From Raja brachyura (lineage: Eukaryota): 64,000 nt of DNA. Of the stretch, positions 1-64,000 are shown piece after piece. A model generated the notes under the pieces. It saw only the letters and a list, made by a program, of their open reading frames with translations. It had not been told where the DNA came from and made no database searches. The stretch lies in the NCBI GenBank assembly GCA_963514005.1, contig OY740814.1, positions 11,222,001 through 11,286,000 on the forward strand, read 5' to 3'. The translations under genes were made by a program, and so were the position numbers. Each line of letters opens with the position of its first letter. Within the stretch, counting starts at the first letter, position 1.

Positions 1-985
1 ATGGGAAGTTAAGGGACGTCAGAAACAAGGAGAGAAAGACAGGGGGGGGGGGGGGGGCACGTTACCCCTGGGTAAATTGTTGCTCTCCTGACTCTCGGTT
101 GAGAAGCAGAGAGTTGAGGGCAAGGAGCCAGTTGCTAATTTGATGTCTAGTTCAGAGGGAGACTGCAAAATGGTTTCTAAATGAAAATTGAAACAAAAAC
201 TGTAGATGCTGGAAATCTGAAATAAAAATGCTGCAAAAACACTCAGTAGATCAGGCAACGTCCGCAGAAAGCAAAGCAATCGATGTTTTGGGGATGCTAA
301 GTGCTTGCATGTGAATGGAGCAATCTGCAAACAATAGATTCTGTGGGAAAGTCCATTTATGTTTACATGACAAAAGTCCTCACATTGTGCAAAGAATTCG
401 CAAAGGGACCCGGCTATTAAAAATGTAAACATAACCAAACACGCTCTGCAAGTCTAGTGTGGTTTCCCAACTTCTTCTCATAGAAATTGTGAAAAAATAA
501 AGTACTGTGAAAATAAAACCAATTATCATTCTAAAATTAAAAAAACATTAATATACAGTATAATTAAAATGAAGTTATAATCAAGGCCAAAGTAAACATT
601 GCAGGTATAATTCTTGGAATTATGTGGCTGTATCATCTCATTGCTTTATTTTTCCAAAGTAAAGGTGGGGATTCTTGTTGGATCACATATACAACCTATT
701 GACTGATGTGATTAGTATTGGATCACATTAGGATTAGGTTGGATCACATACAAACATTCCTTGTCCTTCAGTGGAATAAATGGGTGAACAAGAGGAGGAG
801 AATGGCATTGGAATCTGGTAAATGTTAGGAATCAGATTTGTGTAAATTGTTCTATCAATCGTGCTATCAAAGTCCCGCGTAGAATTTGAAGTGTGCAGGT
901 GGTCTTGTGCAAGAACAAGGTATGTGAGCAGAATGGGGTTATTTTCCTCTTTTTAATTATCTTCCTGTTCTCCGTCCCTCAACAG

Positions 986-1114
986 TGGAACTTCCCCCTC
1001 CTCATGTTTGCATGGAAGATAGCTCCAGCGTTGTGTTGTGGAAACACAGTGGTCATCAAACCCGCGGAACAAACACCACTGACTGCCCTCTACATGGGAG
1101 CTCTCATCAAAGAG
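986..1114 (+). CDS. ALDH1A2: ALDH1A2 (RALDH2) coding exon, equivalent to human exon 6 (129 bp)
   Basis: Polypyrimidine tract + cag| acceptor at 983-985, gag|gtgtgc donor. Encodes [43 protein letters not shown], near-identical to vertebrate ALDH1A2, with the oxyanion Asn in WNFP. Upstream exons lie outside the window. Confidence 0.97.
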
Positions 1115-1229
1115 GTGTGCCATTTTAGCTTTGTATTTAGCTGCCTGTGATAATGCCAGGAGAGTTCCACTGTTCATTTCCACACCTGCATTTTAACTGA
1201 GCTTGCTTCATCTGACCATTTATCCCCAG

Positions 1230-1343
1230 GCCGGTTTTCCACCGGGGGCGGTGAACATTTTACCTGGATTTGGCGGCACAGCCGGTGCAGCCATTGCGTC
1301 TCACATGGACATCGACAAAATTGCCTTCACTGGATCTACTGAG
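1230..1343 (+). CDS. ALDH1A2: ALDH1A2 coding exon 7-equivalent (114 bp)
   Basis: ccccag| acceptor, gag|gtagaa donor. Encodes [38 protein letters not shown] (NAD-binding region). The preceding intron is only 115 bp. Confidence 0.97.
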
Positions 1344-1997
1344 GTAGAATCATTCACAGATATACTAATCACATCTGTTAACATGTTGTATATGTCACTT
1401 AGTAAATTGTTAATGAATACATATGTTGATATAGAAATTAGAAATTATACTTAACATTTATTTATTGTCAATAAATGGTATTAAGCTGTTGTGGGCTCTT
1501 TAGAGTTAGGATGTGTAACATAAGAACAAATCTTTAATTTAGTTATTCTGGAGAGGATTACTTTGTGTTGCATCAACTGCACTTGGCACCATTCACTTAA
1601 GTCCTATCGTGTTGCTCTTCTGGCTCCCAATTGCTACACTCCTTTCTTGGAGAAAAACATAGAAAGTTATGATTCATCAAAATGAATACATTCTTGCTAA
1701 CACTTGCTTCCAGTAATGAGATTGCAACAGGAGCAATTAAAACAAGTAGTCATTATTCATGGATCTATGTTGATCCTCTGATTTTTCAAGAGATTGGGTA
1801 TTCTTGGTAAGAGATTAGAAAAAGTTTCCCCCACCTCCCATATAAAACAAGCTAAAGAACACCAAAAATATACATTTAACACATACTATAAATTATACAT
1901 TAAATGTGATTGAGATTAGATGATCAGGCATTGACTAAAATCCAAGCGGCTGAGAATGCTCAGTCAATAGCAGAAATCCTAGATGATCGACAGATAC

Positions 1998-2335
1998 TAT
2001 GGTGGAGATGTTAGAGCCACTGCCTCATTGCTCCAGAGGCCTAGGTTCATCCTCGCCTCCAGAGAACCAGGCTCACCCTTACCTTGGGCATTAGTCTGGA
2101 GGTAGCACATTCTCCCTGTGACCACGTGGCTTTCCACTGAGTGTTCCTCCCATATCACAAAGACATGCGGGTTAGTAAATTAATTGGTCGCTCTGAATTG
2201 TCCCTAGTGCGTAAGGGAGTGGTAAAACCTGGTAGGAGTTGATGGGAATGTAGGGAGAATAGATTACAGTAAAAATTAGTGGGGGGAAATGAGCTGGCAT
2301 AGACTTGAAGGGCCGAATGGCATCCTATGTCATAT
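1998..2335 (+). mobile_element. Degenerate V-SINE (HE1-like)
   Basis: tRNA-like head, V-domain remnant (ttctccctgtgaccacgtggctttcc) and LINE-type tail gggccgaatggcatcct. Confidence 0.7.
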
Positions 2336-2511
2336 GGAAATATGGAAGCATATGGATGTTCAATCATTGTCTAATCTCAGGCCCACTAAATGGACAGTCC
2401 CTGAATATGCGCATTCTGTATTATTTTATAGCCAAACAGTGTGGATATTGTTTCATTAAGTATAATCCCTGAGGTATTGATTGTTTGTTAGTGGCAATAA
2501 GCATACCGTCT

Positions 2512-2660
2512 CTCAGTCTGACAGAGGTCAGTCTAGAGAAGGGTTTTGGCTCAAAATGTTGCCTATTTCCTTCGCTCCATAGATGCTGCCATACCTGCTG
2601 AGTTTCTTCAGCAATTTTGTCTACCTTCAGTTTTCCAGCATCTGCAGTTCCTTCTTGAAC
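2512..2660 (+). mobile_element. Short Penelope-derived insert (degenerate hammerhead core)
   Basis: gaagggttttggctcaaaatgttgcc...cagcatctgcagttccttcttg. Flanked by agcatacc(g/t)tct at 2500-2511 and 2661-2672. Confidence 0.75.
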
Positions 2661-3654
2661 AGCATACCTTCTGTGCTTGCTCAATAATAACAATTCCACG
2701 TGATTTGAAGGCTCAGTCATTTTAGTGTCTCAATTCTTGTATTCAATATTATTATAGACATAGAGACTGCGTTTGTTTATTCACCAAGTACAATCCCAGA
2801 GCCCATGGCTGAGCTGAAGCTCAGAGGCTGCCTTGCTCAGTCATAGAGACTGAGGTCTTTTTGGATGGTAAATGGATCAAGAGGTGTGGAGACACACAGG
2901 AGATATGGAGACTGAGTGTGAATTTGAACCAGGCACTGATCTCACTGAGTGGTTGAGCTAGCTGGAGGGCCAATGAAAACTGGGACAAGGATAGATGAGT
3001 ACTCAGTGTAAATCAGAGTGCTTGAGTTCTTGATGACTAATTTTACTTTTCTTGTCCTGACTATCTGACAAATTCTGGTGCCACAGTCCTGGAGACGAGG
3101 GCTTCGGGTTGTAGTCCATTTGGTTGATTGTTGTTTCAGGTTGTCTCTGACTAAGTTCCACAGCTGAGGTAACGTCCTCTCCTGAGTCTGAGCTGCCTGA
3201 TACACCGAGCCCACTTTACAGACCCCCTTTGCTTGAAGATCTGCTGAGATGTTGCTCTTTCTTTCCCAGCTTTCCCCTTCATTATACCCACCCAGCAATA
3301 TAGGTGGTATCTGACACCACAGCACACTCCTCACACTACACCATACAACAATATCACAGGCAGCCACTGCCTAATTCTTTTTTTTTTTGCCAATCCACTT
3401 GCATTGCTCCACTGAAGTTTGTAATGCTGTGCCTGAATTGGAATGAAATGTTCACTGTTTGAGTTGACTCGTCCAGCTGTGTTAAATCTCAATGAGTTCA
3501 GATTTAATTATCTTTAACAAGGCATTAATAAGCAAGATGTTGGCATTTGATCTCTACTTTGCTGACGTTGACTGACCCTGTCTTGCACATGTGGAAATGT
3601 ACTGAGCACTGAGGAGTGGGCTGGTGATGTTACTGTACTGCTCCTGTTTACTTC

Positions 3655-3983
3655 AGCCCTGTCCCACGGTACGAGTTCATTCCAAGAGTTCTCCCGAGTT
3701 TGCCCTGATTCGAACTCGGAGATTTACGGTAATGGCCACTCGTCGGTACTCGGGGCTCTCGTGGACATTTTTCAACATGTTGAAAAATCTTCGCGAGACT
3801 TCCCGTGTTTACCTGCCGCAAGCGAGTCGTCCCGAGTACCTGCCGTTAGCGTTACGAGCCGCTAAGAGATGTCCCCGAGCTCCGACGTACCCGCTACGTT
3901 CATTCTCCGTGCTTACCCTGAGTTTGATTTTTTTTTTAACTCAGGAGAGCTCTTGGAATGAACTCGTACTGTGGGACAGGGCT
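3655..3983. mobile_element. MITE, probably PIF/Harbinger-like
   Basis: About 45-bp terminal inverted repeats agccctgtcccacggtacgagttcattccaagag / ctcttggaatgaactcgtactgtgggacagggct. CpG-rich, with internal palindrome atttttcaacatgttgaaaaat. Confidence 0.85.
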
Positions 3984-5460
3984 AGGGTCTGTCACGTGCC
4001 ATGGCAGCACAAGGCCGAGCTGACTGGTATTTGTGTCAGGATAATTCAGGAAATCTTGTAGTCATCTGTTTCACAGTTCAAACGGGCACAGGTAAAAAGT
4101 GATACCCCAATGATTAGTGACACCAAGGTATAGCATAAAACAAAGTAGGTAGGAGAAGCACTTTAAAATGTATAGAACATCGCTGGGAACTTGGCTTTTG
4201 ATTTTTCCAATGCAGTCAGAATACTAAAGATAAACTTGAAAAAAAAGAGATTTGTTACAGACCTGGAATGGTTGGAAATACTTTATGGGCAAGAATCCAA
4301 AAACCTTCAAGTGAAAACGGATTGTGTTGAATTTCTTTAAAAATTAACTCTGGTGTGAAAGAAGTTGTGACATTTTATGCATTTGAAGAAAAATATTTCC
4401 AGTCTCTCCTTCCGTCATAAGTAACAGCTTGCCTTAAATGCTGTTAATGTTTCAGAAAGGAGAGAATTGATGCAAGCAGTTGTGAAAATACCGATCACAA
4501 TTGAGAATGAGATCAAAGGGGCAGGGGTGCTGGAGATGGAGGTGATAGAAAGGCAGTTTACAGAGAGGGTTCCAGGTTCAGACTGAGATGGTCACGGCTT
4601 CCCTGGCAGATGATAGAGTCGGAGGAAGGGGCTGAAATTAATGTATAAAGAGAGTGAGGAAAGGAATGGCAAAATGGAGGGCACATTGGAGGATTTATAT
4701 ATTGAATGGAAATTTTGAACGCCATTTAAATTGGCAATAAATAAAAGAATAAAGGGGTGAAATGAGGTTGATGGATTAGAGACCTTCCTTAAATTTGGAA
4801 CTTTTATTGGGTGGAGCAGCCTCCAAAAAGAATGCTACAATCAGACTAATCTAATCACCATCGTCATTTAATCTAGAGTGGAGCCTTTGATGATCAGAAT
4901 AAACCATGTTCTCCAACCAGCACAGTGTATTCACACAACAGCTGCTTGCAATGTGAAAGCCAAAACTAAATGTCTTAATCATTCCAGAAACCAAAAAAAA
5001 GTTTGATAGATTTCTTTATTTCTTCTCATTTACTGTTGGAGTTTTAAAGTGAGGTATTTTAGAGCTCTATATATATATATGGTTGGAAATGGCTCTTGAT
5101 TTCTAATGCAATAATAAAAGTTGCATTTTCAGGAAATTCTGAACTTAATATTGTGCAATTTACATCACGTTTAGTTTCTCTATTACCTGTACACGTCTTG
5201 GTGCCAGAAAAAAAAAATTGAAAATCTAAAACCCCTTCTCACGGAGCCAAACAAAACACAGATGGTTGCTGTGACATTCAGCCATTGTAAACTTGGTCCG
5301 ATTTGGGTTTTGATTTCCTGTTATGATCCAAGTGTCTCAGAGCAACTGCTTTGCACAGAGTTGACATTTGGTTTGACAGGAATTCGACAAAGCAGTACAT
5401 CTATTTTCCTATAAGAGTCTGTACACCGCATGCCCAACGCTATCAAAGGGTTAAACGGAG

Positions 5461-6180
5461 TAAGAAAGAACTGCAGATGCTGGTAAAATTGAAGGTAGAC
5501 ACAAAATAGAAACATAGAAACACAGAAAAATAGGTGCAGGAGTAGGTCATTCGGCCCTTCGAGCCTGCACCGCCATTCAATATGATCATGGCTGATCATC
5601 CAACTCAGTATCCCGTACCTGCCTTCTCTCCATACCCCCGGATCCCTTTAGCCACAAGAGCCACATCCAACTCGCTCTTGAATATAGCCAATGAACTGGC
5701 CTCAATGACTTTCTGTGGCAGAGAATTCCAGAGACTCACCACTCTCTGTGTAAAGAATGTTTTCCTCATCTCGGTCCTAAAGGAATTCCCCCTTATCCTT
5801 AGACTGTGACCCCTTGTTCTGGAGTTCCCCAACATCGGGAACAACCTTCCTGCATCTAGCTTGTCCAACCCCTTAAGAATTTTGTAAGTTTCTATAAGAT
5901 CCCCCCTCAATCTTCTAAATTCCAGTGAGTACAAGCCGAGTCTATCCAGTCTTTCTTCATATGAAAGTCCCGACATCCCAGGAATCAGTCTGGTGAACCT
6001 TCTCTGAACCCCCTCTGAAATGCTGGAGTAACTCAGCTGGGTGGGTACAGCAGCATCTCTAGAGAGAAGGAATGGGTGACGTTTCAGGTCGAGACCAAGG
6101 GTCTCGACCCAAAACGTCACCCATTTCATCTCTCCAGAGATGCTGCTTGACCCGCTGAGTTACTCCAGCATTTTGTGTCC
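5461..6180. mobile_element. Fold-back Penelope-derived insert interrupted by a CR1 LINE
   Basis: Left arm 5461-5507 resumes at 6018. The arms invert around ggtcgagacc-aag-ggtctcgaccc (~6088-6110). Confidence 0.8.
5508..6017 (-). mobile_element. CR1/HER1-type LINE 3' fragment
   Basis: Translates to VQRRFTRLIPGMSGLSYEERLDRLGLYSLEFRRLRGDLIETYKILKG...FFTQRVVSLWNSLP (CR1 ORF2 C-terminus), with 3'UTR and (tttctatg)n tail. Confidence 0.92.
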
Positions 6181-6439
6181 ACTATCAAAGGGTTGCCTGT
6201 GAACCAGCTACTTGCTCATTGTAAAATGCTGCACTTCTTTTCTCCAAAGATCTGTTTGAGTGTGTCTTCTGCCTCTCTTAATTCCAAGACATAATGGCAT
6301 TATTTTTTCATGGACTATCTTCAATTGATAACCGCCACAATATTGTCCACCTTACAATTAACAAACTTAAGAATGAAAGAAACAAGAGCAGGCTTTGTGG
6401 TGTCATTTATCTGGGTCATGGCTAATCTCGGAGTCATTA

Positions 6440-7050
6440 TCCAACCCCATCCCCATATTCCGTAGTCCCACAATGCTCAAAAATATCTCAAGCTTTACCA
6501 TAAGGCAACAGAGTGAAAGAGCTTCTACAGGTCTTGATTAGTACAGGTGTCAGAGGTTATGAGGAGAAGGCAAGAGAATGGGGTTCAGAGGGAGAGATAT
6601 ATCAGCCATAATTGAATGGTGGAGTAGACTTGATGGGCCGAGTGGCCCGATTCTACTCCTATTCCTTATGACCTTATGGGCTCCAAAGGTCTGCCAACAT
6701 CTGAACAAAGACATTTCTCCTCATCTCTGTCCTAAATAGTTTACCCTTTATTCTCCAATTGTACCCCCCAGTTCTGAACTCCTCAGTGTGGGCACGCATC
6801 CTTCCTACACCTAAAGCGCCCCATCTTTTAGAAATCTTTATATGCTCATGAGATGTCATCCATATCATAAACACTAAAGAGTATAGTGTCAGATTTCTGA
6901 ATCTCTCCTCATATGACCACCCACCATCCCTGGAACCTGTCGAGTGAACCTTTGCTCCATTGCCATTATAGCAAGTCAGCTCTTCCCAAGCTGATCCCAA
7001 TCCTCAAGGTGAAGCCTTGCCAGAGACCTGCACAATTGCAACAAACCCTT
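6440..7050 (-). mobile_element. Old CR1-type LINE fragment with an opposite-strand CR1 tail inserted at ~6530-6675
   Basis: The minus ORF gives SYEERFRNL...FRTEMRRNVF. The inner segment matches the CR1 3'UTR on the + strand. Confidence 0.7.
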
Positions 7051-7886
7051 TGAAGATCTTTGCTTATAATTTGCTACCTGCTTTGTGGCTCTATAATCTA
7101 TAAGGATACAGGCCTGTATATCATAGATATATATATATATATAGTGCGTGTGCGCGTGCGTGTGTGTTGTGATAGATAGCATTGTTAAATGTATGAGCAG
7201 AAAAGTCTCCCTCACTGTTATCTTTCCGTGTAAAATGGGTGATTGTGGTGGTAGTCCTGTCAGATACCAACAACAATACCTCTGGTTCTTGTATGGAAAG
7301 AGAGGGATGGAGATTGCAGAACATTACAAAAATGTCAGTTGAGTTCAATTTGTTCTGTAAATAATGGTGATGTTGCAACCTCTCCATGGGCCAATGCCTG
7401 CAACATCTGGAGGTTTCATCCTTAATTCTGTCTTTATTTTTGATCTCAGTGGCCCTAAATGGAACTGTTAGCTCTCCTGCTAATCCTCCTGGGGGTCAGT
7501 TTACGTACTATCCACAAAGCCTGCTTTACTGTCACCAATACAACTGCCCATAAAACTGAAGCCAATGCAAGCATTGATTAAAACAGCCACAAGCTACAGA
7601 AGCTTTTCTTAACCCCTCTCCTGCAATTGTGGACACAAATAATCCAGCCGCCCGATGTATGATGTTTCTTCACATCTGGTCACAAATGTCCCACCCCTGC
7701 TCCCAATTTCATTTCTGCTTGATGTTGAAGCAGCCAACACTTCTGCAGTTAATGTCCTCCGCAGTTTTTCTCCTCTTTCTTCGATTCTCCACTCCCTCTT
7801 CTTTCTCGATCTGTGATAATATTAGAACTGGAACCGAGAAAACAAAATGCAACGCTCACTCATTGATACCGGCTCCATTCTGGGAT

Positions 7887-8012
7887 GTGTAGGAAAGAAC
7901 TGCAGATGCTGGTTTAAACCAAAGATAGACACAAAAAGCTGGAGTAACTCAGGGGGACAGGCAGCATCTCTGGAGGGGAGGAATGGGTGATGTTTCGGGT
8001 CGAGACCCTTCT
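7887..8012 (-). mobile_element. Short Penelope-derived insert, 13-bp TSD
   Basis: TSD tccattctgggat at 7874-7886 and 8013-8025. The 5' end falls within the hammerhead core. Confidence 0.85.
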
Positions 8013-8085
8013 TCCATTCTGGGATCCTTTTATTTGCTGTTCCCCATTCTGCTTCCGAAAATGTTGGGGAAAACAATATCAATTT

Positions 8086-8569
8086 GGGCGGCACAGTGGC
8101 GCAGCGGTATAGTTGCTGCCTTACAGCGCCAAAGACCCGGGTTTGATTCTGACCTCAGGTGCTGTCTGTATGGAGTTTGTACGTTCCCCCTGTGACCATG
8201 TAGGGTTTCTCCGGTTTCCTCCCACATTTCAAAAGCGGACCCGTTTGTAGGATAATTGGCCTTTGTAAATTGTCACTTGAGTGTAGGATAGAACCTGTGT
8301 ATAGGTTATCGATGATACACAAAAAGCTGGAGTCACTCAGCGGGACAGGCAGCATCACTGGAGAGAAGGAACGGATGAAGGGTCTCGACCTGAAAACTTC
8401 ACCCTTTCCTTCTCTCCAGAGATGCTGCCTGTCCCGCTGAGTTACTCCACCTTTGTGTGTATCTTCGGTTTAGACCAGCATCTGCAGTTCCTTCTTACAG
8501 GTCATCGATGGTTGGCGTGGACTCGGTGGGCCCAAGGCTTGTTTCCACGCTGTGTCTCTAAAACTAAAC
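8086..8569 (+). mobile_element. V-SINE (HE1-like) with a nested Penelope-derived insert
   Basis: Head gggcggcacagtggcgcagcggta (A-box) and B-box-like gggtttgattc. V-domain ggagtttgtacgttccccctgtgacc. Tail tgtttccacgctgtgtctctaaaactaaa. Confidence 0.88.
8315..8498. mobile_element. Fold-back Penelope-derived insert, 12-bp TSD
   Basis: TSD aggt(t/c)atcgatg at 8303-8314 and 8499-8510. The inverted arms meet at gatgaagggtctcgacctgaaa. Confidence 0.85.
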
Positions 8570-8679
8570 CACAACTGAAACAAATTAAACATTAAAGAAG
8601 GAACCTCCTAGAGAAAAAAACTTCTCTGTATTAACCTCTAACTAACCCTTCCAATTCACCCCACCCCATTTTTGCCTAC

Positions 8680-8945
8680 AGCTCCCCCCCCCCCAACCTC
8701 CACAATCCGGATCTCACGCATGGCACCCAGCTATTTGTCCCCTCCATCTCCACCACCCACCCATCCCACTGCTACTCTCATCTTCAATCTGTAACTCTTC
8801 AATCGTATTGTTCCCCTCCGCCCCACAATCAATCTGTGGAAGGGTCTTGACCTGTAAACGTCATCTTCTCCAGTGACGCTGCCTGACCTGCTGAGTTATT
8901 TCAGCGCTGTGTTCTTTTGCAGCATCTGCAGTTCTTTCTTGCAAC
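8680..8945 (+). mobile_element. Degenerate Penelope 3' end
   Basis: C-rich tract, then ctgtggaagggtcttgacctgtaaacgtc and gcagcatctgcagttc. Confidence 0.65.
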
Positions 8946-9479
8946 ATTTTGTATTCATCAGGATGGGTTTGTGCCGTTTAATGCTGCGGCAATCCTTAGT
9001 CCTTTACTCAGGGCCAGCTCCTGCTCACAGGCATTGAATGCACAGTAGAGTTGTCTGCTGGTGATGGTCAGTTGCGGACTGGCCAGGGTGTCAGCTTGCC
9101 CGATGGCAAATGGGCCCCTGATGAAGTGGGCCCCCTTTGTCTCCTGACAACCAATATTTTTAGACCCAGTCTGCCACTGGTGATGGTGATCAAGCATGGA
9201 GAGCTGTCTGATGTCACGGAGCAGGCTGAGGGGCCTTCATGTATCTGTGCATCATTGCCCACACCTGGATAGCTGAGATCTGAAAGATCCTGAATCTCAC
9301 GACACGTTTTGGCCTCCATCAGGTTTTTTGGTCAGATTCCGCACAAAAATTCAGTGCAGCCCAAAGGATTTTCTAGGCCTAGATTATTGCCACTAGATAA
9401 AAGGAAAAAAATAAGAGTTTTTAGAACAATGGACAACCTTTGTCCACTAGATGCAAAAGGCTATTAGTCAAAGAAGATC

Positions 9480-9877
9480 ACTTTATATTGCCAGAATGTG
9501 AGGGAATTGTACGCAAACTGGAGGAACAGCACCTCCTATTTCCTCCAGTTTGCGTACAATTCCCCCTCTATCCCCCCTCTCCCACTCTAATCGTCCTATT
9601 AGTTCCATTGTTTGCATCCTTGTATCCTTGCGTTGTCACCTCTTCTCCAGCCATCAACGGGCCATTGTGGGCTCCACCTTTCCTTCACCGGTCCTGCTTT
9701 GTTTGGGCCTTTTCTTACCTCCAGTTCCCTCCCCTCTACTTTCAGGCTGAAGAAGGGTCCTGACCCAAAATGTCACCCATCCTTTTTCCCAGGAGATGCT
9801 GCCTGACCGGCTGAGTTACTCCAGCACTTTGCGTCTGTCTTCGGTGTATACCAGCATCTGCAGTTCCTTTCTACACA
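9480..9877 (+). mobile_element. Penelope-like element 3' end (endonuclease C-terminal remnant plus terminal repeat)
   Basis: RKLEEQHLLF resembles the C-terminus of vertebrate Penelope GIY-YIG ORFs. It is followed by a pyrimidine-rich UTR, a hammerhead-like core at 9747-9774 and the shared terminus cagcatctgcagttcc. Confidence 0.75.
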
Positions 9878-10249
9878 TGTCCATTTGCCTATGGATCTGC
9901 TGAGACAGAGATCATTGAATTTTTACGGGATGTCTTTGTGAGGAGAGAGAGCAGGAACATGAGGTTAATTTGGAATTGTTGTAGTAATGAGTGAGCATAG
10001 ACACACTGGGCTGAATGGCCTTGTTCTGGGCTGCCTGGTTCTAAACTTGCTGGTACCAAGTTCTATGCATGTCGACGGCAGTGACTCGCTGCACAGTTTC
10101 AAGTGGAATTGCAGGAATTACTCCCTTTGATTTTACTAGGCATCAGATCATTAAATATTTAAATAGAAAACGTCTGGGCTTGATGTCATGTTCCAATGTT
10201 TCTTGCCAGCTGCGATGCTTATATTTCATTGCAATAAAGTAAATTCTGC

Positions 10250-10897
10250 TTTCCATTTAAGAAGCACCACTATCCTTAACAACAAAGAAGAAATGAACTG
10301 TGAGGAATGGAAATTGAAATTGTTTGTGAGCACTAGGGTAAATATTTGGGGACATTATGTGCAGTGAGGGACCCTGTGGTCTACAGATGGGTTCAGGCCA
10401 TTGGCCCGCCTGTGGGCAGTGGTTCGTTGACCAATTCTGTTCGTGCCACCCAACACTTATATTCAATAATTACATGGAGCTCAGTCAGGACAGAACAGTC
10501 ATGTGGAAAGGAGTTTAAGTAACAAAACAGTGGTTAGCGGTGACCCACTGTGGAAATGAGAGGAACGCTGAATGCGAAAAGGTGAAGCCAGGGCATTCAC
10601 AGCAAGGTCTGGCGGCATCTTCTTGTGCAAAGGTATCAGAGGAATGGAATTTGATTTCCGCCCCCAACTCTCCCGCCCATCCCACCCGACGACCATGCAT
10701 GCTAAGTGAGCTGAAGATTTAGCTTTTTATTAGGTGAGGGTGTTGAGAGACAGAGCAGAAAGGTGGAACAGTTGAGATAATCATTTCCATTTAAGAAGCA
10801 CCACTATCCTTAACAACAAAGAAGAAATAAACTGTGAGGAATGGAAATTGAAATTGTTTGTGAGCACTAGGGTAAATATTTGAAGACATTATGTGCA
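10250..10897. repeat. 114-bp direct repeat pair (10250-10363 / 10784-10897)
   Basis: tttccatttaagaagcaccactatcc...gacattatgtgca occurs twice with about 3 mismatches, separated by a 420-bp spacer. Confidence 0.93.
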
Positions 10898-10926
10898 TAA
10901 TGGAGATGATCAGATCAGATACATGG

Positions 10927-11015
10927 GTAGACAAAAAATGCTGGAGAAACTCAGCGGCTGAGGTAGCATCTATGGAGAGAAGGAATAGACAACGTTTTGG
11001 GTCGAGAACCTTCTT
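10927..11015 (-). mobile_element. Short Penelope-derived insert
   Basis: gtagacaaaaaatgctggagaaactcagcgg...gggtcgagaaccttctt. catgg is duplicated at both ends, and the empty site is visible in the opposite inverted-repeat arm. Confidence 0.8.
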
Positions 11016-11072
11016 CATGGTTCTGCATTATTGGAAGCAGTTGTCTACAGTTTGTGTGTTTGTCCACGAGTC

Positions 11073-11206
11073 TCCTTCTTTCGTGTGGCGTGCACAGCCT
11101 AAAGTTGTTGGACAACTTGTTCTATTTGATCTTCTGTTTGTGCACGTTGAATTGATTGCATTAGTCGAAACAGGGCGGACCACGTGATGGTTGCAATCTT
11201 CCACCC
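11073..11206 (-). mobile_element. ~134-bp SINE-like retroposon with GAA tail, 13-bp TSD
   Basis: TSD ttgtccacgagtc at 11060-11072 and 11207-11219. A homologue lies at 38674-38804. Confidence 0.85.
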
Positions 11207-12169
11207 TTGTCCACGAGTCAATGACAGACAACTATCAGGTTGAGTTGGGTCGATACATGACCAACTTTAGTCTTCAGTAAAGATGTTTGAACCAGTTGAG
11301 TTTTCCAGTGTGTCCCCATCCCTAACTCCAAAGTTTAATTCAGTGACAGAAGATGCCCAAAGTCTAACGGACCTAATGCTGTTCCTCATGTTACCGTGTC
11401 TCCAACCTGAATCCCTGACTGTAGTGATGTCGAACACCCAATTGAGAAGCTGATCACAAATTGCAAACATCACAACAGGCTTCTTAAAGGTTACGATATG
11501 TGCCATTTTTTCATTTTGCCATTTAAAAATATTTTTGGTGCTCCATTCCTTTAGCAGTTAATTTTCAGAATTTTTAGAAATTTTCCAAAATAATGCATAG
11601 TTTATTTTTCTGCTGATGTCTGACTAAATCTATACATAAATGGGAAAACTTTTCAAGTATCGGCAGACTTTATAAATTAGTGGGGACGGGGACTCACTGG
11701 AAAACTCAACTTGTTCAAACATCTTTACTGAAGACTAAAGCGGCCCATGTATCGGCTCAACTCAACCTGATAGTTTCCTATCATTGACTCGTGGACAAAC
11801 AACCAAGGTGTAGACAACCAAGGTATTGGTGGTTCCAATAAAGCAGAACCATGTATCTGATGCACGATCACGGACTCTCCTGTCACTGCGTCTCTAGTTA
11901 CTAAATGAAGATTTAATTTACAGCTTGCTCATTTTAAAGATCAACGCAAACCTGCTCATTGGGAACCCACTGCAATTTGGACTAAATGAAACCTTGTGAA
12001 ATTGGGTTGGCTGGAAACTGAGAAGAGGAATGAGTTCCTCAGGCAAAGAATTGTCAAGAAGTTTAAGCAAGGTAGAGAAAACAGGGAGGGATATCCATAT
12101 TCATTTACAAAAATGATGGCTTTCAAAAGTAATTAATTTGCCATTTAACATGCCCCAATGTATTGTGCT

Positions 12170-12990
12170 CGAGTCATAGAACCATACGATGCAGAAACAG
12201 ACCTTTCGTCCCAACTTATTCATGCTGATAAAGTTTCCTAATGGAGCCAGTGCCACATGGGCCTGTATCCTTTAAACCTTTGCTATCCATCTATCTGATT
12301 GTCTTTTAAATGTCATACTGTGCATTCACATCATTAATACAAATAACAACACCAGTGAAAGCCGCACTGATTCCTGTGGTACACCACTTGTTACAGGCAT
12401 CTGGTCTGAAAAACAATCCTCCATTACAGCTCTGTTTCATATCCTTTAGCCAATTATGAATCCATTAGGCTAGCTCCCCCTGATCCTGTGTAATCAGCCT
12501 ACCACGCAGTACCTTGTCAAAGGCCGTGCTGACATATATGTAGACAAAGTCTACTGTTCTACCTTCGTCAATTCTCCTGGTCACCTCTTCAAAAAGCTCT
12601 ATCAAATTGGTGAGACATGATTTCCCATGACTATCCCTGATCACTCCTTACATTTCCAAATGTGTGTAGAGCCTCTCGGACAGAATCTACCACAATAACT
12701 TAACCACCACTCATATTAGGCTCATTGGTCTGTGCTTCCAGCTTTCCTTTGCAGCCATTGTTAAATAGAGGCTTAACGTGAGCTACCTTTCAGTCTTCTA
12801 GCACCACAACCGTGATTAATGGCGATACGCATGTCTCTGTCAGTGGCCCTGTGATTTCTCCCACAACTTCCCACAATGTCCTAGGACATATTTGACCTGG
12901 TCCTGGGCATTCATCTACTTTTAAAGACCTATCTGTAAGACCTCCAGCACCACCTCTTCTGTAAAGTAGACCCTCTTCACAACTTCACCA
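12170..12990 (-). mobile_element. Old CR1-type LINE fragments
   Basis: CR1 tail (gagtcatagaaccatac...) followed by degenerate RT-region sequence such as accttgtcaaaggcc (KAFDKV motif on the minus strand). Confidence 0.65.
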
Positions 12991-13002
12991 TTAACTTGCT
13001 CG

Positions 13003-13323
13003 ATGTTCCCGATGTTGGGGGAGTGCAGAACCAGGGGCCACAGTTTAAGAATAAAGAGTGAGCCATTTAGAGCGGAGATGAGGAACCACTTTTTCTCACA
13101 GAGAGTGGTGAGTATGTGGAATTCTCTGCCTCAGAGGCAGGTTCTCTGGATGCTTTCAAGAAAGAGCTAGATAGAGCTCTTAAAAATAGCGGAGTCAGGG
13201 GATATGGGGAGAAGGCAGGAATGGGGTACTGATTGGGGATGATCAGCCATGATCACATTGAATGGCGGTGCTGGCTCGAAGGGCCAAATGGCCTACTCCT
13301 GCACCTATTGTCTATTGTCTATT
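13003..13323 (+). mobile_element. CR1/HER1-type LINE 3' fragment
   Basis: atgttcccgatgttgggggagtgcagaacc...gcctactcctgcacctattgtctattgtctattg tail. Confidence 0.9.
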
Positions 13324-13617
13324 GAGTTCAATAGCATGCATATCTTTGTCCACGATAAATATGGCTGAGAAACATTCCTCATCTAGTGTTTTCTATTGAC
13401 ATATCCAAGTCTTGAAACCAACCCTATCGAGTTTCAGTTAGATATTAAAATGAGATCAATTTGTAAAAATACAGAAAACATTAGAAGTGCTTGTCGGAAG
13501 TTACTTTAATGGAAGTAAATGATTCAATGGGATAAAGAACCATCGACTTACTGAGGACTGAATGAGATGGCACCTCACCATTTTCCATGGACTATTGAGG
13601 GAGAGTGAATGGGACCA

Positions 13618-13700
13618 GGGTCTCGACCCGAAACGTCGCCTAGCTCCTTCGCTCCTTAGATGCTGCTGCATCCGCTGAGCTCCAGCTTTTTGTGTAACCC
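13618..13700 (+). mobile_element. Short Penelope-derived insert, 13-bp TSD
   Basis: TSD gtgaatgggacca at 13605-13617 and 13701-13713. The insert starts at hammerhead helix II, gggtctcgacccgaaacgtc. Confidence 0.87.
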
Positions 13701-15454
13701 GTGAATGGGACCATGTTCATCCAACATATTTTACAACAGTCGTTCCTCTTTATCGAGCTCTCTCTTCTCCATCTACCAAAGCTGGCACCATTACCCATTG
13801 GAGTGGGGTCAACTTCAAAGGCAGTTGAGCCTGGAAACAAAAAGCTGTATTTGTTAAATGCTTTCAATTTATTGCTCTGCAAATAATTAACTTGATTTTT
13901 CCAACTTTCACATGATGGATGAAATACTTCTATTTCTAAAAGATTTCAAGAATGTCCTCTTAAAAACCTAAAGTCAAGACAGAGGGGAAAGCTGTTTCCT
14001 GTCTCAAGTCTTTAAATGCCAGAATTCATTTATTTTTATTTTCTTGGTTATTTCATCCACAAGTGTCAATTAAGAGGAGAATCAGTCCACCATAATTCCG
14101 CCAAAGCATTCTTCTGAAGTTGGCCATTAATGATTTCCCGTGATAATTACTCTAAAGTAGAGGGGATGATGAGCATTTGCTAAAGCCTTTCTGATCAGAC
14201 CTCACTTTGCATTGACCCGGCGGATACAACACTGAGGAGCTTTTCTTCAAGCCAAAAGGGAACAGGAAGCAAACAATAACTTAGAGCTTTGACAAATCTT
14301 TTGAGGGGAAAAAAAAAGCAATAGTGTACTCCCATTTGTGGCCTTCTTATTAAGCAGGAAATTGCACCCTGTCCCATTCCAGTAAACTCCTCCATGCCTG
14401 GCAACTGATCCTTTCACCCTAAGGCGCCTCCTGAAGTCACGATCATGAAAGAGGTCCAGTTCAACACATCGCCTCCACTTTAATGTCTTTGAGTTGATTA
14501 TTGGCCAAACATTCCAAAATAGGTTTCCTTCAACAAAAACATTGTAAAGCTGACTTCCTGAAGTGGCTGGTGAGAACGAGGAGGAAATATCTACTTTTAC
14601 TTAGATTTCTTCGACTGTCTATCTGAAGGGAAAGTATCCAAATACTCAACTCACTGGAAGTATCCAAATGAGTGAGTGCTTTGTTGTGGGGCCTGTCCAA
14701 TTTATTGATTTTTCACAAAAGGAGAATTACAGGCTTGTTCAGGCTGCTCACCACCAACAGTTGCATGGGGAATATCTGACCGGCCGCTCTATGAAGGTCA
14801 GGTCATTCCCAACATCCACAGCCGTTGTTGGGAACAAGGTGGAAGTCTTGTTGAACTTGGATCTGGACCTTGTGCTCCACTGCAGAGCTTAGTCTTGCAT
14901 TGAGCACAGCAAGGCTCAGCTCTGGGCTCTTCCTGGACATGAACGGCCCATTCCTGCCAATAGTGTCAACAACTTACATGACAAAGGAAGCACAGGTGAA
15001 CCACTTGTCTTCACTTTATTTTACGAATCCTCAATATTTTTAATTTCTCTCATCTAAATGCATCTTACTTCAGCTTCTTTTTGTTTGGTTATCTTTAATT
15101 GATTAAATTACTTAAGTTGATTTTTAAATGTTCCTGATTATTAGGAACGCTTAAAAACAACTCGGAGAACCTACGACAACAATGAGTTGTCAAAAAGCCA
15201 TCTGAGGAGTCTAGGGCATCAGAGCTGCTGAACCTGAAGCCTGATCACTGCTTGTGGACACTCCATTGCCAAGGGTGGTCACAGCAGCAGGACCTGCCTC
15301 TGAACTCCAACCACTGGGTTGCAAAAGTAATGGGAACCAGAGTTTTAGTTCAGGAGGGGGGTGTGACTTCCAGGTTGGCTCAAGAACAATCTCACCCAAT
15401 GTTAATAGGATTTGTTCACAAAACAATTCTGAACCTGGTGATTATAATGAAGTA

Positions 15455-15690
15455 CATAGAACAGTACAGGAAAAAAAAAGGCCCTTCAGCCCACAATGTC
15501 CATGATACCAAGATAAAAGTATCTCTTCTGCCTGAACGTGATCCATATCCCTCCTTTGCATGCATATCCACGTGCCTGTCTAAAAGCACGTGCCTATCTG
15601 CCTCCACCACCAGCCCACCACCAGATAATGCATTCCAGGAAACCACAACTCTCTGTGTAAAAACACACTCTGCCCGCACATCTCCTTTAA
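15455..15690 (-). mobile_element. CR1-type LINE 3' fragment
   Basis: The minus ORF contains FTQRVVVSWNAL...LDRHVD. A CR1 3'UTR follows. Confidence 0.8.
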
Positions 15691-16190
15691 AATTATTTGT
15701 TATTGTTTGCAGCCATCCAAATCTCTTCACAATTAACAAAGTATTGCCGTGATCCGTAGTGACGGATGTTTGGCAGCAAACTGCTGCAGTTATTTGATGT
15801 TCTCCAGGATCCTACAAGGACTAAATCGTAATCTGTGCCCCCTGCTGTTTGTACCATGGGGCTGGCAGCAGGGCCACGGACAAAGGAGATTCACTGGCCT
15901 CATTCACCCAGGGAGAGCGGAGGATCTGCCTGTGTGCCGAGCATGGAGCAGGGAGCGAGGCAGTGTGGGGCGAGGACATGAATATTGAACAGCACTGGCT
16001 TGCAGGTTCACTTCAGGAAACGTTGCCCTTTTACCGACACCGTGCGCTGGTCAGCAAGTGCCTGGGTATGAGGACACTCTGGAAGGTGCAGGAGAAGGAT
16101 GCTCTGATTTGGATTTACAGCCCCTGCTGGAATATCCATAAAATATCTTAGGCCTGATCGAGGTACAGGCTCAATACAGTTACAACAAAA

Positions 16191-16347
16191 GATGTTTCGG
16201 GTCGAGACCCTTCTTCAGATTGGAGAAGGGTCTCGACCTGAAACGTCACCCATTCCTTCTCTCCAGAGATGCTGCCTGTTCCGTTGAGCTACTCCAATTT
16301 TTTGTGTCTATCTTCGACTTAAACCAGCATCTGCAGTTCCTTCTTAC
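16191..16347 (+). mobile_element. Penelope-derived insert with inverted hammerhead head, 15-bp TSD
   Basis: TSD acagttacaacaaaa at 16176-16190 and 16348-16362. A minus-strand core at 16191-16218 abuts a plus-strand core. Confidence 0.88.
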
Positions 16348-17619
16348 ACAGTTACAACAAAACTCAGATAATCCTTTATCTAATTGTTCAGAAATCCCCA
16401 GGGTTTGGAGTCTGGTACACCTCTTAGTCGGGAATGCCAGCGGGTGGTGTGACTGCGTCCATGTTGGTCTCCAGAGCCAGGGTTGGGAACAAAGTTTGTC
16501 AGTGACTTGGGGAGATAGTGGCCGGAGACAGGATCCAGAGAGCTTGTAGAATTCAGCCTGGTTTGACTGAAATAGGCAAACTGAAACACCACAGGTTAAA
16601 CTTTAAACTTGTCATGTTAGTCATAGAGTCAGAAAGTCACAGAGCATGGAAACACACCCTTTGGCTCAACTTGCCTGTAACAACCAAGATGCCCCATCTA
16701 CACTAATCCCATCTGCCTGCATTTGGCTCATATCCCTCTAAATCTTTCCCATATATACTGAAAAAACTTTTAAATTAAAAAGTTTTAATTCTACTGCGGC
16801 ACAGGGAATAATAGTGAAATAAAAATGTGGGGTCATTGCTAGGAGCAACATTTAATCTCCTGGACTATCTGCTGGTTCAGATTGAAGGGTGTTGGAGTTT
16901 TCTATACATAGGAACAGTTCCCAAGACAGTGGGCGAACACATACAGAGCACTACACTGAAGCTCAGGGGCTCATTTTCTGTTTGTAAGATGAGCAAAAAA
17001 GCTTGGCGCATTTCAAGACCAGAAGGCAGGAGAATGCGATTGAGAGGGAAAGATAGATCAGCCACGATTGAATGGTGGAGTAGACTTGACGGGCCAAATG
17101 GCCTCATTTTTCTTCTATAACTTATGAAGACCGTTATTCCTTACATTCTGGGGGTCACATCGGACAATGGCTTATCGTCTCATTCAAAAGACAGCCTCTC
17201 TTGACAGTGTGGCACCCTCTGAGAGCACCACTGAAGTGCCAGATTCAGGTCTCTCTGTAGAGGGCTGTGGAAAGTGGTAATGGGCTCCTGGTGGCAGTGG
17301 GCTGGGGTGCAGTCGAGGGATAGTTCTGAGGAGCTGAGGCTGAGTTGGATCTGCACAGAGAGCAGATCGAATGTTCTTGCTGATGGTGTCTCTCAGTAAT
17401 CCAAGTATTGCCATCTGTTCTTTGTACAACACCCACAAGCAAACAAGCCAAGACTTCCAGTGTTTTTGTAATTCCTGTTACCCTTGTCAGTGTAATTGCT
17501 ATTTATAGGTGACTTGTTGAGTATTAAAAACAGGGTAGATGTTCAGACTGAGCCATCTGGTGGATTCAGGCCAGATAGTCACCTCTTCTGGCAAAACCCA
17601 GTGATGATGGCGTGGAATA

Positions 17620-17750
17620 AAAGGAACTGCCGAGGCTAGATTGTAGCAAAGATCGACACAAAATGCTGGAGTATCTCAGCAGGTCCATTTTCTCCAGTGA
17701 TGCTGCCTGACCCGCTGAGTTATTCCAGCATTTTGTGCCTATCCAGATAA
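17620..17750. mobile_element. Fold-back Penelope-derived insert lacking the hammerhead segment
   Basis: cacaaaatgctggagtatctcagcaggtc ... gacccgctgagttattccagcattttgtg. Confidence 0.7.
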
Positions 17751-18520
17751 AGGCGTCTGCTCCGAATCTGCATTTCTGAATGTGTATTGAGATTCAAATC
17801 AGTTTATTGTCATATGCTCCAGGGTGTCATATGCTCCAGGCTTGTTCGCATGAAGCTCGTAAAGTACACAGCGTATATGTTGACGATGGTTACAACAATA
17901 AATACAATGTTGAGTGCAAAACAGCGGAATAGTGCATAGATTGTAGTGCAATCTGAAGTAGTGCAAAGCTACTTCAAATGGCACTGCTAACTCTCACATC
18001 AGCAGTGAGCTGGGTGTGGACAACCGTCAAAGTAAATAAAACTAAAACAGGGACTAAAATCCCAGCCGCCCAATTCTCTGAGTTAACAGCTGCATTAACT
18101 ACAAAACCCATCAGTCACCCAGCGGGGTGTCCAGAGTTCCTCGAGTGTGATCTATTTTAAAAAGGGAAAGCATTAAAGACTTTGAGGGCCCATGGAATAC
18201 GACAAGTGAATGTGCTGCCGCTGTGACAGTGTGGATGGTACCTCCTCTCCCACACATGCATCACACTGCTGATCTTACGACTTGTGGCTATATACAAACA
18301 GCTGTCCAAAACATGTCCCTCACCTGGCCTAACATTTACTTTGCCAATTCCGTCTTAAGCCAAATTAAAATATCAGCCAAATTAAGCCAAATATCTGAAG
18401 AATATTTAAATTGTTTCTTTCTACTCTCTAAGATTTGTCACTTTGTTTTAATTGCACTTTGCTCGTGGGCTGTGTTGCCATTCATATGTTGTAAAGTTGG
18501 CATTCTGTGTTTCTAATTAG

Positions 18521-18623
18521 GTTGGGAAACTAATCCAGGAAGCAGCTGGGAAGAGCAACCTGAAGAGAGTGACGCTGGAGCTGGGAGGAAAGAGCCCAAA
18601 CATTATCTTTGCAGATGCTGATT
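18521..18623 (+). CDS. ALDH1A2: ALDH1A2 coding exon 8-equivalent (103 bp), absent from the ORF track
   Basis: ttctaattag| acceptor, t|gtaggt donor. Encodes [34 protein letters not shown], including the general-base Glu motif LELGGKSP. Confidence 0.97.
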
Positions 18624-18704
18624 GTAGGTGCTTCTTAAAGTATTGAGTATTGTGTAGAAAGGCATACTAGCACATGTACACATGTGGACGTGCACACATA
18701 CGTG

Positions 18705-19225
18705 NNNNNNNNNNNNNNNNNNNNNNNNNNNNNNNNNNNNNNNNNNNNNNNNNNNNNNNNNNNNNNNNNNNNNNNNNNNNNNNNNNNNNNNNNNNNNNNN
18801 NNNNNNNNNNNNNNNNNNNNNNNNNNNNNNNNNNNNNNNNNNNNNNNNNNNNNNNNNNNNNNNNNNNNNNNNNNNNNNNNNNNNNNNNNNNNNNNNNNNN
18901 NNNNNNNNNNNNNNNNNNNNNNNNNNNNNNNNNNNNNNNNNNNNNNNNNNNNNNNNNNNNNNNNNNNNNNNNNNNNNNNNNNNNNNNNNNNNNNNNNNNN
19001 NNNNNNNNNNNNNNNNNNNNNNNNNNNNNNNNNNNNNNNNNNNNNNNNNNNNNNNNNNNNNNNNNNNNNNNNNNNNNNNNNNNNNNNNNNNNNNNNNNNN
19101 NNNNNNNNNNNNNNNNNNNNNNNNNNNNNNNNNNNNNNNNNNNNNNNNNNNNNNNNNNNNNNNNNNNNNNNNNNNNNNNNNNNNNNNNNNNNNNNNNNNN
19201 NNNNNNNNNNNNNNNNNNNNNNNNN
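18705..19225. other. Assembly gap (521 N) within an ALDH1A2 intron
   Basis: Run of N. The left flank is alternating purine-pyrimidine sequence. The exons on either side join in frame, so no canonical exon is missing. Confidence 0.99.
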
Positions 19226-19384
19226 ATAGAATGGACTGTAGCAATTCCTAGCCTGTGGTTCATGGAGGGAGTAATACTGATGCTTGTGTAATATTTTACT
19301 GTTTCTCAAATGTTAGCTGAATGAAGATTAAGCATCCTCTCCTCAAACATCTTGTGACAGGGAAGCCAGCTAAAGTTAGAAGAA

Positions 19385-19597
19385 AAATAACACAAAGTGC
19401 TGGAGTAACTCAGCATGTCTGGCTGCATCTCTGGACAACGTGGGTAGGTGACGTTTCAGGTCGAGGCCCTTCTTCAGCAGTTTGACCAGAAGCGTCGCCT
19501 GTCCATGCCCTCCAGAGATGCTGCCTGACCTGCTGTGTTACTCCAGCACTTTGACTTTATTTTTGTAAACCAGCGTCTGCATGTCCTTGTATCTCCA
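19385..19597. mobile_element. Fold-back Penelope-derived insert
   Basis: Inverted arms. Minus-strand core CTGAAGAAGGGCCTCGACCTGAAACGTC at 19450-19477. Confidence 0.8.
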
Positions 19598-20062
19598 ATG
19601 AATAAGACAAAGTTTTCCCAATCAGGCCAACCCTTGCATTCTGCTTCCCTGGACAGAATAAAGTAGATTAGGGAGGAGTAAACAGAGAAACAGCTGATAA
19701 AGTAGATTCATTTACTGACCAAGGAGGACTCATAAAGAAAGAATGCAATTTGTTTTCTCCTGCCAAGCATTTAAAGGACAGGAAGATCTCTTAGATCGTT
19801 TCATACTTTGGGGAATACAGTGGTATTTTGGTACCAACCTAGATATCTTCTAGGCTCGCAGATGTTGATGGTGTAAATAAAAAGCTGTACTGCAATCTCA
19901 CAATTTTTTTCGTGATATTTACTTGTGCAGTTTACCATTTTTGTAAACATTTGCTGGGGAAATGTTGATACTTTGGAATTTATTGCCCACTCTGTTCCTG
20001 GCATTTCCGGATACAGGAGAAGTGCTAATGCTGGTTTTTGGGTTCTTGTCTTGTTCTCACAG

Positions 20063-20247
20063 TGAACTACGCTGTGGAACAGGCTCATCAGGGAGTGTTC
20101 TTCAACCAAGGGCAATGCTGCACAGCAGGATCGCGGATCTACGTGGAAGAGCCGATCTATGAGGAGTTTGTCCAAAAAAGTACAGAACGTGCACAGAGGA
20201 GAACAGTAGGAAACCCTTTTGATCCGGCCACTGAGCAAGGGCCCCAA
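20063..20247 (+). CDS. ALDH1A2: ALDH1A2 coding exon 9-equivalent (185 bp)
   Basis: ctcacag| acceptor (phase 1), caa|gtaaga donor. Encodes [62 protein letters not shown], with the catalytic Cys motif FNQGQCC. Confidence 0.97.
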
Positions 20248-20855
20248 GTAAGATTTTTTCTCTCAAGCAAAGCAAACAAAAATATGACTGTGTCAATATT
20301 CATCCACTTTTATTATGGAGGAGATTTTTGTATCATGCTGTATCTTAGTTTTTTAGGAGCTCTGGACGTGGGTCTTTGTTTAAAGAGAATCAAAACACAA
20401 TGTTCATCCTGTGCCATCCATCACATTAAAAACATCTGAAGGAAACAGTTAATGTTAATCTTAATAAACCCCGCAAATATTAGCATCACATTCCAGAGGA
20501 AGACAGACTTCTGATGTTTGTACTTCTTGGCATAAGGCTGTTTCTGCCCTGTGTTATAAGGTTGCATATTTCACAGAACAATATACATGGTTCTTTATAG
20601 TTTGATATAGTATTGTTATATTTTTCAGTACAATATTCGTTTGATTTTATTGTGAAACAGAGTAAAGCTGTTTTATTTTTACAATGTATTTTTTTCTCTG
20701 GTATGTTGTATACACCACTTATTTTTCCAAAATGAGATATAAAAAAGTTCTGCACGCATCATGAGGTAGAATCTGGTGTGATATCGTGCCAAATGCTACA
20801 GTCATTTGGCTTGCGATGATGGATTGCTGCAATGAAGGATTTCATTTGTTTTCAG

Positions 20856-21020
20856 ATTGACAAACTACAATGCGATAAAGTCCTTGAACTTGTGTTCAGT
20901 GGGATTGCCGAGGGAGCAAAGCTCGAGTGTGGTGGTAAATCACTGGGAAAGAAAGGCTTCTTCATTGAACCAACTGTCTTCTCAAATGTGACGGATGATA
21001 TGCGGATAGCAAAGGAAGAG
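20856..21020 (+). CDS. ALDH1A2: ALDH1A2 coding exon 10-equivalent (165 bp)
   Basis: ttttcag| acceptor, gag|gtacaa donor. Encodes [55 protein letters not shown]. Confidence 0.96.
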
Positions 21021-21154
21021 GTACAAGAGTCCAAACACCCGTCTAATTGCTCTTTAAAGTGATTCGATTCTGCCATTCAACGCAACTCTTCGGAATGCTA
21101 CTCTGCTGCCAAATTTCCCATTTAATTCTGAGCATTTTCCTTTATTTATTTCAG

Positions 21155-21312
21155 ATTTTTGGCCCAGTTCAACTCATTATCAAGTTTAAAACCATGGAAG
21201 AAGTGGTGGAAAGGGCCAATGATTCGCAGTTCGGATTGGTAGCCGCTGTATTCACCAAGGATATTGATAAAGCATTAACAGTTTCTGCGGCAATGCAGGC
21301 TGGGACAGTCTG
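21155..21312 (+). CDS. ALDH1A2: ALDH1A2 coding exon 11-equivalent (158 bp)
   Basis: atttcag| acceptor, tg|gtaaga donor (phase 2). Encodes [53 protein letters not shown]. Confidence 0.96.
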
Positions 21313-21429
21313 GTAAGAGAGGGTATGGTGTTCCGATTGTATCTACACAGGCATGGTGGAAATGGGACTGTCCACAATGAGGTTATTGACTTAATTACCC
21401 TGAGCAGTCTGATCCTTGACTCCCTTACA

Positions 21430-21692
21430 AACTTAGGTTTGTGAGGGGGGGGCGATTTAATAGGAACATGAGAGGCAACTTTTTTACACAAAGGGTGATG
21501 GATACATGGACCAGAGGAGGTAGTTGAGGCAGGTACTATCACAACTTTAAAAAAACCTTTGGACAGATACATGGATAGGATGTTTAGAAAGAACCAAATG
21601 CAGGCAGGTGGGACTAGTGTAGATGGGGCAAGTTGATTGGCGTGGGCAAGTTGGGCCAAAGTGCCTGTTTCCATGCTGTTCTCTGTGACTCA
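21430..21692 (+). mobile_element. CR1-type LINE 3' fragment
   Basis: ggtttgtgagggggg...tttacacaaagggtg...gggccaaagtgcctgtttccatgctgt. The tail is shared with the V-SINEs. Confidence 0.82.
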
Positions 21693-22194
21693 ATGTTGTT
21701 CACATCAGTCCAGGAAAGCTCTGCTTGTGAGGTTTTTCAAGATAGTTTTGCTCAAATGTGATGGATTCACTCAACTGTCCACAGAGAATCAAAAATAAGT
21801 AAATCTTGCAAAGGTTTGTTCATATGTTGCCTACCAGGAGCACAGACTGGGAAACCTTTCTTTCAGCTCCCTACCACGGTACTCTCTTCAGAATGGAGCC
21901 TTTACAAAATGTAGAATTCCAACACATCAACGATTTGGCAAATGTTTACTTTTAACATAGACGGCAAGTAATCAATGAATTAATTATCAAGGAACAAAGC
22001 AGCATTGTGAGCTACATTTCCAATAGCAATACGTATTTACCTTTCAAAACAAGGGAAGCGGAGCCTTTACCAAATGCAACATTACCAATTTATACCAACC
22101 GATCCCATTGGAATTTAGCCCAATCAACGCATTGAACCTGTGATGTCTTCTTAATCCTGCAAATATTTCACTTACAAAATGAATAACATCTGCA

Positions 22195-22290
22195 GGTGGA
22201 CAAAAGTGCTGGAGAAACTCAGTGGGTGCAGCAGCATCTATGGAGCGAAGGAAATGGGCAACGTTTCGGGCTGAAACCCTTCTTCAGACT
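22195..22290 (-). mobile_element. Short Penelope-derived insert with hammerhead core
   Basis: The minus strand reads CTGAAGAAGGGTTTCAGCCCGAAACGTT (22260-22287). Confidence 0.82.
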
Positions 22291-22634
22291 GCAAGGTTAT
22301 GTGAAAGGATCAAGGGGAATATCACAGATTCAACGGGCTGAAAGGCTTATATCTAAGCTCTTTCAACCAATGCTTCCCAAACCTAACACACACACGCACT
22401 ATGTAAAATGATTCTCACCTCTCCAGTCACTGTTTTGACGGATATCTTAAATCAGCGTTCTCTGGTTGCCAATCTTCTTTCCAATGGAAAGAATATCTCC
22501 CTATTTAATCCTTATATTTAAATTAAATCCCCCTTAACCTATTTCTGTTCACTCATCCTTAATATTCCCAATAAATCAGCATCCTGGTCTTGACACTGCG
22601 ATGGCCCAGAAACAGGACCTAACAGTGACTTATC

Positions 22635-23075
22635 AATTCAAGCCAAGTCACGTTTATTGTCATATGCACAAGTATGGTGCAGTACAAGTACATTGAAAAT
22701 CTTGTTTGCAACAGCTTCACATAGACTCAGTCAACATACAAATCCTTAAATTATACATAAATTACATGTAAATTTTACAAGACAGTGAAAAGAAAAGGAC
22801 TGCGCAAACAAAAGACAAGGCACTGACACAAAACAAAATTGAAAAGATAACACAGGCCCTGCAGGGTGGTTCAAGAAGCTAGTAGTTGTAGGAAAGTAAC
22901 TCTTTGCTGAACCTGGTGATATGGGACTTCAGGTACCTCTTACCTGATGGTAGTAGCATTGCAGAGTGCATTGCCCAAGTGGTGGGAAACCTTGCTGATA
23001 GATGCTGTGATCTTGAGGCATCGCCCCATGTAGATGCTTTCTATGGAGAGGGCTGAGTCCACCAATTTCTCAGCC
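22635..23075 (-). mobile_element. Rex1/Babar-like LINE 3' fragment
   Basis: tttattgtcatatgcac terminus (tgacaataaa on the minus strand) and ggttcaagaagc...tgaacctggtg...cttcagg body. Similar pieces occur at ~17790-17980 and 33030-33610. Confidence 0.6.
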
Positions 23076-25016
23076 GGGTTTACCATTTCTTCATATTATA
23101 CTCATTACATTAATATTATACTCTATTTCTACAGACGTATGTTTTTGGAATAACCTCCAACTTATCCTTTAGCTTCCAAAGATTTGTATGTGTGTGTCTG
23201 TATCTCGTCCCGTCTCTCTGTTTCTACACCCCCTTTAACAATGTGCCATTCAGTATATATTAGTCTCCCTGACTCTTCCTCGCAAAATGCATTACTTCAC
23301 ACTTCTCTGCTTTTAATTTTATCTCCCATGTGTTTGAGCGGTCTGTCGATGTCCTCCTGAAATCTGTTGCTGCCTTCCTAACACGTTCTTATTTTGAGAA
23401 GAGTGTGGGTTTCTGATACAGTGTGCGGGGAACCGTCGCTGAACAATGGATTCAAGCTGTCCAAGTCAGTTGGTGTGTTTCTGCCTCGATCACTACTTTC
23501 GAAACTTGGCAACCATGCATCAGTGCAGGCTGCTGCCAGGGCTGTTGCTGGCATCAGTCGCTGGCAAACCTCCTGCCTCCTTCACAGTGCCTACCTCCGT
23601 CAGCTCAATCTGATGTCAAGTACGATCGTGTGTTTTATTCAAGGTTAACAGATTCCGGGATATGTGACATTATGTGAGAACATTGTTTGTATATAAGTTG
23701 GAGAGTACCACCCGTTTTTTTTTGTATGTTAGATTTGCTCTATGAATTTTATTCTGATCTTGTTGTCGCACATCTATTTCATCCAAGGTCCATTGCCTTG
23801 GGCTTTAGCAATGCAAGGCAATTAGTCAATGTCTCTGTTGCTCCCTTGGTGACTGAGTGGACAATGTAATGCGTGCAAGAAGAGCAAGAAGGAGAGTAAT
23901 CCACTGACGTAATGTTAGCTGAGATACAGATGGGCTTGTGGGTAGGGGTGGGGTGTGGAGAGGCGCACAACTTGATTTAAAATTTATTGGCCCTTCCTGT
24001 CCTGACTTGGGTTGTTTTCTGTTCAGTTTTATGCTCAGAAGCCAGCTGCAAACAATTCCATTTGGTTCCCTCCCCCCCCCCGGAGGATCTAAGGTTACCC
24101 TCTGGAATGGGCGTTTGAGGGCGGGACTGGAAGTTTGCTGATCAGACATGATTGAATACAAAGGAAGAGAAACATAGTGACAACAAATATCGCTGTACTT
24201 CCACTGTACATACAACTTCAAGTTATCTCTTCCCAGAACCAGTGGTGCAAAATTGTAAAAGTTGAAATGAGTAAAGAGCGTAATAGCCATTAGAAATAAA
24301 ATGCTAAACTTGGGAGTCAATTTCAATGGTTCCAAATTTGATTCTGGAACTGCTAATGAATGGACCAATAAAAGCATTGACATGCACACCAGAACACATT
24401 GCCTCACTCACACGCACGCACATCCAGAGACACACAGATCCCATCACTTCATCGGGTGATTGTGGCTAATTAAAAAATTAACCATGTGGAAAACAATTGG
24501 AAGGAAAACATGCATCAGGTCATTTTGGAAGCATCTTTAGTTGGGCTGAAAATATCAAATCGCAGACTCGTTAATAGTGTGCTCCAAATTTACTCATATT
24601 TTAGAAATCTTGGCTTAGCACCAGGGAATTTCAAGGAACGGGAATTATTCCAAGAACTGAATCCTTTGCACTACACTATAATTTCTGACATAGGGCAACT
24701 TTTCATTAAGGTTTTGGAAGAGGACAAAAATGTGACATGATTTAAGTTTAGAGCTGCTATCTATTCTGATTAGTTTGAGTTGATTCTGCTTTCTCTTTGC
24801 GGTGTGTGCCCTCTTCGCAGATTACAGATTTCCAGATTTTGCTTGTCTGTACCAATTAAATTCACTGTCATATGCCATGCGCCAAACCCTCCTGTGAATA
24901 CTGCTCCAAATCATCCTTCAGTCTTTCTCCAGCAGTCTTGCTTGTCGACTGTAGTTGAAAACGTTTCTAGGAAAAGTAATTGAATTCAAATTAAATTCAT
25001 TCTTTCTTTATTGCAG

Positions 25017-25091
25017 GATTAATTGTTACAATGCCTTAAATGTCCAGAGTCCCTTCGGAGGATTTAAAATGTCTGGCAATGGTCGAGAAAT
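25017..25091 (+). CDS. ALDH1A2: ALDH1A2 coding exon 12-equivalent (75 bp), absent from the ORF track
   Basis: ttgcag| acceptor, at|gtaagt donor. Encodes (W)[24 protein letters not shown](M). Confidence 0.96.
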
Positions 25092-25301
25092 GTAAGTAGG
25101 TTTATAGACTCAGATTTCAGAACACCGAGTTTCTCACCAAAGTGTGCTGTTGAATTTCTGCAGCCACGTCCTCTGCTAAACGTAAAAAATTAAACAATGG
25201 GAAAATCTTAAACTATGGAAACATTTCAAATATTTTTCTTAATACTGTTAATCGCATTAACTCAGCCACTCTGGTGATGCAAAATGGGTTTGTATTTGCA
25301 G

Positions 25302-25374
25302 GGGAGAATATGGACTAAAGGAATACACTGAAATCAAAACCGTGACCGTCAAAATCCAACAGAAGAATTCTTAA
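25302..25374 (+). CDS. ALDH1A2: ALDH1A2 terminal coding exon (73 bp including TAA)
   Basis: tttgcag| acceptor. Encodes (M)GEYGLKEYTEIKTVTVKIQQKNS* with TAA at 25372-25374, the ALDH1/2-type C-terminus QKNS. Confidence 0.96.
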
Positions 25375-26154
25375 GAGAGCTTCGAGGCCAGACTTGGCCA
25401 TGGACACAGTGAATCCTCTCATTTACCAGCAAGACAAACACACACAACAGTGGTTGTGCCGAATATGGTTGAAGCTTTATCTTATAAAATGTAAAAAAAT
25501 ATATACTAGTGAATGTATATGTACCACAAATACTGTGTATTTGAAGAAAATACAATAATCTCAGCAAATTCCCCCCGAGTGCATTCATTATATGGTTCCC
25601 CTTTGATCAATTTTAGTCAAGTAATCTGTAGTTGGTGGGGCCTTGTCAGACCATGGACCCATACAACACTGGGAGCTGCCGGACAAATTCTTATTTCGTT
25701 TCCATCGAGCTGTGACTTGCCACGGAGGGTAAACAGTGCCTGTTGAAAATGAGAGTGTGTCCTCTGATGCCAGGTGGGTTGCTGGGAGCAGCCCAGAGGT
25801 AAGTGAGGGTGAGGTTAGCGGGTGGCATCCGCCACCTTTGCTCTTCCGTAAAAAGTGGGAACAGCCTAAGCGAAGAGAACCACTTGAACTCTGGAAGATC
25901 TCCGAGCGGTTTTGTCAGCAGCCCAGATACCAACATCTAGTGGTGGTTTGCTTCAGCCCACTGGCCATTCCTCACAGACCCTGCCTGCGATGACAAAGTT
26001 ACTGAGAGCTGGAAGTCTGCTCAACACTATAGCGAGCTCAGACCGGGAACTCAACTTCTCAACTCATGAAAGCCAATTGTTGCTTTTCTCTGGAAAAGAC
26101 AAGGAGACCGAGAGAATCCGGAGCCAGGGAAGGGGTGTGTTACAGGGAGGGAGA

Positions 26155-26330
26155 TCTAGAAACATAGAAAATAGGTGCAGGAGAATGCCATTCGGCCATT
26201 CGAGCCAGCAACGTAATTCAATATGATCACGGCTGATCATCCAGAATCAGTACCCCTGCTGCCTCCCCTTATCCTTTGATTCCGTTAGCCCTAAGAGCTA
26301 TATCTAACACTCTTTTGAAAACATCCAGTT
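26155..26330 (-). mobile_element. CR1-type LINE tail in the putative 3'UTR
   Basis: tagaaacatagaaaataggtgcaggag...ccctaagagctatatctaac. Confidence 0.85.
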
Positions 26331-27504
26331 TAGGGTAGAACTGGACCCACCAGGGTTCAGCTGCCACCCATCTCCTGGAGATGTTGGAAGTGATCCATCT
26401 CCTTGCATGACTGGAGTCGTGCCTTAAGCTGCGTCTGCCCTTGCACCCCCATGTGTCCACTTGGAGTTTGTAAATGCTGCAGTTGTTGGTCCCAGTTCGA
26501 TCGGCAGCCTTGTGTTTAGTTTAAATATACTTTTCCATAAACGTAGTACTTGCAACAGAGAAACAGGCTCAGCCTCGCAGTTGCATTGGTGAGCTTATGT
26601 CCCACTTGAGACCCCCTCTGCCACTGCCCCTCACACGGTGGTTTCATGCTTGTATCCCTTGCCATGCTGTGCTGACTAAAGATGTCTCTGTCACTGGGCT
26701 GAACAACTCCCTGTGGTCACAAATTGATCAACCTAAAGAACTAAAGGTCGAGTCACCTTTTCAATCCGCAGCATGTTCAAATGTCCCTGCCTGCTGCAGC
26801 CCCCCTGTTCTGATATCACTCTGAGACCGTATCCTTGCACTGTTTGTCGTCGATGGTGCAGGCGGGTTCTGAGGCTGGCTCTGGCTCTCTCATGTCAGGC
26901 GGGCGGCTCAGCCACAGAGTAATCGTGTGAATGGCCGTCCACTGTGTGCAAAGAGGCTCCACCGCTGGCCTGTACTCAAGTTCAGTGTGAGTCTGAGCTA
27001 AGACTGCTGCTTCCCACCTCACCCACACCTCGCCTCAGTGTTCGGACAGCATTTTTCTGTGTCTGACAGCAGGCAAACGATAGTAAATTGTTGGCTTTCT
27101 TTGTAACACGTCGCCAAGCGGCAAAGAGGTGGTAATGGGAGACACATACTAATTATCACCAGGTTAAATAAAATCCAATAATTCCACCGTGCCCAGTAAC
27201 AGTGAGGTTCATCGCACGCAAAAACATAAGATGCAAACACTGAAGCGTTTCATACACTGTTACTTCCAATGAAGTATTCTCCGCTTGTACAACTTTAAAC
27301 ATATCGCCTGGAAAACCATCCAACCATCATTTACTTATGGAGTTTCAATGAGCAGCCCATGTGTCATGCCACCAAGCCCCAGGCCGCACCTCACCAAGGC
27401 ATTGCCTTTTGTGAACTTGTTCAGCAATTGTATGCACTCACCTCTGATGGGTACATTACAATTCATCACCTGTTTGCAGCATTCACCTCTAATCAGCATT
27501 ATAG

Positions 27505-27670
27505 AGGCATAGAACCAAACAGCACAGAAACCAGCCTCTCAGCTCAGCTTCCCTATGCCAACCAAGCTGCCCCATCTATGCTAGTCCCACCTGCCTGCGT
27601 TCAGCCCGTATCCCTCTAAACCTACCCTGTCCATGAACCTGCCTAAATGTCTTTTGAATGTTGTTGTAGT
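27505..27670 (-). mobile_element. CR1-type LINE tail in the putative 3'UTR
   Basis: atagaaccaaacagcacagaaacc...ctagtcccacctgcctgcg...aaatgtcttttgaatg. Confidence 0.75.
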
Positions 27671-29013
27671 GAAAGTAGTGCATGATTCTATACTTTCTCC
27701 AAGGACAAGGTTTATGTTAAAACGATGATTCCTTCAGAAACATGCCACATTCTCTTTCAGTATAGTCTGTGATATTGTGATGTTGGTGATTAAACATTGC
27801 TTTGCCACATAGAATAAAACCCAGGCCTTGGAAAGCTCAACGCCTTTGAATGACGCATCCTAAGCAACACACAGTACCCCAGTCACCCAACTCTGTGCCA
27901 GATACCAAGCATTCATTAAATCAATTGTTCTACTTGGGCCACAACAATATATATCAACACCCCTTATAAATTACTATGGAACAGGACTATGGCTCTGTTG
28001 CTTGTGCTAAATGTGTATTCTAATCCCAACCACATGACTGTACTCTGCTACTTCAATGGAATTTCTGTCACTGGGTTGTTGAACAACAAAGGTTAAATAA
28101 TGAGACAACGTGCAGCACATATAGAAATAAAGCTTCCGAATCAATGCAGAACCTGAAATAAGAGCCAAAAACAAAATCACCATAACAACATAATATATGA
28201 TATGAAATGGGACCATACCAAAGTACTCAGAAACATGACTCTGCTTTAAATAGATCACTTTAATTATTGATGATTTTATCTCAATAAGTATATAGCCATA
28301 GGACATTGCTCAATCCTATATTTTATCCAAAAACGTTGGGAAATAAGAGCAAGGTCCTCGATTTTATTGCACCTGCTCTGCCATCGAATTAATGTCTTGC
28401 CTGAATTTACACATTAACTCCTAATTCCATGTCTACTGATTCTGTTGATGCTACAAAATGGATCGCCCCAAGTATTACACACCCACAGCCATCCGGAATA
28501 GAGAACTTCTCATCACAGTCCTAAGTGGGTGAGCTCTTTCCTGATGCTATGGCCTTGGTTCTAGACTCTCCAACTCTCACCATCTACCCGGCCAAACCAT
28601 CTGAAAATCTCAATGAGGTTACCTTGCACCATCTCCAGAAACCCCAGCTGTTAAAAAGCCGGTTAACATGCCAATTAAAACAATGAACGGGGGAATTTTA
28701 TGTAAATTCATATACATCTGTTAATAAAACTGTGATTTAAAGGATATTGTGCTTTTGACATATTTTGTTGTTTTGCTATAATCGCAAGGAATGTTAATCT
28801 AATATTTTATTTCATACCTTTCGCTGCGCTCATATGAAAGCTGAGCATTAATTTTGCGAAGTTTCACCATTTGTGTCTATTAGTTTCTCTATTTTAAGTC
28901 ACCTATGGTTGATGTCACAACAAAAGCAATAATGTGTAAATCCGTAAACTTTTATACACTGATTGAATGACTGCAACTTTCTTTTTGTTAACTGTATTGC
29001 AGTTTTGAAATCA

Positions 29014-29074
29014 TGTATATACAATTATGTACTATGAATATATAAATTTATTTTCTATGCTGTTTTTCATTAAA
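29014..29074 (+). promoter_or_regulatory. Candidate Pumilio element (TGTATATA) and ATTAAA poly(A) signal
   Basis: TGTATATA at 29014-29021 matches UGUAHAUA. ATTAAA lies at 29069-29074 in an AU-rich context. Confidence 0.4.
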
Positions 29075-30184
29075 AAAAACCCCAAGATACATTTGGTATC
29101 GGAGTGTTAAAATTATGTGAAAGCAATTCGCCTAAAAATGTGACAATGCTTTAGAACAGAAATCAATTGAGTTCTATTGGTTGTGACTAATCCAATATAA
29201 ATACTCCTCTTACGGGAGATAGGACTCCAGTGTCTGATTCAAACCTATTTCCCTTTACCCGACCTGTGTGCATTAAAGGAAGAGAGCAGTTTTGAATGTG
29301 GAGACTATTGTAGATATTATTCACTATATGCTTATTAAATACAGAGTTTGGTGGTTAGATCTTCCATCTCTCCTTCCCCCAGAACTATAATTCAATGAAA
29401 GTGTAATGGGTGCACTTAGTTCTGGCAACTGCATACCGAACACCAAGCTCTGAGCCCCTGTCACATTTAATCCCCATGAGCAACTTATGATTACATTTTC
29501 AGATTGGATCCTTCCCTCCGGCTAAATATTATTAATAATTTTTATTGCAATGTATTAAAATCCATTAACTGCTCAATATCTTAACTTTTATCATGCTAGA
29601 AGTGAAGTGCAAATAATGTAAGCATAGAAAAGCCTGCATAAATATTTGGTTATTTGAGTATACCCAGAAATAGAACTGAACATTTTAGCAATTCATCCTG
29701 CAGCTAATAAAGGTTTTGTTTTGTTAAGATATCTGTGATCAGTCATTGTTATTTTCAATAAGTTGTGAAATGGAAAATGTTTGCATGCCTGTTTGGATAG
29801 CAGATGTAATGAGATCAGAATGATAATAGTTTACCTGTGTGGTTTGTTAAGAAAAGGCCTGTTGATCCTATTACAGTAATCGTGAATAGAACAGTTCATC
29901 TTAATCCAGAGAGATTTTTAAACTCCCTGATGCTACATCTAAATGTCTCCTAAGTGCTCCCAGAGCTTCCACTTCCACCATACTTTGTGGATGCTTATAT
30001 CACATAATTCATCCTGTGTAAAGAATAAAGAAAATTCACCTGTTCCTCTTTGACACCTGTATACCCTGTTGTACTCTTGCAGTTCAAAATAACTTCTTGA
30101 GTTTACTTTATATCAGCGATCTAACGCACTCTATAAAAACACACATCTAAAATCAGTGTTTTAGAAGATTATCCTCTGTTCTAA

Positions 30185-30525
30185 GGTCATACGATCATGT
30201 GATTGGTGCGTCATTAGACCATTCGGCCCATCGAGTCTGCTCTGCCATTCATTCATGGCTGATCTATCTCTTCCTCCTAACCCCATCCCCATACTCCTGC
30301 CTTCTCCCCGTAACCCCTCACACCCGTACTAAAAAAGAATCTATCGATCTCTGCCTTAAAAATATCCATTGACTTGGCTTCCACAGCCTTCTGTCGCAAA
30401 CAATTCCACAGATTCACCACCCTCTGACTAAAGAAATTCCTTCTCGCCTCCTTCCTAAAGGAGCATCCTTTAATTCTGAGACTATGACTTCTAGTCCTAT
30501 ATTTCTCCCACTAGTGGAAACATCG
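30185..30525 (-). mobile_element. CR1-type LINE 3' fragment
   Basis: ccattcggcccatcgagtc...ttccacagattcaccaccctctg...cccactagtggaaacatc. Confidence 0.87.
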
Positions 30526-31035
30526 AGTCTAGATGCAAACATTCTAGATGCTAAGCACACTTCTTTACATTGATGTTGAGTGTTTGCATTAGGGATTGAA
30601 TTTCCACCTTAGGTCTCTCCCTGTTTTTTCATAACAGACTCTGGAGCAGGTGAACATCTGAAGCAGAAATCTCCGTTGCTCTGTTTTCTTCGCTGTGCTT
30701 GCAGCATTTGAATGTTCCTCTTGAACCTTAAAGAAATGTGATATTCCAGGTGCCGCTTCACCACAGCATTATAAAACTTGATAACTCTTATTTTCTATTC
30801 ACTTATTGTTGAATCGTTGGTTGACCGCAGCTCTACAATGGCTGAACACGTTTGTGTTGACTCTCCTTGGAGCCCTGGGTTTCTTCCAGCTTTGCGTTGA
30901 ACCAACAAACAATATAGGTTGACACAAACAACTGGCGATGCTGGGATCTTGAGGAAAAAATAAAATTCTGGAGGAACTCAGCGGGACAGGCAGCATCTCT
31001 GGAGGGCATTGATTGGCCAATGTTCTGGTTGGGAC

Positions 31036-31432
31036 CAAAGATCCTATAGCGGAGCAAGATAGATCACTCCTTCTAAATGCAATGGATGACGTGTAGTACG
31101 CAATGGAACGGAACATGGGTCTTTTTTCATCCATTTGCGTAAACCTGACCCGACCGGACCCGACTCGCAATGTAATCAACGTTGCAGGTGGACAGTTTGT
31201 GTTACAAAACTAAAATTCTGAAAATGAGGAGAAGATTTTTACTAAATAACTAGTTATCTTTGCTCCGTTATGGGATCTTTGGTGCGGAGACGGAAGTTGG
31301 CTACGGAAATGGGGCCTTAAATTACCCATGAATCTGCCCATGACCGTACTACGTGTTTTTCGTCGAGTGACCTATCTTGCTTCAGATTCAGATTCAGATT
31401 CAGATTCAGATTTGCTTGCTATAGGATCTTTG
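31036..31432. mobile_element. Non-autonomous DNA transposon with 8-bp TSD (P- or hAT-like)
   Basis: TIR caaagatcctatagc...gctataggatctttg. Perfect TSD gttgggac at 31028-31035 and 31433-31440. Confidence 0.88.
31381..31411. repeat. (TTCAGA)5 microsatellite inside the right TIR
   Basis: ttcagattcagattcagattcagattcagat, flanked by ttgct on both sides. Confidence 0.9.
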
Positions 31433-33029
31433 GTTGGGACTATTCTTCAAGATTGATGGGGGGGGGGGGGGGGAAGCTGGAAGAGAGGTGGAGGCAGGAC
31501 TAAGCCAGGCAAGTGACAGCCGGATTGGTAGATGGGAGGACAAAGGTCAGAGGAATATAGGAGACAAAAGGCTGTGTGATATATAATGTTTTGATGTGAC
31601 ACCATGACTTTGTGATGAAGCCCACACAAGTCCTTGTGATAACGGCAGATTAATAAAGCAGTGATGGGGTGATGATGGTAATACTCAGTTATTCATTGGA
31701 AGGAGACACAAGAGACTGTAGATGCAGAACACCAAGTGCTGGATTCTGAAGAAAGGTCCCACCCCAGGGTGTGGGATATGTGTGCCAGTATATGATCCTA
31801 TAACACTGGCATTCCGCCAACTTGTGCCATGACCCCACTCATCTGCAACATATGACACTCCTTACTTTAGAGTCACTTTGCAACGAACATCTGAATCTCT
31901 TCGTAAAGGAAGTCAAATAGTGTGGAAGCGGACTAAACATTCTCAGAGGCCAGGAATTGAAGGATGCAGGGGGAATCAGCAGATTGAGAATGATTCGGAT
32001 GTGCGATAGAATCTGGATCACTGACCTAAAACCAGAAGACAGTCTTTCACTTTTATTTACTCCTGACTTGGATCTTAAAACCCCATCTCCCTATGACTAG
32101 AATACAATGTACAGGAGTAACTCAGAAGGTCAGGCAGCATCTCTGGAGGACATGATAGGCAAAGTTTCAGGTCAAGACCCTTCTCCAAACTCCAGCACTT
32201 TGTGTTCTAAGCAGGGCTCCAGCATCACCAGTTCCTTATGCCTCCTACCAATACATAACTGTGTATTAACATCATCATTAACCTCATTACTGCTCAATTA
32301 ATCTGCCTCTTCACTAGGACTTGTGCCGGCTTCATCAATAAGCCACGGTGTCACATTTTAAAATGATTACCATGTTCAAAGCTGAAATTTGTCCAGGCTC
32401 CACGAAGTCAAAGGGAAATAATGCTGCACCGTTTTGTAGGTTCTGGGATTTGCATTGAATTTTCTCGAAAGAAAGCATGACAAAAAGAACCAAACTGGAA
32501 TCATCAATTCTTGCTGATTTATTCACCCTCTGGGACTTCACGCGCGTTTGGCGGCCAGCACTGACCGTGCGAGCTGCCATCTGTACTCATTTCCACAGAT
32601 TTGGCCTAATTGAAGTCAGTGGAAGCAAATGTTGGGCGGCAAATGGATCGCTAAATGCAAACCGCTCCCCAATAGACTTACTTTGATTCTTTCAAATCCT
32701 CTGCAATCGAAAATATTCGGTGAACCTTTGTAACTTTGTCTGTGCCAAAATGGGGCGACGTTTGTGTACTGCCTAGGTGTACTGCAATTCCCCGTTATCA
32801 TCTCCGGATCAATGAATCGTTGGGGAAATATTTCCCCACTGCCTAGATGGGTGCAAATCCAACGACATTCGAGAAGCTTAAGACTGCTCAGGGCACAACA
32901 GTCCACTTGGTCAGTAGACCATTCTTCTTCCAAAACATTCACTCCCTCCACCACTGCATGGAGGGATGACGTGGAAAACCAAAAAGCTTCATGCAGGAAA
33001 CGTTCTCGAGGATTATAGATTCCAACACG

Positions 33030-33610
33030 TGGAGATGGCATGTGTTCTCTTGCCATTATCTTTGGTGATTATTGTCGTATGCACCAAGATACTGTGAAAA
33101 ACTTTATTTAGCGTGCTATCCAGGCAAACCATGGATGAGTACAGCAGGCTGGGTAAAAAGGGAAAATAAACAGAATGCAGAATAGTGTTTACAGCTGCAG
33201 TTCAAGAACTGCAACAAGATAGATTGGGAGATAGGGAAAACATCTGCAGCCTTTGAGAGGTCACTCCGTGAGACTGATAACTGCTGGGAAGAAGCTTTCT
33301 TGAATCTAGTGATGTGCGCTATCAAGATTTTTTACCGTCTACCCCACGGGAGAGGGGAGAATAGGGAATGGCCAGAGTGTGACTGGTCCTCAATTATGTT
33401 GGCTGCTTTTCTGAGACAGCGTGAAGTGTAGATGCAGTTGACTGAGGGGTGGGTGGGTGGGGGAGGAAAGGTTGGTTTATGTGATGAACTGAGCTGAGTT
33501 CACAACTCTGTGCCATTTCTTGAGATCCTGGGCAGAACAGTTGTCAAAGTAAGTTGCGATGTATCCAGATTGGATACTTTCTATGGTGCATCTGTTGAAA
33601 TTGGTACAGA
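33030..33610 (-). mobile_element. Rex1/Babar-like LINE fragment
   Basis: gactgataactgctgggaagaagctttcttgaatctagtg...cacaactctgtgccatttcttg...ctttctatggtgcatctgt. Confidence 0.65.
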
Positions 33611-33872
33611 TTCCATATTCCATATTCTTCCATGCAGAGAATCTGCCTGTCCCACTGAGTTACTCCAATGAATCGTTGAAAGCACAATAAGGAAAAGGAT
33701 GAGATTGAAAAAATAAAGCTCGAGAAAAATAAGTAGGCAGTGAGTGACTTCTCAAAGCCTTACCACCATCAACAGGTTGATATGGGAATTATTTCCCCAC
33801 TGCCTAGATGGGAGCAAATCCAATGACATTTGAGAAGCTTAAGACTGCTCAGGGCACTTGGTCATTGGAGAC

Positions 33873-33944
33873 ATAAGATCTTTCCAGATTCTTCAATCCA
33901 GAGATACTGCCTGTCCCACTGAGTTACTCCAGCATTTTGTGCCT
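33873..33944 (+). mobile_element. Short Penelope-derived insert, 12-bp TSD
   Basis: TSD gtcattggagac at 33861-33872 and 33945-33956. Confidence 0.75.
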
Positions 33945-35302
33945 GTCATTGGAGACTTGTCGAATTTCCTTCCCCAACTCTTCTAAGGAAGTAGAGTTGG
34001 CATCTAATTGGAGGGATCAGAGTCACGTGTTTATCCCAGCGGCCAAGATCGTGTGCAGTGCACATGTTGTGGTGCCATTAATAACGCAGCTGAAGCTGGC
34101 AACACCTCAGCTTCAGGTGAATTGTGCTCAGGCCACTTTCCCGATTGATGCAATTTCACCTGGAAATAATCACCAGTATAACCTAATCCAGAAAGAAACA
34201 GCTTTAACACCTTGGATAGCCACTGCCTTCTACGTCTGTGCTGAATTCATTGCCTATGACCGTCTGCTGTTCCTGACTTTCCCCTCGCTTTTTGCTCCCC
34301 CCCCCCCCCCCGCCCTTTAATTTACATTACAAATCAATGTAATTTGTTTTTTGGCTGTGCCTAAATCACGCGCATAAACGGTGAACGAGAGATATCTGCA
34401 CGGCTCCCCCCAAGCACGTGGGCGAACCTGAGCCACAATGGAAACGTGAATTTATTTCCGTCCCTCACTCCCCATCCTTTAGTCGTCTAAACAGTGACAT
34501 TCCTTTCGAAAATCCGTCTTCATTTGTGCTTCTCTTGGACAGACATTTATCAAATTCCTTTCAAAAGTGCATATAAACAATATTCACCGCATTCTCCATA
34601 CCTCTGATTTCCTTTACAAATCCACGTGGACTGGCCCTGATTAGCCCATGCCTTTCCAAGAATTCATTAAGAGCAATGTGTTGGCACGCACCCAGGGAGC
34701 TGCTGTGTATCAAGCACCGGCTCACTGAGTCCCTGGGCATCCAGACCTGGGGCTTAGTGTGTGCCCCCTGCACCCAACACAAACAACACTGAGCTGGCGA
34801 ACAACGCGGTGCTGGCTCGAAGGGCCGAATGGCCTACTCCTGCACCTATTGTCTATTGTCCTACCTCAGGCTCTGCGCAAAACCTTGGTCCAAATGATAA
34901 GTCGTTATCAGGAGGTACGAAGAGCACCAATGTCAACCACATGTCAACAGATGCCGATCGGCAGCCCTGCTACCTTCACTTAGATTCTTGTTAAAGTTAC
35001 ATTGTTGTTATTGGTTGTATCTCTTAGCAACTGATGGTGTTTGCATTTGTTAGACCAAGTTATGGAAGGTTGTTGGATTGTACTTTCAATGCTACTTGCA
35101 GCTGTCCTGTAGCCCGTCTAGTGGCGGGAAACTCTTCACCGGTCAGCCACGGATATCACCGTTCACTTGTGTGGGGACCGGTGCGGAGGCCGCTGCTGCG
35201 CACTTTCAGCCACAACTTTACACTGACCCTCACCTGTCAAAGCCCAGTGTGCCTGCCTGCTTCCTGTCAAAGTCATTTCCTGGCATGGAGATTCCTGAGG
35301 GT

Positions 35303-35545
35303 AGATGGCGCAGTGGCACAGCTGGTAGAGCTGCTGTCCCACAGCGCCTTAGACCCAGGTTTGATCCTGATCTTGGGTGCTGTCTGTGCGGAGTTTGCAC
35401 GTTCTCCCTGTGACTGCGTGGATGGCCTCCGGGTGCTCCGATTTCCTCCCACATCCCAAAGACGTGCATGTTTGTAGTTTAATTGGCTACTGTAAATTGC
35501 CCCTAGTGGGATAACATCAAACCAGCGATGGTTGGCATGGACTCC
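35303..35545 (+). mobile_element. V-SINE (HE1-like)
   Basis: tRNA-like head and V-domain gtctgtgcggagtttgcacgttctccctgtgactgcgtgg. Confidence 0.87.
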
Positions 35546-35739
35546 AGGCTGTTCCTTGCAGTCGGTCAATCAATGTAGGAAAGGATTGCTATGAGAGCTT
35601 TCCTAGTAGAGGATGGTTCTGCTCAGTGCTTGCCAAAGTCTTGAGCATTTTTATGGAGCATGTCTCTTCCAGGCAAGCACAGGAGGACCTCAGTCACACT
35701 TTTCAATCATGTCAAATAATTAACCGGTGCAGGTCTGCG

Positions 35740-36033
35740 CTTTAGAATAAGGGGTGGGCCGTTTAGGACTGAGATGAGGAAAAAATGTTTCTTTTTCAGC
35801 CAGAGAGTTGTGAATCTCTGGAATTCCCTGCCACACAAGGTAATGGAGGCCAATTCACGATATTTTCAAGAGAGAGTTAGATTTAGCTCTTAGGGCTAAT
35901 GGAATCAAGGAATATGGGGAGAAAGCAGGGATAGGCTATTGATTCTGTGATCAGCCGTGATCACATTGAATGGTGATGCTGGCTCAAAGGATGAATGGCC
36001 CACTCTTGCACCTATTTTCTATGTTTCTATGTT
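35740..36033 (+). mobile_element. CR1-type LINE 3' fragment
   Basis: tttaggactgagatgagg...gcacctattttctatgtttctatg. Confidence 0.87.
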
Positions 36034-36326
36034 TTCCAAGGGTCAGCCGGCAGCACTTTGAATGTGAGGCAGATTCCGACAAATGTGAGACACACAGGTG
36101 TAATGCGGGAACTGGTTGTTAGTCACTCCCTTCCCCCACCCCCTCAGGGCTGTTGCACCACTCGGTGACAGTGGCTGGAGTGCCACCTACATCCACATTC
36201 CCACCCACTCTTTATATCTCAGTTCCAAAATTAACATTCACACCACCATCAAGAGCATTTGCAGAAGAGGTGCCGGACTCCCCTCGTCACCTTGGTAGCA
36301 TCTGACCACGTGTGGCATCCTGAAGC

Positions 36327-36680
36327 CGCTGACACAGCGGGTAGAGCTGCTGCCTACCAGCTCCAGGGTGCACGGTTCACTCCTGACCTCGGGGGTGCTG
36401 TCGGCGTGGAGTTTGCACGTTTTCCCTGTGATTGCGTGGGTTTCCACCAAGTGCTCCAGTTTCCTCACACATCCCAAAGACGCGCAGGTCGGTGGGTTAA
36501 TTGGTCCCCTGCAAATTGTCTCCACTGTGTTTGTGAATAGTAGAATCTGGAGAGAGATGATGGGATGCGGGGCTAATAAAATGGCATTGGTGCAGGATCA
36601 GTGTAAATGGGTGGTTGATGATCAGCATTGACTCGATGGGCCAAATGGCCTGTTTCTGCATGGTATGACTGTGATTCTAT
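36327..36680 (+). mobile_element. V-SINE (HE1-like)
   Basis: Head, V-domain and CR1-like tail gggccaaatggcctgtttctgcatgg. Confidence 0.85.
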
Positions 36681-37016
36681 TCTCTGTGCCAAAGGGAAGG
36701 AAACTCCATTAGTTGAAGTCACACCTTGCACCAGGATGATAGCTGTCTTTGCGGAAGGTCTATCGTGCCAACACCTGGTCATCTCCTCCAGGAATAAGTA
36801 CCATAGTGTCCTCGGCCCAATGCTCTTTAGTTGGCCTAATTTCTATTCACACTACTCAGGAAACGAAGCAGTCCACACCTTATGCAATAAGGCAGCCTTC
36901 TACCAGTTGATAAGCAGCAAAATTCATCCCACAAGTGAATTTTAGAAAGAGGAGGTGAGCACATTTAGCGAGACCTAGAATTGACAATGTACCTAGTTGA
37001 ACCTGCAGGCATGGCT

Positions 37017-37310
37017 GGTTTAGTTTAGTTTACAAGGCGGAAACAGGCTCTTTGGTCCACCAAATCCGTGCCAACCAGTGGACCAGTAGGACCCTACCCC
37101 ATGCACACAAGGGACAATTTACAATTTTACCGAAGCCTACAAACCTGTACATCTTCGGCTTGTGGAAGGAACCTAGAGCGCCCGGAGAAAGCCCACACAG
37201 GTTACGGGGAGAATGTACAAACTTTGTACAGACAACGCCCGTGACAGGATCGAAGCTAGGTCTCTGGCGCTGTAAAGCAACAACTCAACCACTGCACCAC
37301 TGTGCCGCCC
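37017..37310 (-). mobile_element. V-SINE (HE1-like)
   Basis: Reverse-complement head ...ccactgtgccgccc and (gttta)n tail. Confidence 0.85.
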
Positions 37311-38152
37311 TCTGCCATGGTTGTCTAGCCCACTGACCTATACCTTGCCAAGGCCAGTCACAGCTCTCGGCGATTGTCTGAAGAAAGGTCATGACCCAAA
37401 AACTCATCAATTTATATCCCTCCACAGATGCTGCCTGACCTTCTGAGTTCCTCCAACAGTTTGCTGGTTGTCTCTCTATCCTGCTTATTTAGATATCCTC
37501 ATTCTTGTGCTTCTCTCAGACGTGTTTCTCTCACTTACCCCTCGAATGGTACGTTGGTGACCTGGTCTACTAACTCTTATTAACCTTATATAACTGAGCA
37601 TGCAAAAACGACAAGGCAGATGCCCCAGCGCATCATTTAATACAACAACTATGCGCAGGTCAACTATGTGCAGGAATGATACTGATTCTTATCTGCTGGT
37701 TTTTGCTTTTACTCAACCAGAGTCACAGCAGATTGGGATTGATGTAATACAGTATTTGCACTGCTGCAAGGGTACGAGACAGGGAGAATGAAATGTTGCA
37801 GGAGAGGATGAAGCATGCAGAGAAGGAGGTAGGGCACTTGGAGTGGGATGGGATGCTGGAAGAGATGGAAGAATGTCCAACCCCACAACGGGGAGACCAC
37901 CTCAACCCAAGAACTCCATGCAAGCCGCCCGTGCGAATCTCAGCCATGCATCCGTAAAGCATCGACGCTTCACAAAAATTATTTCCCAGTGAATAATTCT
38001 CACTGCTGTGATCACAATTCCAAGCTGAAACTGAACGAGATCCACAATGCCATTAGTTCTCAATGTCGCTGCAGCCAGGAAGTGCTAAACATTTGCAAGT
38101 CAACCATTTGCAAGGCTGCCAATGGGAGGGACATTGTTTTACTCACTTCCCG

Positions 38153-38201
38153 ATGGATCAAGCAGAAGCAGGATCAAGCAGGATCAAGCAGACTCAAGCA
38201 G
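38153..38201. repeat. Short tandem repeat (GGATCAAGCA-like units)
   Basis: ggatcaagcagaagcaggatcaagcaggatcaagcagactcaagcag. Confidence 0.8.
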
Positions 38202-38354
38202 AAATTCATTTTCATTGCTTGAGCTAAGCATGCCGTGCAGTCATGGCTGCATACTGCACCTCACCATTGAAACCCACTTCCACTAAAGTCAGCTTCAGAA
38301 CCTCAGAAGTACTGTACAAATCAGCAACCAATTCTATACTGAGGAGAAAAATAA

Positions 38355-38600
38355 GACAATAGACATAGGAGCACTATAGGCCATTTGGCCCATCGAGTCT
38401 ACTCCGCCATTTGATCATGGCTGATCTATTTTTCCCTCTCAACCCCATTCTTCTGCCTTCTCCCCGTAACCTTTGACGCCCTTACTAATCAAGACCTGTC
38501 AATATCCGCTTTAAAATACCCACTGATTTGGCCTCCACAGCCATCTATGGCAATGAATTCCACAGATTCACCACCCTCAGGCTAAAGAAATTCCTCCTTA
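38355..38600 (-). mobile_element. CR1-type LINE 3' fragment
   Basis: ggccatttggcccatcgagtctactccgcc...ttccacagattcaccaccctc. Confidence 0.85.
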
Positions 38601-38673
38601 AACAAGAAATTCAAAAATGTCTGACTTCCCTTCATAACATGTTCTCCACTGTTAAAATACTGACTTTCAAGTG

Positions 38674-38804
38674 GGTGGAAGAATGCAACCCTCACGTGGT
38701 CGACGAATGCAATCAACCCAGCGTGCACAATCAAATAAGATCAAATAGAACAAGTTGTCCTACAACATTAGGCTGTGCGTGCCATACGCAAGAAGAAGAG
38801 GAAG
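38674..38804 (+). mobile_element. ~131-bp SINE-like retroposon with GAA tail, 15-bp TSD
   Basis: TSD actgactttcaagtg at 38659-38673 and 38805-38819. Homologous to 11073-11206. Confidence 0.85.
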
Positions 38805-38961
38805 ACTGACTTTCAAGTGAGTTAATGGTTTGGTGTCTCTCTGCGTGTTCCTTGCTCCGCGATAGAAAAAAGTTATCAAAACAAACCATACTTCGTCATT
38901 GCACAAATACAGTAAATATCCCGTTTTGTAATAATTCCATAAATCAAATTATTGTTCCTGG

Positions 38962-39056
38962 GATAGACTCAAAAAGCTGGAGTAACTCAGCGGGTCAGGC
39001 AGCATCTCTGGAGAAAAGGAATAGGTGACGTTTCGGGTCGAGACCCTTCATCAGGC
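38962..39056 (-). mobile_element. Short Penelope-derived insert with the best-preserved hammerhead core
   Basis: Same family as the inserts above. It ends immediately upstream of the core. Confidence 0.85.
39027..39054 (-). ncRNA. Minimal type I hammerhead ribozyme motif (activity untested)
   Basis: The minus strand reads CUGAUGA-A-GGGU-CUCG-ACCC-GAAA-C-GUC. It has both catalytic boxes, a 4-bp helix II, a loopless palindromic helix III (ACGU) and a GUC cleavage triplet. Confidence 0.65.
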
Positions 39057-40753
39057 ATCGGCATGATGACATCACAGGAAAAACATGCTTCTCTGTAAAC
39101 TTCATGGTCCCGTTCCAAATCCTACACATTCCGCAAGGTAATCCTGGAACCATTTAGCATGCTGACCTTCAGAAGATTAGTGACTCCTCATTAATTACAA
39201 CAAAAGGCACAGAAGATACTCTGTTTATTTTGCGAAATATTCTGCAGTGAGCGTGCGGTGTTGATCCAGTCAAAAAATAAAAACTGCATTAAGACTGATG
39301 TCTCCAATGTTATGAGATGGGATATTAACAACACAGCACAGATCTACACTTCAAATGAATGGTAGGCACAGAGAGCATGGGAAAGGCTGCCTCAAACTGC
39401 ATGTGTTCCACTCACTAGTCATCTTCAGTGCTTTCACAGATTGAGCTGGGGACCGGCCAGATTTTCAGTACAGGAAGCTCTGTCATGACTGAATTACACC
39501 TTTGAAGTGTAAATCGCCAAGATAATTTTTCTTGAGGAAGCATTTCTGTTAAATTCATGCATGAGAAGTGGTTTGACTGGCCACAGATGCACCGAGGAGC
39601 ATGAGATTCATTTATTTAGTCTGCGACTGTAATTTTGATTCAGCTGCTGTTTATATTTGAACTGATCCAATCCAGTACTGCCAAAATACACAGGCAATAA
39701 TGGGGATTTTAAAAATAATCCAGTTTAGTTTAATTTTTACTTTTCTCTCAGACTTCCTCTTTTAAATTTTTCTTGCCTTTTAAATCTCATTATTGGAAGC
39801 TTCAATGTAATTGCTTTGTTAAAAGTTATTCGAAATGATTTGATGGGAGAGTTAATACCTTTGACTTCACAGGAATAAACCTCCCATTAAAATAAATAGG
39901 TTTTAGGGTGAGAGTTTAAAGAGCGACCTCTTCATTCACGACAAATAGATTAATGAACAAGAAATATATCTGCCATGGAGATTCCACATATTTAAAGGGA
40001 CAGTTCTCACTCGGGGGGTGAGTCGGTAGAGTGGAGGACATGTCAGGCTACCATCCATCCTGATCTCGGCAAAGTGGGGTCACCATGTTTTAAGGGATTG
40101 GAATCAAGATGGGTTGTGGCAGTGGAACGGCAAGTAACAGGACCATGAAAGGGCTAGTGCAGGTAAGTGCAGTTGGGTAAGTGATTGAGAGATGGGCCGG
40201 GCAAGTAGCAGCTATCCTGTAGTTGGGCCCCAATTGCCTCAAGGGGATTTGATCCAAGGAAAGGCATCGCTGGACTTCAGCTGGTGTCCTCTACGCCAGC
40301 TACATTCAGAACCCACAGGAAGGCTGCAGCAAACCCCAGGGGCAATGTTAAATGTATAATAAATAAGGAGGCCCTGTTTTCTTTAGCAGAAGGGTCAAAA
40401 ACCAGAGCAGGGACATAGATTTAAAATCATTTGTAGACGTATGGGAGGGGAAAGGATGAGAAGGTTTTTCACCCAGAGCTTGGCAGGCTTCTGGCACTCA
40501 CTGTGTGAAAGGGTAATGGGTGCCGAAACCTCATTGCATTTAAATGGGCTCCAGATAACCGCGTCCTGCAGGGCTACAGACCCAGCGATGCAAGATGAAA
40601 GGGGGCGAGCATCTCCTGGCCAACAAAGACACGATGGGCCGAGTGACCTCCTTCTGTGAGGCAGGGCTTCTGCAAACCCAATGATTAATTGTCTGGTTTC
40701 AGTCAGGCAAGTAAAAACATGCTTGCAGAGTTGACCAAGATGATGAAGGAAGG

Positions 40754-41070
40754 AACAGTGGTGCAGCTAGTAGAGCTACTGCCTCATTGTGACACTGAAT
40801 CCACATCCATCCTTGACCTCGTGCACTGTCTGTGTGGAGTTTGCATGATTTCCCTGTGACCATGTGGATCTTCCCCTGCTGCTCACCTTTCATTCCACAT
40901 CCGATAAATGTGTGGTTTATTAGGTTAAATGGTCACTGTAAATTACTCTTGTGTGCGGGCGCTAATGAGAATGTGAAGAGAATGGAATGGGGTAGGGTAG
41001 GATGAGTGTAAAAATGGATGAAAGGATTGGGTCGGTCGCAGGGCCAGTTTCTATGCTCTTTCTCTGTGTG
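40754..41070 (+). mobile_element. V-SINE (degenerate)
   Basis: V-domain ctgtctgtgtggagtttgcatgatttccctgtgacc. Confidence 0.8.
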
Positions 41071-41206
41071 AATCCATGAAATTATTTAACATTCTCTGCA
41101 AATTCCCTCAAAGTAGAGAGCGATCCATCATCACATAATGTCCAGAGGTCCATTGGTGGGGGCTTTCATCCCACTCCCATGTCGTCTTTCCATCCGAAGA
41201 AGGGTC

Positions 41207-41418
41207 AATAGACAAAGACAATAGGTGCAGGAGTAGGCCATTCGGCCCTTCGAGCCAGCACCGCCATTCAATGCGATCATGGCTGATCATCCCCAATCAG
41301 TTCCCCATTCCTGCCTTCTCCCCATATCCCCTGACTCTGCTATTTTTAAGAGTCCTATGTAGCTCTCTCTTGAAAGCATCCAGAGAACCAGCCTCCACCG
41401 CCCTCTGAGGCAGAGAAT
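41207..41418 (-). mobile_element. CR1-type LINE tail inserted into a Penelope hammerhead stem (host 41193-41206 and 41419-41540)
   Basis: ccgaagaagggtc|caatagac...ggcagagaat|gtcccgacctaaacgttg. Confidence 0.85.
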
Positions 41419-42927
41419 GTCCCGACCCTAAACGTTGTCTGTCCATTCCCCTCCACAGGTGCTGCCTGACTCAACTCGTTGAGTACCTCCAGCACTTTGT
41501 GTTTTTGCTCGAGATTTCAGCATCTGCAGTTTCTCGAATCTCTGGCTTGTTCTTCTGGTTTTATTGCCACCAGGTAGGAATTTCCAGCAGTTCTTCACCA
41601 AGGGTTTTCACGTTCCAGAGTCACTAATCCCCATTGCATGATTTGGGCCACATTCCTCCTGTAACTCGCCCTCACGAGGAGTAACATAAAACACGGCACA
41701 TCAAGCGCATAATTACAAACACAAAAAAATAGGAAAGCCAGATTATTTAACTGACAGATGCCTCATTGGGAAAATGTGATGAATGGGTGTCTGTGCTGCC
41801 TGATGGAATATAACACATCCATGTCTTCTCACTTTTCAAAAGGAGCATATTAAGCCTTTGTGAGGCTTTTGTTGTGTGACTTTGGATCATGAATGGAGCC
41901 ACAGACAAAATGATTTGAGGTTTGCACCAGCTTTATTAGTGATCTAAAAAGCCCTGCTGTGAGCGCGGTGCAAATGGCAGCTTGACTCTCTGTATCACAG
42001 CGCTACCTGAACCAAATGGTAGCGCGGTTAAGACTGGGTGCCAGCAGTCGCAGACATTCGTGGCAGCACCACATCCACCTAACAGGAAACAAGGCGCAGA
42101 TTATTCTAAACTTGTTCCAAAATTCTGTTTCGGAAAAGAAAATGCTAATTTTCCCTTCAGCTTTGAATTTTCTACAGACGCGAGGAGCGATTCGATTGAA
42201 AGCGGATTCCTAAAGTTTTTGTGCACATGAAACCAACCCGCCCCATCTTTGTGATGAAACCGTGACCAGGTGACTTCCAGTTCCCCTGGATTGAACTCCA
42301 CCCAAACACTAGCAGTGGGGTGGAAAGTGACGGGGAACGGCCAAAGCTGTTCCTGAGCGGTGGCGAGTGGTCCCGTGTTCCCTGCTGTTTACACTTTTTA
42401 TAAACAGTTTTATGTGAAATACTTTCAGTGATATAAATTATGTTTATGATACCAAGTTGATACCAAGACATAAACTTCATTCAACGCTCAGGCCTCTTAA
42501 ATAAATGGAGGGGGGGGGGGGGAAGAAATAATGGCAAATGGATTTAATGTACATAATTGTTAAATTGTGCATATTTAAACAGGAATGACAAACATGTATA
42601 TACGATGATAGTGTACCTGTTTGATGATGGCTGTGGTTGCTATCTAAAAGGTTCAATGTGAAGTTAAATAAATATTAAGACCTCGTATGCATAGACGAAG
42701 AGAAAGGCCACCTGTTCTCCCAAAGCCAACCCTGTCCTGGCTTCTATACCAACCATTCACCAGGGTCCACAGGGCTATCCCACACACACCAATGTAAAAT
42801 GCACACATAAGGAAACAGAAGTATTTGGCATACGGCACTCATCACATCTCGTCCATAATGCGGAAATGTGTTCATTGCAAGGAACCCTACGCACATCCTT
42901 CAGGTAACAAACCTGTACACAATAAAA

Positions 42928-43064
42928 GAAGAAGTCTGAAGAAGGGTCTCGACCTGAAACATTACCTATTTCTTCGCTCCATAGATGCTGCCTCACCCGC
43001 TGAGTTTCTCCAGCATTTTTGTCTACCTTTGATTTTTCCAGCATCTGCATTTCTTTCTTAAACA
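42928..43064 (+). mobile_element. Short Penelope-derived insert, 14-bp TSD
   Basis: TSD tgtacacaataaaa at 42914-42927 and 43065-43078. Core CTGAAGAAGGGTCTCGACCTGAAACATT starts at 42936. Confidence 0.88.
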
Positions 43065-43479
43065 TGTACACAATAAAACTTCTGTTTGGATACCTTGGCA
43101 GGACAACAAAAGCAAATAATTGTATCCAAATGGTGAGAGATTGCAGAGGCTTGTGTGCAAATGAAGCAGATGAGGAGGGAAGGTTTTGAAAGTCATTGTC
43201 ATTGGGAGGGGAAAATGAATACAAAGTAGAGAGGTAATGCTTTAGGGATGTGGGGCATTGGTGAGGCCAGATATACAGTACCATGCACATTGTTGGTCCC
43301 TGTATTCAAGGAACTGTGTTCATGTGTTGAAAGCAGATCAGGGAAGGTCTACTGGGCTGAGTAGTTTGCTTTATATGACAAGGTTGAACAGGCTAGGCTG
43401 CAGTTTTAAGAATACAGCAAAACTGTTCCCCAGCAAATGTCATATGAGAACGTATTATCCAACAGTCATATAAATAATA

Positions 43480-43610
43480 TGTTGGAAGGAACTGCAGATC
43501 CTGGTTTGGATTGAAGATGGACACAAAATGCTGGAGTAACTCAGCGGGACAGGCAGCATCTCTGGAGAGAAGGAATGGGTGACGTTTCGGGTCGAGACCA
43601 TTCCTCAGAC
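43480..43610 (-). mobile_element. Short Penelope-derived insert
   Basis: Minus-strand core CTGAGGAATGGTCTCGACCCGAAACGTC at 43581-43608. Confidence 0.85.
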
Positions 43611-43814
43611 ATTTTCTAATAACCAGCCATTCCAAACCATCTTAGAATGCTTTTCTTTCAATACTTTTACCATCTTTTCTTCCACTGTTGCTAAATAACA
43701 GGATCTGATTTCTTTCCCCTTTTAAATATTGTCAAAAACATTTCTCTGTTCAATATATCCAGACCATGAGCAAGTAGTTGTATGAGCACAGGACTTGTTT
43801 AATGCACCACCAAT

Positions 43815-44113
43815 TAATATAGAGAGACAGCGCGGAACAAGGCACTTCTGCCCACCAAGTCCACACCGACCAGCGATCCCCGTACACTAGCATTATCCTA
43901 CACTCTGGGGATAATTTACAATCTTTATCGAAGTCAACTAACCTGCAAACTGTTACACCTTTGGAGTGCGGGAGGAAGCCGGAGCACCCGGAGAAAACCC
44001 ACGCGGTCACACAGAGAACATACAAACGCCATACAGACAGCACCCTGCCAGGATCGAACCTGGGTCTCTGGCACTGTAAGGCAGCAACTCAACCGCTGCG
44101 CCACTGTGCGCCC
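43815..44113 (-). mobile_element. V-SINE (HE1-like)
   Basis: gggaggaagccggagcacccggagaaaacccacgcggtcac...ccgctgcgccactgtgcgccc. Confidence 0.88.
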
Positions 44114-44239
44114 TATTTCACCAAGCCAAGGGAAGTGTTGTCAGTAGAAGCAGACACTTCGGACCTGTGGACTTTCATGGCAGATGACCATTTCTGCAAT
44201 TTATTCCCAAAGAATCAGACCTAGTTATTTTCAAATGTA

Positions 44240-44563
44240 TGTTGGGGGAGTCGAGAAACAGGGGTCGCAGTTTAAGAATATGAGATAGGCCATTTCGGAC
44301 TGAGATGAGGAATAACGTTTTCACCCAGAGGGTTGTGAATCTGTGGAATTCTCTGCCACAGAAAGCAGTGGAAGCCCATTCCTTGGATGTTTTAAAGAGG
44401 GAGTTAGATATAGCTCTTAGGGCTAACGGAATCAAGGGATATGGGGAGAATACAGGAACGGTGTACTGATTTAGGATGATCAGCCATGGCCATATTAAAT
44501 GGCATGCTGGCTCGAAGGGCCGAATGGCCTACTCCTGCACCTATTTTGTATGTTTCTATGTTT
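44240..44563 (+). mobile_element. CR1-type LINE 3' fragment
   Basis: atgttgggggagtcgagaa...gcctactcctgcacctattttgtatgtttctatg. Confidence 0.88.
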
Positions 44564-45300
44564 GGATGTTTCTATGATTTGCTGAGGCAAGTAGCCTTTT
44601 GCAGAAGCCACAGATCAACTTTAGACCAACCTCTTAATCCAAATGCTTTTGAACTGTTTACTGAATATCCTTCCAGCTCTGTTAAGAAAGAAAGAGTTAT
44701 ACTGTAACCAACTCCAGTTTGGTTCTGTCCTATCCATTAATGACTTCTAATGACTCAGTATCATTGTTAGAATCAAGCCAAGCTCTATTGCCTTAAGCAA
44801 ATTCCTGCAATTTCAACATTTTATTCTTAATCTATTTTAGCACTTATTCTCACATGAAAATAAAAATTGTTGAATCAAAGTCAAAATGTTTCATTAAACC
44901 TGTTACAAAGATATCAAGTATTAAATTATTGTTCTTGTCAATGATTTTAATAGCAAGGTCACTGTGAATCCTGAATATGGTTTATTCTTTTGCGAATAGT
45001 CAAACTCTATTATTAAAGTTATTGATCAGAGGTTATTATCGTGCAATTTTGATAATCTTTACTTCGAAAATATCATAATCTGGCAAAATGTAGCCTGGGG
45101 CTAAGCCTTCAGTTTTCAGATTCTTTAAATCCACCTCTCTGATCAATATTTTGTTCACCTGTCCTAGAATTTCCTTCCATGGATGTGTTCCAGATTTTGA
45201 TTGTTAACCTTTTTCCGAAGTGCTTTGAAAACTTTTACAGTTATTGGGGCATTTCTGTTCTACTACAGGTACTGCATAAAATAAAGTTGTCATTCGAAAG

Positions 45301-45358
45301 CAGGGGTTGGCAACCTACGGCCCAAGGGCCGGATCCGGCCCGTAACCCAAAATCATCC
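45301..45358 (+). mobile_element. hAT/Charlie-like terminal fragment
   Basis: caggggttggcaacctacggcccaagggccggatccggccc resembles hAT-Charlie termini. No partner end is seen. Confidence 0.55.
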
Positions 45359-45389
45359 GACTTCTTCTGTAAGGAAGAGGGGGAGAATT

Positions 45390-45675
45390 GTATAGAGTCA
45401 TAGAGTGATACAGCGTGGAAACAGGCCCTTCAGCCCAACTTGCTCATACCGGCCAACATATCCCAGCTACACTAGTGCCACCTGCCTAAGTTTGGCCCAT
45501 ATCCCTCCAAATCTGTCCTATCCATGTACCTGTCTTTTTCTTAAACGTTGGGATAGTCCCTGCCTCAACTACCTCCTCTGGCAGCTTGTTCCATTCACCC
45601 ACCGCCTGTTGTGTGAAAACGCTAACCTTCAGATTCCTCTTAAATCTTTCCCCTTCACCTTAATCTCATGTCTCT
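45390..45675 (-). mobile_element. CR1-type LINE 3' fragment
   Basis: atagagtcatagagtgatacagcgtggaaacaggccc...ctcaactacctcctctggcagc. Confidence 0.85.
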
Positions 45676-45779
45676 TAAGAGGAAAAACAATACGTACAAA
45701 TGCATGGAGATTTTTCTCAGAGATTGGTGGAAGCTGTCCATGTGTTCATATCTTCTTGGATACGAACGTAGCAGACATG

Positions 45780-46970
45780 ATTAACAAGTCTACAGATGAC
45801 ATGTGGGTCAGTGTGTTATGGATATTGAGAAAAGTTATGGCAGGATATAGATCTAAGTCTACAACCAAGATGTAGATCAGATGGAAAGTTGAGCAGGGTA
45901 TTGGCACATGGAATTTGATCCTGATGTGTGCAATGTGATGCATTTTGGGAAGTCAAATGGGGTGGACATGGACAGTAAGTGATAGGACATCAAGGAGTAT
46001 TGATGAACAGAAGGACCTTGGGTTCAAATCCATAGTTCCCTTTAAGTGACTACAGAGGTCTTTAGTCCAGTGAAGAAAGAAGGCACATGGCACAGTTGAC
46101 TTCACAGGTCAGGGCATAGCATACAAAAACTGGGGTGTAATGTTGCAACTTCACATTATTGCAGTTTCATTGTGTGCAGTTCTGGTCGCCAAGCTCGAGG
46201 AAGGATGTAGTTTCACTGGAGAGGGTGCAGAGGAGATGCAGCAGGCTGTTGCCTGGATTGGAGGACTTTAGTTATGGGGATAGGCTGGGCTTGCTTTCCC
46301 TAGAATGAAGGAGGCTTATGCCCCCGTCCCACTTGGGAAACCTGAACGGAAACCTCTGGAGACTTTGCGCCCCACCCAAGGTTATCGTGCGGTTCCCGGA
46401 GGTTTTTGTCCTCCGGCAACCACCTTCGACTAGCATCGCAACCGGCTTCGACTAAAAAGTTACCGATTTTTAAAACGGAAACCACTTTCGACCATTAGGG
46501 AGACTGACAAAAACCTCCGGGGACCTCCGGGAACTGCACAGAAACCTTGGGTGGGGCGCAAAGTCTCCGGAGGTTTCCGTTCAGGTTTCCTAAGTGGGAC
46601 AGGAGCATCAGGGGTAACCTGATAGAGTCATAGATAGAGTAGATAGTCAGGATCGTTTCACCATAGCAGGGGTATCAATAATGAGAGGGCACAGGTTTAA
46701 GCTGAGAGGAAGCAGTTTTAAAAGAAGAGGAGACTTTTTTAATATGGAGAACCATTGTTATCTTCTGTTTATCTCAAAAGACATGGTGGAATCAGATACA
46801 ATCATCATGTTTATAAAGACAATTAGACAGGCACATGAAGAGATCAGGCATAGGAGGATGCACACATAATGTGGGCAAACAGGGATCAGTGTAGGTGGGT
46901 AAAAAGGCTGGAATGAATGTGGTGGGCTGAAGGGTTTATTTCTGTGATGTATAATGCTATGACTCTATTA
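45780..46970 (+). mobile_element. Degenerate CR1-type LINE (RT C-terminus to tail), split by a MITE
   Basis: tgtgcagttctggtcgcc, ctggagagggtgcagaggagat and gaaggaggct[MITE]aggggtaacctgatagag motifs. Confidence 0.8.
46319..46607. mobile_element. MITE, probably PIF/Harbinger-like
   Basis: About 95-bp inverted arms tgcccccgtcccacttgggaaacctgaacggaaacctc / gaggtttccgttcaggtttcctaagtgggacaggagca. Flanks are tta / tca (TNA-type 3-bp site). Confidence 0.85.
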
Positions 46971-47032
46971 GGATCGAACTGCTTATGAATCAATGGTTTG
47001 GGAATTGGGAATACAGGGATGGGAAAGATAGG

Positions 47033-47156
47033 TAGGTGCAGGAAGGAACTACAGATGCTGGTTCAAACCGCAGATAGACACAAAAAGCTGGAGTAACCCA
47101 ACGGGACAGGCAGCATCTCTGGAGAGAAGGAATGGGTGACGTTTCAAAGGTTCTCA
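47033..47156 (-). mobile_element. Short Penelope-derived insert, 14-bp TSD (1 mismatch)
   Basis: atgggaaag(a/g)tagg at 47019-47032 and 47157-47170. Confidence 0.8.
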
Positions 47157-47702
47157 ATGGGAAAGGTAGGGCTGGATGAGGGAAATGCTTATCTCATGCT
47201 TAGTACTAAGGAAAGAACAGACGTGATCGGACATTCTAAGAGCATAAAATGTACATCAGAGGAGGTTTGGAAATGGCAGCAATTTAAGATGCTGGCTCCA
47301 AGTTGCTCCATTCTTGTTGACAAGCACAAGGATATTGCAGACAGGACATTACAAGCGCAACTGATTTACAGAGGCTGTAAAAAATCAATTCAGATTTTCA
47401 TTACACGGAATTCTTGGACTTCTATCTGTGTTTTGTAAATCTTATTCTCCAATTACGTTCACTTTTCCATGGAAACAGGAAGCCAGTAGCCCAGTCTTTC
47501 TCCAGATGTCAGTTGGCTGGTCCCTCCGCAGCTGCCCCAAGCCTATGTCAGTAGAACCACAACAACGCAGGCGAGGAACAATTCCTTCCTTCCCTCACTC
47601 CTCTGCTCATGTTGGTCTTTTCTGACATGGATAGAAACACACACAGCATTCAGCTCTGTTAAAGCCAATCACTGTCGCCCAACATGAGGTTCACTCGCAC
47701 CA

Positions 47703-48012
47703 GGGTGGCACGGTGGTGCAACGGTAGAGCTGCTGCCCTTCTGCACCAGGGTCCCGGGTTCCATCCCAACTACGGGTCCTGTCTGTGTGGAGTTTGTACG
47801 TTCTCCCTGTGACTACGCGGGTTTTCTTCGCGTGCTCCTGTTTCTTCCCACATTCCAAAGGCGTGCAGGTTTTTAGGTTAATTGGCTGCTGTAAATTATC
47901 CCTATTGTGCAGGATAGAACGGGAGATAGTACGGGAGATCATTTCTCGGTGCGGATTCATTGGGCCGAAGGGCCTGTTTCCATGCTGTATCTCTACACTA
48001 AATGAAACTAAA
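47703..48012 (+). mobile_element. V-SINE (HE1-like)
   Basis: Full head, V-domain and tail gggccgaagggcctgtttccatgctgtatctc. Confidence 0.9.
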
Positions 48013-49384
48013 CACTGAGAACGGCATGGACATCAGCATACCAAAATACTGGAGCTCCTGGGTAAAGCTAATTCTCTGCAATAGTCCACACAATGTTCCA
48101 TTGAGTAGCTCCACCACAGTAAGTCCTTGAATTTCTTAATCGTCTTCAGAAATGATTGTATCTAATCATCTGAGGATTTACTGCTGAAGTTTAAAAAACC
48201 CTAAATATTTCCATGTGCCAATCTAGAGAACATTTCATCCCAATCATTAACTGATAAAGACACAGTGAACGGTAAACTGCTTTGGTTGCCAACTCTTGTT
48301 TTGTACAACTAGAACATTGTCAGTCACAAGTCACTCCTTGAAGCTATTGAACACAGATCACTGGCCAAACTGGCACCGTACACAAAACAAAATAAAAAGT
48401 TTACAAGGTATGAAGATATTTGTTTACTTGGCATGGCTCTGGTTCCGTGGTATTTGCTGATCTATAAACTTCCGTTTTAAATGAAAACTTCCCATAAAAT
48501 GCCTCCAGGAGCAGTTTGCCTGTCATTTGCATTTGAAAGGTGTTGATCAAATTGTAGCATTATGGTAACAGTATACTCTGACTGAAGTGAAGTGTTGGAA
48601 CGCTGGTGTAAACCTTTGAATATTGTTGAATACCCATGTTTGCCAGAGACTTGTGCAGCTCAAACCTGTTGCTCTACACATTCGCAGGTACTGCACAAGC
48701 ACCAGTCTCACCTCTCCACAATATCATGCAGGAGACAACCACTTTGTCTTGTCAAATGTTTCATTCTCTCGTGTTCTAGTTTTTATTCTGCGCCCTTCCA
48801 TTCTGTTGTCTTAGCATGACATTCTTTGCACTTGACTCAATATCAAAAAGGATAATATTACCTCGTTCATTCAAATATTAAGAAAACTATTCCAAAGTTG
48901 TACACAGCTGTCCACATCCCACATCTGTGCTTGATTTTGGCTGTTGTTATTTTAATTTCTGGCCTTACAAATGTCCACTTTTGTGGGTTTGCTCAATATG
49001 TTTATTTTCTCTTGATCTTTCTGTTTGACGAATGTCTCCTGATTGAATCATTTAATGCTCTGAATAATACGCTGCCAAAAGTGTAAGCCATACTATTAAA
49101 CAAACAAGTGGTCAAAGCTTCAAACACTATAACCAACGACACATGAACTAAACCTACGACTGGATATAAATCTAGCTCTTCCTTCTCATGAGGTGCTCTT
49201 GACTCCATCCCCTTTGTTTGACAACCAAACTGGGGACAAACGGGATGGAAGTACTCTTTCCCTTGCAATGGTTACAGAAGGACTATTCATCTATTGTAAA
49301 ATACGGTGGCTCTTTGTATCTTGTTTCTTCCAATGGATCAGCAACTGTGAAGGACAGAATATAAGCTTAGACATAAATGTGAGG

Positions 49385-49725
49385 CTCTCAGATAGAGTGA
49401 ATGCTCAGAGCCTTTTACCCAAGGTAGGGGAATCAAAAACCGGTCGACAAAGGTTTCAGGTGAGAAGGGAAAGATTGACTGGGAACCTGAGTGGCAACTT
49501 TTTCCACTCAGTAGGTGGTGGGTACATGGAAGGAGCTGCCAGAGGAGCTAGTTGAGGCAAGTACAATGATAGCATTTAAGAGACACTTGCATAGGTACGT
49601 GGATAGGAAAGGTTTGGAGGGATATGGGCCAAATGCCAGAAAATGGAACTAGCTAAGATGGGACACCTTGGTCAGCATGGACTAGTTGGGCCGAAAGGCA
49701 TGTTTCTGTGCTGTCTGACCCTATG
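49385..49725 (+). mobile_element. CR1-type LINE 3' fragment
   Basis: gatagagtgaatgctcagagcc...ttgggccgaaaggcatgtttctgtgctg. Confidence 0.82.
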
Positions 49726-50374
49726 CTTCTCTGTACACACTGTACAACTGAGAGAATTTAAAGCAATAACTGGAGAATGCATAGTCATAGAACTGAAGTT
49801 GATGACAATCCGCCCCTCACAGGGAACACGACTGCAGCTTTCCCAATGAAATCTGGAGAAAGTAATAAACTAATAGGAAGTTCCGGTGCTTGCAAATTAT
49901 TATTCTTGTAAAGATCTCTGAAAAGTTTTGCATGTGGCGTAAGTATGGTTCCAACATCAGACTAAGCTATAATTATTGTCCAGGAAGCCATTTGACTTCA
50001 ATAAACTAATTTTACAACTTGGATTGTCATTTCCTCAGTCATGGAATTCAAAATGTAATACGTTTAAAATATTAGAAAATATTTTTATCTTAATTTTTTT
50101 AAGTTTATGATGCTTCAGTTTCCAACTTAATCCCATGCGCGTTCCGATCTTGATTCCATGCTCTGTAAAATGTTCAAAAAGTTAATTAAAAATGTTGTGA
50201 TAAACTTGCCTTGCTGACCGCAAAACCTAAGCCAAGCAATATCTCTTCTTTAAAGAGCTGGAGATTGTCTCTGGATAAACCATAATATATTGTTTGGTCT
50301 CCGATTGTCAAATGGTGGACTGAGCACTGTCTAATCCATCTGTTCCCTCCACCAAACAGCAGCACCAGCCATGG

Positions 50375-50582
50375 TGCCACAGAAGGCGGTGGAGGCCAAT
50401 TCATTGGACGTTTTCAAGAGAGTTTAGCTCTTAGGGCTAACAAAAACAAAGAATATATGGGAAAAAGCAGGAGTGGGGTACTGATTTTGGATGATCAGCC
50501 ATGATCATATTGAATGGTGGTGCTGGCTCGAGGGGCCGAATGGCCTACTCCTGCACCTATTTTCTATGTATCTATGGTTCTA
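50375..50582 (+). mobile_element. CR1-type LINE 3' fragment
   Basis: tgccacagaaggcggtggaggcc...ggcctactcctgcacctattttctatg. Confidence 0.87.
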
Positions 50583-52195
50583 ACACTGACATTTCAGGTT
50601 TTAAGTGACTCAAAACTGTACACCGCACACGTTAAACTAACAGGAGATTCATGGTGACCGCAGAGTCTGAACTACCCTGAAGCCCACCATAAATAGCACC
50701 CATGAAGATCTTCTTGGCTTCAGTACCAGAAAGCACCATCAGGAAGACAAGAACATGCCAGGGAACATCAGAGATTGCAGTATCGGAACTGAAGGAGGAG
50801 ACCGCCCCAGTGAATGTAACTACAGGGGGTCTCCCTACTCTTTGCCAGAGGGAAAGTTAGTTCCAGGCCATTCTTTTGCCTCTTTTGGTGGCCACTGAGC
50901 AACTCCCCATTCCCCACACCCACCAGTAGCAATTCTATCTACTGGTGGGTGTGATCTACACTAAGGAAAACCAAGGAGTAACATCCACCACTATACATGG
51001 CCTTGCTTTGTCTCACGAATGCCGTTGATGTTATGAATCAAGATGGTGGAGGGAACACATCATTCCCAAACCAATGCACATTTTCATCCCCTTTGCTTAT
51101 CAAATCATTTTGGGTCCTGTCAAATGATATTATGAAGTTAAAGAGCTGGCTGATAGTTATTTACTGAATGATTAATTATTTTTTTTCATTCTGGCTTTCC
51201 TCCAATTCATGAATTTTAAAGTAATGGAGTCACAGAGAGATAGAGCACGGAGACAGGCCCTTTGGCAGACCAAGTCTGCACCGAACATCAGCCGCCAATT
51301 TACACAAATCCTACGAGAATCCATTTTTATTCTCCACACAACTCTCCCAGGCTGTGATGCTCATCCACACACTAGGGAAGAAATAATTGAGTGTTGCAGG
51401 GGTGCGAATAGACAATGTTAAGCTTGTTCAGTGCCTTTGGAGCTCCATTCATCCATGCCTTCCTGACTTCTCCTGGGGTGACCTTCAAGGATTTTGGAGC
51501 TGGTTCACTTGCCATGCTTCCGACCTTATAAGTGGAGGATTTATTTAGCTGTTCCAGTTGAATTTCATGTTAGTTGCAACCCTCAAAATGTTGATGGTGG
51601 GACATCCGTCAGGATGGAAGGAAACTCATTGAGGAAGTAGCTGAAGGTAGCTGGGATCGAGGATACTGCCCTGAGGAACTCCTACAGTCATGTCCAAGGC
51701 CAGGATTATGGACCTCCATCAAACACAACCATCTCCCTTTGTGTCAGTTGTGATTCCAACCATGGAGTGCTTGTCCATCGAGTTTCAATTTTTAGAAATG
51801 TCTTCATAATATTGCATCATGGTTAGGAAGGTTACAATTCTCCGTGAATGAAATGCTCCACACATCCTCGCTAGCCTTGGCATTTCAGAGAATACATATT
51901 CACATCAAAGGACCAGCCTCAGAATGGAAGTTGTTATCTGGAGATTGTCTCGAGTCTCGCCTTAATATAAACACACAAATGTTTTATTTATTTAAGGATT
52001 TGTAATTTTCTTGTTAATTTTTTGTATTAACTTGGATTTCTGCTGAGACTGATTTGGTTCGTGGGCAACTTACATTTTCCACAAAGATCAGTTATGATTT
52101 AAGGGTCAGTGGCAACACAAAGCCTGCTGGTGTGGCAAGCAGAAGGAAGATTTTGCATAAATCTATGATCTGCCACACAAGTGGGACCCAACTCT

Positions 52196-52452
52196 GTGTT
52201 TGTGTCTCTCTGTGTCTATGCCTGTCTCTCTGTGTCTGTCTGTGTCTCCCTCTCTCTGTCTCTCTCTCTGTCTCTCTCTGTATCTCTCTCTGTGTCTCTC
52301 TCTGTGTCTCTCTCTGTATCTCTCTCTGTGTCTCTGTATCTCTCTTTGTGTCTCTCTTTGTGTCACTCTCTGTGTCTATCTTTGTGTCTCTCTTTGTGTC
52401 GCTCTCTCTGTCTCTCTGTGTCTCTCTCTGTGTCTATGCCTGTCTCTCTCTT
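52196..52452. repeat. Compound (CT/GT) microsatellite
   Basis: tgtgtctctctc-type units over about 250 bp. Confidence 0.95.
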
Positions 52453-52499
52453 TATTTTACTATTTTTTAGTGTGCTTATAAGCTTCCCTTATGTGTGTG

Positions 52500-52676
52500 G
52501 GGTGGAACTGCAGATGCTGGTTTAAACCGAAGATAGACACAAAATGCTGGAGTAACTCAGTGGGACAGACCGCATCTCTGGAGACCCTTCTTCAGTCTCG
52601 ACCTGAAATGTCGCCCATTCCTTCTCTCCAGAGATGTTGCCTGGCCCGCTGAGCTACTCCAGCATTTTGTGACTAT
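52500..52676. mobile_element. Fold-back Penelope-derived insert, 12-bp TSD
   Basis: TSD cttatgtgtgtg at 52488-52499 and 52677-52688. The pivot is gagacccttcttcagtctcgacc. Confidence 0.87.
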
Positions 52677-53147
52677 CTTATGTGTGTGCACCGTATGTGT
52701 TTGTCATGTGTGTCTGTGCATCTGTGTATGCGTATGTGTGCGTCTCTGCATCTGTCTGCCTGTTTGTCATTCATCCCACCCCCTAACTGCATCGGCATTG
52801 CAAATACATTTCTACTAATGAAAATAAATGTGTTTTAAAAGTTAATACTTCAGTGCTGAATTATAATGAACTATGATCCTACTTTTTCCTGTTGGGCTTA
52901 TTTTAGTACTGATCATAATTCATTAAAATAAATGTTACCTCTGCCATTAAAATGATGATAACATGGAAAATCTGGCGTTTATCACTATGTGTGGCAAAAA
53001 GATGAAGTGTTTAAACAGGCAACTCCAACATTAGTTTCCCAATGATCTGTCTATCAGTTTTCAGTTACAATCCAAACCATGTTCCCAGTATTATCAGAGA
53101 GGGCATCGTCCACTGTCTCATGTGCTTGTTATTTCAAAAATATTTTG

Positions 53148-53445
53148 AATTTAGTTTAGCTTAGAGATACAGCACAGAAACAGGTCTTTCCGCGTAGAGT
53201 CCGTGCCGACCAGCGATACCCATGCACTACAGCACTATCCCACACACTGGGGACAATATACAAATTTTTTAAACCTACAAACCTGCACGTCTTTGATTTG
53301 TGGGAGGAATCTGGAGTGCCCAGAGAAAACCCACGCGGCCATGGGGAGAACGTACAAACTCCGCACAGACAGCACCCGTAGTCAGGATCGAACCCGGGTC
53401 TCTGGCGCTGTAAAGCAGCAATTCTACCGCTGCGTCACTGTGTCG
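53148..53445 (-). mobile_element. V-SINE (HE1-like)
   Basis: Reverse-complement V-domain ggggagaacgtacaaactccgcacagacagcacc and B-box ggatcgaaccc. Confidence 0.87.
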
Positions 53446-53847
53446 TCTTGTTAAATTCTACTTATGAACCACCTGGTTTGAAATAATTGAATGTAACCAA
53501 CATTGGGGCTTAGAGGCAGCAGAGATACTTATTTAAAATTGTCCTTTTGAAATCTGTTAAGCAGAAAATGAGAGAGTAAATTGGCAAAATTGTTCTTGGC
53601 CACTTCAAACATGACTAACCATCTATATATATCATTGGTGCCAAGACCTGATTAATTCCTCAGTGTCAGGAATTGTCAGGTTGGTGTTAATTTCCCTTTC
53701 TAATTGAGTTCTCTCTGATTGAGTCTCATCTTCATAGTGCCAGTGGCTACTGTGCCCAGATAAGAAGCTCTGACGATGGATAGTGTGTATTCTGAGGGGA
53801 AGAGTCAGCAAGCATGATAATGTGGTAGAGAGGAGAGAAAGAGAGAG

Positions 53848-53990
53848 AAACAAGGAACTGCAGGTGCTGGTTTACAGAAATGAAAGACAAAAAGCACAGG
53901 AGGAACTCAGCAGGTCAAGAGGCATCTCTATCCATGTTCTCCAGAGATGCGACCCGACCGGCTGAGTTATTCCAACACTTTGTGTCTTTC
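53848..53990. mobile_element. Fold-back Penelope-derived insert lacking the hammerhead segment
   Basis: aaggaactgcaggtgctgg...actcagcaggtc / gaccggctgagttattcc. Confidence 0.7.
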
Positions 53991-54348
53991 TGACGTTCAA
54001 TGGTTCAATGATTCTTTATTGTCCTGTATGCACAGCACAGGGACATTCTTTTGCACAACCCACTAATGTACGGTTGCGATATTTTAGCGCCTCGTATGTT
54101 AGGTAATGTGTAAGCATTTGTGAATAAAAGAAGATGGTATCGTGAGATGTTCCATTGCATTTGTAGCAGCAGCATAAAAATAGGGAGAGAAGGATTGATA
54201 TTCCAGGGATAGGGGGAACTGGGGCAGCAGGTCTTCAGATTTGTGTACAACGCACGAGAGCAGTGAAGAGAATCTTACCTTGGCAGTCGCTGTAAATTCA
54301 CTGGACTTTTTCCTGAACTACATGGTCAAGCCTTTGACAATTCATTTT

Positions 54349-54640
54349 GGGGCAGCATGGTGGTGCAACGGTAGAGCTGCTGCCTTGCAACGCCAGAGAC
54401 CCAGGTTCGATCCTGACTGCGGGTGCTGTCTGTATGGAGTGTGTACGTTCTCCCTGCGACCTTGTGGGTTTTCTCCAGGTTCTTCGGTTTCCTCCCACAG
54501 GCTTGTAGGTTAATTGACTTCTGTAAATTTTCCCTAGTGTGTAGGATCGTGCTAGTGTACAGGTGATTGCTGGTTAGCATGGAATCAGTGGGCCGAAGGG
54601 CCTGTTTCCATGCTATATCTCTAAACAAAACAAAACTAAA
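54349..54640 (+). mobile_element. V-SINE (HE1-like)
   Basis: Head with ggttcgatcc B-box, V-domain and CR1-like tail. Confidence 0.9.
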
Positions 54641-54748
54641 CTGATCTCTCCATTAGTGAAGATTAACTTCACCAGACAGCAATTTTCCATCGGCAAGGAC
54701 ATAGTACCCTGCCCTTTACTGTTATAAATGGGAAGCTTTATTATTACA

Positions 54749-55764
54749 CTAGAACGGGTGCGGACCCGTTGAGCCCGTACCCCAAGGCAAACTTCCACCT
54801 ACCCATAGCCCCCAACTCCTCCATTCCCCCTCTTCCTCAGCACTCCCTCCCCCTCCTCTTCACCCTCCCTCTTCTTTCCCCTCCTCCTTCCCTCCCCCAC
54901 TCCCTTCCCCACTTCTCCCTCCCTCTCCTTTCCCCTACCCTCAGTCACTGCCTCCCTCACTCCATAACGCCTCTCGCCTCCCTACCCCCTCCTCTCCATC
55001 TTCCTGCTCCCCACTCCTCACCTCCCCCCATCCCACCCCCCCCACAATAAAAAACTCCCCTTCCTCACCTCCCTTGCTGCCCTCCTCTCCCTCTATCCCC
55101 CAGTCCCTACCTCCCCCACTCCCCCCTCCTCTCCCTCTATCCCTCCTCTCCCTCTATCCCCCCTCCTCCCCCATTCTCCCTCCTCACCTCCCCCACTTTC
55201 CCCTCCCTACCCCCCTCCTCTCCCTCTATCCCCCTGCTTCCCACTCCTCACATCCCCTTATCCCACCCCCCCCACAATGAAAAACGCGATGTTTTTTTTA
55301 AATGAAACCTCTCCCCTATCCCACAGTGAAAATCGCAATGTAAAAAAAAGAAAATTCTCAATGAGAATCGGGTTTATATCTTTAAAATAAACTAAACAAA
55401 TGTTAGCTGTTAATGAAAACAGAAGAATTTGATTAAAATGCTTTTTTTTTTGGAAGTTGCGATTTTTTAAAATGGGATTCGGGATCCCATTGTGACGTCG
55501 AACGCAGCTGACGGCCAGGGCAAGTGGAAAAGTGGGTTGAAAAGTGATTTTTGTAAAGTTTAAAATGTCAACAACTTGTAAAATATAACATTAATCCGAA
55601 CTAAAGTTGTTTCATTTACATTACACGATTACAAGTACATTGGTGAGTAAGGTGGGCCAAAGATTGTAGGGCTATCGTGCACCATTTTGGTGGGGTTTTG
55701 AAATATCACGCACACGCACGCATACAAAGAAACAAACAAAGAAACAGTTTTAGTAATATATAGA
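54749..55764 (-). mobile_element. Non-autonomous Helitron (~1016 bp)
   Basis: The minus strand starts A|TCtatatattac and ends ...aacgggt-ccgc-acccgtt-CTAG|T. It has a 5' TC, a 3' CTAG with an adjacent GC-rich hairpin, an A|T target and no TSD, plus a 5' microsatellite-like tract. Confidence 0.82.
54795..55330. repeat. C-rich low-complexity tract inside the Helitron
   Basis: Repeated ctcccc/cctct units with almost no G on the + strand. Confidence 0.9.
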
Positions 55765-57900
55765 TTTCATCGAGTCATGTTATAAGTGCTCAGAACTGTA
55801 GAAAGCTGTTTCCATTTCCCATGAATAATGTGTATCACTTCAGTGAGTGAATAAGTTAATGGTAAAAGAATCACATGTTGGGTATCAGCTGGTGTCTTGC
55901 TTGTGCAATTTCCACTGTTTCTCTTTACTGCTGCTTTAGTGATCTTATCGGAAATACGAAATTACTTTCTTCTCATTTCGCTCTTTAAACATCAATGGTA
56001 ACCTGCTGCAGCTGTTATTCATATTGTCTTGATTTAATCATTGTTTTTCTCTTATAAAGTAAAGCAAAAATAGCTTTTTATTATCCTCCCCTCACATCTC
56101 ATTGTCCAAGCTGGCATATTGGGAAGCTGTCATTGTACCACATCGTTTTGTTTTCCTTAACTCCTGGGAGAGATGTTGGAGGCCACAGAAAGCAAGAAAG
56201 CACGATTGGTCCCCAACTTGAGACCACAGGCCAAATGAGCCTTGGCCAAAGCCCAGCTCAACTGGTGTTGTTTTTCTCCGGAGCTCATTATCTGCTCCTG
56301 CTTACATCTGCAGAAAAATCTGGCACCGTTTCCACACTGCTGAGAGGAAAAGCAAACTCTTAGTGTATGAGCAAATCAGTCCAGACTGGGTCACTTTTCC
56401 CACACATGCACTGGTCACGGACAAACCTATATTCCTTAGTGAAGGCTTATTTGCTGCTCAGCTCCACTCAGACACTTAAGGACAACATATTTCCCACTAA
56501 CAATTTTGCTGGACAAATTACAACAGGTCCAAGCACATAGTGCAACTCCTGTTTTGTATTAACAAAATGTTTACACTAAGGTTTTTCAGCTCAAAAAAAA
56601 AATCTCTCCCTTCATCCCTGCAATCTGATGATTGAAACAGCTGGATCAAGGTCTGTTGGAAGTTGCCACAGGGTTTCAACCACCATGACACATGGCCCCT
56701 GGACCACTATCCACTATCAATGGACCAATCTGCCGAGAGATTTTCACTGGGCAGTTTCGGCCTAGTGGATTAGAATGTCCAGATGTCCCTTGGAAAGAAC
56801 GGAAAAAAATATTCCAGTGGTCAGAATGTTGTGTGTTCACGACTGCTTCCAACGATATGGGTATATAATTTAAACTGGTTCATAAAACCAGTTTTATGAG
56901 AGTACAGAGCCTTGGGAAGTGCTATCCTTTGGACGAGATGTTAAACCAATGCTTTGTTTGCTCTCTGGACATGACAAATAATTCCTGTAGCATCTTGAAG
57001 AACATAAGAAATAGCAGCAGGAATAATGTAAAACATCTTGACCATCCAATGAGATCCCGGCGAATCCTAATCCTAATCTAATATCTCAAATCCATTTTCC
57101 TGTCTGATCCCCCAATGTGCCAAATAACGGATAACTCTTTGGGTAAAGATCTAGGCTTTCCTTGGCCAGGATTTTCTTTTCTTATTACAGTCATTTTATT
57201 CCAAGACTATTTGACTAGAAGGCTGGGAATTCCCCTCATTGTTCAGGCAGAGACTGAGCTAATTGTCTTCCTGTGACTGACATTATAGAAGCTATGAGAA
57301 TTGCTTGAAAGATGAAGTCTAGTTTTTTAACATTAGTCATATGATCCAGCTAGACTGTATCAGGAGAAAACTAAGCCTCTATCAACAATGCCCAAACTAT
57401 GATGTTATGGCTTTATGGCCTAGAAATAATAGCCTCTAGTGCAATTTCTATGAAAGCCACAATCCAACAAAGTAAGATACAACTGGGAAGTATAACATTC
57501 TTTCAAATTGCTCCATATATCCTCAAATAGCAGAGAGGTTCCCTGACATAGACTGGCACCCACACACAACATGCGTCTGAACCGTCACTCCCATGCTTGT
57601 CATTAAATCATGTGCAACTCACTAACACTGTAGCCCATTCTTGCAAAGATAGCCCGCATGCCAAATGTGAGATTGTATGTAATATATATAACAAACCTGA
57701 TCAAAGTTTACTGTGCACAAGGAAGTTGACACATGGTCTGCTGATGCAAACACTGGCCAAACGGTGGACATTAAGGCTGAAAACGTCAGATAGAAAACTT
57801 CAGATAGGTCAATAAAGATGTTCACAATGGATTGGATTGCTTCCCTTTGCAAGTTGATGTGCTGAGAAAGGCATCTCTGTGACTCGGAGTCCAGGACTAA

Positions 57901-58230
57901 AGGGCAGCACAGTGGCACAGCTGATAGTGCTTCTGCCTCAGAGCGGCAGAGACCTGTGTTCGATCATGCCCTTGTGTGCTGTCTGCTTGGGGTTTGCACG
58001 TTCTCCCTGTGACCGCGTGGGTTTCCTCCAGGTGCTCCAGTTTCCTCCTGCATCCCAAAGACATGCGGGCTTGTGAGTTAATTGGCCTCTGTAACTTGCC
58101 CCCTGGTGTGCAGGGACTGGCTGAGAAAGAGGAATAAAATAGAACTAGTGTGAATGGGGTGATGGACCAGCAACGTAGACTCGGTGGGCTGAAGGCCCTT
58201 TTTCCATGCTCTATTTTTAAACTAAACTAA
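57901..58230 (+). mobile_element. V-SINE (HE1-like)
   Basis: gggcagcacagtggcacagctg head, V-domain and (ctaaa)n tail. Confidence 0.88.
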
Positions 58231-58629
58231 AAAAACAAATGCAAGTAGATAATACTAAAATTGCACACAATACCACATTTTGAGCCCAGGCAGTTCCGCT
58301 AGAACACGATAGTTGCATTCCTAACAAAGCTCACATTATAGAAAATTACATTATAAAAACAAATAGTGTCAATGGGGAAAAGGGGGTTAGGGGTGAGAGA
58401 GTTTCAGAGTCACTACAGCAAAGTTATATTTCCCCAAAGAATTTGCAAAAATAAAGGCCTGTTTAATAGCTATACGTTTATTTTCGTTACCGCAGTTAAA
58501 AAAATTTCAACCCTTGTAATTCAAATAGTGTTCCCTAAATCATCAATCGTATTAAATCCAATTAGTGTTACGGAGACACAAGTTGTAGTAGAATTACTTG
58601 TACTGTGTAAATACATTATAGGAAAGCTG

Positions 58630-59030
58630 TGATTGCACTGGAGAGGGTGCAGACATGGTATATAAAACAAGTTGCCAAGACTGGAAAACTTTAACCATAA
58701 GGAAAGATTGAATAAGCTAGGGTTGTTTCCCCTGGAACTGAGAAGGCTGAAGGGAGATTTAATTAAGGTGATAGAATTATGAGGCATGAGAATTAGGAAG
58801 ATGGTCTAAAACCAGGGGCATAAATCAAAAGCACTTGATAAAAGGATTAGACAGGAGATGAGAGAAAGAGGGTGGTGAGGATCTGGAAACTGCCTGAAGA
58901 AGTGTTTGTCCGTGGACTCGAGGAGTTCTTCCCTGCAGGCCCATAGAGCCAATTCAGGAAGGTTCGATCGATCTGTGCAGCTCTCAACCAACACAGACAC
59001 CAAATAACCTTCTTCTGTGTAATCAATGTT
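58630..59030 (+). mobile_element. Old CR1-type LINE fragment
   Basis: ctggagagggtgcaga...agaaggctgaagggagatttaat (RRLKGDLI). Confidence 0.72.
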
Positions 59031-59184
59031 TCTGCTTCTCAGTCAACTCTTCTCGCTACTTACGGCAGATCTGCATGAGCTGTTCACCAACTCTGGTAGT
59101 GGGAGCCATTCTCGAGGTCTGTTCAATAGCTTGTCCTCTGTGGCAGCACAGCCGTGAGCTCCTAACGTGTCCCGACCCTCCCTC

Positions 59185-60022
59185 TCCACTTGATCTCGAT
59201 ACTATGGTCGAGTGGTCACAACAATGGGGCATGCAGTTCAACCCTTCCAAATGTGAAACCATGCGTGTCACCAGAAAGAGGAATCCAGGCGTCACATCTT
59301 ACAACATACTTGGTGTCATCCTTGAAGAATCCAAACAAACCAAGTATCTTGGCATCAAATTGCAGAATGATCTACCTTGGAATGGTCAGACTCATCATGT
59401 AACAGTGAAAGCAACAGGTGTCCTAAACTTCCTGGGGCACAACTTCCATCAATGTTCAGCTTCTGTCAAGGAGAAGCTGTATTTCACCCTCGTTAGACCT
59501 CATCTGGACTACGCAGTTGTAGCTTGGGACCCATACACAGATAAAAACATTTCATCCATCGAACGTGTCCAAAGACAGGCCGCTCGATTTGTTACTAACA
59601 CCTACGAGAGAGAAGCGAGTATCACCAAACTTCTGAATTCTCTGGGGTGGAACCCTCTCCAAGACAGACGTGAAGCTCACCGTTTGACCTGTTTTTACAA
59701 AATGTTAAATGGCCAGCTAGACATAGATCACAACACCTACACAACCCCAAACTAATTAGGAGCAGACTAGGGCATTCGATCCAATTTGTGGTCCCAGCCT
59801 CAAAGACAGATGTGTACAGCAATTTGTTCTTTCCACGCACTATTAAAGCATGGAATAATCTCCACCAAGCCACGGTTGCCCAGCCAGATGCAACTAAATT
59901 TAAAGTGTCACTTTCTTCCCAATAACCCTCTCTGGCTAAACCCCTCCCTTCACCACCTCCAGTTTAAATTCCAGTTGGAATATTTTGGAGAACCAAGTAA
60001 CCAAGAACCAAGAAGAACCAAG
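59185..60022 (+). mobile_element. 5'-truncated non-LTR retrotransposon, RT C-terminal region (clade unresolved, RTEX/CR1-group-like)
   Basis: WGMQFNPSKC, KYLGI, YFTLVRPHLDYAVVAWDPY and IERVQRQAARFV motifs. After a frameshift near 59745 it continues FFPRTIKAWNNL to TAA at 59923-59925, then an (aaccaag)n tail. Confidence 0.9.
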
Positions 60023-60094
60023 ATTGTGTTTGCAACTAGTCCCCATCAGTCGCCCACCCCCGCCCCTCAGAGTCGTGCCTCTAAAACATTAGGA

Positions 60095-60405
60095 ACATAG
60101 AATATGGGAGCTTTGAGCCAACATCGAGATCCCACTGCACTCATCGCACTTTATCCTCTCCACATTCCCCTCAGCCTCCCCACATCCAGCCATTGGACAC
60201 AGGCAGACTCCGCACAGACAGCAGCCAATTAACCCCGTAACTCACACGTCTTTGGGATGTGAGAGGAAAGCAGAGCACCCAGGGGTGAACCTACACGGTC
60301 AGGGGAAATACTTGCAAACTCCACACAGCCAGCGGCTGGGGTCAGGATCAAACAAGGGTTGCTGGAGCGGTGAGGCAGTGGTTCTTCCCGCTGTGCGACT
60401 GTGCT
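60095..60405 (-). mobile_element. V-SINE (degenerate)
   Basis: gtctttgggatgtgagaggaaagcagagcacc...tgcaaactccacacag. Confidence 0.75.
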
Positions 60406-60644
60406 CCAGTCCTACACTGGCTGAGATCAACTCATCTGGTTTGGCTGAGGCGTTAGCTGGAATGATCCCAGCATTCATTAAACCATGGGGACGTAATGAA
60501 TCCTCAGTACCTGCTGTGCTTGGGTTGTGAGACAGGTTCGGCACCACACCTTCACACTGGGCTAGTTGGACACGTCGGCCTGTCATCCTTGTAATATTGC
60601 CCCTCTTGTACCTCAACCCCTTCAGTACAGCTGGCATCAGAATA

Positions 60645-60985
60645 GAACCATAGACATAGAAACATAGAAATCAGGTGCAGGAGTAGGCCATTCGGCCCTT
60701 CGAGCCTGCACCGCCATTCAATATGATCATGGCTGATCATCCAACTCAGTATCCCGTACCTGCCTTCTCTCCATACCCTCTGATCCCCTTAGCCACAAGG
60801 GCCACATCTAACTCCCTCTTAAATATAGCCAATGAACTGGCCTCAGCTACCCTCTGTGGCAGAGAGTTCCAGAGACCCACCACTCTCTGTTTGAAAAAAG
60901 TCCTTCTCATCTCGGTCCTAAAGGATTTCCCCCTTATCCTTAAGCTGTGACCCCTTGTCCTGGACCTCCCCAACATCGGGAACAA
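60645..60985 (-). mobile_element. CR1/HER1-type LINE 3' fragment
   Basis: LFPMLGRSRTRGHSLRIRG...LWNSLPQ, nearly identical to 5508-5845. Confidence 0.92.
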
Positions 60986-61914
60986 GAATACAACAAGATC
61001 TCCTTCCTCCCAGAATGACACTGTCAAATGGGAACCATGTTGGTCCCTGTGTTGTCAGTGAAACTTCTAACACCTCTCTTAAGATGTTACTGGAAGGGGA
61101 CAAATTATTTTTGGAACAGGATGGAATTTCTGAAAAAGCTTTCTGTTGGCTGTGAAGTGGTTCCCCTCAGACAGACACAGATGTAGGTCCTGCTGAGCAG
61201 AATGAGGATGGGCCCAATCCACGTATCCCAGACGTGCGAGTGAGAAGATCCCCGCGGCGCTGGCACCCATTGCTGAAGGCGTGGCTAGATTTCGTGAACC
61301 ACGTCTCCATAACTTACTTTGTGCTTCTGTGCAGTTTGGCCAACGTCATGCTGGAACCATCCCTTGGCACGACATGTGAATGGTTGTGGTCGTGAGAGTG
61401 AAGGCATTGTCCTGCCTGTGGTGCGGCTCCGTTCTTGTTGGGGTGGAACAGTGTAACCAAACACTGCTGTGTTGCTGGGTGTGAGTCTGGGAGTCTATGT
61501 TGGTGCTCGATCCAGGGGTGTGTCTTTCCCGTCCAGGGGCAGTGCCGCCAGTGGATGCCATCTGGCCCTCCATCCTTCTCTGGGCACCAATTTCAAGTGG
61601 AAAAGGGGTTTAAGGAAAGGGGGCGAATTGTAACCACTGCAGCAAGAGTGGAAGCTCAATTAGTAGTTCAGGAAAAAGATAAAAATAAACCCAAACAAAA
61701 GGCGGCATTAGGGCATTTTCAACAGCAGTACACATTTAATCTAAACACAGTAAATTCTCTTTTGTCTTTTTCCAGGATGCCTAGCAACCCTGGAGTCGCT
61801 TTGTAAAGATGATTAAAAACAGGACAGATTCTGCCACATTTACTTACGTCAGTCCTTCCACTGGCTGCAGGGAACCATCAGGAAAATGGGATCATTGCTG
61901 ACGTGGCCAGAGAT

Positions 61915-62302
61915 CAGCCACAGCCGATATCCATGCCATTCCCAGCCACCGAAAATATCCACAGCATTCCCAACCAGATCCCATTCCCAACTCAGCAGAT
62001 ATTTATCCTATTCCCACATCGAAAATATACACAGCAATCTCAGCCACAGTAGATATCCATCTCATTCCCAGCCCGCCGGAAATATTCATCACATTCCCGG
62101 GAACAGTGGATACCATCCCTTTCCTAGCAAGAGCAAATTTCAGACCCACTCCCAACAACAGCGGGTATCCATCCCATTCCCAGCAATGTAGATATATCCA
62201 TTGTATTCCCAACAACTACGGACATTAATCCCATTCCTCTTATCATTAAATTTCCAACCTATTCCCATCACAGCAGATATCTATCATATTCTCAACAAGA
62301 GC
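61915..62302. repeat. Degenerate ~28-bp minisatellite
   Basis: A recurring unit close to CATTCCCAGCAACAGCAGATATCCATCC, roughly 13-14 diverged copies. Confidence 0.75.
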
Positions 62303-62899
62303 ACACAGTAAGAGTCTTGTGGAATATTACAAACCCTGATTGTCCAAGGGCTCCACACCGTGAGTGCGAAACATGACCACCCTGGCTCCTCCTAGGATGA
62401 AACTACCTCCATTCCTTCACTACTGAGAAAGTCTTGTGGCTCAGTTTGCGTGTGGCGCCACCTTCTGACCCACTTAACCAACTCTCATATCATTTAACTA
62501 ATGCAATGAATGCAAATTGAATGAAGAACCAACTGGTTCTGCTTGCTACAGCAGTGAATGGATGGGCTGGCAGTGCTCTTTACTGTATAACATGAGTAAA
62601 GACGTCAGTACAGGAGATTTCAGAGTCACATCCACTCACGGATGAATGATTCAACCTAATGATGAACTATAAACCACAGGAACCATGAAATAGATTTTCC
62701 ACTGGTACATTTTGTTGCGGCCTTCATCTTATTTCTTTGTGAAATGCATCGATTACTTCTTTTAGCTGTATTATATCCAGTTTATTATATTCATAGTAAG
62801 GCACAATGGCACAGTGGTAGAGTTGCTGCCTTACAGCGCCAGAGACCCGGGTTCGAACCTGACTACAGGTGCTATCCGTACAGAGTTTTTACGTTCCCC

Positions 62900-63626
62900 C
62901 AGGTGGCGCCAGCAATTGCTACCTCGACAACAGTCTGTCTGTCCCTTTCTTCGTCAATGTTTCTGTAGTATGTGTTAAATGTATGTTTTTAATGCTCTTT
63001 AGCTTGTGTTTATGTGGGGGAGGGTGTTAGGGGAAACTTTTTCTAATCCCTTACCTCGACGGAGATGCGTTTTTTTTCTGTATCGTATATCTGTCCGCAC
63101 TGCGGCCTAACATCGAGGAGTTGGCGGCCTCTGCTGGAGACCGACTTCGAGGGCTCCACCACGGGAGCCCGCGGGACTTTCACATCGCGGAGCCAGCGAT
63201 CCCTTTGCCAGGGATCGACCTCTGAGCTCTCCCGCCGGTGCCTGCGGACTTTCACATCGCGGAACTCGGGGTCTCTGGTTAGAGACCGACTTCAGGTGCT
63301 CCATGCTGTAGGAGTTTCGACCGCTCCGAAGCGGGAAGCTTCAATCGCCCCGACGCGGAGGCTTCGACCGCCAGCTGCGGGAGCTTCGATCGCCCTGACG
63401 GATGGTTTAACTGCCCCGACCGCGGGAGAAAAATGAGGGAAGAAGATTAGACTTTATTGCCTTCCATCACAGTGAGGAATGTGGGGAATCAGCTGTGGTG
63501 GATGTTTATGTTAACTTTTATGAAGCTGTGTATCTTGTTGCTTTTTTTGTGTGTCTGTATGGTAATTCGCATATCACTGTACCTTAATTGGTACATGTGA
63601 CAATAAAAGACCTTTGAAACCTTTGA
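62900..63626 (+). mobile_element. ~730-bp non-coding retroposon with a Rex1/Babar-like 3' end
   Basis: CpG-rich, internally repetitive middle. It ends gtacatgtgacaataaaagacctttgaaacctttga. Confidence 0.6.
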
Positions 63627-63844
63627 TCAAGAAGGAACTGCAGATGCTGGAAAATCGAAGGTAGACAAAAGTGCTGGAGAAACTCAGCGGGTGCAGCAGC
63701 ATCTATGGAGCGAAGGAAACAGGTAACGTTTCGGGCCGAAACCCTGAAGGAAATAGGCAACGTTTCGGGCCGAAACGTTGCCTATTTCCTTCGCTCCATA
63801 GATGCTGCCGCACCCGCTGAGTTTCTCCAGCATATTTGTCTACC
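63627..63844. mobile_element. Fold-back Penelope-derived insert
   Basis: Inverted arms with a central near-perfect palindrome at 63746-63792. Confidence 0.87.
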
Positions 63845-64000
63845 TGTGAAACCTTGGGTTTTTTCTGGGTGCTCTGGTTTCCTTCCATATTCCAAAGGCG
63901 TGCAGGTTTGCAGATTAATTGGCTTCCATAATTATCCCTATTGCGTAGGATAGTGGTAGTGATGGTGGTCAGCGCAAACTCGGTGGGCCAAAGGGCCTGT

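Follow-up and report, generated by a model that had tools for sequence, protein, structure and literature searches.

The window analysed is a stretch of 64,000 nt from Raja brachyura (GCA_963514005.1, OY740814.1, positions 11,222,001-11,286,000, forward strand). A profile built from six natural copies of a short repeat gave 37 matches in the window and none in the reversed window. The refined profile gave 35 matches, corresponding to 27 insertion events of 44-223 bp. The abundant family of more than 20 related short inserts described in a first-pass annotation of this DNA was thus recovered, at about one event per 2.4 kb (roughly one per 3 kb had been claimed). Eight of the 27 events are head-to-head inverted pairs, which that annotation had overlooked. 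The features are listed below (cols, profile columns; TSD, target-site duplication; pair, head-to-head inverted pair, for which no strand is given).

198..292, - strand: old partial unit, cols 22-123, no TSD
2512..2660, + strand: full unit, cols 1-135, patchwork 5' extra; 12-bp TSD 2500-2511/2661-2672, one mismatch
5459..5507, - strand: tail fragment, cols 84-133, adjoining a CR1-like 3' end
6018..6187: pair, cols 14-87 / 10-101
7887..8012, - strand: simple unit, long 3' end; perfect 13-bp TSD 7874-7886/8013-8025
8315..8498: pair, short + long arm, within a SINE-like repeat; 12-bp TSD 8303-8314/8499-8510, one mismatch
8830..8943, + strand: old unit, cols 1-133, about 20 nt of native upstream sequence
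9478..9877, + strand: 5'-truncated Penelope copy; GIY-YIG ORF end RKLEEQHLLF, 3'UTR about 9560-9742, hammerhead from 9747, tail to 9877
9502-9564: local inverted duplication inside this Penelope copy
10925..11017, - strand: simple unit, short 3' end
13618..13700, + strand: simple unit, short 3' end; perfect 13-bp TSD 13605-13617/13701-13713
16191..16347: pair, 33-nt inverted arm + full long arm, centred on a TCAG-N-CTGA palindrome; perfect 15-bp TSD 16176-16190/16348-16362
17620..17775: old pair without hammerhead
19382..19589: old pair, short + long arm
22190..22291, - strand: simple unit, short 3' end
30925..31036, - strand: old unit, cols 14-128
32102..32191, - strand: old unit, cols 2-92; weak inverted tail piece to about 32238
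33624..33667, + strand: fragment, cols 37-81
33873..33944, + strand: unit without hammerhead, short 3' end; perfect 12-bp TSD 33861-33872/33945-33956
37376..37464, + strand: old unit, cols 3-90
38958..39056, - strand: simple unit, short 3' end; sole exact match to the motif of the first-pass annotation
41406..41534, + strand: old unit, cols 6-126
42928..43064, + strand: full unit, long 3' end; perfect 14-bp TSD 42914-42927/43065-43078
43479..43611, - strand: full unit, long 3' end, begins at the fixed 5' stop; TSD not found
47033..47156, - strand: unit, cols 24-134; 14-bp TSD 47019-47032/47157-47170, one mismatch
52500..52676: pair, long + short arm; 11-12 bp TSD
53850..53996: old pair, long + short arm
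63624..63841: pair, long + short arm, small extra inverted piece; 14-bp TSD 63610-63623/63842-63855, one mismatch; absent from the first-pass annotation

Fifteen events span the whole hammerhead, five lack only its first box and seven lack most of it. The pattern CTGA(A/T/G)GA-A-GGGT-YTCG-RCCC-GAAAC-GT(C/T), said to occur in most inserts, was overstated if taken literally: one event matches it exactly, and 10 of the 27 match it when up to four mismatches are allowed. In the Rfam search that had been suggested, no hammerhead family matched the window at E ≤ 5 and only sub-threshold matches to miRNA-type hairpins were obtained. All nine TSDs claimed earlier are present at the boundaries given for them. 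Seven exceed our score threshold of 9, which none of 102 swapped-flank controls did; those of 2512-2660 and 8315-8498 (12 bp, one mismatch) score 8.3 and 8.7, just below it. A tenth above the threshold flanks 63624-63841, while 17 of the 27 events have no recognisable TSD. The TSDs, of 9-16 bp, support the target-primed insertion that had been postulated. The sequences of the type-A search set (L174-L203) are too diverged for clean TSDs.

Genome-wide, we estimate about 0.87 million insertions, and one young 70-mer has 16,713 exact copies, indicating a very young burst. Among 399 sampled events, 290 are single and 91 are simple head-to-head pairs. Because they cover about 4% of the sampled sequence, the units matter for repeat annotation in Raja brachyura, where they risk being mislabelled as SINEs, MITEs, miRNA hairpins or retrozymes.

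The Penelope origin proposed for the units is supported by their linkage to coding sequence. Positions 9478-9540 of the longer copy read RKLEEQHLLF in frame, which ties this copy to the end of a Penelope ORF, as claimed. Elsewhere in the genome, relatives of its 3'UTR have a GIY-YIG end upstream and the unit downstream. The same unit sequence occurs in short inserts, at the 3' end of 5'-truncated ORF-bearing copies and as the 5'UTR of long elements, the ATG lying about 40 nt past the tail. At 5 of 25 loci (L154, L161, L162, L165, L170), a unit in direct orientation runs into the 5'UTR and ORF start. With the inverted copy and the 35-nt tail, this direct 5' copy has the organisation of a pLTR. 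The search for a partner carrying RT and GIY-YIG with the same terminus succeeded in part: both domains were found in linked frames, but no intact full-length ORF was, the longest open frame among the 150 scored being 467 aa (L023). This frame matches RVT_1 (E 0.006) and GIY-YIG (E 0.003), while L028 matches GIY-YIG (E 3e-4) and L037 matches RVT_1 (E 4e-4), all below the Pfam gathering scores; units lie directly downstream in L037 and L028. The motifs YIDD and DKG and a CX4CX2C linker are present (CNRRRCNTC-type in L023 and L028). Together, these weak matches and motifs point to an EN+ Penelope-like element with a GIY-YIG domain C-terminal to the RT. A PDB sequence search with the 467-aa frame returned no match. 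A CX2-5CxxC linker between RT and EN is a Neptune feature (PMC8557442), although the motif is common to Nematis. Judged from sequence, the unit is the 5'UTR/pLTR end (putative minimal hammerhead and tail) of a Penelope-like element with RT and GIY-YIG, which its linker motif marks as Neptune type. What is repeated here is thus one end, with its ribozyme, of an element whose kind is already known, and the family may well be catalogued somewhere already.

The first-pass annotation had identified the motif as a minimal type I hammerhead, an assignment that the core boxes, helix II pairing and conservation support. The candidate ribozyme has CUGANGA, a bulged base, helix II, GAAA and a palindromic ACGU (15.2-16.2) in place of helix III. 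Helix II is paired in 83-86% of cases and A15.1-U16.1 in 91%; helix I has two pairs only. The core was expected to be more conserved than its surroundings. This is true across the three types of element, which differ at 1 of 32 ribozyme columns versus 25 of 103 tail columns (P = 0.009), but not within single copies, where core and tail decay alike. In predicted folds the CUGA box is sequestered, and the units fold no better than shuffled sequences (z -0.4 to -1.1). The copies suggest that the hammerhead is under selection in source elements, yet was uncut in the templates of present copies. A long-range pairing between the CUGA box and the long start site was rejected: it appeared in one predicted fold (z -1.1), and covariation is lacking in most copies (A-T 72, A-C 64, G-C 22, G-T 6).

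The ends of the units are discrete, as had been anticipated. The 3' ends lie at two positions separated by 35 nt, one about 94 nt and the other about 129 nt downstream of the CUGA box: for 280 single events, 135 are short, 119 long and 26 other, and in a young set of 95 copies, 50 end at 93-96 and 29 at 127-130. The 5' ends cluster as well: most lie 1-8 nt ahead of the CUGA box and so some 30 nt on the 5' side of the position where the ribozyme would cut. This holds for 194 of the 280 single events, which begin at columns 1-8, and for 58 of the 95 young copies, which stop within 8 nt. Of the 240 matches that extend to the hammerhead, 47 continue, 107 stop within 15 nt and 86 adjoin a second unit, which is inverted in 78 cases. 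There is no boundary at the cut site itself: only 8 of the 280 starts fall in columns 30-36, versus 4 and 12 in the neighbouring intervals. Nested exact genome counts (37,471 for a 42-mer, then 29,208, 16,713 for the 70-mer and 5,088) show no excess loss there: per nt, copies are lost at 2.75% within the ribozyme, at 3.1% over the cut site and at 10.3% immediately upstream; the last count omits a known one-letter variant, and the local pass rate is 39% (37/95) versus 30%.

Such a boundary refutes ordinary random 5' truncation of a LINE-like element, to which we give practically no credit. Copies passing the boundary are truncated variably (111-808+ nt), as it predicts. However, about 10% of copies are lost at each of the 9 nt preceding CUGA, whereas the 190 nt beyond them hold only a handful of stops in 37 copies, and the share of single events starting at columns 1-8 is equally contrary to it. 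The boundary could also be a 3' splice site (pyrimidine tract and CAG/TCTGA), with reverse transcriptase falling off at or just past the junction. All 3'UTR types do end in a pyrimidine tract and CAG, the letters preceding TCTGA resemble exon ends, and the intron of D. virilis Penelope ends at the 5' side of helix I (PMC4209133). However, true intron-removed copies were found at 0 of 543 junctions, the single match being native 3'UTR; the young subfamily does not retain the donor proposed at the stop codon; and the extra 5' letters of TSD-defined inserts, mostly 0-8 nt, are not a constant exon. We regard a splice site as very improbable. A back-splice circle joining an AAG/GTATG donor to CAG/TCTGA was also sought and rejected (1 chance-like match of 391).

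We consider it likely that the short inserts are cut-short products of the element's own target-primed reverse transcription and not an independent family. The endonuclease would make two nicks 9-16 bp apart, each priming reverse transcription internally on RNA at one of the two fixed sites (twin priming). As this RNA would carry the module twice, priming in the 3' copy would give long, randomly truncated copies, and priming in the 5' copy would run off at the RNA 5' end after 95-135 nt. That end would probably be a capped transcription start within the initiator-like YCAGTCT. The cDNA ends would then be joined to the target, or to each other via the palindromes of TCAG-N-CTGA and helix II, and short patches would be self-templated. 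Although the 3'UTRs differ otherwise, YCAGT shows 86-96% conservation among them, and 13 of the 20 short inserts delimited by TSDs begin with G (post hoc, P = 3e-5). Against a capped start, the extra G before AGT (5 of 14 cases) is not significant, and terminal C addition does not require a cap. Contigs X1 and X2 have loose ends at both 3' sites, and X2 also at the 5' stop, but as they may be DNA they are given no weight as support. The lack of an exact TSD for 57 of the 95 young arms, partly due to short flanks, also counts against this scheme, as does the failure to find an intact full-length ORF.

In the head-to-head pairs, a long arm faces a short arm in 67 of 77 cases (38.4 expected, P = 7e-12), and in all 17 young TSD-closed events. 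Some long arms stop near the short site (e.g. L210, L317), as twin priming on a single RNA predicts. Against it count 10 same-length pairs (LL or SS) out of 77, 22 unclassed pairs out of 99, and arms that mostly overlap over 60-90 nt, so that twin priming would need strand displacement or two RNAs. Fold-back accounts for this overlap more simply. Here, the cDNA would stall at an RNA structure or at the TCAG-N-CTGA palindrome, fold back and copy itself (possibly with an antisense template), and the tail would be a product of end resolution by the endonuclease; the identity of the repeats would be the same, and only the two-nick internal priming and capped-start steps would be replaced. Self-priming with palindromes at inverted junctions and EN-mediated resolution of the tail have both been proposed (PMC3846280 and PMC8557442, respectively), junction centres are often perfect palindromes, and in 59 of the 73 pairs that could be typed the two arms belong to one type. 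Nevertheless, single inserts with no inverted arm end at the short site about as often as at the long one (135 vs. 119), so that each of the two behaves like a site of priming. The long arms stopping at the short site, the presence of both T and A at palindrome centres and the folding of the units, no better than shuffles, also go against fold-back, and 37 of the 95 young copies cross the same palindrome and then extend for hundreds of bases. Fold-back therefore appears rather unlikely, though it is the strongest competitor of two-nick priming.

The first-pass annotation had seen in the units a retrozyme-like, non-autonomous family of tiny mobile units. This view was not supported. The units are not a retrozyme: same-strand pairs within 450 nt number 16 among 313 hammerhead-complete matches, are mostly irregular and never exceed three units in a run, and 5' ends show no excess at the cut site. 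In each of the subfamilies examined, short inserts have sequence and haplotypes in common with long copies that bear an ORF, and no distinct short-copy lineage apart from the autonomous partner was found among about 125 young copies, which have few variable sites. It is nonetheless conceivable, if improbable, that short copies keep an internal promoter, transcribe themselves and are mobilised in trans as a SINE- or retrozyme-like unit. The discrete ends, the number of events, the young burst and occasional short tandems of 2-3 units speak for this, and internal priming would regenerate the unit from any transcript holding it. Conversely, long copies account for 13 of 30 and for 37 of 95 young copies and carry the same haplotypes, types A, B and C are alike in their proportions of stopped, inverted and long copies, whole hammerhead units form no tandem monomer arrays, and back-splice or circle junctions gave only the chance-like match. 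The units look like by-products of the autonomous element.

It is a tenable, though tentative, reading that these repeats are a near-million-copy in vivo record of the Penelope cycle, in which a single capped RNA would begin immediately 5' of a hammerhead left uncut, a dimeric RT-endonuclease would use two fixed internal starts, one per nick, and strong-stop cDNA would integrate alone. If so, inverted pLTRs, the one-sided tail and solo hammerheads would fall under one mechanism, and ribozyme cleavage would not be what defines the template. The repeats thus bear on how PLEs replicate, on why they leave inverted ends with a one-sided tail and on the role of the hammerhead (PMC8557442, PMC11167929). 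The young, very abundant subfamily with clean TSDs allows base-level predictions: two RT starts, their strand-asymmetric use, a start at AGU/GU and an uncut ribozyme. Two internal RT starts, PLE hammerheads, the inverted pLTR and the tail at one end only have all been published before; our search of the main texts of papers found neither this family nor a fixed 5' stop described.

In L1 twin priming, both nicks prime on RNA and leave an inverted 5' arm inside one TSD; the units differ in that their start sites are fixed and most of their arms overlap and are thus duplicated. Metazoan non-LTR retrozymes (PMC7229834; bioRxiv 10.64898/2026.07.22.740005) are likewise short, non-coding and PLE-related, with a type I hammerhead and long TSDs when present. 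They are tandem 150-450 bp repeats with one hammerhead per monomer and circles processed at the cut site, whereas our units are single or head-to-head, bounded by RT starts and a point upstream of the ribozyme. For PLE minimal hammerheads, thousands of single motifs were assigned to truncated PLEs in fish, coelacanth and frog, the available part of that paper naming no cartilaginous fish (PMC4209133). The elements listed above, from CUGANGA to the palindromic ACGU, are shared; here helix II has 4 bp, helix I only 2 bp, and numbers are about 100-fold higher. Canonical EN+ Penelope-like elements of Neptune type (PMC8557442, PMC3846280) share the RT + C-terminal GIY-YIG ORF, the CX2-5CxxC linker, pLTRs, heavy 5' truncation, the inverted 5' pLTR, TSDs, a 30-40 bp tail often at one end only and partial tandems (L154, L161). 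In the sections available, both papers describe solo pLTRs only as rare recombination or deletion products, while here most copies consist of the terminal 95-135 nt only, with a sharp 5' boundary just before the hammerhead and about 0.87 million events. Finally, PAc (Poseidon, Anolis; PMC11167929) likewise has two AC-rich internal RT starts downstream of the hammerhead that delimit the tail, uses uncut RNA as template and extends both DNA strands in vitro. A fixed 5' run-off is not reported in the portion of that paper available, its ATG lies inside the ribozyme and not after the tail, and its start site does not differ between strands, in contrast to the one long and one short arm of the genomic pairs described here.

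A profile built from six natural copies of the unit, a 45-230-base insert with a minimal hammerhead and a tail, gave 37 matches in the window against none when the window was reversed, which confirms the family described in the first-pass annotation. With a refined profile, 27 insertion events were identified, 8 of them head-to-head inverted pairs. All nine target site duplications (TSDs) previously claimed are present: seven exceed a threshold reached by 0 of 102 swapped-flank controls, two (12 bp, one mismatch) fall slightly below it, and a tenth, not among the nine, lies above it. The proposed literal motif fared less well since most copies are decayed: it has one exact match among the 27 events, and 10 of them carry it with at most four mismatches. 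From 116 stretches of 10 kb at round coordinates, a sample that is not formally random, we obtained 492 profile matches in 372 events, i.e. 3.2 events per 10 kb (bootstrap 2.8-3.6). For the 2.70-Gb genome, these stretches give an estimate of about 0.87 million events, with the unit accounting for 4.0% of bases. In a young subfamily, one 70-mer has 16,713 exact genome copies (control, 0). The repeat family is real, very abundant and of an already known kind.

The window is rich in SINE-like and CR1-like repeats, which are insertion targets for several units, and many of its units are probably intronic. In appearance these repeats are of the cartilaginous-fish kind. Its neighbouring features are:
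20029-20436 (+), aldehyde dehydrogenase exon (PF00171 at E 2e-18), also placed at about 20065-20253
8086-8300, 35304-35503, 36393-36521, 40821-40949, 47703-47902, 54350-54532, 57903-58102 and 62796-62945, second abundant SINE-like family, presumably HE1-like
5527-6000 and 60668-60967, CR1-like 3' ends

The suggested Penelope link holds: genomic sequences related to the 3'UTR of 9560-9740 are preceded by a GIY-YIG end and followed by the unit. With the endonuclease segment as query, the genome yielded 97,668 first-look candidates, 150 of which were scored (longest open frame, 467 aa). The expected partner domains, reverse transcriptase and GIY-YIG, both occur in long copies as weak Pfam matches, together with YIDD and DKG motifs and a CX4CX2C linker; PMC8557442 gives a linker of this type as a feature of Neptune and Nematis. 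The 5' end of the element was reached by walking upstream in two steps. The unit in direct orientation runs into a 5'UTR and ATG at 5 of 25 loci, the ATG lying about 40 nt beyond the tail, and in two partial tandems (loci L154 and L161) the ORF end and 3'UTR precede the unit. The unit thus stands both before the 5'UTR/ORF and after the ORF end/3'UTR, which makes it the pLTR end and 5'UTR of a Penelope-like element (PLE).

Several irregular elements were observed. The element at L154:1056-2458 has lost internal sequence; about 1.3 kb long, it keeps the unit on either side of a partial ORF (pLTR-partial ORF-pLTR) and is a candidate non-autonomous deletion derivative. In the young subfamily (locus L274 and others), a unit of type B goes together with a 3'UTR end of type A and an ORF end peculiar to the subfamily, a mosaic that suggests module exchange among source elements. 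In the window, a local inverted duplication (9502-9564) has taken the place of about 70 nt where the ORF of the long copy ends; it forms a near-perfect hairpin (sub-threshold Rfam miRNA match) and looks like a template switch during insertion. A strong donor-like AAG|GTATG overlaps the ORF ATG (L154:1220-1235 and locus L308), and a pyrimidine tract with AG lies within the tail near column 51. Regulated splicing is possible, and no evidence of it was found; splice and back-splice products were looked for among genomic copies and not found.

Discrete ends had been proposed, and the 5' boundary is indeed sharp, about 30 nt upstream of the ribozyme cut site. Among 375 matches (760 kb plus the window), 240 reach the hammerhead: 107 stop at most 15 nt upstream, 86 adjoin a further unit (inverted in 78 cases) and 47 read on into native 3'UTR. 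For 95 young arms, 58 extend no more than 8 nt upstream (mode 2-3 nt), whereas the remaining 37 go on, almost all of them beyond 140 nt, two having been reclassed by eye from stopping to continuing. Nested exact genome counts fall from 37,471 for sequence starting just past the cut site to 29,208 once that site is included, 16,713 on reaching CUGA and 5,088 at 11 nt beyond, the last omitting a one-letter variant (local pass rate 39%). The loss per nt is 3.1% across the cut site, 2.75% up to CUGA and 10.3% beyond. Starts show no excess at the cut site: 8 of 280 single-event starts fall there, vs. 4 and 12 in the flanking windows. Given these counts and the few starts at the cut site, the boundary is therefore discrete and upstream, and ribozyme cleavage does not define it. 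The YCAGT preceding CUGA, which we take to fit the initiator consensus, is 86-96% conserved in 107 copies with otherwise different 3'UTRs. Of 20 TSD-defined short inserts, 13 begin with G (P = 3e-5, post hoc, counted by eye); G precedes GT in 9/14 (P = 0.005) and AGT in 5/14 (not significant). A capped RNA start at this boundary seems to us marginally favoured. We found no published account of the family or of a fixed 5' stop; supplements, Dfam and Repbase may hold the family.

Two AC-rich sites 35 nt apart account for most 3' ends of the 280 single events (135 for the short one, 119 for the long one), with 26 located elsewhere. Measured from the C of CUGA, the 3' ends of the 95 young arms fall 93-96 nt downstream in 50 cases and 127-130 nt downstream in 29, and TSDs measure 9-16 bp, with a mode of 15 (38/95 arms). 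As described in PMC11167929, reverse transcription by a lizard PLE in vitro starts at two internal sites delimiting the tail, both DNA strands are extended and uncut RNA is used.

Among 99 head-to-head events, 77 were classable: 67 combine one long and one short end, against 38.4 expected (P = 7e-12), the others being 7 short-short and 3 long-long. Every one of the 17 distinct young events with a closing TSD of at least 9 bp has the long-short combination (149 arms examined; 18 rows, one duplicate). Junctions are located on the palindromes of TCAG-N-CTGA or helix II, and small recopied patches are often present there. Twin priming, known from L1, appears reasonably probable here. Each of two staggered nicks would prime at its own fixed internal site. 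On the 5' module copy of the RNA, synthesis would run off at the probably capped end after 95-135 nt; on the 3' module copy, it would yield long truncated copies, and the two cDNAs would be joined via palindromes. Alternatively, one cDNA could stall, fold back and copy itself; arm types agree in 59 of the 73 typed pairs. Because this fold-back account disputes only two steps of the mechanism, the confidences of the rival accounts are not additive. The discrete ends yield testable base-level predictions for the Penelope cycle.

Other arrangements were also seen. At L284 (G000:C1:1532453-1532695), two young long copies lie tail-to-tail about 20 nt apart, one ending at the short site and the other at the long site. 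A 2.3-kb inverted young insertion (L299/L300, G000:C1:3169311-3171469), located inside an older unit, has one long and one short end and seems to be flanked by a 14-bp duplication. Two independent minisatellites (L041:4133-4788 and L039:7697-8087) have 66-nt and 54-nt repeats from the middle of the unit, nearly identical internally and without a complete hammerhead per repeat; they may reflect reiterative RT jumps or later slippage. In a related organism (run X1 vs. L154:700-1500), contigs link the tail end to the unit start with about 35 nt of 3'UTR-like sequence between, an arrangement of short direct tandems; the contigs may be DNA.

The same unit is common to long, short and inverted copies of the young subfamily (13, about 12 and 5 in a first set of 30; 37, 46 and 12 in the set of 95). 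Both main tail haplotypes occur in short (38 and 8) and long copies (23 and 8), and types A, B and C show similar proportions of copy classes. Tandem monomer arrays of the unit are absent among the genomic events examined. With no such arrays, and with units and haplotypes shared by short and long copies, the retrozyme-like separate family of the first-pass annotation is not retained: the inserts are very probably a PLE by-product. Mobilisation of short copies in trans is possible.

In the predicted hammerhead, helix II is paired in 83-86%, helix I has two pairs only and helix III is a palindromic ACGU. Differences among the three types affect 1 of 32 columns in the ribozyme, vs. 25 of 103 in the tail (P = 0.009), so that the candidate hammerhead is conserved in source elements. 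Within single copies, it decays at the pace of the rest of the unit. The Rfam scan of the window did not detect a hammerhead, and predicted folds of the unit are no better than shuffles. The predicted structure matches the minimal PLE hammerhead motif as published in PMC4209133. An inverted copy with a tail often at one end only is already reported for PLEs in PMC8557442 and PMC3846280, the same qualitative pattern as here. In contrast, tandem monomer arrays define non-LTR retrozymes (PMC7229834, bioRxiv 10.64898/2026.07.22.740005), whereas our units lack them, and retrozyme identity was rejected on this ground.

Follow-up and report, generated by a model that had tools for sequence, protein, structure and literature searches.

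Penelope-like terminal units and their hammerhead motif

The 64-kb window, by which we mean the whole stretch of DNA analyzed here, carries a total of 37 arms of a ~130-nt Penelope-like terminal unit at 27 loci, as identified by a search with a profile built from 15 arms, and the density of the family amounts to one copy per ~2.4 kb (Table 1). Unit positions are counted from the C of CTGAAGA (CUGAAGA in RNA) as 1, with helix II at 9-20, GAAA at 21-24 and the predicted cut after 28; the start of the unit reads CTGAAGA-A-GGGT(N4)ACCC-GAAA-CG-TC. The units end at two fixed 3' ends, ~91-95 and ~121-128, about 34 nt apart. Head-to-head inverted arms (fold-backs) were observed in 9 of the 27 loci, and the longest copy adds an inverted piece. 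Exact target duplications of 8-15 nt flank seven of the 27 loci (2500, 7874, 13605, 16176, 33861, 42914 and 52488); further duplications were 11 nt with one mismatch (8304) and 4-5 nt (11017), the latter judged by comparison with the unoccupied arm, at 11859, of an inverted repeat. Because of the two fixed 3' ends, the target duplications and the inverted arms, the copies were called the end of a Penelope-like element (PLE), and their anatomy suggests that they are terminal (pseudo-LTR) units of such a retrotransposon. PLE hallmarks include a 30-40-bp tail at one end as well as an inverted 5'-truncated copy that adjoins the 5' end (PMC3846280, PMC8557442); here both 3' ends were present, and seven of the nine fold-backs had one long and one short outer end. 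In the remaining two, one end was cut (6018-6183), or the long end was paired with an end at 28 (16191). The first-pass annotation had equated the fold-backs with the inverted 5' structures known for Penelope insertions, and our analysis agreed.

Coding sequence is nearly absent from the family. The longest copy retains 245 nt upstream of the unit, where one frame reads RKLEEQHLLF within a ~14-residue remnant at 9500-9540; this string resembles what we take to be the end of a PLE endonuclease. The motif occurred once in the window (1 of 27 loci), a search of 25 residues against Pfam found no match for the remnant, and no clear homologue of the upstream part of this copy was found elsewhere in the window. 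In contigs of four public runs, aligned to the long copy at 80% likeness (88,187 pieces in X1 and 98,869 in X12), the depth of the ORF end was ~2% of that of the best conserved 3' segment across runs, which agrees with the single locus in the window. Viral and metagenome contigs were scanned for the unit pattern, with 0 matches in either set. In addition, the remnant forms part of a perfect 25-nt inverted duplication (9502-9526/9540-9564), an inversion ~200 nt upstream of the hammerhead. Further along the same copy, a segment with a palindrome (9646-9681) showed coverage across runs far above its neighbors; its AAYGGG could pair with CCCATT just past the cut site, or mark an exon end.

Alignment suggested that the unit is headed by a minimal type I hammerhead motif as described for PLEs, with predicted self-cleavage. 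Specifically, the core nucleotides, the extra base before helix II, the G10.1-C11.1 pair and the palindromic 15.2-16.2 were all present when aligned to the published motif (PMC4209133). A hammerhead pattern derived from the same copies gave 7 matches with up to 2 mismatches vs 0 in 100 shuffles. Helix II was paired in 90.6% of cells and helix I (2 bp) in 62.5%, above slid controls and not above shuffles; compensatory changes in helix II were not found, so covariation adds nothing. Rfam returned no hammerhead match at E up to 1, and its 13 matches at that threshold, all under the gathering score, were microRNA-type or hairpin models on the fold-backs. Helix II is a 4-bp stem, and window copies folded no better than shuffles (z -0.9 to +1.7, 9 of 9 folds). 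A stem pairing 3-12 with 29-40 was predicted in four of six full-length folds.

Table 1. Mapped copies of the terminal unit and parts of the insertion at 16176-16362 (window coordinates; arm ends and switches in unit positions).
Feature	Coordinates	Strand	Remarks
Target-site duplication, left copy	16176..16190	+	exact repeat of 16348-16362, 15 nt
Short inverted arm, element positions -1..28	16191..16219	-	
Hammerhead motif of long arm	16220..16247	+	core decayed; helix II at 16228-16239
Long arm, unit positions 1..128	16220..16347	+	
Target-site duplication, right copy	16348..16362	+	
Longest copy	9500..9877	+	ORF-end remnant, pyrimidine-rich stretch, TCAG 9742-9745, hammerhead 9747-9774, long 3' end
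Fold-back	6018..6183	.	arm ends 10/7, without microhomology; outer end cut on the left
Fold-back	8304..8510	.	arm ends 27-35 and 3-8; one short, one long outer end; within SINE-like repeat
Fold-back	17620..17743	.	switch 59/34, away from core; long and short outer ends
Fold-back	19385..19589	.	switch 1/11; short outer end on arm reaching 1
Fold-back	32104..32238	.	switch -3/72; 3-nt microhomology; short outer end on arm reaching -3
Fold-back	52488..52688	.	internal jump 41 to about 16; switch 1/11; 12-nt duplication
Fold-back	53849..53991	.	switch 46/32, away from core; long and short outer ends
Three-piece fold-back	63628..63845	.	runs to 8, then again from 41; strand switch within a quasi-palindrome, 11-26
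Single arm	7874..8025	-	5' end at 3-5; 13-nt duplication; long 3' end
Single arm	10922..11019	-	5' end at 2-4; short 3' end; 4-5-nt duplication
Single arm	13605..13713	+	5' end at 8-9; 13-nt duplication; short 3' end
Single arm	42914..43078	+	5' end at -3 with 5 additional bases; long 3' end; 14-nt duplication
Old copy continuing upstream via pyrimidine-rich stretch	8660..8943	+	left boundary approximate
Old copy continuing upstream	30926..31560	-	hammerhead split by inverted-repeat element; boundary approximate

Several copies are interwoven with other repeats. An inverted-repeat (MITE-like) element at 31034-31430 lies inside the hammerhead of an old copy. The element at 10914-11870, with long imperfect inverted arms (11016-11322 vs 11683-11863), has acquired the stub at 10925 as well as a ~130-nt repeat that is also present at 38673-38799, its untouched arm serving as the empty site. 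A local inverted duplication (31594-31758/32176-32356) carries the junction of the 32188 fold-back together with about 120 nt of flank, and a local direct duplication at 32823-33952 (32823/33784, 33620/33888) includes part of a stub. At 47146-47156, 10 bases between a stub and an imperfect duplication resemble CTGAAGAA minus helix II, possibly a jump over the hairpin. The window also includes MITE-like elements at 46315-46611 and 3655-3983, with 89-nt and 46-nt inverted arms that both start near a GTCCCAC motif, and a 285-codon open frame at 58898-59755 that matches RVT_1 weakly and under the cut-off (E 0.001), a fragment of an unrelated non-LTR retrotransposon. Two further abundant families are a ~300-nt SINE-like repeat at 19 places, its tail common to LINE-like pieces, and LINE-like element 3' ends with short tandem tails at 13 places. 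Such SINE- and LINE-like repeats are suggestive of a cartilaginous fish as host. An assembly gap of 521 N occupies 18705-19225.

Clustering of 5' ends at the hammerhead motif

Clustering of 5' ends at the hammerhead motif is real in the window. We scored 33 of the 37 arms and left out 292, whose end fell at 18 or 54 by two methods, 5507, which is cut at a LINE-like tail, 33625, a local duplicate of 33872, and 63776, the middle piece of a three-part copy; the end positions were hand-curated, with an uncertainty of a few bases at places with microhomology. The results showed that 19 arms ended at -4..+11 and 10 at 19-72, and four continued upstream (2528, 8835, 9748 and 31450), so that 19 of the 23 arms reaching +11 stopped at -4..+11. 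Loss per nucleotide was 0.088 in this zone vs 0.005 at 12-75. A scan statistic, which corrects for the post hoc choice of window, gave p 0.00005 for all arms (19/33), 0.0017 for arms fixed by a junction or target duplication or passing through (14/28), 0.003 for one value per locus with the least favorable arm (12/24) and 0.0003 for single arms (9/15). The ends were scattered evenly across the 15 positions of the zone, with no pile at -3. Its upstream edge coincides with TCAG/T at -5..-1; six arms reached -1..-4, and these have no common sequence further upstream.

These counts bear on the first-pass annotation, in which inversions and truncations were said to cluster at the hammerhead motif. 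All six fold-backs and seven single-arm ends that it listed were present, within about 5 nt of the places given, and the ends do lie at the hammerhead core; they are located not at helix II, as it proposed, but at and upstream of its 5' strand. For the fold-backs at 8375 and 63745 one arm ends in the cluster and the other does not. Furthermore, the listing was selective, as it omitted fold-backs switching elsewhere (17686, 53929 and 32188), single arms ending at 21 (47145) and 32 (33888), and the four copies continuing upstream. Its statement that the ends are not simply cleavage products was borne out: only 4 of 29 arms at risk ended at 27-35. Loss there was 0.017 per nucleotide vs 0.003 at 36-75, and a second end cluster after the cut site was dropped as too small for a claim. 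A division into old long copies and young stubs was also dropped (3/8 vs 0-2/15, a weak split with low tree support).

The contigs of the public runs point in the same direction. Summed depth was 485k at position 15, 116k at -1 and 41k at -7 in X1, and 1708k, 410k and 156k, respectively, in X12, where contig depth is no copy number and upstream divergence between subfamilies also lowers depth at these positions. This step agrees with the clustering in the window and is no substitute for a genome-wide count. The run reference has a private base at -1, and ends from -4 to +1 thus collapse on 9747 (position 1). Among the joints listed (15 of 350), 9747 took part in four of seven opposite-strand and two of seven goes-back joints, the latter kind including head-to-tail joints that connect each 3' end with position 1 (9831 -> 9747 and 9876 -> 9747); opposite-strand joints at 9825-9830/9877 were left out, as they may stem from the self-complementarity of the unit. 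In X16, 106 contigs had loose ends before 9747, among the loose ends listed (24 of 1475), and their consensus terminates in AGT and is heterogeneous upstream (agreement 0.36). Sites at which many molecules start or stop were not found in the runs, as is expected of contigs. The fall over the pyrimidine tract was about 50-fold in X15/X16 (one study; guessed RNA) vs 15-18-fold, and this steeper fall was not counted as evidence, as a start or an intron would both suit.

Fold-backs and the ending of cDNA synthesis

The fixed 3' ends are the outer ends of the fold-backs and are therefore the sites where synthesis starts. At 17686, 19477, 32188 and 53929 the arm reaching furthest 5' was the short one and its partner bears the tail; in three others it was the long one. 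Self-priming of a single cDNA fails at these four places, because a fold-back copies only what it already holds. The self-priming by one cDNA that the first-pass annotation had suggested is thus excluded for four of the eight scorable fold-backs and is possible at 8375, 52590, 63745 and 16191. Two cDNAs, one per start site and target end, can cover all eight, and the mixed long/short polarity does not suit a single-template model of either sense; the long/short rule argues for two cDNAs per fold-back over self-priming. Junctions share 0-4 bases, and up to 7 at the 63769 quasi-palindrome (read by eye, without statistic), with extra jumps at 52590 and 63745, so that template switching, as the first-pass annotation had it, or microhomology joining is visible at the junctions. 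Earlier work has described palindromes where PLE copies are inverted, and has put forward self-priming on antisense RNA as a model (PMC3846280).

One fold-back may record more than this. The single insertion at 16176-16362 comprises a 15-nt target duplication, a 29-nt inverted arm and a 128-nt direct arm. The hammerhead motif of the long arm has two changes within CTGAAGA and one within helix II, and 16314-16347, between one fixed 3' end and the other, is the ~34-nt tail. The short arm has its outer end (16191) exactly at C28, the predicted cut site, and flank microhomology is absent. Given an RNA start at -3, this arm would be the inverted copy of a 31-nt 5' cleavage product. This is a single case: one among 37 arms ended exactly at the cut site, and no such end was seen among the loose ends listed (24 of 1475) in contigs of public runs. 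A fold-back that stopped at C28 by chance explains it too.

Our best reading of the cluster, with a probability of about 0.45, is that twin-primed cDNAs pass the ribozyme, run off a template beginning at about -3 and then join. The reverse transcriptase (RT) of the element would initiate internally at either 3' end, and each end of the cut target could prime its own cDNA (twin priming). The cDNA would be copied through the uncut hammerhead and run off a template starting at about the A of TCAGT (-3), an initiator-like position; its tip would lose 0-14 nt and then join via 0-4 nt of microhomology, to the target to yield a single arm, to the other cDNA to yield a fold-back, or to a new template to yield a head-to-tail pair. 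The hammerhead would then mark breakpoints because it comes first on that RNA, and most stubs would represent nearly all of a short RNA rather than long elements truncated at random. Such a template end is supported by the 19 of 23 arms that stop at -4..+11, with none at 12-17, and the head-to-tail joints to position 1 suit run-off and jumping. The initiator consensus is YYANWYY, and it is matched both by TCAGTCT and by the TCAATCT that two long copies carry. For PLEs, internal promoters and motifs like Inr have been reported (PMC3846280, PMC2377424). In addition, the RT of an Anolis PLE initiates at two internal positions that flank the tail and elongates both strands of the target; its products shorten on 5'-shortened templates while ribozyme mutants leave their size unchanged (PMC11167929), although these in vitro data come from a different element. 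Other observations, among them the even scatter of ends over the zone, stand against a template end at -3. In Drosophila virilis the start is further upstream, by 46 nt and a 75-nt intron (PMC2377424), and the intron ends at helix I of the hammerhead (PMC4209133), so by analogy TCAG/T would be a splice acceptor and the start ~120 nt further up; and the 10 of 33 arms ending at 19-72 need another cause.

This analogy leads to the rival that we rank next and consider rather unlikely, in which a short intron of the pseudo-LTR has its 3' splice site at TCAG/T, and RT is blocked by splicing factors bound to unspliced RNA or fails at the spliced junction, twin priming and microhomology joining being kept. 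A candidate intron (9667-9745, 79 nt, GT..AG) is close in length to the 75-nt intron of D. virilis (PMC2377424), which ends in the same place, next to a helix I that likewise has 2 bp and a helix III that is again a 2-nt palindrome (PMC4209133). Pyrimidines make up 0.68-0.88 of positions -45..-6 in four of the five copies with upstream sequence, followed by YAG, and the exon-side spread of ends is what a roadblock would produce. However, two of the three clearly long copies have TCAAT without AG, an upstream exon common to the four duplication-bounded single arms was not found, the candidate donor is weak, and no skip ending at 9746 appeared among the joints listed (15 of 350). Unlikely, and somewhat more so, is a role of the purine run at 3-11 in picking the junction, with cDNA-tip pyrimidines pairing with the same or the partner cDNA or with purine-rich target ends. 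Positions 4-10 complement 118-124, 5-10 complement 36-41 and 3-7 complement 92-96; the predicted 3-12/29-40 stem, the coincidence of the end of the run with the downstream edge of the cluster (+11) and the junctions at 8375, 52590 and 63745, which involve 29-41, are also consistent with it. Yet the longest self-complementary pair, 48-55 with 104-111, is no hotspot, 6096 lacks microhomology, and six ends at -4..-1 lie beyond the run.

The mechanism favored by the first-pass annotation, namely stalling, self-priming or template switching of RT at helix II, now seems improbable, also when extended to the whole folded ribozyme, and is, on our best reading, mostly displaced by a template end or a barrier at the 5' edge of the ribozyme. 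RT runs from ~128 or ~94 towards 1, so that a hairpin stall would be expected near 20-21 and a stall at the whole fold near 30. RT encounters the cut site first, then GAAA and the 3' side of the hairpin; the pile-up lies past helix II, and a stall fits poorly. Ends were on the wrong side, 2/25 at 18-26 and 0/23 at 12-17, with the 19/23 past the copied hairpin, and most contigs clipped at 9793 extend to at least position 17. The conservation of helix II speaks for a stall there, as do the ends in or beside it at 6096 (10/7), 19480, 52595 (11) and 63770, the junction palindromes and self-priming proposed earlier for PLEs (PMC3846280) and a protein-stabilized fold that could exceed the predicted strength (PMC11167929); against it stand the 4-bp stem with no fold that beats shuffles, the failure of one-cDNA self-priming for four of eight fold-backs and the in vitro product size unaffected by ribozyme mutants (PMC11167929). 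Least probable of all is a recognition artefact, in which subfamilies differ upstream of the hammerhead and homology fades at -5. Five of the 19 clustered ends are based on homology alone, 22290 may extend 30-40 nt further, age and divergence mark all three clearly long copies, and such an artefact could produce part of the contig depth step, but the 14 of 28 junction- or duplication-fixed ends occupy the same positions (p 0.0017), which largely refutes it in the window. Further candidates were dropped: a polypurine-tract primer, as the purine run is retained at the ends, and a downstream promoter element (DPE), which was a poor match.

Comparison with known systems

Single and opposed minimal-hammerhead stubs, inverted pseudo-LTRs, the tail and junction palindromes are already known, and the element is of a known kind. 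A breakpoint map against the hammerhead and the long/short argument for two cDNAs were not found in searches of open-access literature. In the PLE papers cited here, the origin of inverted and tandem 5' structures, intron retention and the role of a weak hammerhead are treated as open (PMC11167929, PMC3846280, PMC8557442). A family with two fixed start sites and a sharp end zone is a large natural data set for such questions, and its -3 edge is one base where RNA start, splice site and ribozyme boundary become distinguishable. Extending the run-off reading, it is possible, though we regard it as doubtful, that the stubs represent an abundant ~130-nt hammerhead-headed non-autonomous element, whose RNA starts at the 5' edge of the ribozyme and is copied from two sites, with a trace of the cut product at 16176-16362. 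If this is true, strong-stop-like run-off copies and fold-backs would follow from two-site copying by a Penelope RT, and the insertion at 16176-16362 would be a genomic trace of in vivo cutting by a minimal hammerhead and of RT starting on the cut end.

In L1 twin priming both target ends likewise prime cDNA and the products are joined by microhomology. There, annealing of the second primer is internal, and the 3' end is not duplicated in the inverted part. Unlike in L1, both arms here start at fixed 3' sites and duplicate each other. The family resembles canonical EN+ PLEs in its head-to-head arms, one-arm tail (7/9), 4-15-nt target duplications, junction palindromes or microhomology and partial tandems; unlike them, with their ORF for RT plus GIY-YIG endonuclease, it is almost without an ORF (1 of 27 loci keeps the ORF-end remnant), its inversions lie within 130 nt of the 3' end and its 5' ends pile at one place. 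Its motif shares with the minimal hammerhead of D. virilis CUGANGA, the unpaired A before helix II, the G-C closing pair, GAAA, the 2-nt palindromic CG, UH and the 2-bp helix I (PMC4209133). As in metazoan pseudo-LTR hammerheads, the motifs are mostly single and dispersed, with some opposite-strand pairs; a map of copy ends against the motif, as made for the present family, was not found in that study (PMC4209133).

Animal non-LTR retrozymes are likewise short, non-coding, hammerhead-bearing derivatives of PLE terminal repeats, and have been reported from one cartilaginous fish genome (10.64898/2026.07.22.740005). Retrozymes form tandem arrays with a hammerhead per unit; tandem copies of this type were found at 0 of 27 window loci, and the units here do not end at the cut site. 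Head-to-tail joints do occur in public runs. The study of Anolis Poseidon (PAc) left the fate of cDNA ends and the origin of inversions open, and its Fig. S2, on genomic coverage of a related element, could bear on novelty (PMC11167929). Although PAc is a different family, it is like the present one in having two RT starts that bound the tail and lie downstream of an uncut hammerhead, at a distance of about 100-130 nt, and in the extension of both target strands (PMC11167929).

Follow-up and report, generated by a model that had tools for sequence, protein, structure and literature searches.

Minimal hammerhead ribozymes in the terminal repeats (pLTRs) of Penelope-like elements (PLEs) have been known since 2014 (PMC4209133). 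As described there, they are type-I cores with an extra base after A9 and a G10.1-C11.1 pair, their helix III is a loopless palindrome, and they occur once per pLTR, most copies being solitary and dispersed, all of which is shared by the family described here. Minimal hammerheads of this kind were reported as inactive as monomers and of low activity as dimers (PMC4209133). The present family differs by a helix II of 4 bp, in comparison with 7-8 bp in the described Schistosoma families, and by a helix I of 2 bp, as in D. virilis, in comparison with 4-5 bp in Schistosoma (PMC4209133). With at least 55,000 exact copies, it also exceeds the counts given there, which are ~4,000 for coelacanth and ~9,000 for Xenopus, and in the searched parts of the supplementary data no term for cartilaginous fish was found (PMC4209133).

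Another example is PAc, a Poseidon element of Anolis carolinensis, whose hammerhead cuts only with protein and looked inactive until protein was added (PMC11167929). PAc and the present family have in common two internal reverse transcriptase (RT) start sites ~35 nt apart (putative in the present family), which define the tail, a hammerhead near the pLTR-ORF junction and, as will be argued for our copies, uncleaved RNA as the (main) template. They differ in the CX4CxxC linker of Neptune/Nematis type found here and in the first AUG, which lies ~135 nt after the cut here and 26 nt before it in PAc; no description of cap run-off or of a template jump was found for PAc in the available parts of that paper (PMC11167929). 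In Neptune and Nematis, endonuclease-bearing (EN+) PLEs sharing a CX2-5CxxC linker, the features listed are a single ORF, a DKG motif, this linker, a C-terminal GIY-YIG domain, partial tandems, head-to-head inverted copies and a 30-40-bp tail (10.1101/2021.04.23.441226). All of these recur in the present element, which, unlike Neptune and Nematis, has a long proline-rich region before the RT; the likeness is one of features. Non-LTR retrozymes also carry a type-I hammerhead in a non-coding PLE-derived repeat, but they are defined as tandem repeats in which each unit has its own hammerhead (10.64898/2026.07.22.740005), whereas the focal copy stands alone and is collinear with a coding PLE end; the focal copy was rejected as a retrozyme on this absence of tandem repeats. 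How PLEs transpose, and the role of the hammerhead, are stated as open in two of these works (PMC11167929; 10.1101/2021.04.23.441226).

The focal copy lies on the minus strand of the window, the whole 64-kb stretch of Raja brachyura DNA that was analysed (Table 1). The reading CTGATGA-A-GGGT-CTCG-ACCC-GAAAC-GTC, claimed in an earlier note on this DNA, is present at 39054-39027, and contains the CUGANGA and GAAA boxes, the NUH site, 13 of 13 core positions, an unpaired A between A9 and 10.1, the G10.1-C11.1 pair, a helix II of 4 bp capped by a CUCG loop, and a helix III in the form of the loopless palindrome ACGU (15.2-16.2). Because this core has 338 exact matches in the 2.7-Gb genome and its reversed control has 0, the motif is not a chance occurrence. 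The same note had called the core intact, which fails at helix I: the bases 5' of CUGA (…GATGC) place a C-A mismatch at its first pair (2.1-1.1), unlike the (C)AGT found in most of the family, its pairing probability on folding is ≤0.01, and helix I is lost from this copy. A scan with Rfam left the hammerhead families unmatched, with sub-threshold hairpin matches on inverted repeats only, and a type-III hammerhead reading was rejected, as there is no NUH before the upstream hairpin. The copy is a 93-nt solo unit spanning -28..+65 relative to the cut site; a target duplication was looked for by eye in its flanks and none was seen. It lies ~14 kb beyond the last aldehyde dehydrogenase (ALDH) exon found (~25,350), the nearest partner core is at least about 4 kb away, and it is likely an inert solo insertion.

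Within the window, a search with the focal copy gives 33 matches, one of them the copy itself; the motif therefore belongs to a dispersed repeat. The second form reported earlier, GGGT-TTCG-GCCC-GAAAC-GTT, is indeed found at 63744-63725, in an arm cut at an inverted junction that holds no CUGANGA box, and the variant at 22287-22260 is a copy of the UUCG subfamily, with a loop that reads TTCA and not TTCG.

Table 1. Features of the focal copy, its sister copies and their neighbours in the window (strand: +, plus; -, minus;., both arms of an inverted pair).
Feature	Position	Strand	Remark
Minimal type-I hammerhead core, 28 nt (CUGAUGA-A, helix II, GAAAC-GUC)	39027..39054	-	338 exact genome copies
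Predicted hammerhead cut site of the focal copy	between 39027 and 39026	-	
Downstream part of the PLE unit, 65 nt	38962..39026	-	short-tail 3'-end class (+63..+74)
Position of CAGT in most of the family (helix I 5' strand and putative initiator)	39055..39058	-	unrelated flank in the focal copy
Head-to-head inverted pair, UUCG/GUU subfamily	63659..63845	.	minus arm holds 63744-63725, without CUGA box
UUCG-subfamily copy, CAGT 5' edge, loop decayed to TTCA	22194..22291	-	core 22287-22260
Sister copy, N7=G, 10.1-11.1 pair broken	43490..43610	-	N7=G core at 43608
Sister copy, G12 context altered by CpG decay	42933..43059	+	CCTGAAACATT
Head-to-head inverted pair, joined at the hammerhead 5' edge	16191..16345	.	
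Older inverted pair	19390..19560	.	minus arm CTGAAGA core at 19477
Inverted pair, truncated inside helix II	6018..6179	.	one of about 30 further family fragments
Further family fragments near	2538, 7924, 8317, 9747, 10925, 13617, 17651, 30962		
Further family fragments near	32114, 33897, 37375, 41419, 47073, 52532, 53888		
Aldehyde dehydrogenase exons	983-25350	+	Pfam Aldedh E 1e-18 for 20065-20250

The focal motif is the pLTR minimal hammerhead of an abundant Penelope-like retrotransposon. The earlier note had given the loopless ACGU helix III as typical of Penelope hammerheads, and the link with an element encoding RT and GIY-YIG is here seen directly: the longer copies run, on their upstream side, into a GIY-YIG C-terminus; among the 30 loci examined, most of those with a detected core have it about 100-350 nt past the stop; and in four loci (L132, L137, L141 and L145) a hammerhead core stands on each side of the element, as direct terminal repeats. 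In L132 two cores 3,971 bp apart flank a 1,204-codon open frame, with matches to RVT_1 (E 2e-4) and GIY-YIG (E 2e-3) that are both weak and under the Pfam curated cut-offs; its translation holds a DKG motif and, between RT and endonuclease, a CX4CxxC linker (CNRKRCYTC). The two best named relatives of the protein come from rays, at 63% identity. With a single ORF, an RT and a GIY-YIG domain at its C-terminus, the element shows the traits of EN+ PLEs, to which are added 3' ends with an optional tail at ~+66 and ~+102, inverted 5' copies and target duplications of 9-15 bp; by its protein features, the parent is classed as an endonuclease-bearing PLE of Neptune/Nematis type. The young subfamily was found by a genome search with the RT-side stretch of the element, and more than 10 of the 150 young matches have open frames of ~1,200 codons. 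At least four units of the element stand in direct tandem, 3,965 bp apart, in L170-L173 (C18, 46.36-46.37 Mb), and in each of them a frame of 325 codons lies at the ORF start. The first in-frame ATG of L132, ~135 nt after the upstream cut site, sits in AAG-GTATGC, which we take to resemble a splice donor consensus; D. virilis Penelope has an intron close to its start.

The commonest core form has 50,608 exact matches in the genome and the UUCG/GUU form 4,674, their reversed controls having 0, which establishes the latter as a true subfamily. Exact counts of this size, together with young copies holding open frames, make the family notable. It is probably already catalogued in repeat databases; in the literature searched, which included few subscription papers, neither this PLE family nor a run-off at the cap followed by a jump in PLEs was found described. 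When hammerhead families with another helix II were sought, no expanded family came up, with 15 genome matches against 8 in the control, and 12 of the 15 carry the tail of the focal PLE family, as judged by eye. Two fully paired GAAT/ATTC matches were rejected as covariation, as the search pattern forces pairing when both sides change by transition.

Variation at N7 was assessed in copies collected by their tails; from 396, the removal of 53 from a core-containing query and of copies short of the 5' edge left 178. The claim that N7 is A, U or G among copies stands for the window, where A, T and G all occur, and less so genome-wide, where A is found in 167 of these 178 untargeted copies and is commonest in every subfamily. 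A-to-T at N7 has 338 exact matches, only 1.5-1.7 times the number for the same change at the catalytic positions A6 (221) and A9 (201; reversed controls 0), and N7=U of the focal copy would thus be mostly a point mutation, with at most a modest excess.

The positions at which copies begin and end, counted relative to the cut after GUC, carry most of the argument on their origin. Young 5' ends were anchored at the ORF start, with sequence from 110 of the 150 young matches; of the 111 ends so obtained, -34..-26 holds 28 and -4..+5 holds 5, and the cut itself (+1) holds 1. Among 194 incidental copies the 5' end is at -34..-26 in 68, this being the only peak used, as upstream extensions (about -89 to -120) are probably in part spurious pyrimidine-tract matches. 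In 360 core-anchored copies the 3' end is at the cut in 2; a peak at +101/+102 in this set is inflated by upstream pLTRs running into the ORF, and tail classes were taken from the composites described below. A pile-up of ends at the cleavage site is thus absent both from the 5' ends (n=111 young) and from the 3' ends (n=360). Since ends lie at -34..-26 and not at the cut, the copied RNA would not be a cleavage product, which suggests, as far as sequence can tell, that insertions derive from an uncleaved, capped RNA starting at the hammerhead edge.

Further evidence comes from composite insertions, in which an ORF-side segment is directly followed, via an A-rich linker, by a second short unit. 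For their study 76 young loci were followed downstream, a sample that is not random (20 were taken because their 5' end lies near -31, 40 mostly because of a short open frame, and 16 were others); one was unmappable, and the remaining 75 comprised 55 composites, 15 loci that ran off the stretch, 3 without an adjacent unit, 1 inverted and 1 full-length and seamless. In 44 of the 55 composites the start of the second unit lies at -35..-26 (14 at -32, 7 at -31, 5 at -28 and 7 at -26, -29 and -27 being unused); its end is at +63..+74 in 37 and at +99..+105 in 15. The four commonest starts all fit YC or YR, dinucleotides at which polymerase II starts (10.1101/487496). The starts of both segments agree within an insertion, with a Spearman coefficient of 0.63 (n=53, two internal deletions being left out), and they lie within 1 nt of each other in 20 of 35 near-edge pairs (permutation p=0.0005). 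By script, one target duplication of 9-15 bp was detected around the insertion as a whole in 13 of 20, and inspection by eye added 4. The ends of the ORF-side segments (L262-L336) cluster at +536..+554 and +589..+600, after which A-rich linkers follow; these clusters are possibly preferred premature termination sites of the transcript of the element.

The last base of the linker is G in 24 of the 32 composites with a non-empty linker and a second-unit start at -34..-28, whereas among the other 219 linker bases there are 23 G and 130 A. For L1, copying of the m7G cap has been described to leave an extra G (PMC4038843); an RT adding an untemplated C irrespective of the cap would yield the same linker G. 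The 24 runs consulted, all of them contigs of mostly guessed RNA status, yielded no RNA ends over the core; in contigs of another organism, G is the last base in 6 of the 7 joints listed that lead back to the same position. At ordinary junctions G precedes CAGT in 18 and T in 66 of the first 100 genome matches listed; many of these preceding bases are templated, being the own sequence of other subfamilies, or belong to fold-back junctions or microhomology, and this test, whose pattern mixed subfamilies and fold-back junctions, is uninformative to adverse.

Head-to-head copies (L337, L341, L346, L348, L360 and the window pair at 16191-16345) often turn back precisely at CAG-T-CTG, the putative RNA 5' end; this was found in 8 of the 30 loci marked as inverted. 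An antisense template has been proposed for inverted copies (PMC3846280); the position of the fold-backs suggests self-priming of the cDNA 3' end instead.

The best explanation, which we regard as highly probable, is that the motif is a pLTR hammerhead and that copies would be made from uncleaved capped RNA by run-off, followed by joining, fold-back or a jump. The parent is the 3,971-bp unit with a hammerhead flanking the RT and GIY-YIG frame on both sides. Transcription by RNA polymerase II would begin at the 5' edge of the hammerhead or slightly within it, 26-32 nt upstream of the cut, so that the first 32 nt would be both core promoter and ribozyme. By analogy with Poseidon of Anolis, the enzyme would nick the target and prime inside the RNA, ~66 or ~102 nt past the cut, and the RT would then copy through the uncleaved hammerhead and run off the capped 5' end, leaving a unit of 90-135 nt. 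Such a unit could be joined to the target, giving solo copies like the focal one, whose span of -28..+65 is what cap run-off would leave; it could fold back, giving head-to-head pairs; or it could jump to the A-tailed downstream end of the same RNA, giving composites. The three structures are observed, and the routes to them are proposed. Once inserted, copies would decay in a nearly neutral manner, and selection on the core, if any, would act in the few source elements.

Minus-strand strong-stop DNA of LTR elements is made by reverse transcription that begins close to the 5' end of the RNA, runs off this end after ~100 nt and then switches template. A comparable course here, with a start at the hammerhead edge, priming 100-135 nt from the cap, copying of the cap and an end-to-end jump, is in our judgement reasonably likely as a whole, with the differences that priming would take place on nicked target DNA and that the jumps pass through untemplated A-rich linkers and not through homology. 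If true, one scheme would explain the flood of solo hammerheads, the partial tandems and the head-to-head palindromes. The copy ends would then be in-vivo evidence on both questions stated as open, with templates that are uncleaved, began at the ribozyme edge and were often copied twice; the model predicts a cap-dependent G and a jump to the same RNA, for which an in-vitro assay exists.

The conservation of the core had been attributed to selection on RNA structure in the master elements. Across the six subfamilies, differences occur in 0 of the 13 core columns and in 18 of the 60 tail columns (Fisher p=0.03, a value that is inflated and partly circular, the subfamilies being defined by tail letters), the ACGU palindrome is unchanged, and differences among well-sampled subfamilies fall at tolerated places, namely H17, loop II and two wobbles from U-A to U-G. 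Of the 12 stem columns, five were flagged: two for these wobbles (10.4-11.4 and 2.1-1.1), and three on account of an old subfamily of 7 copies. The U-A to U-G change reported in helix II does exist, and the wobble keeps the pair, but it is one-sided: two-sided covariation in helix II, named in the earlier note as the check on its reading, was not found, with a double change keeping the pair in 5 of 712 cells and 66 cells broken. Helix I, with only 2 bp in the family (U-A or U-G; G-C), is kept at these pairs in 166 and 170 of 178 copies, its changes being one-sided only.

In older copies the boxes do not persist as had been stated, G12 of the GAAA box being mutated in 13 of 50; all 13 core positions are kept in 16 of these 50 older copies and in 74 of 83 young ones. 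Outside CpG, mismatches in older copies amount to 18/500 (3.6%) in the core, 29/349 (8.3%) in helix II and 119/1,895 (6.3%) in the tail. The lower value in the core would fit constraint in source elements, and because of it and of the 1.5-1.7-fold excess of A-to-T at N7, decay may not be purely neutral, or there may be more source variants than were resolved. Selection in source elements is therefore plausible, with modest support from unchanged core columns and changes at tolerated sites, but covariation does not show it. Counting against it, copy-level mutation explains most of the N7 variation, and the copy ends hold no trace of cleaved templates. The 32 nt likely double as a core promoter, and therefore their conservation need not reflect RNA structure.

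Folding predictions give helix II a probability of 0.54-0.85 in the focal copy and ≤0.01 in a young copy, in which the purine-rich core pairs with the tail; in the focal fold, N7=U lets bases of the CUGAUG region pair with the cut-site strand. The modelled hammerhead dimer reaches -12.7 kcal/mol, against dimer minima of -19.7 (young copy) and -27.5 kcal/mol (focal copy), and thus stands 7-15 kcal/mol above the minimum for both. Such weak predicted folding would match the reports of monomer-inactive, dimer-weak minimal hammerheads (PMC4209133) and of a PAc hammerhead that needs protein to cut (PMC11167929). Cleavage, if any, would need a dimer or the help of a protein, and would not be the route making these copies.

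These results also bear on other origins of the motif and its copies. That a dimer of two pLTR copies cleaves and its ends religate, so that a circle with a restored site becomes the template, has been proposed for PLEs, and the low activity of dimeric constructs (PMC4209133), the 13 core columns unchanged across six subfamilies and an ACGU palindrome able to pair between two copies speak for it; yet a circle has no 5' end, whereas the copies break off abruptly at -32..-26, next to an untemplated G, ends do not pile up at the cut, and the dimer energies of -12.7 against -19.7 or -27.5 kcal/mol are unfavourable, all of which make this origin improbable. A reading of the 5' ends as a splice acceptor or an RT pause, and not as a transcription start, is improbable to the same degree. 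It draws on the long pyrimidine tract ending in CAG before the core and on the D. virilis Penelope intron that ends at helix I (PMC4209133), but splicing predicts ends at -29, where 0 of 55 second units start, on which the splice-acceptor reading of the core edge was rejected; no exon is common to the upstream flanks, each of the four commonest starts fits the YC/YR start dinucleotides of 10.1101/487496, and a pause leaves the matching starts of both segments unexplained.

The inferred start sites overlap the motif, and the 32 nt might owe their conservation solely to a role as core promoter (an initiator with a downstream element) or as protein-binding site, the hammerhead being vestigial. 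We consider this rather unlikely, even with a helix I of only 2 bp, a helix II probability of ≤0.01 in the young copy, no two-sided covariation and an internal promoter of D. virilis Penelope with an ACGT-containing downstream element (PMC2377424): the catalytic positions, the extra base after A9, G10.1-C11.1 and the NUH site are all kept, changes among well-sampled subfamilies fall on wobble, loop or H17 positions, and the PAc hammerhead also seemed inactive before protein was added (PMC11167929). Very improbable, finally, is that the focal copy is itself a working, selected ribozyme. It keeps 13/13 core positions and helix II, but its helix I is broken, N7=U mispairs the CUGAUG region with the cut-site strand in the predicted fold, no partner core lies within about 4 kb, the last ALDH exon found is ~14 kb away, and the core is kept in 16 of 50 older copies anyway. 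The preferred reading remains that of uncleaved, capped templates, of which the focal copy would be one product.

Some minor observations concern the neighbourhood of the copies. The ALDH introns hold about half of the repeat fragments of the window, on both strands. A second abundant repeat of ~300 bp, presumably SINE-like, occurs at 35303-35508, 43811-44114, 47703-48013, 53150-53448, 54337-54641, 57901-58114 and other places, and several Penelope units adjoin it or sit within it. A near-perfect 27-bp inverted repeat was found at 9497-9567, ~200 nt upstream of the copy at 9747, and the frame flanking it resembles the endonuclease end of the PLE itself.
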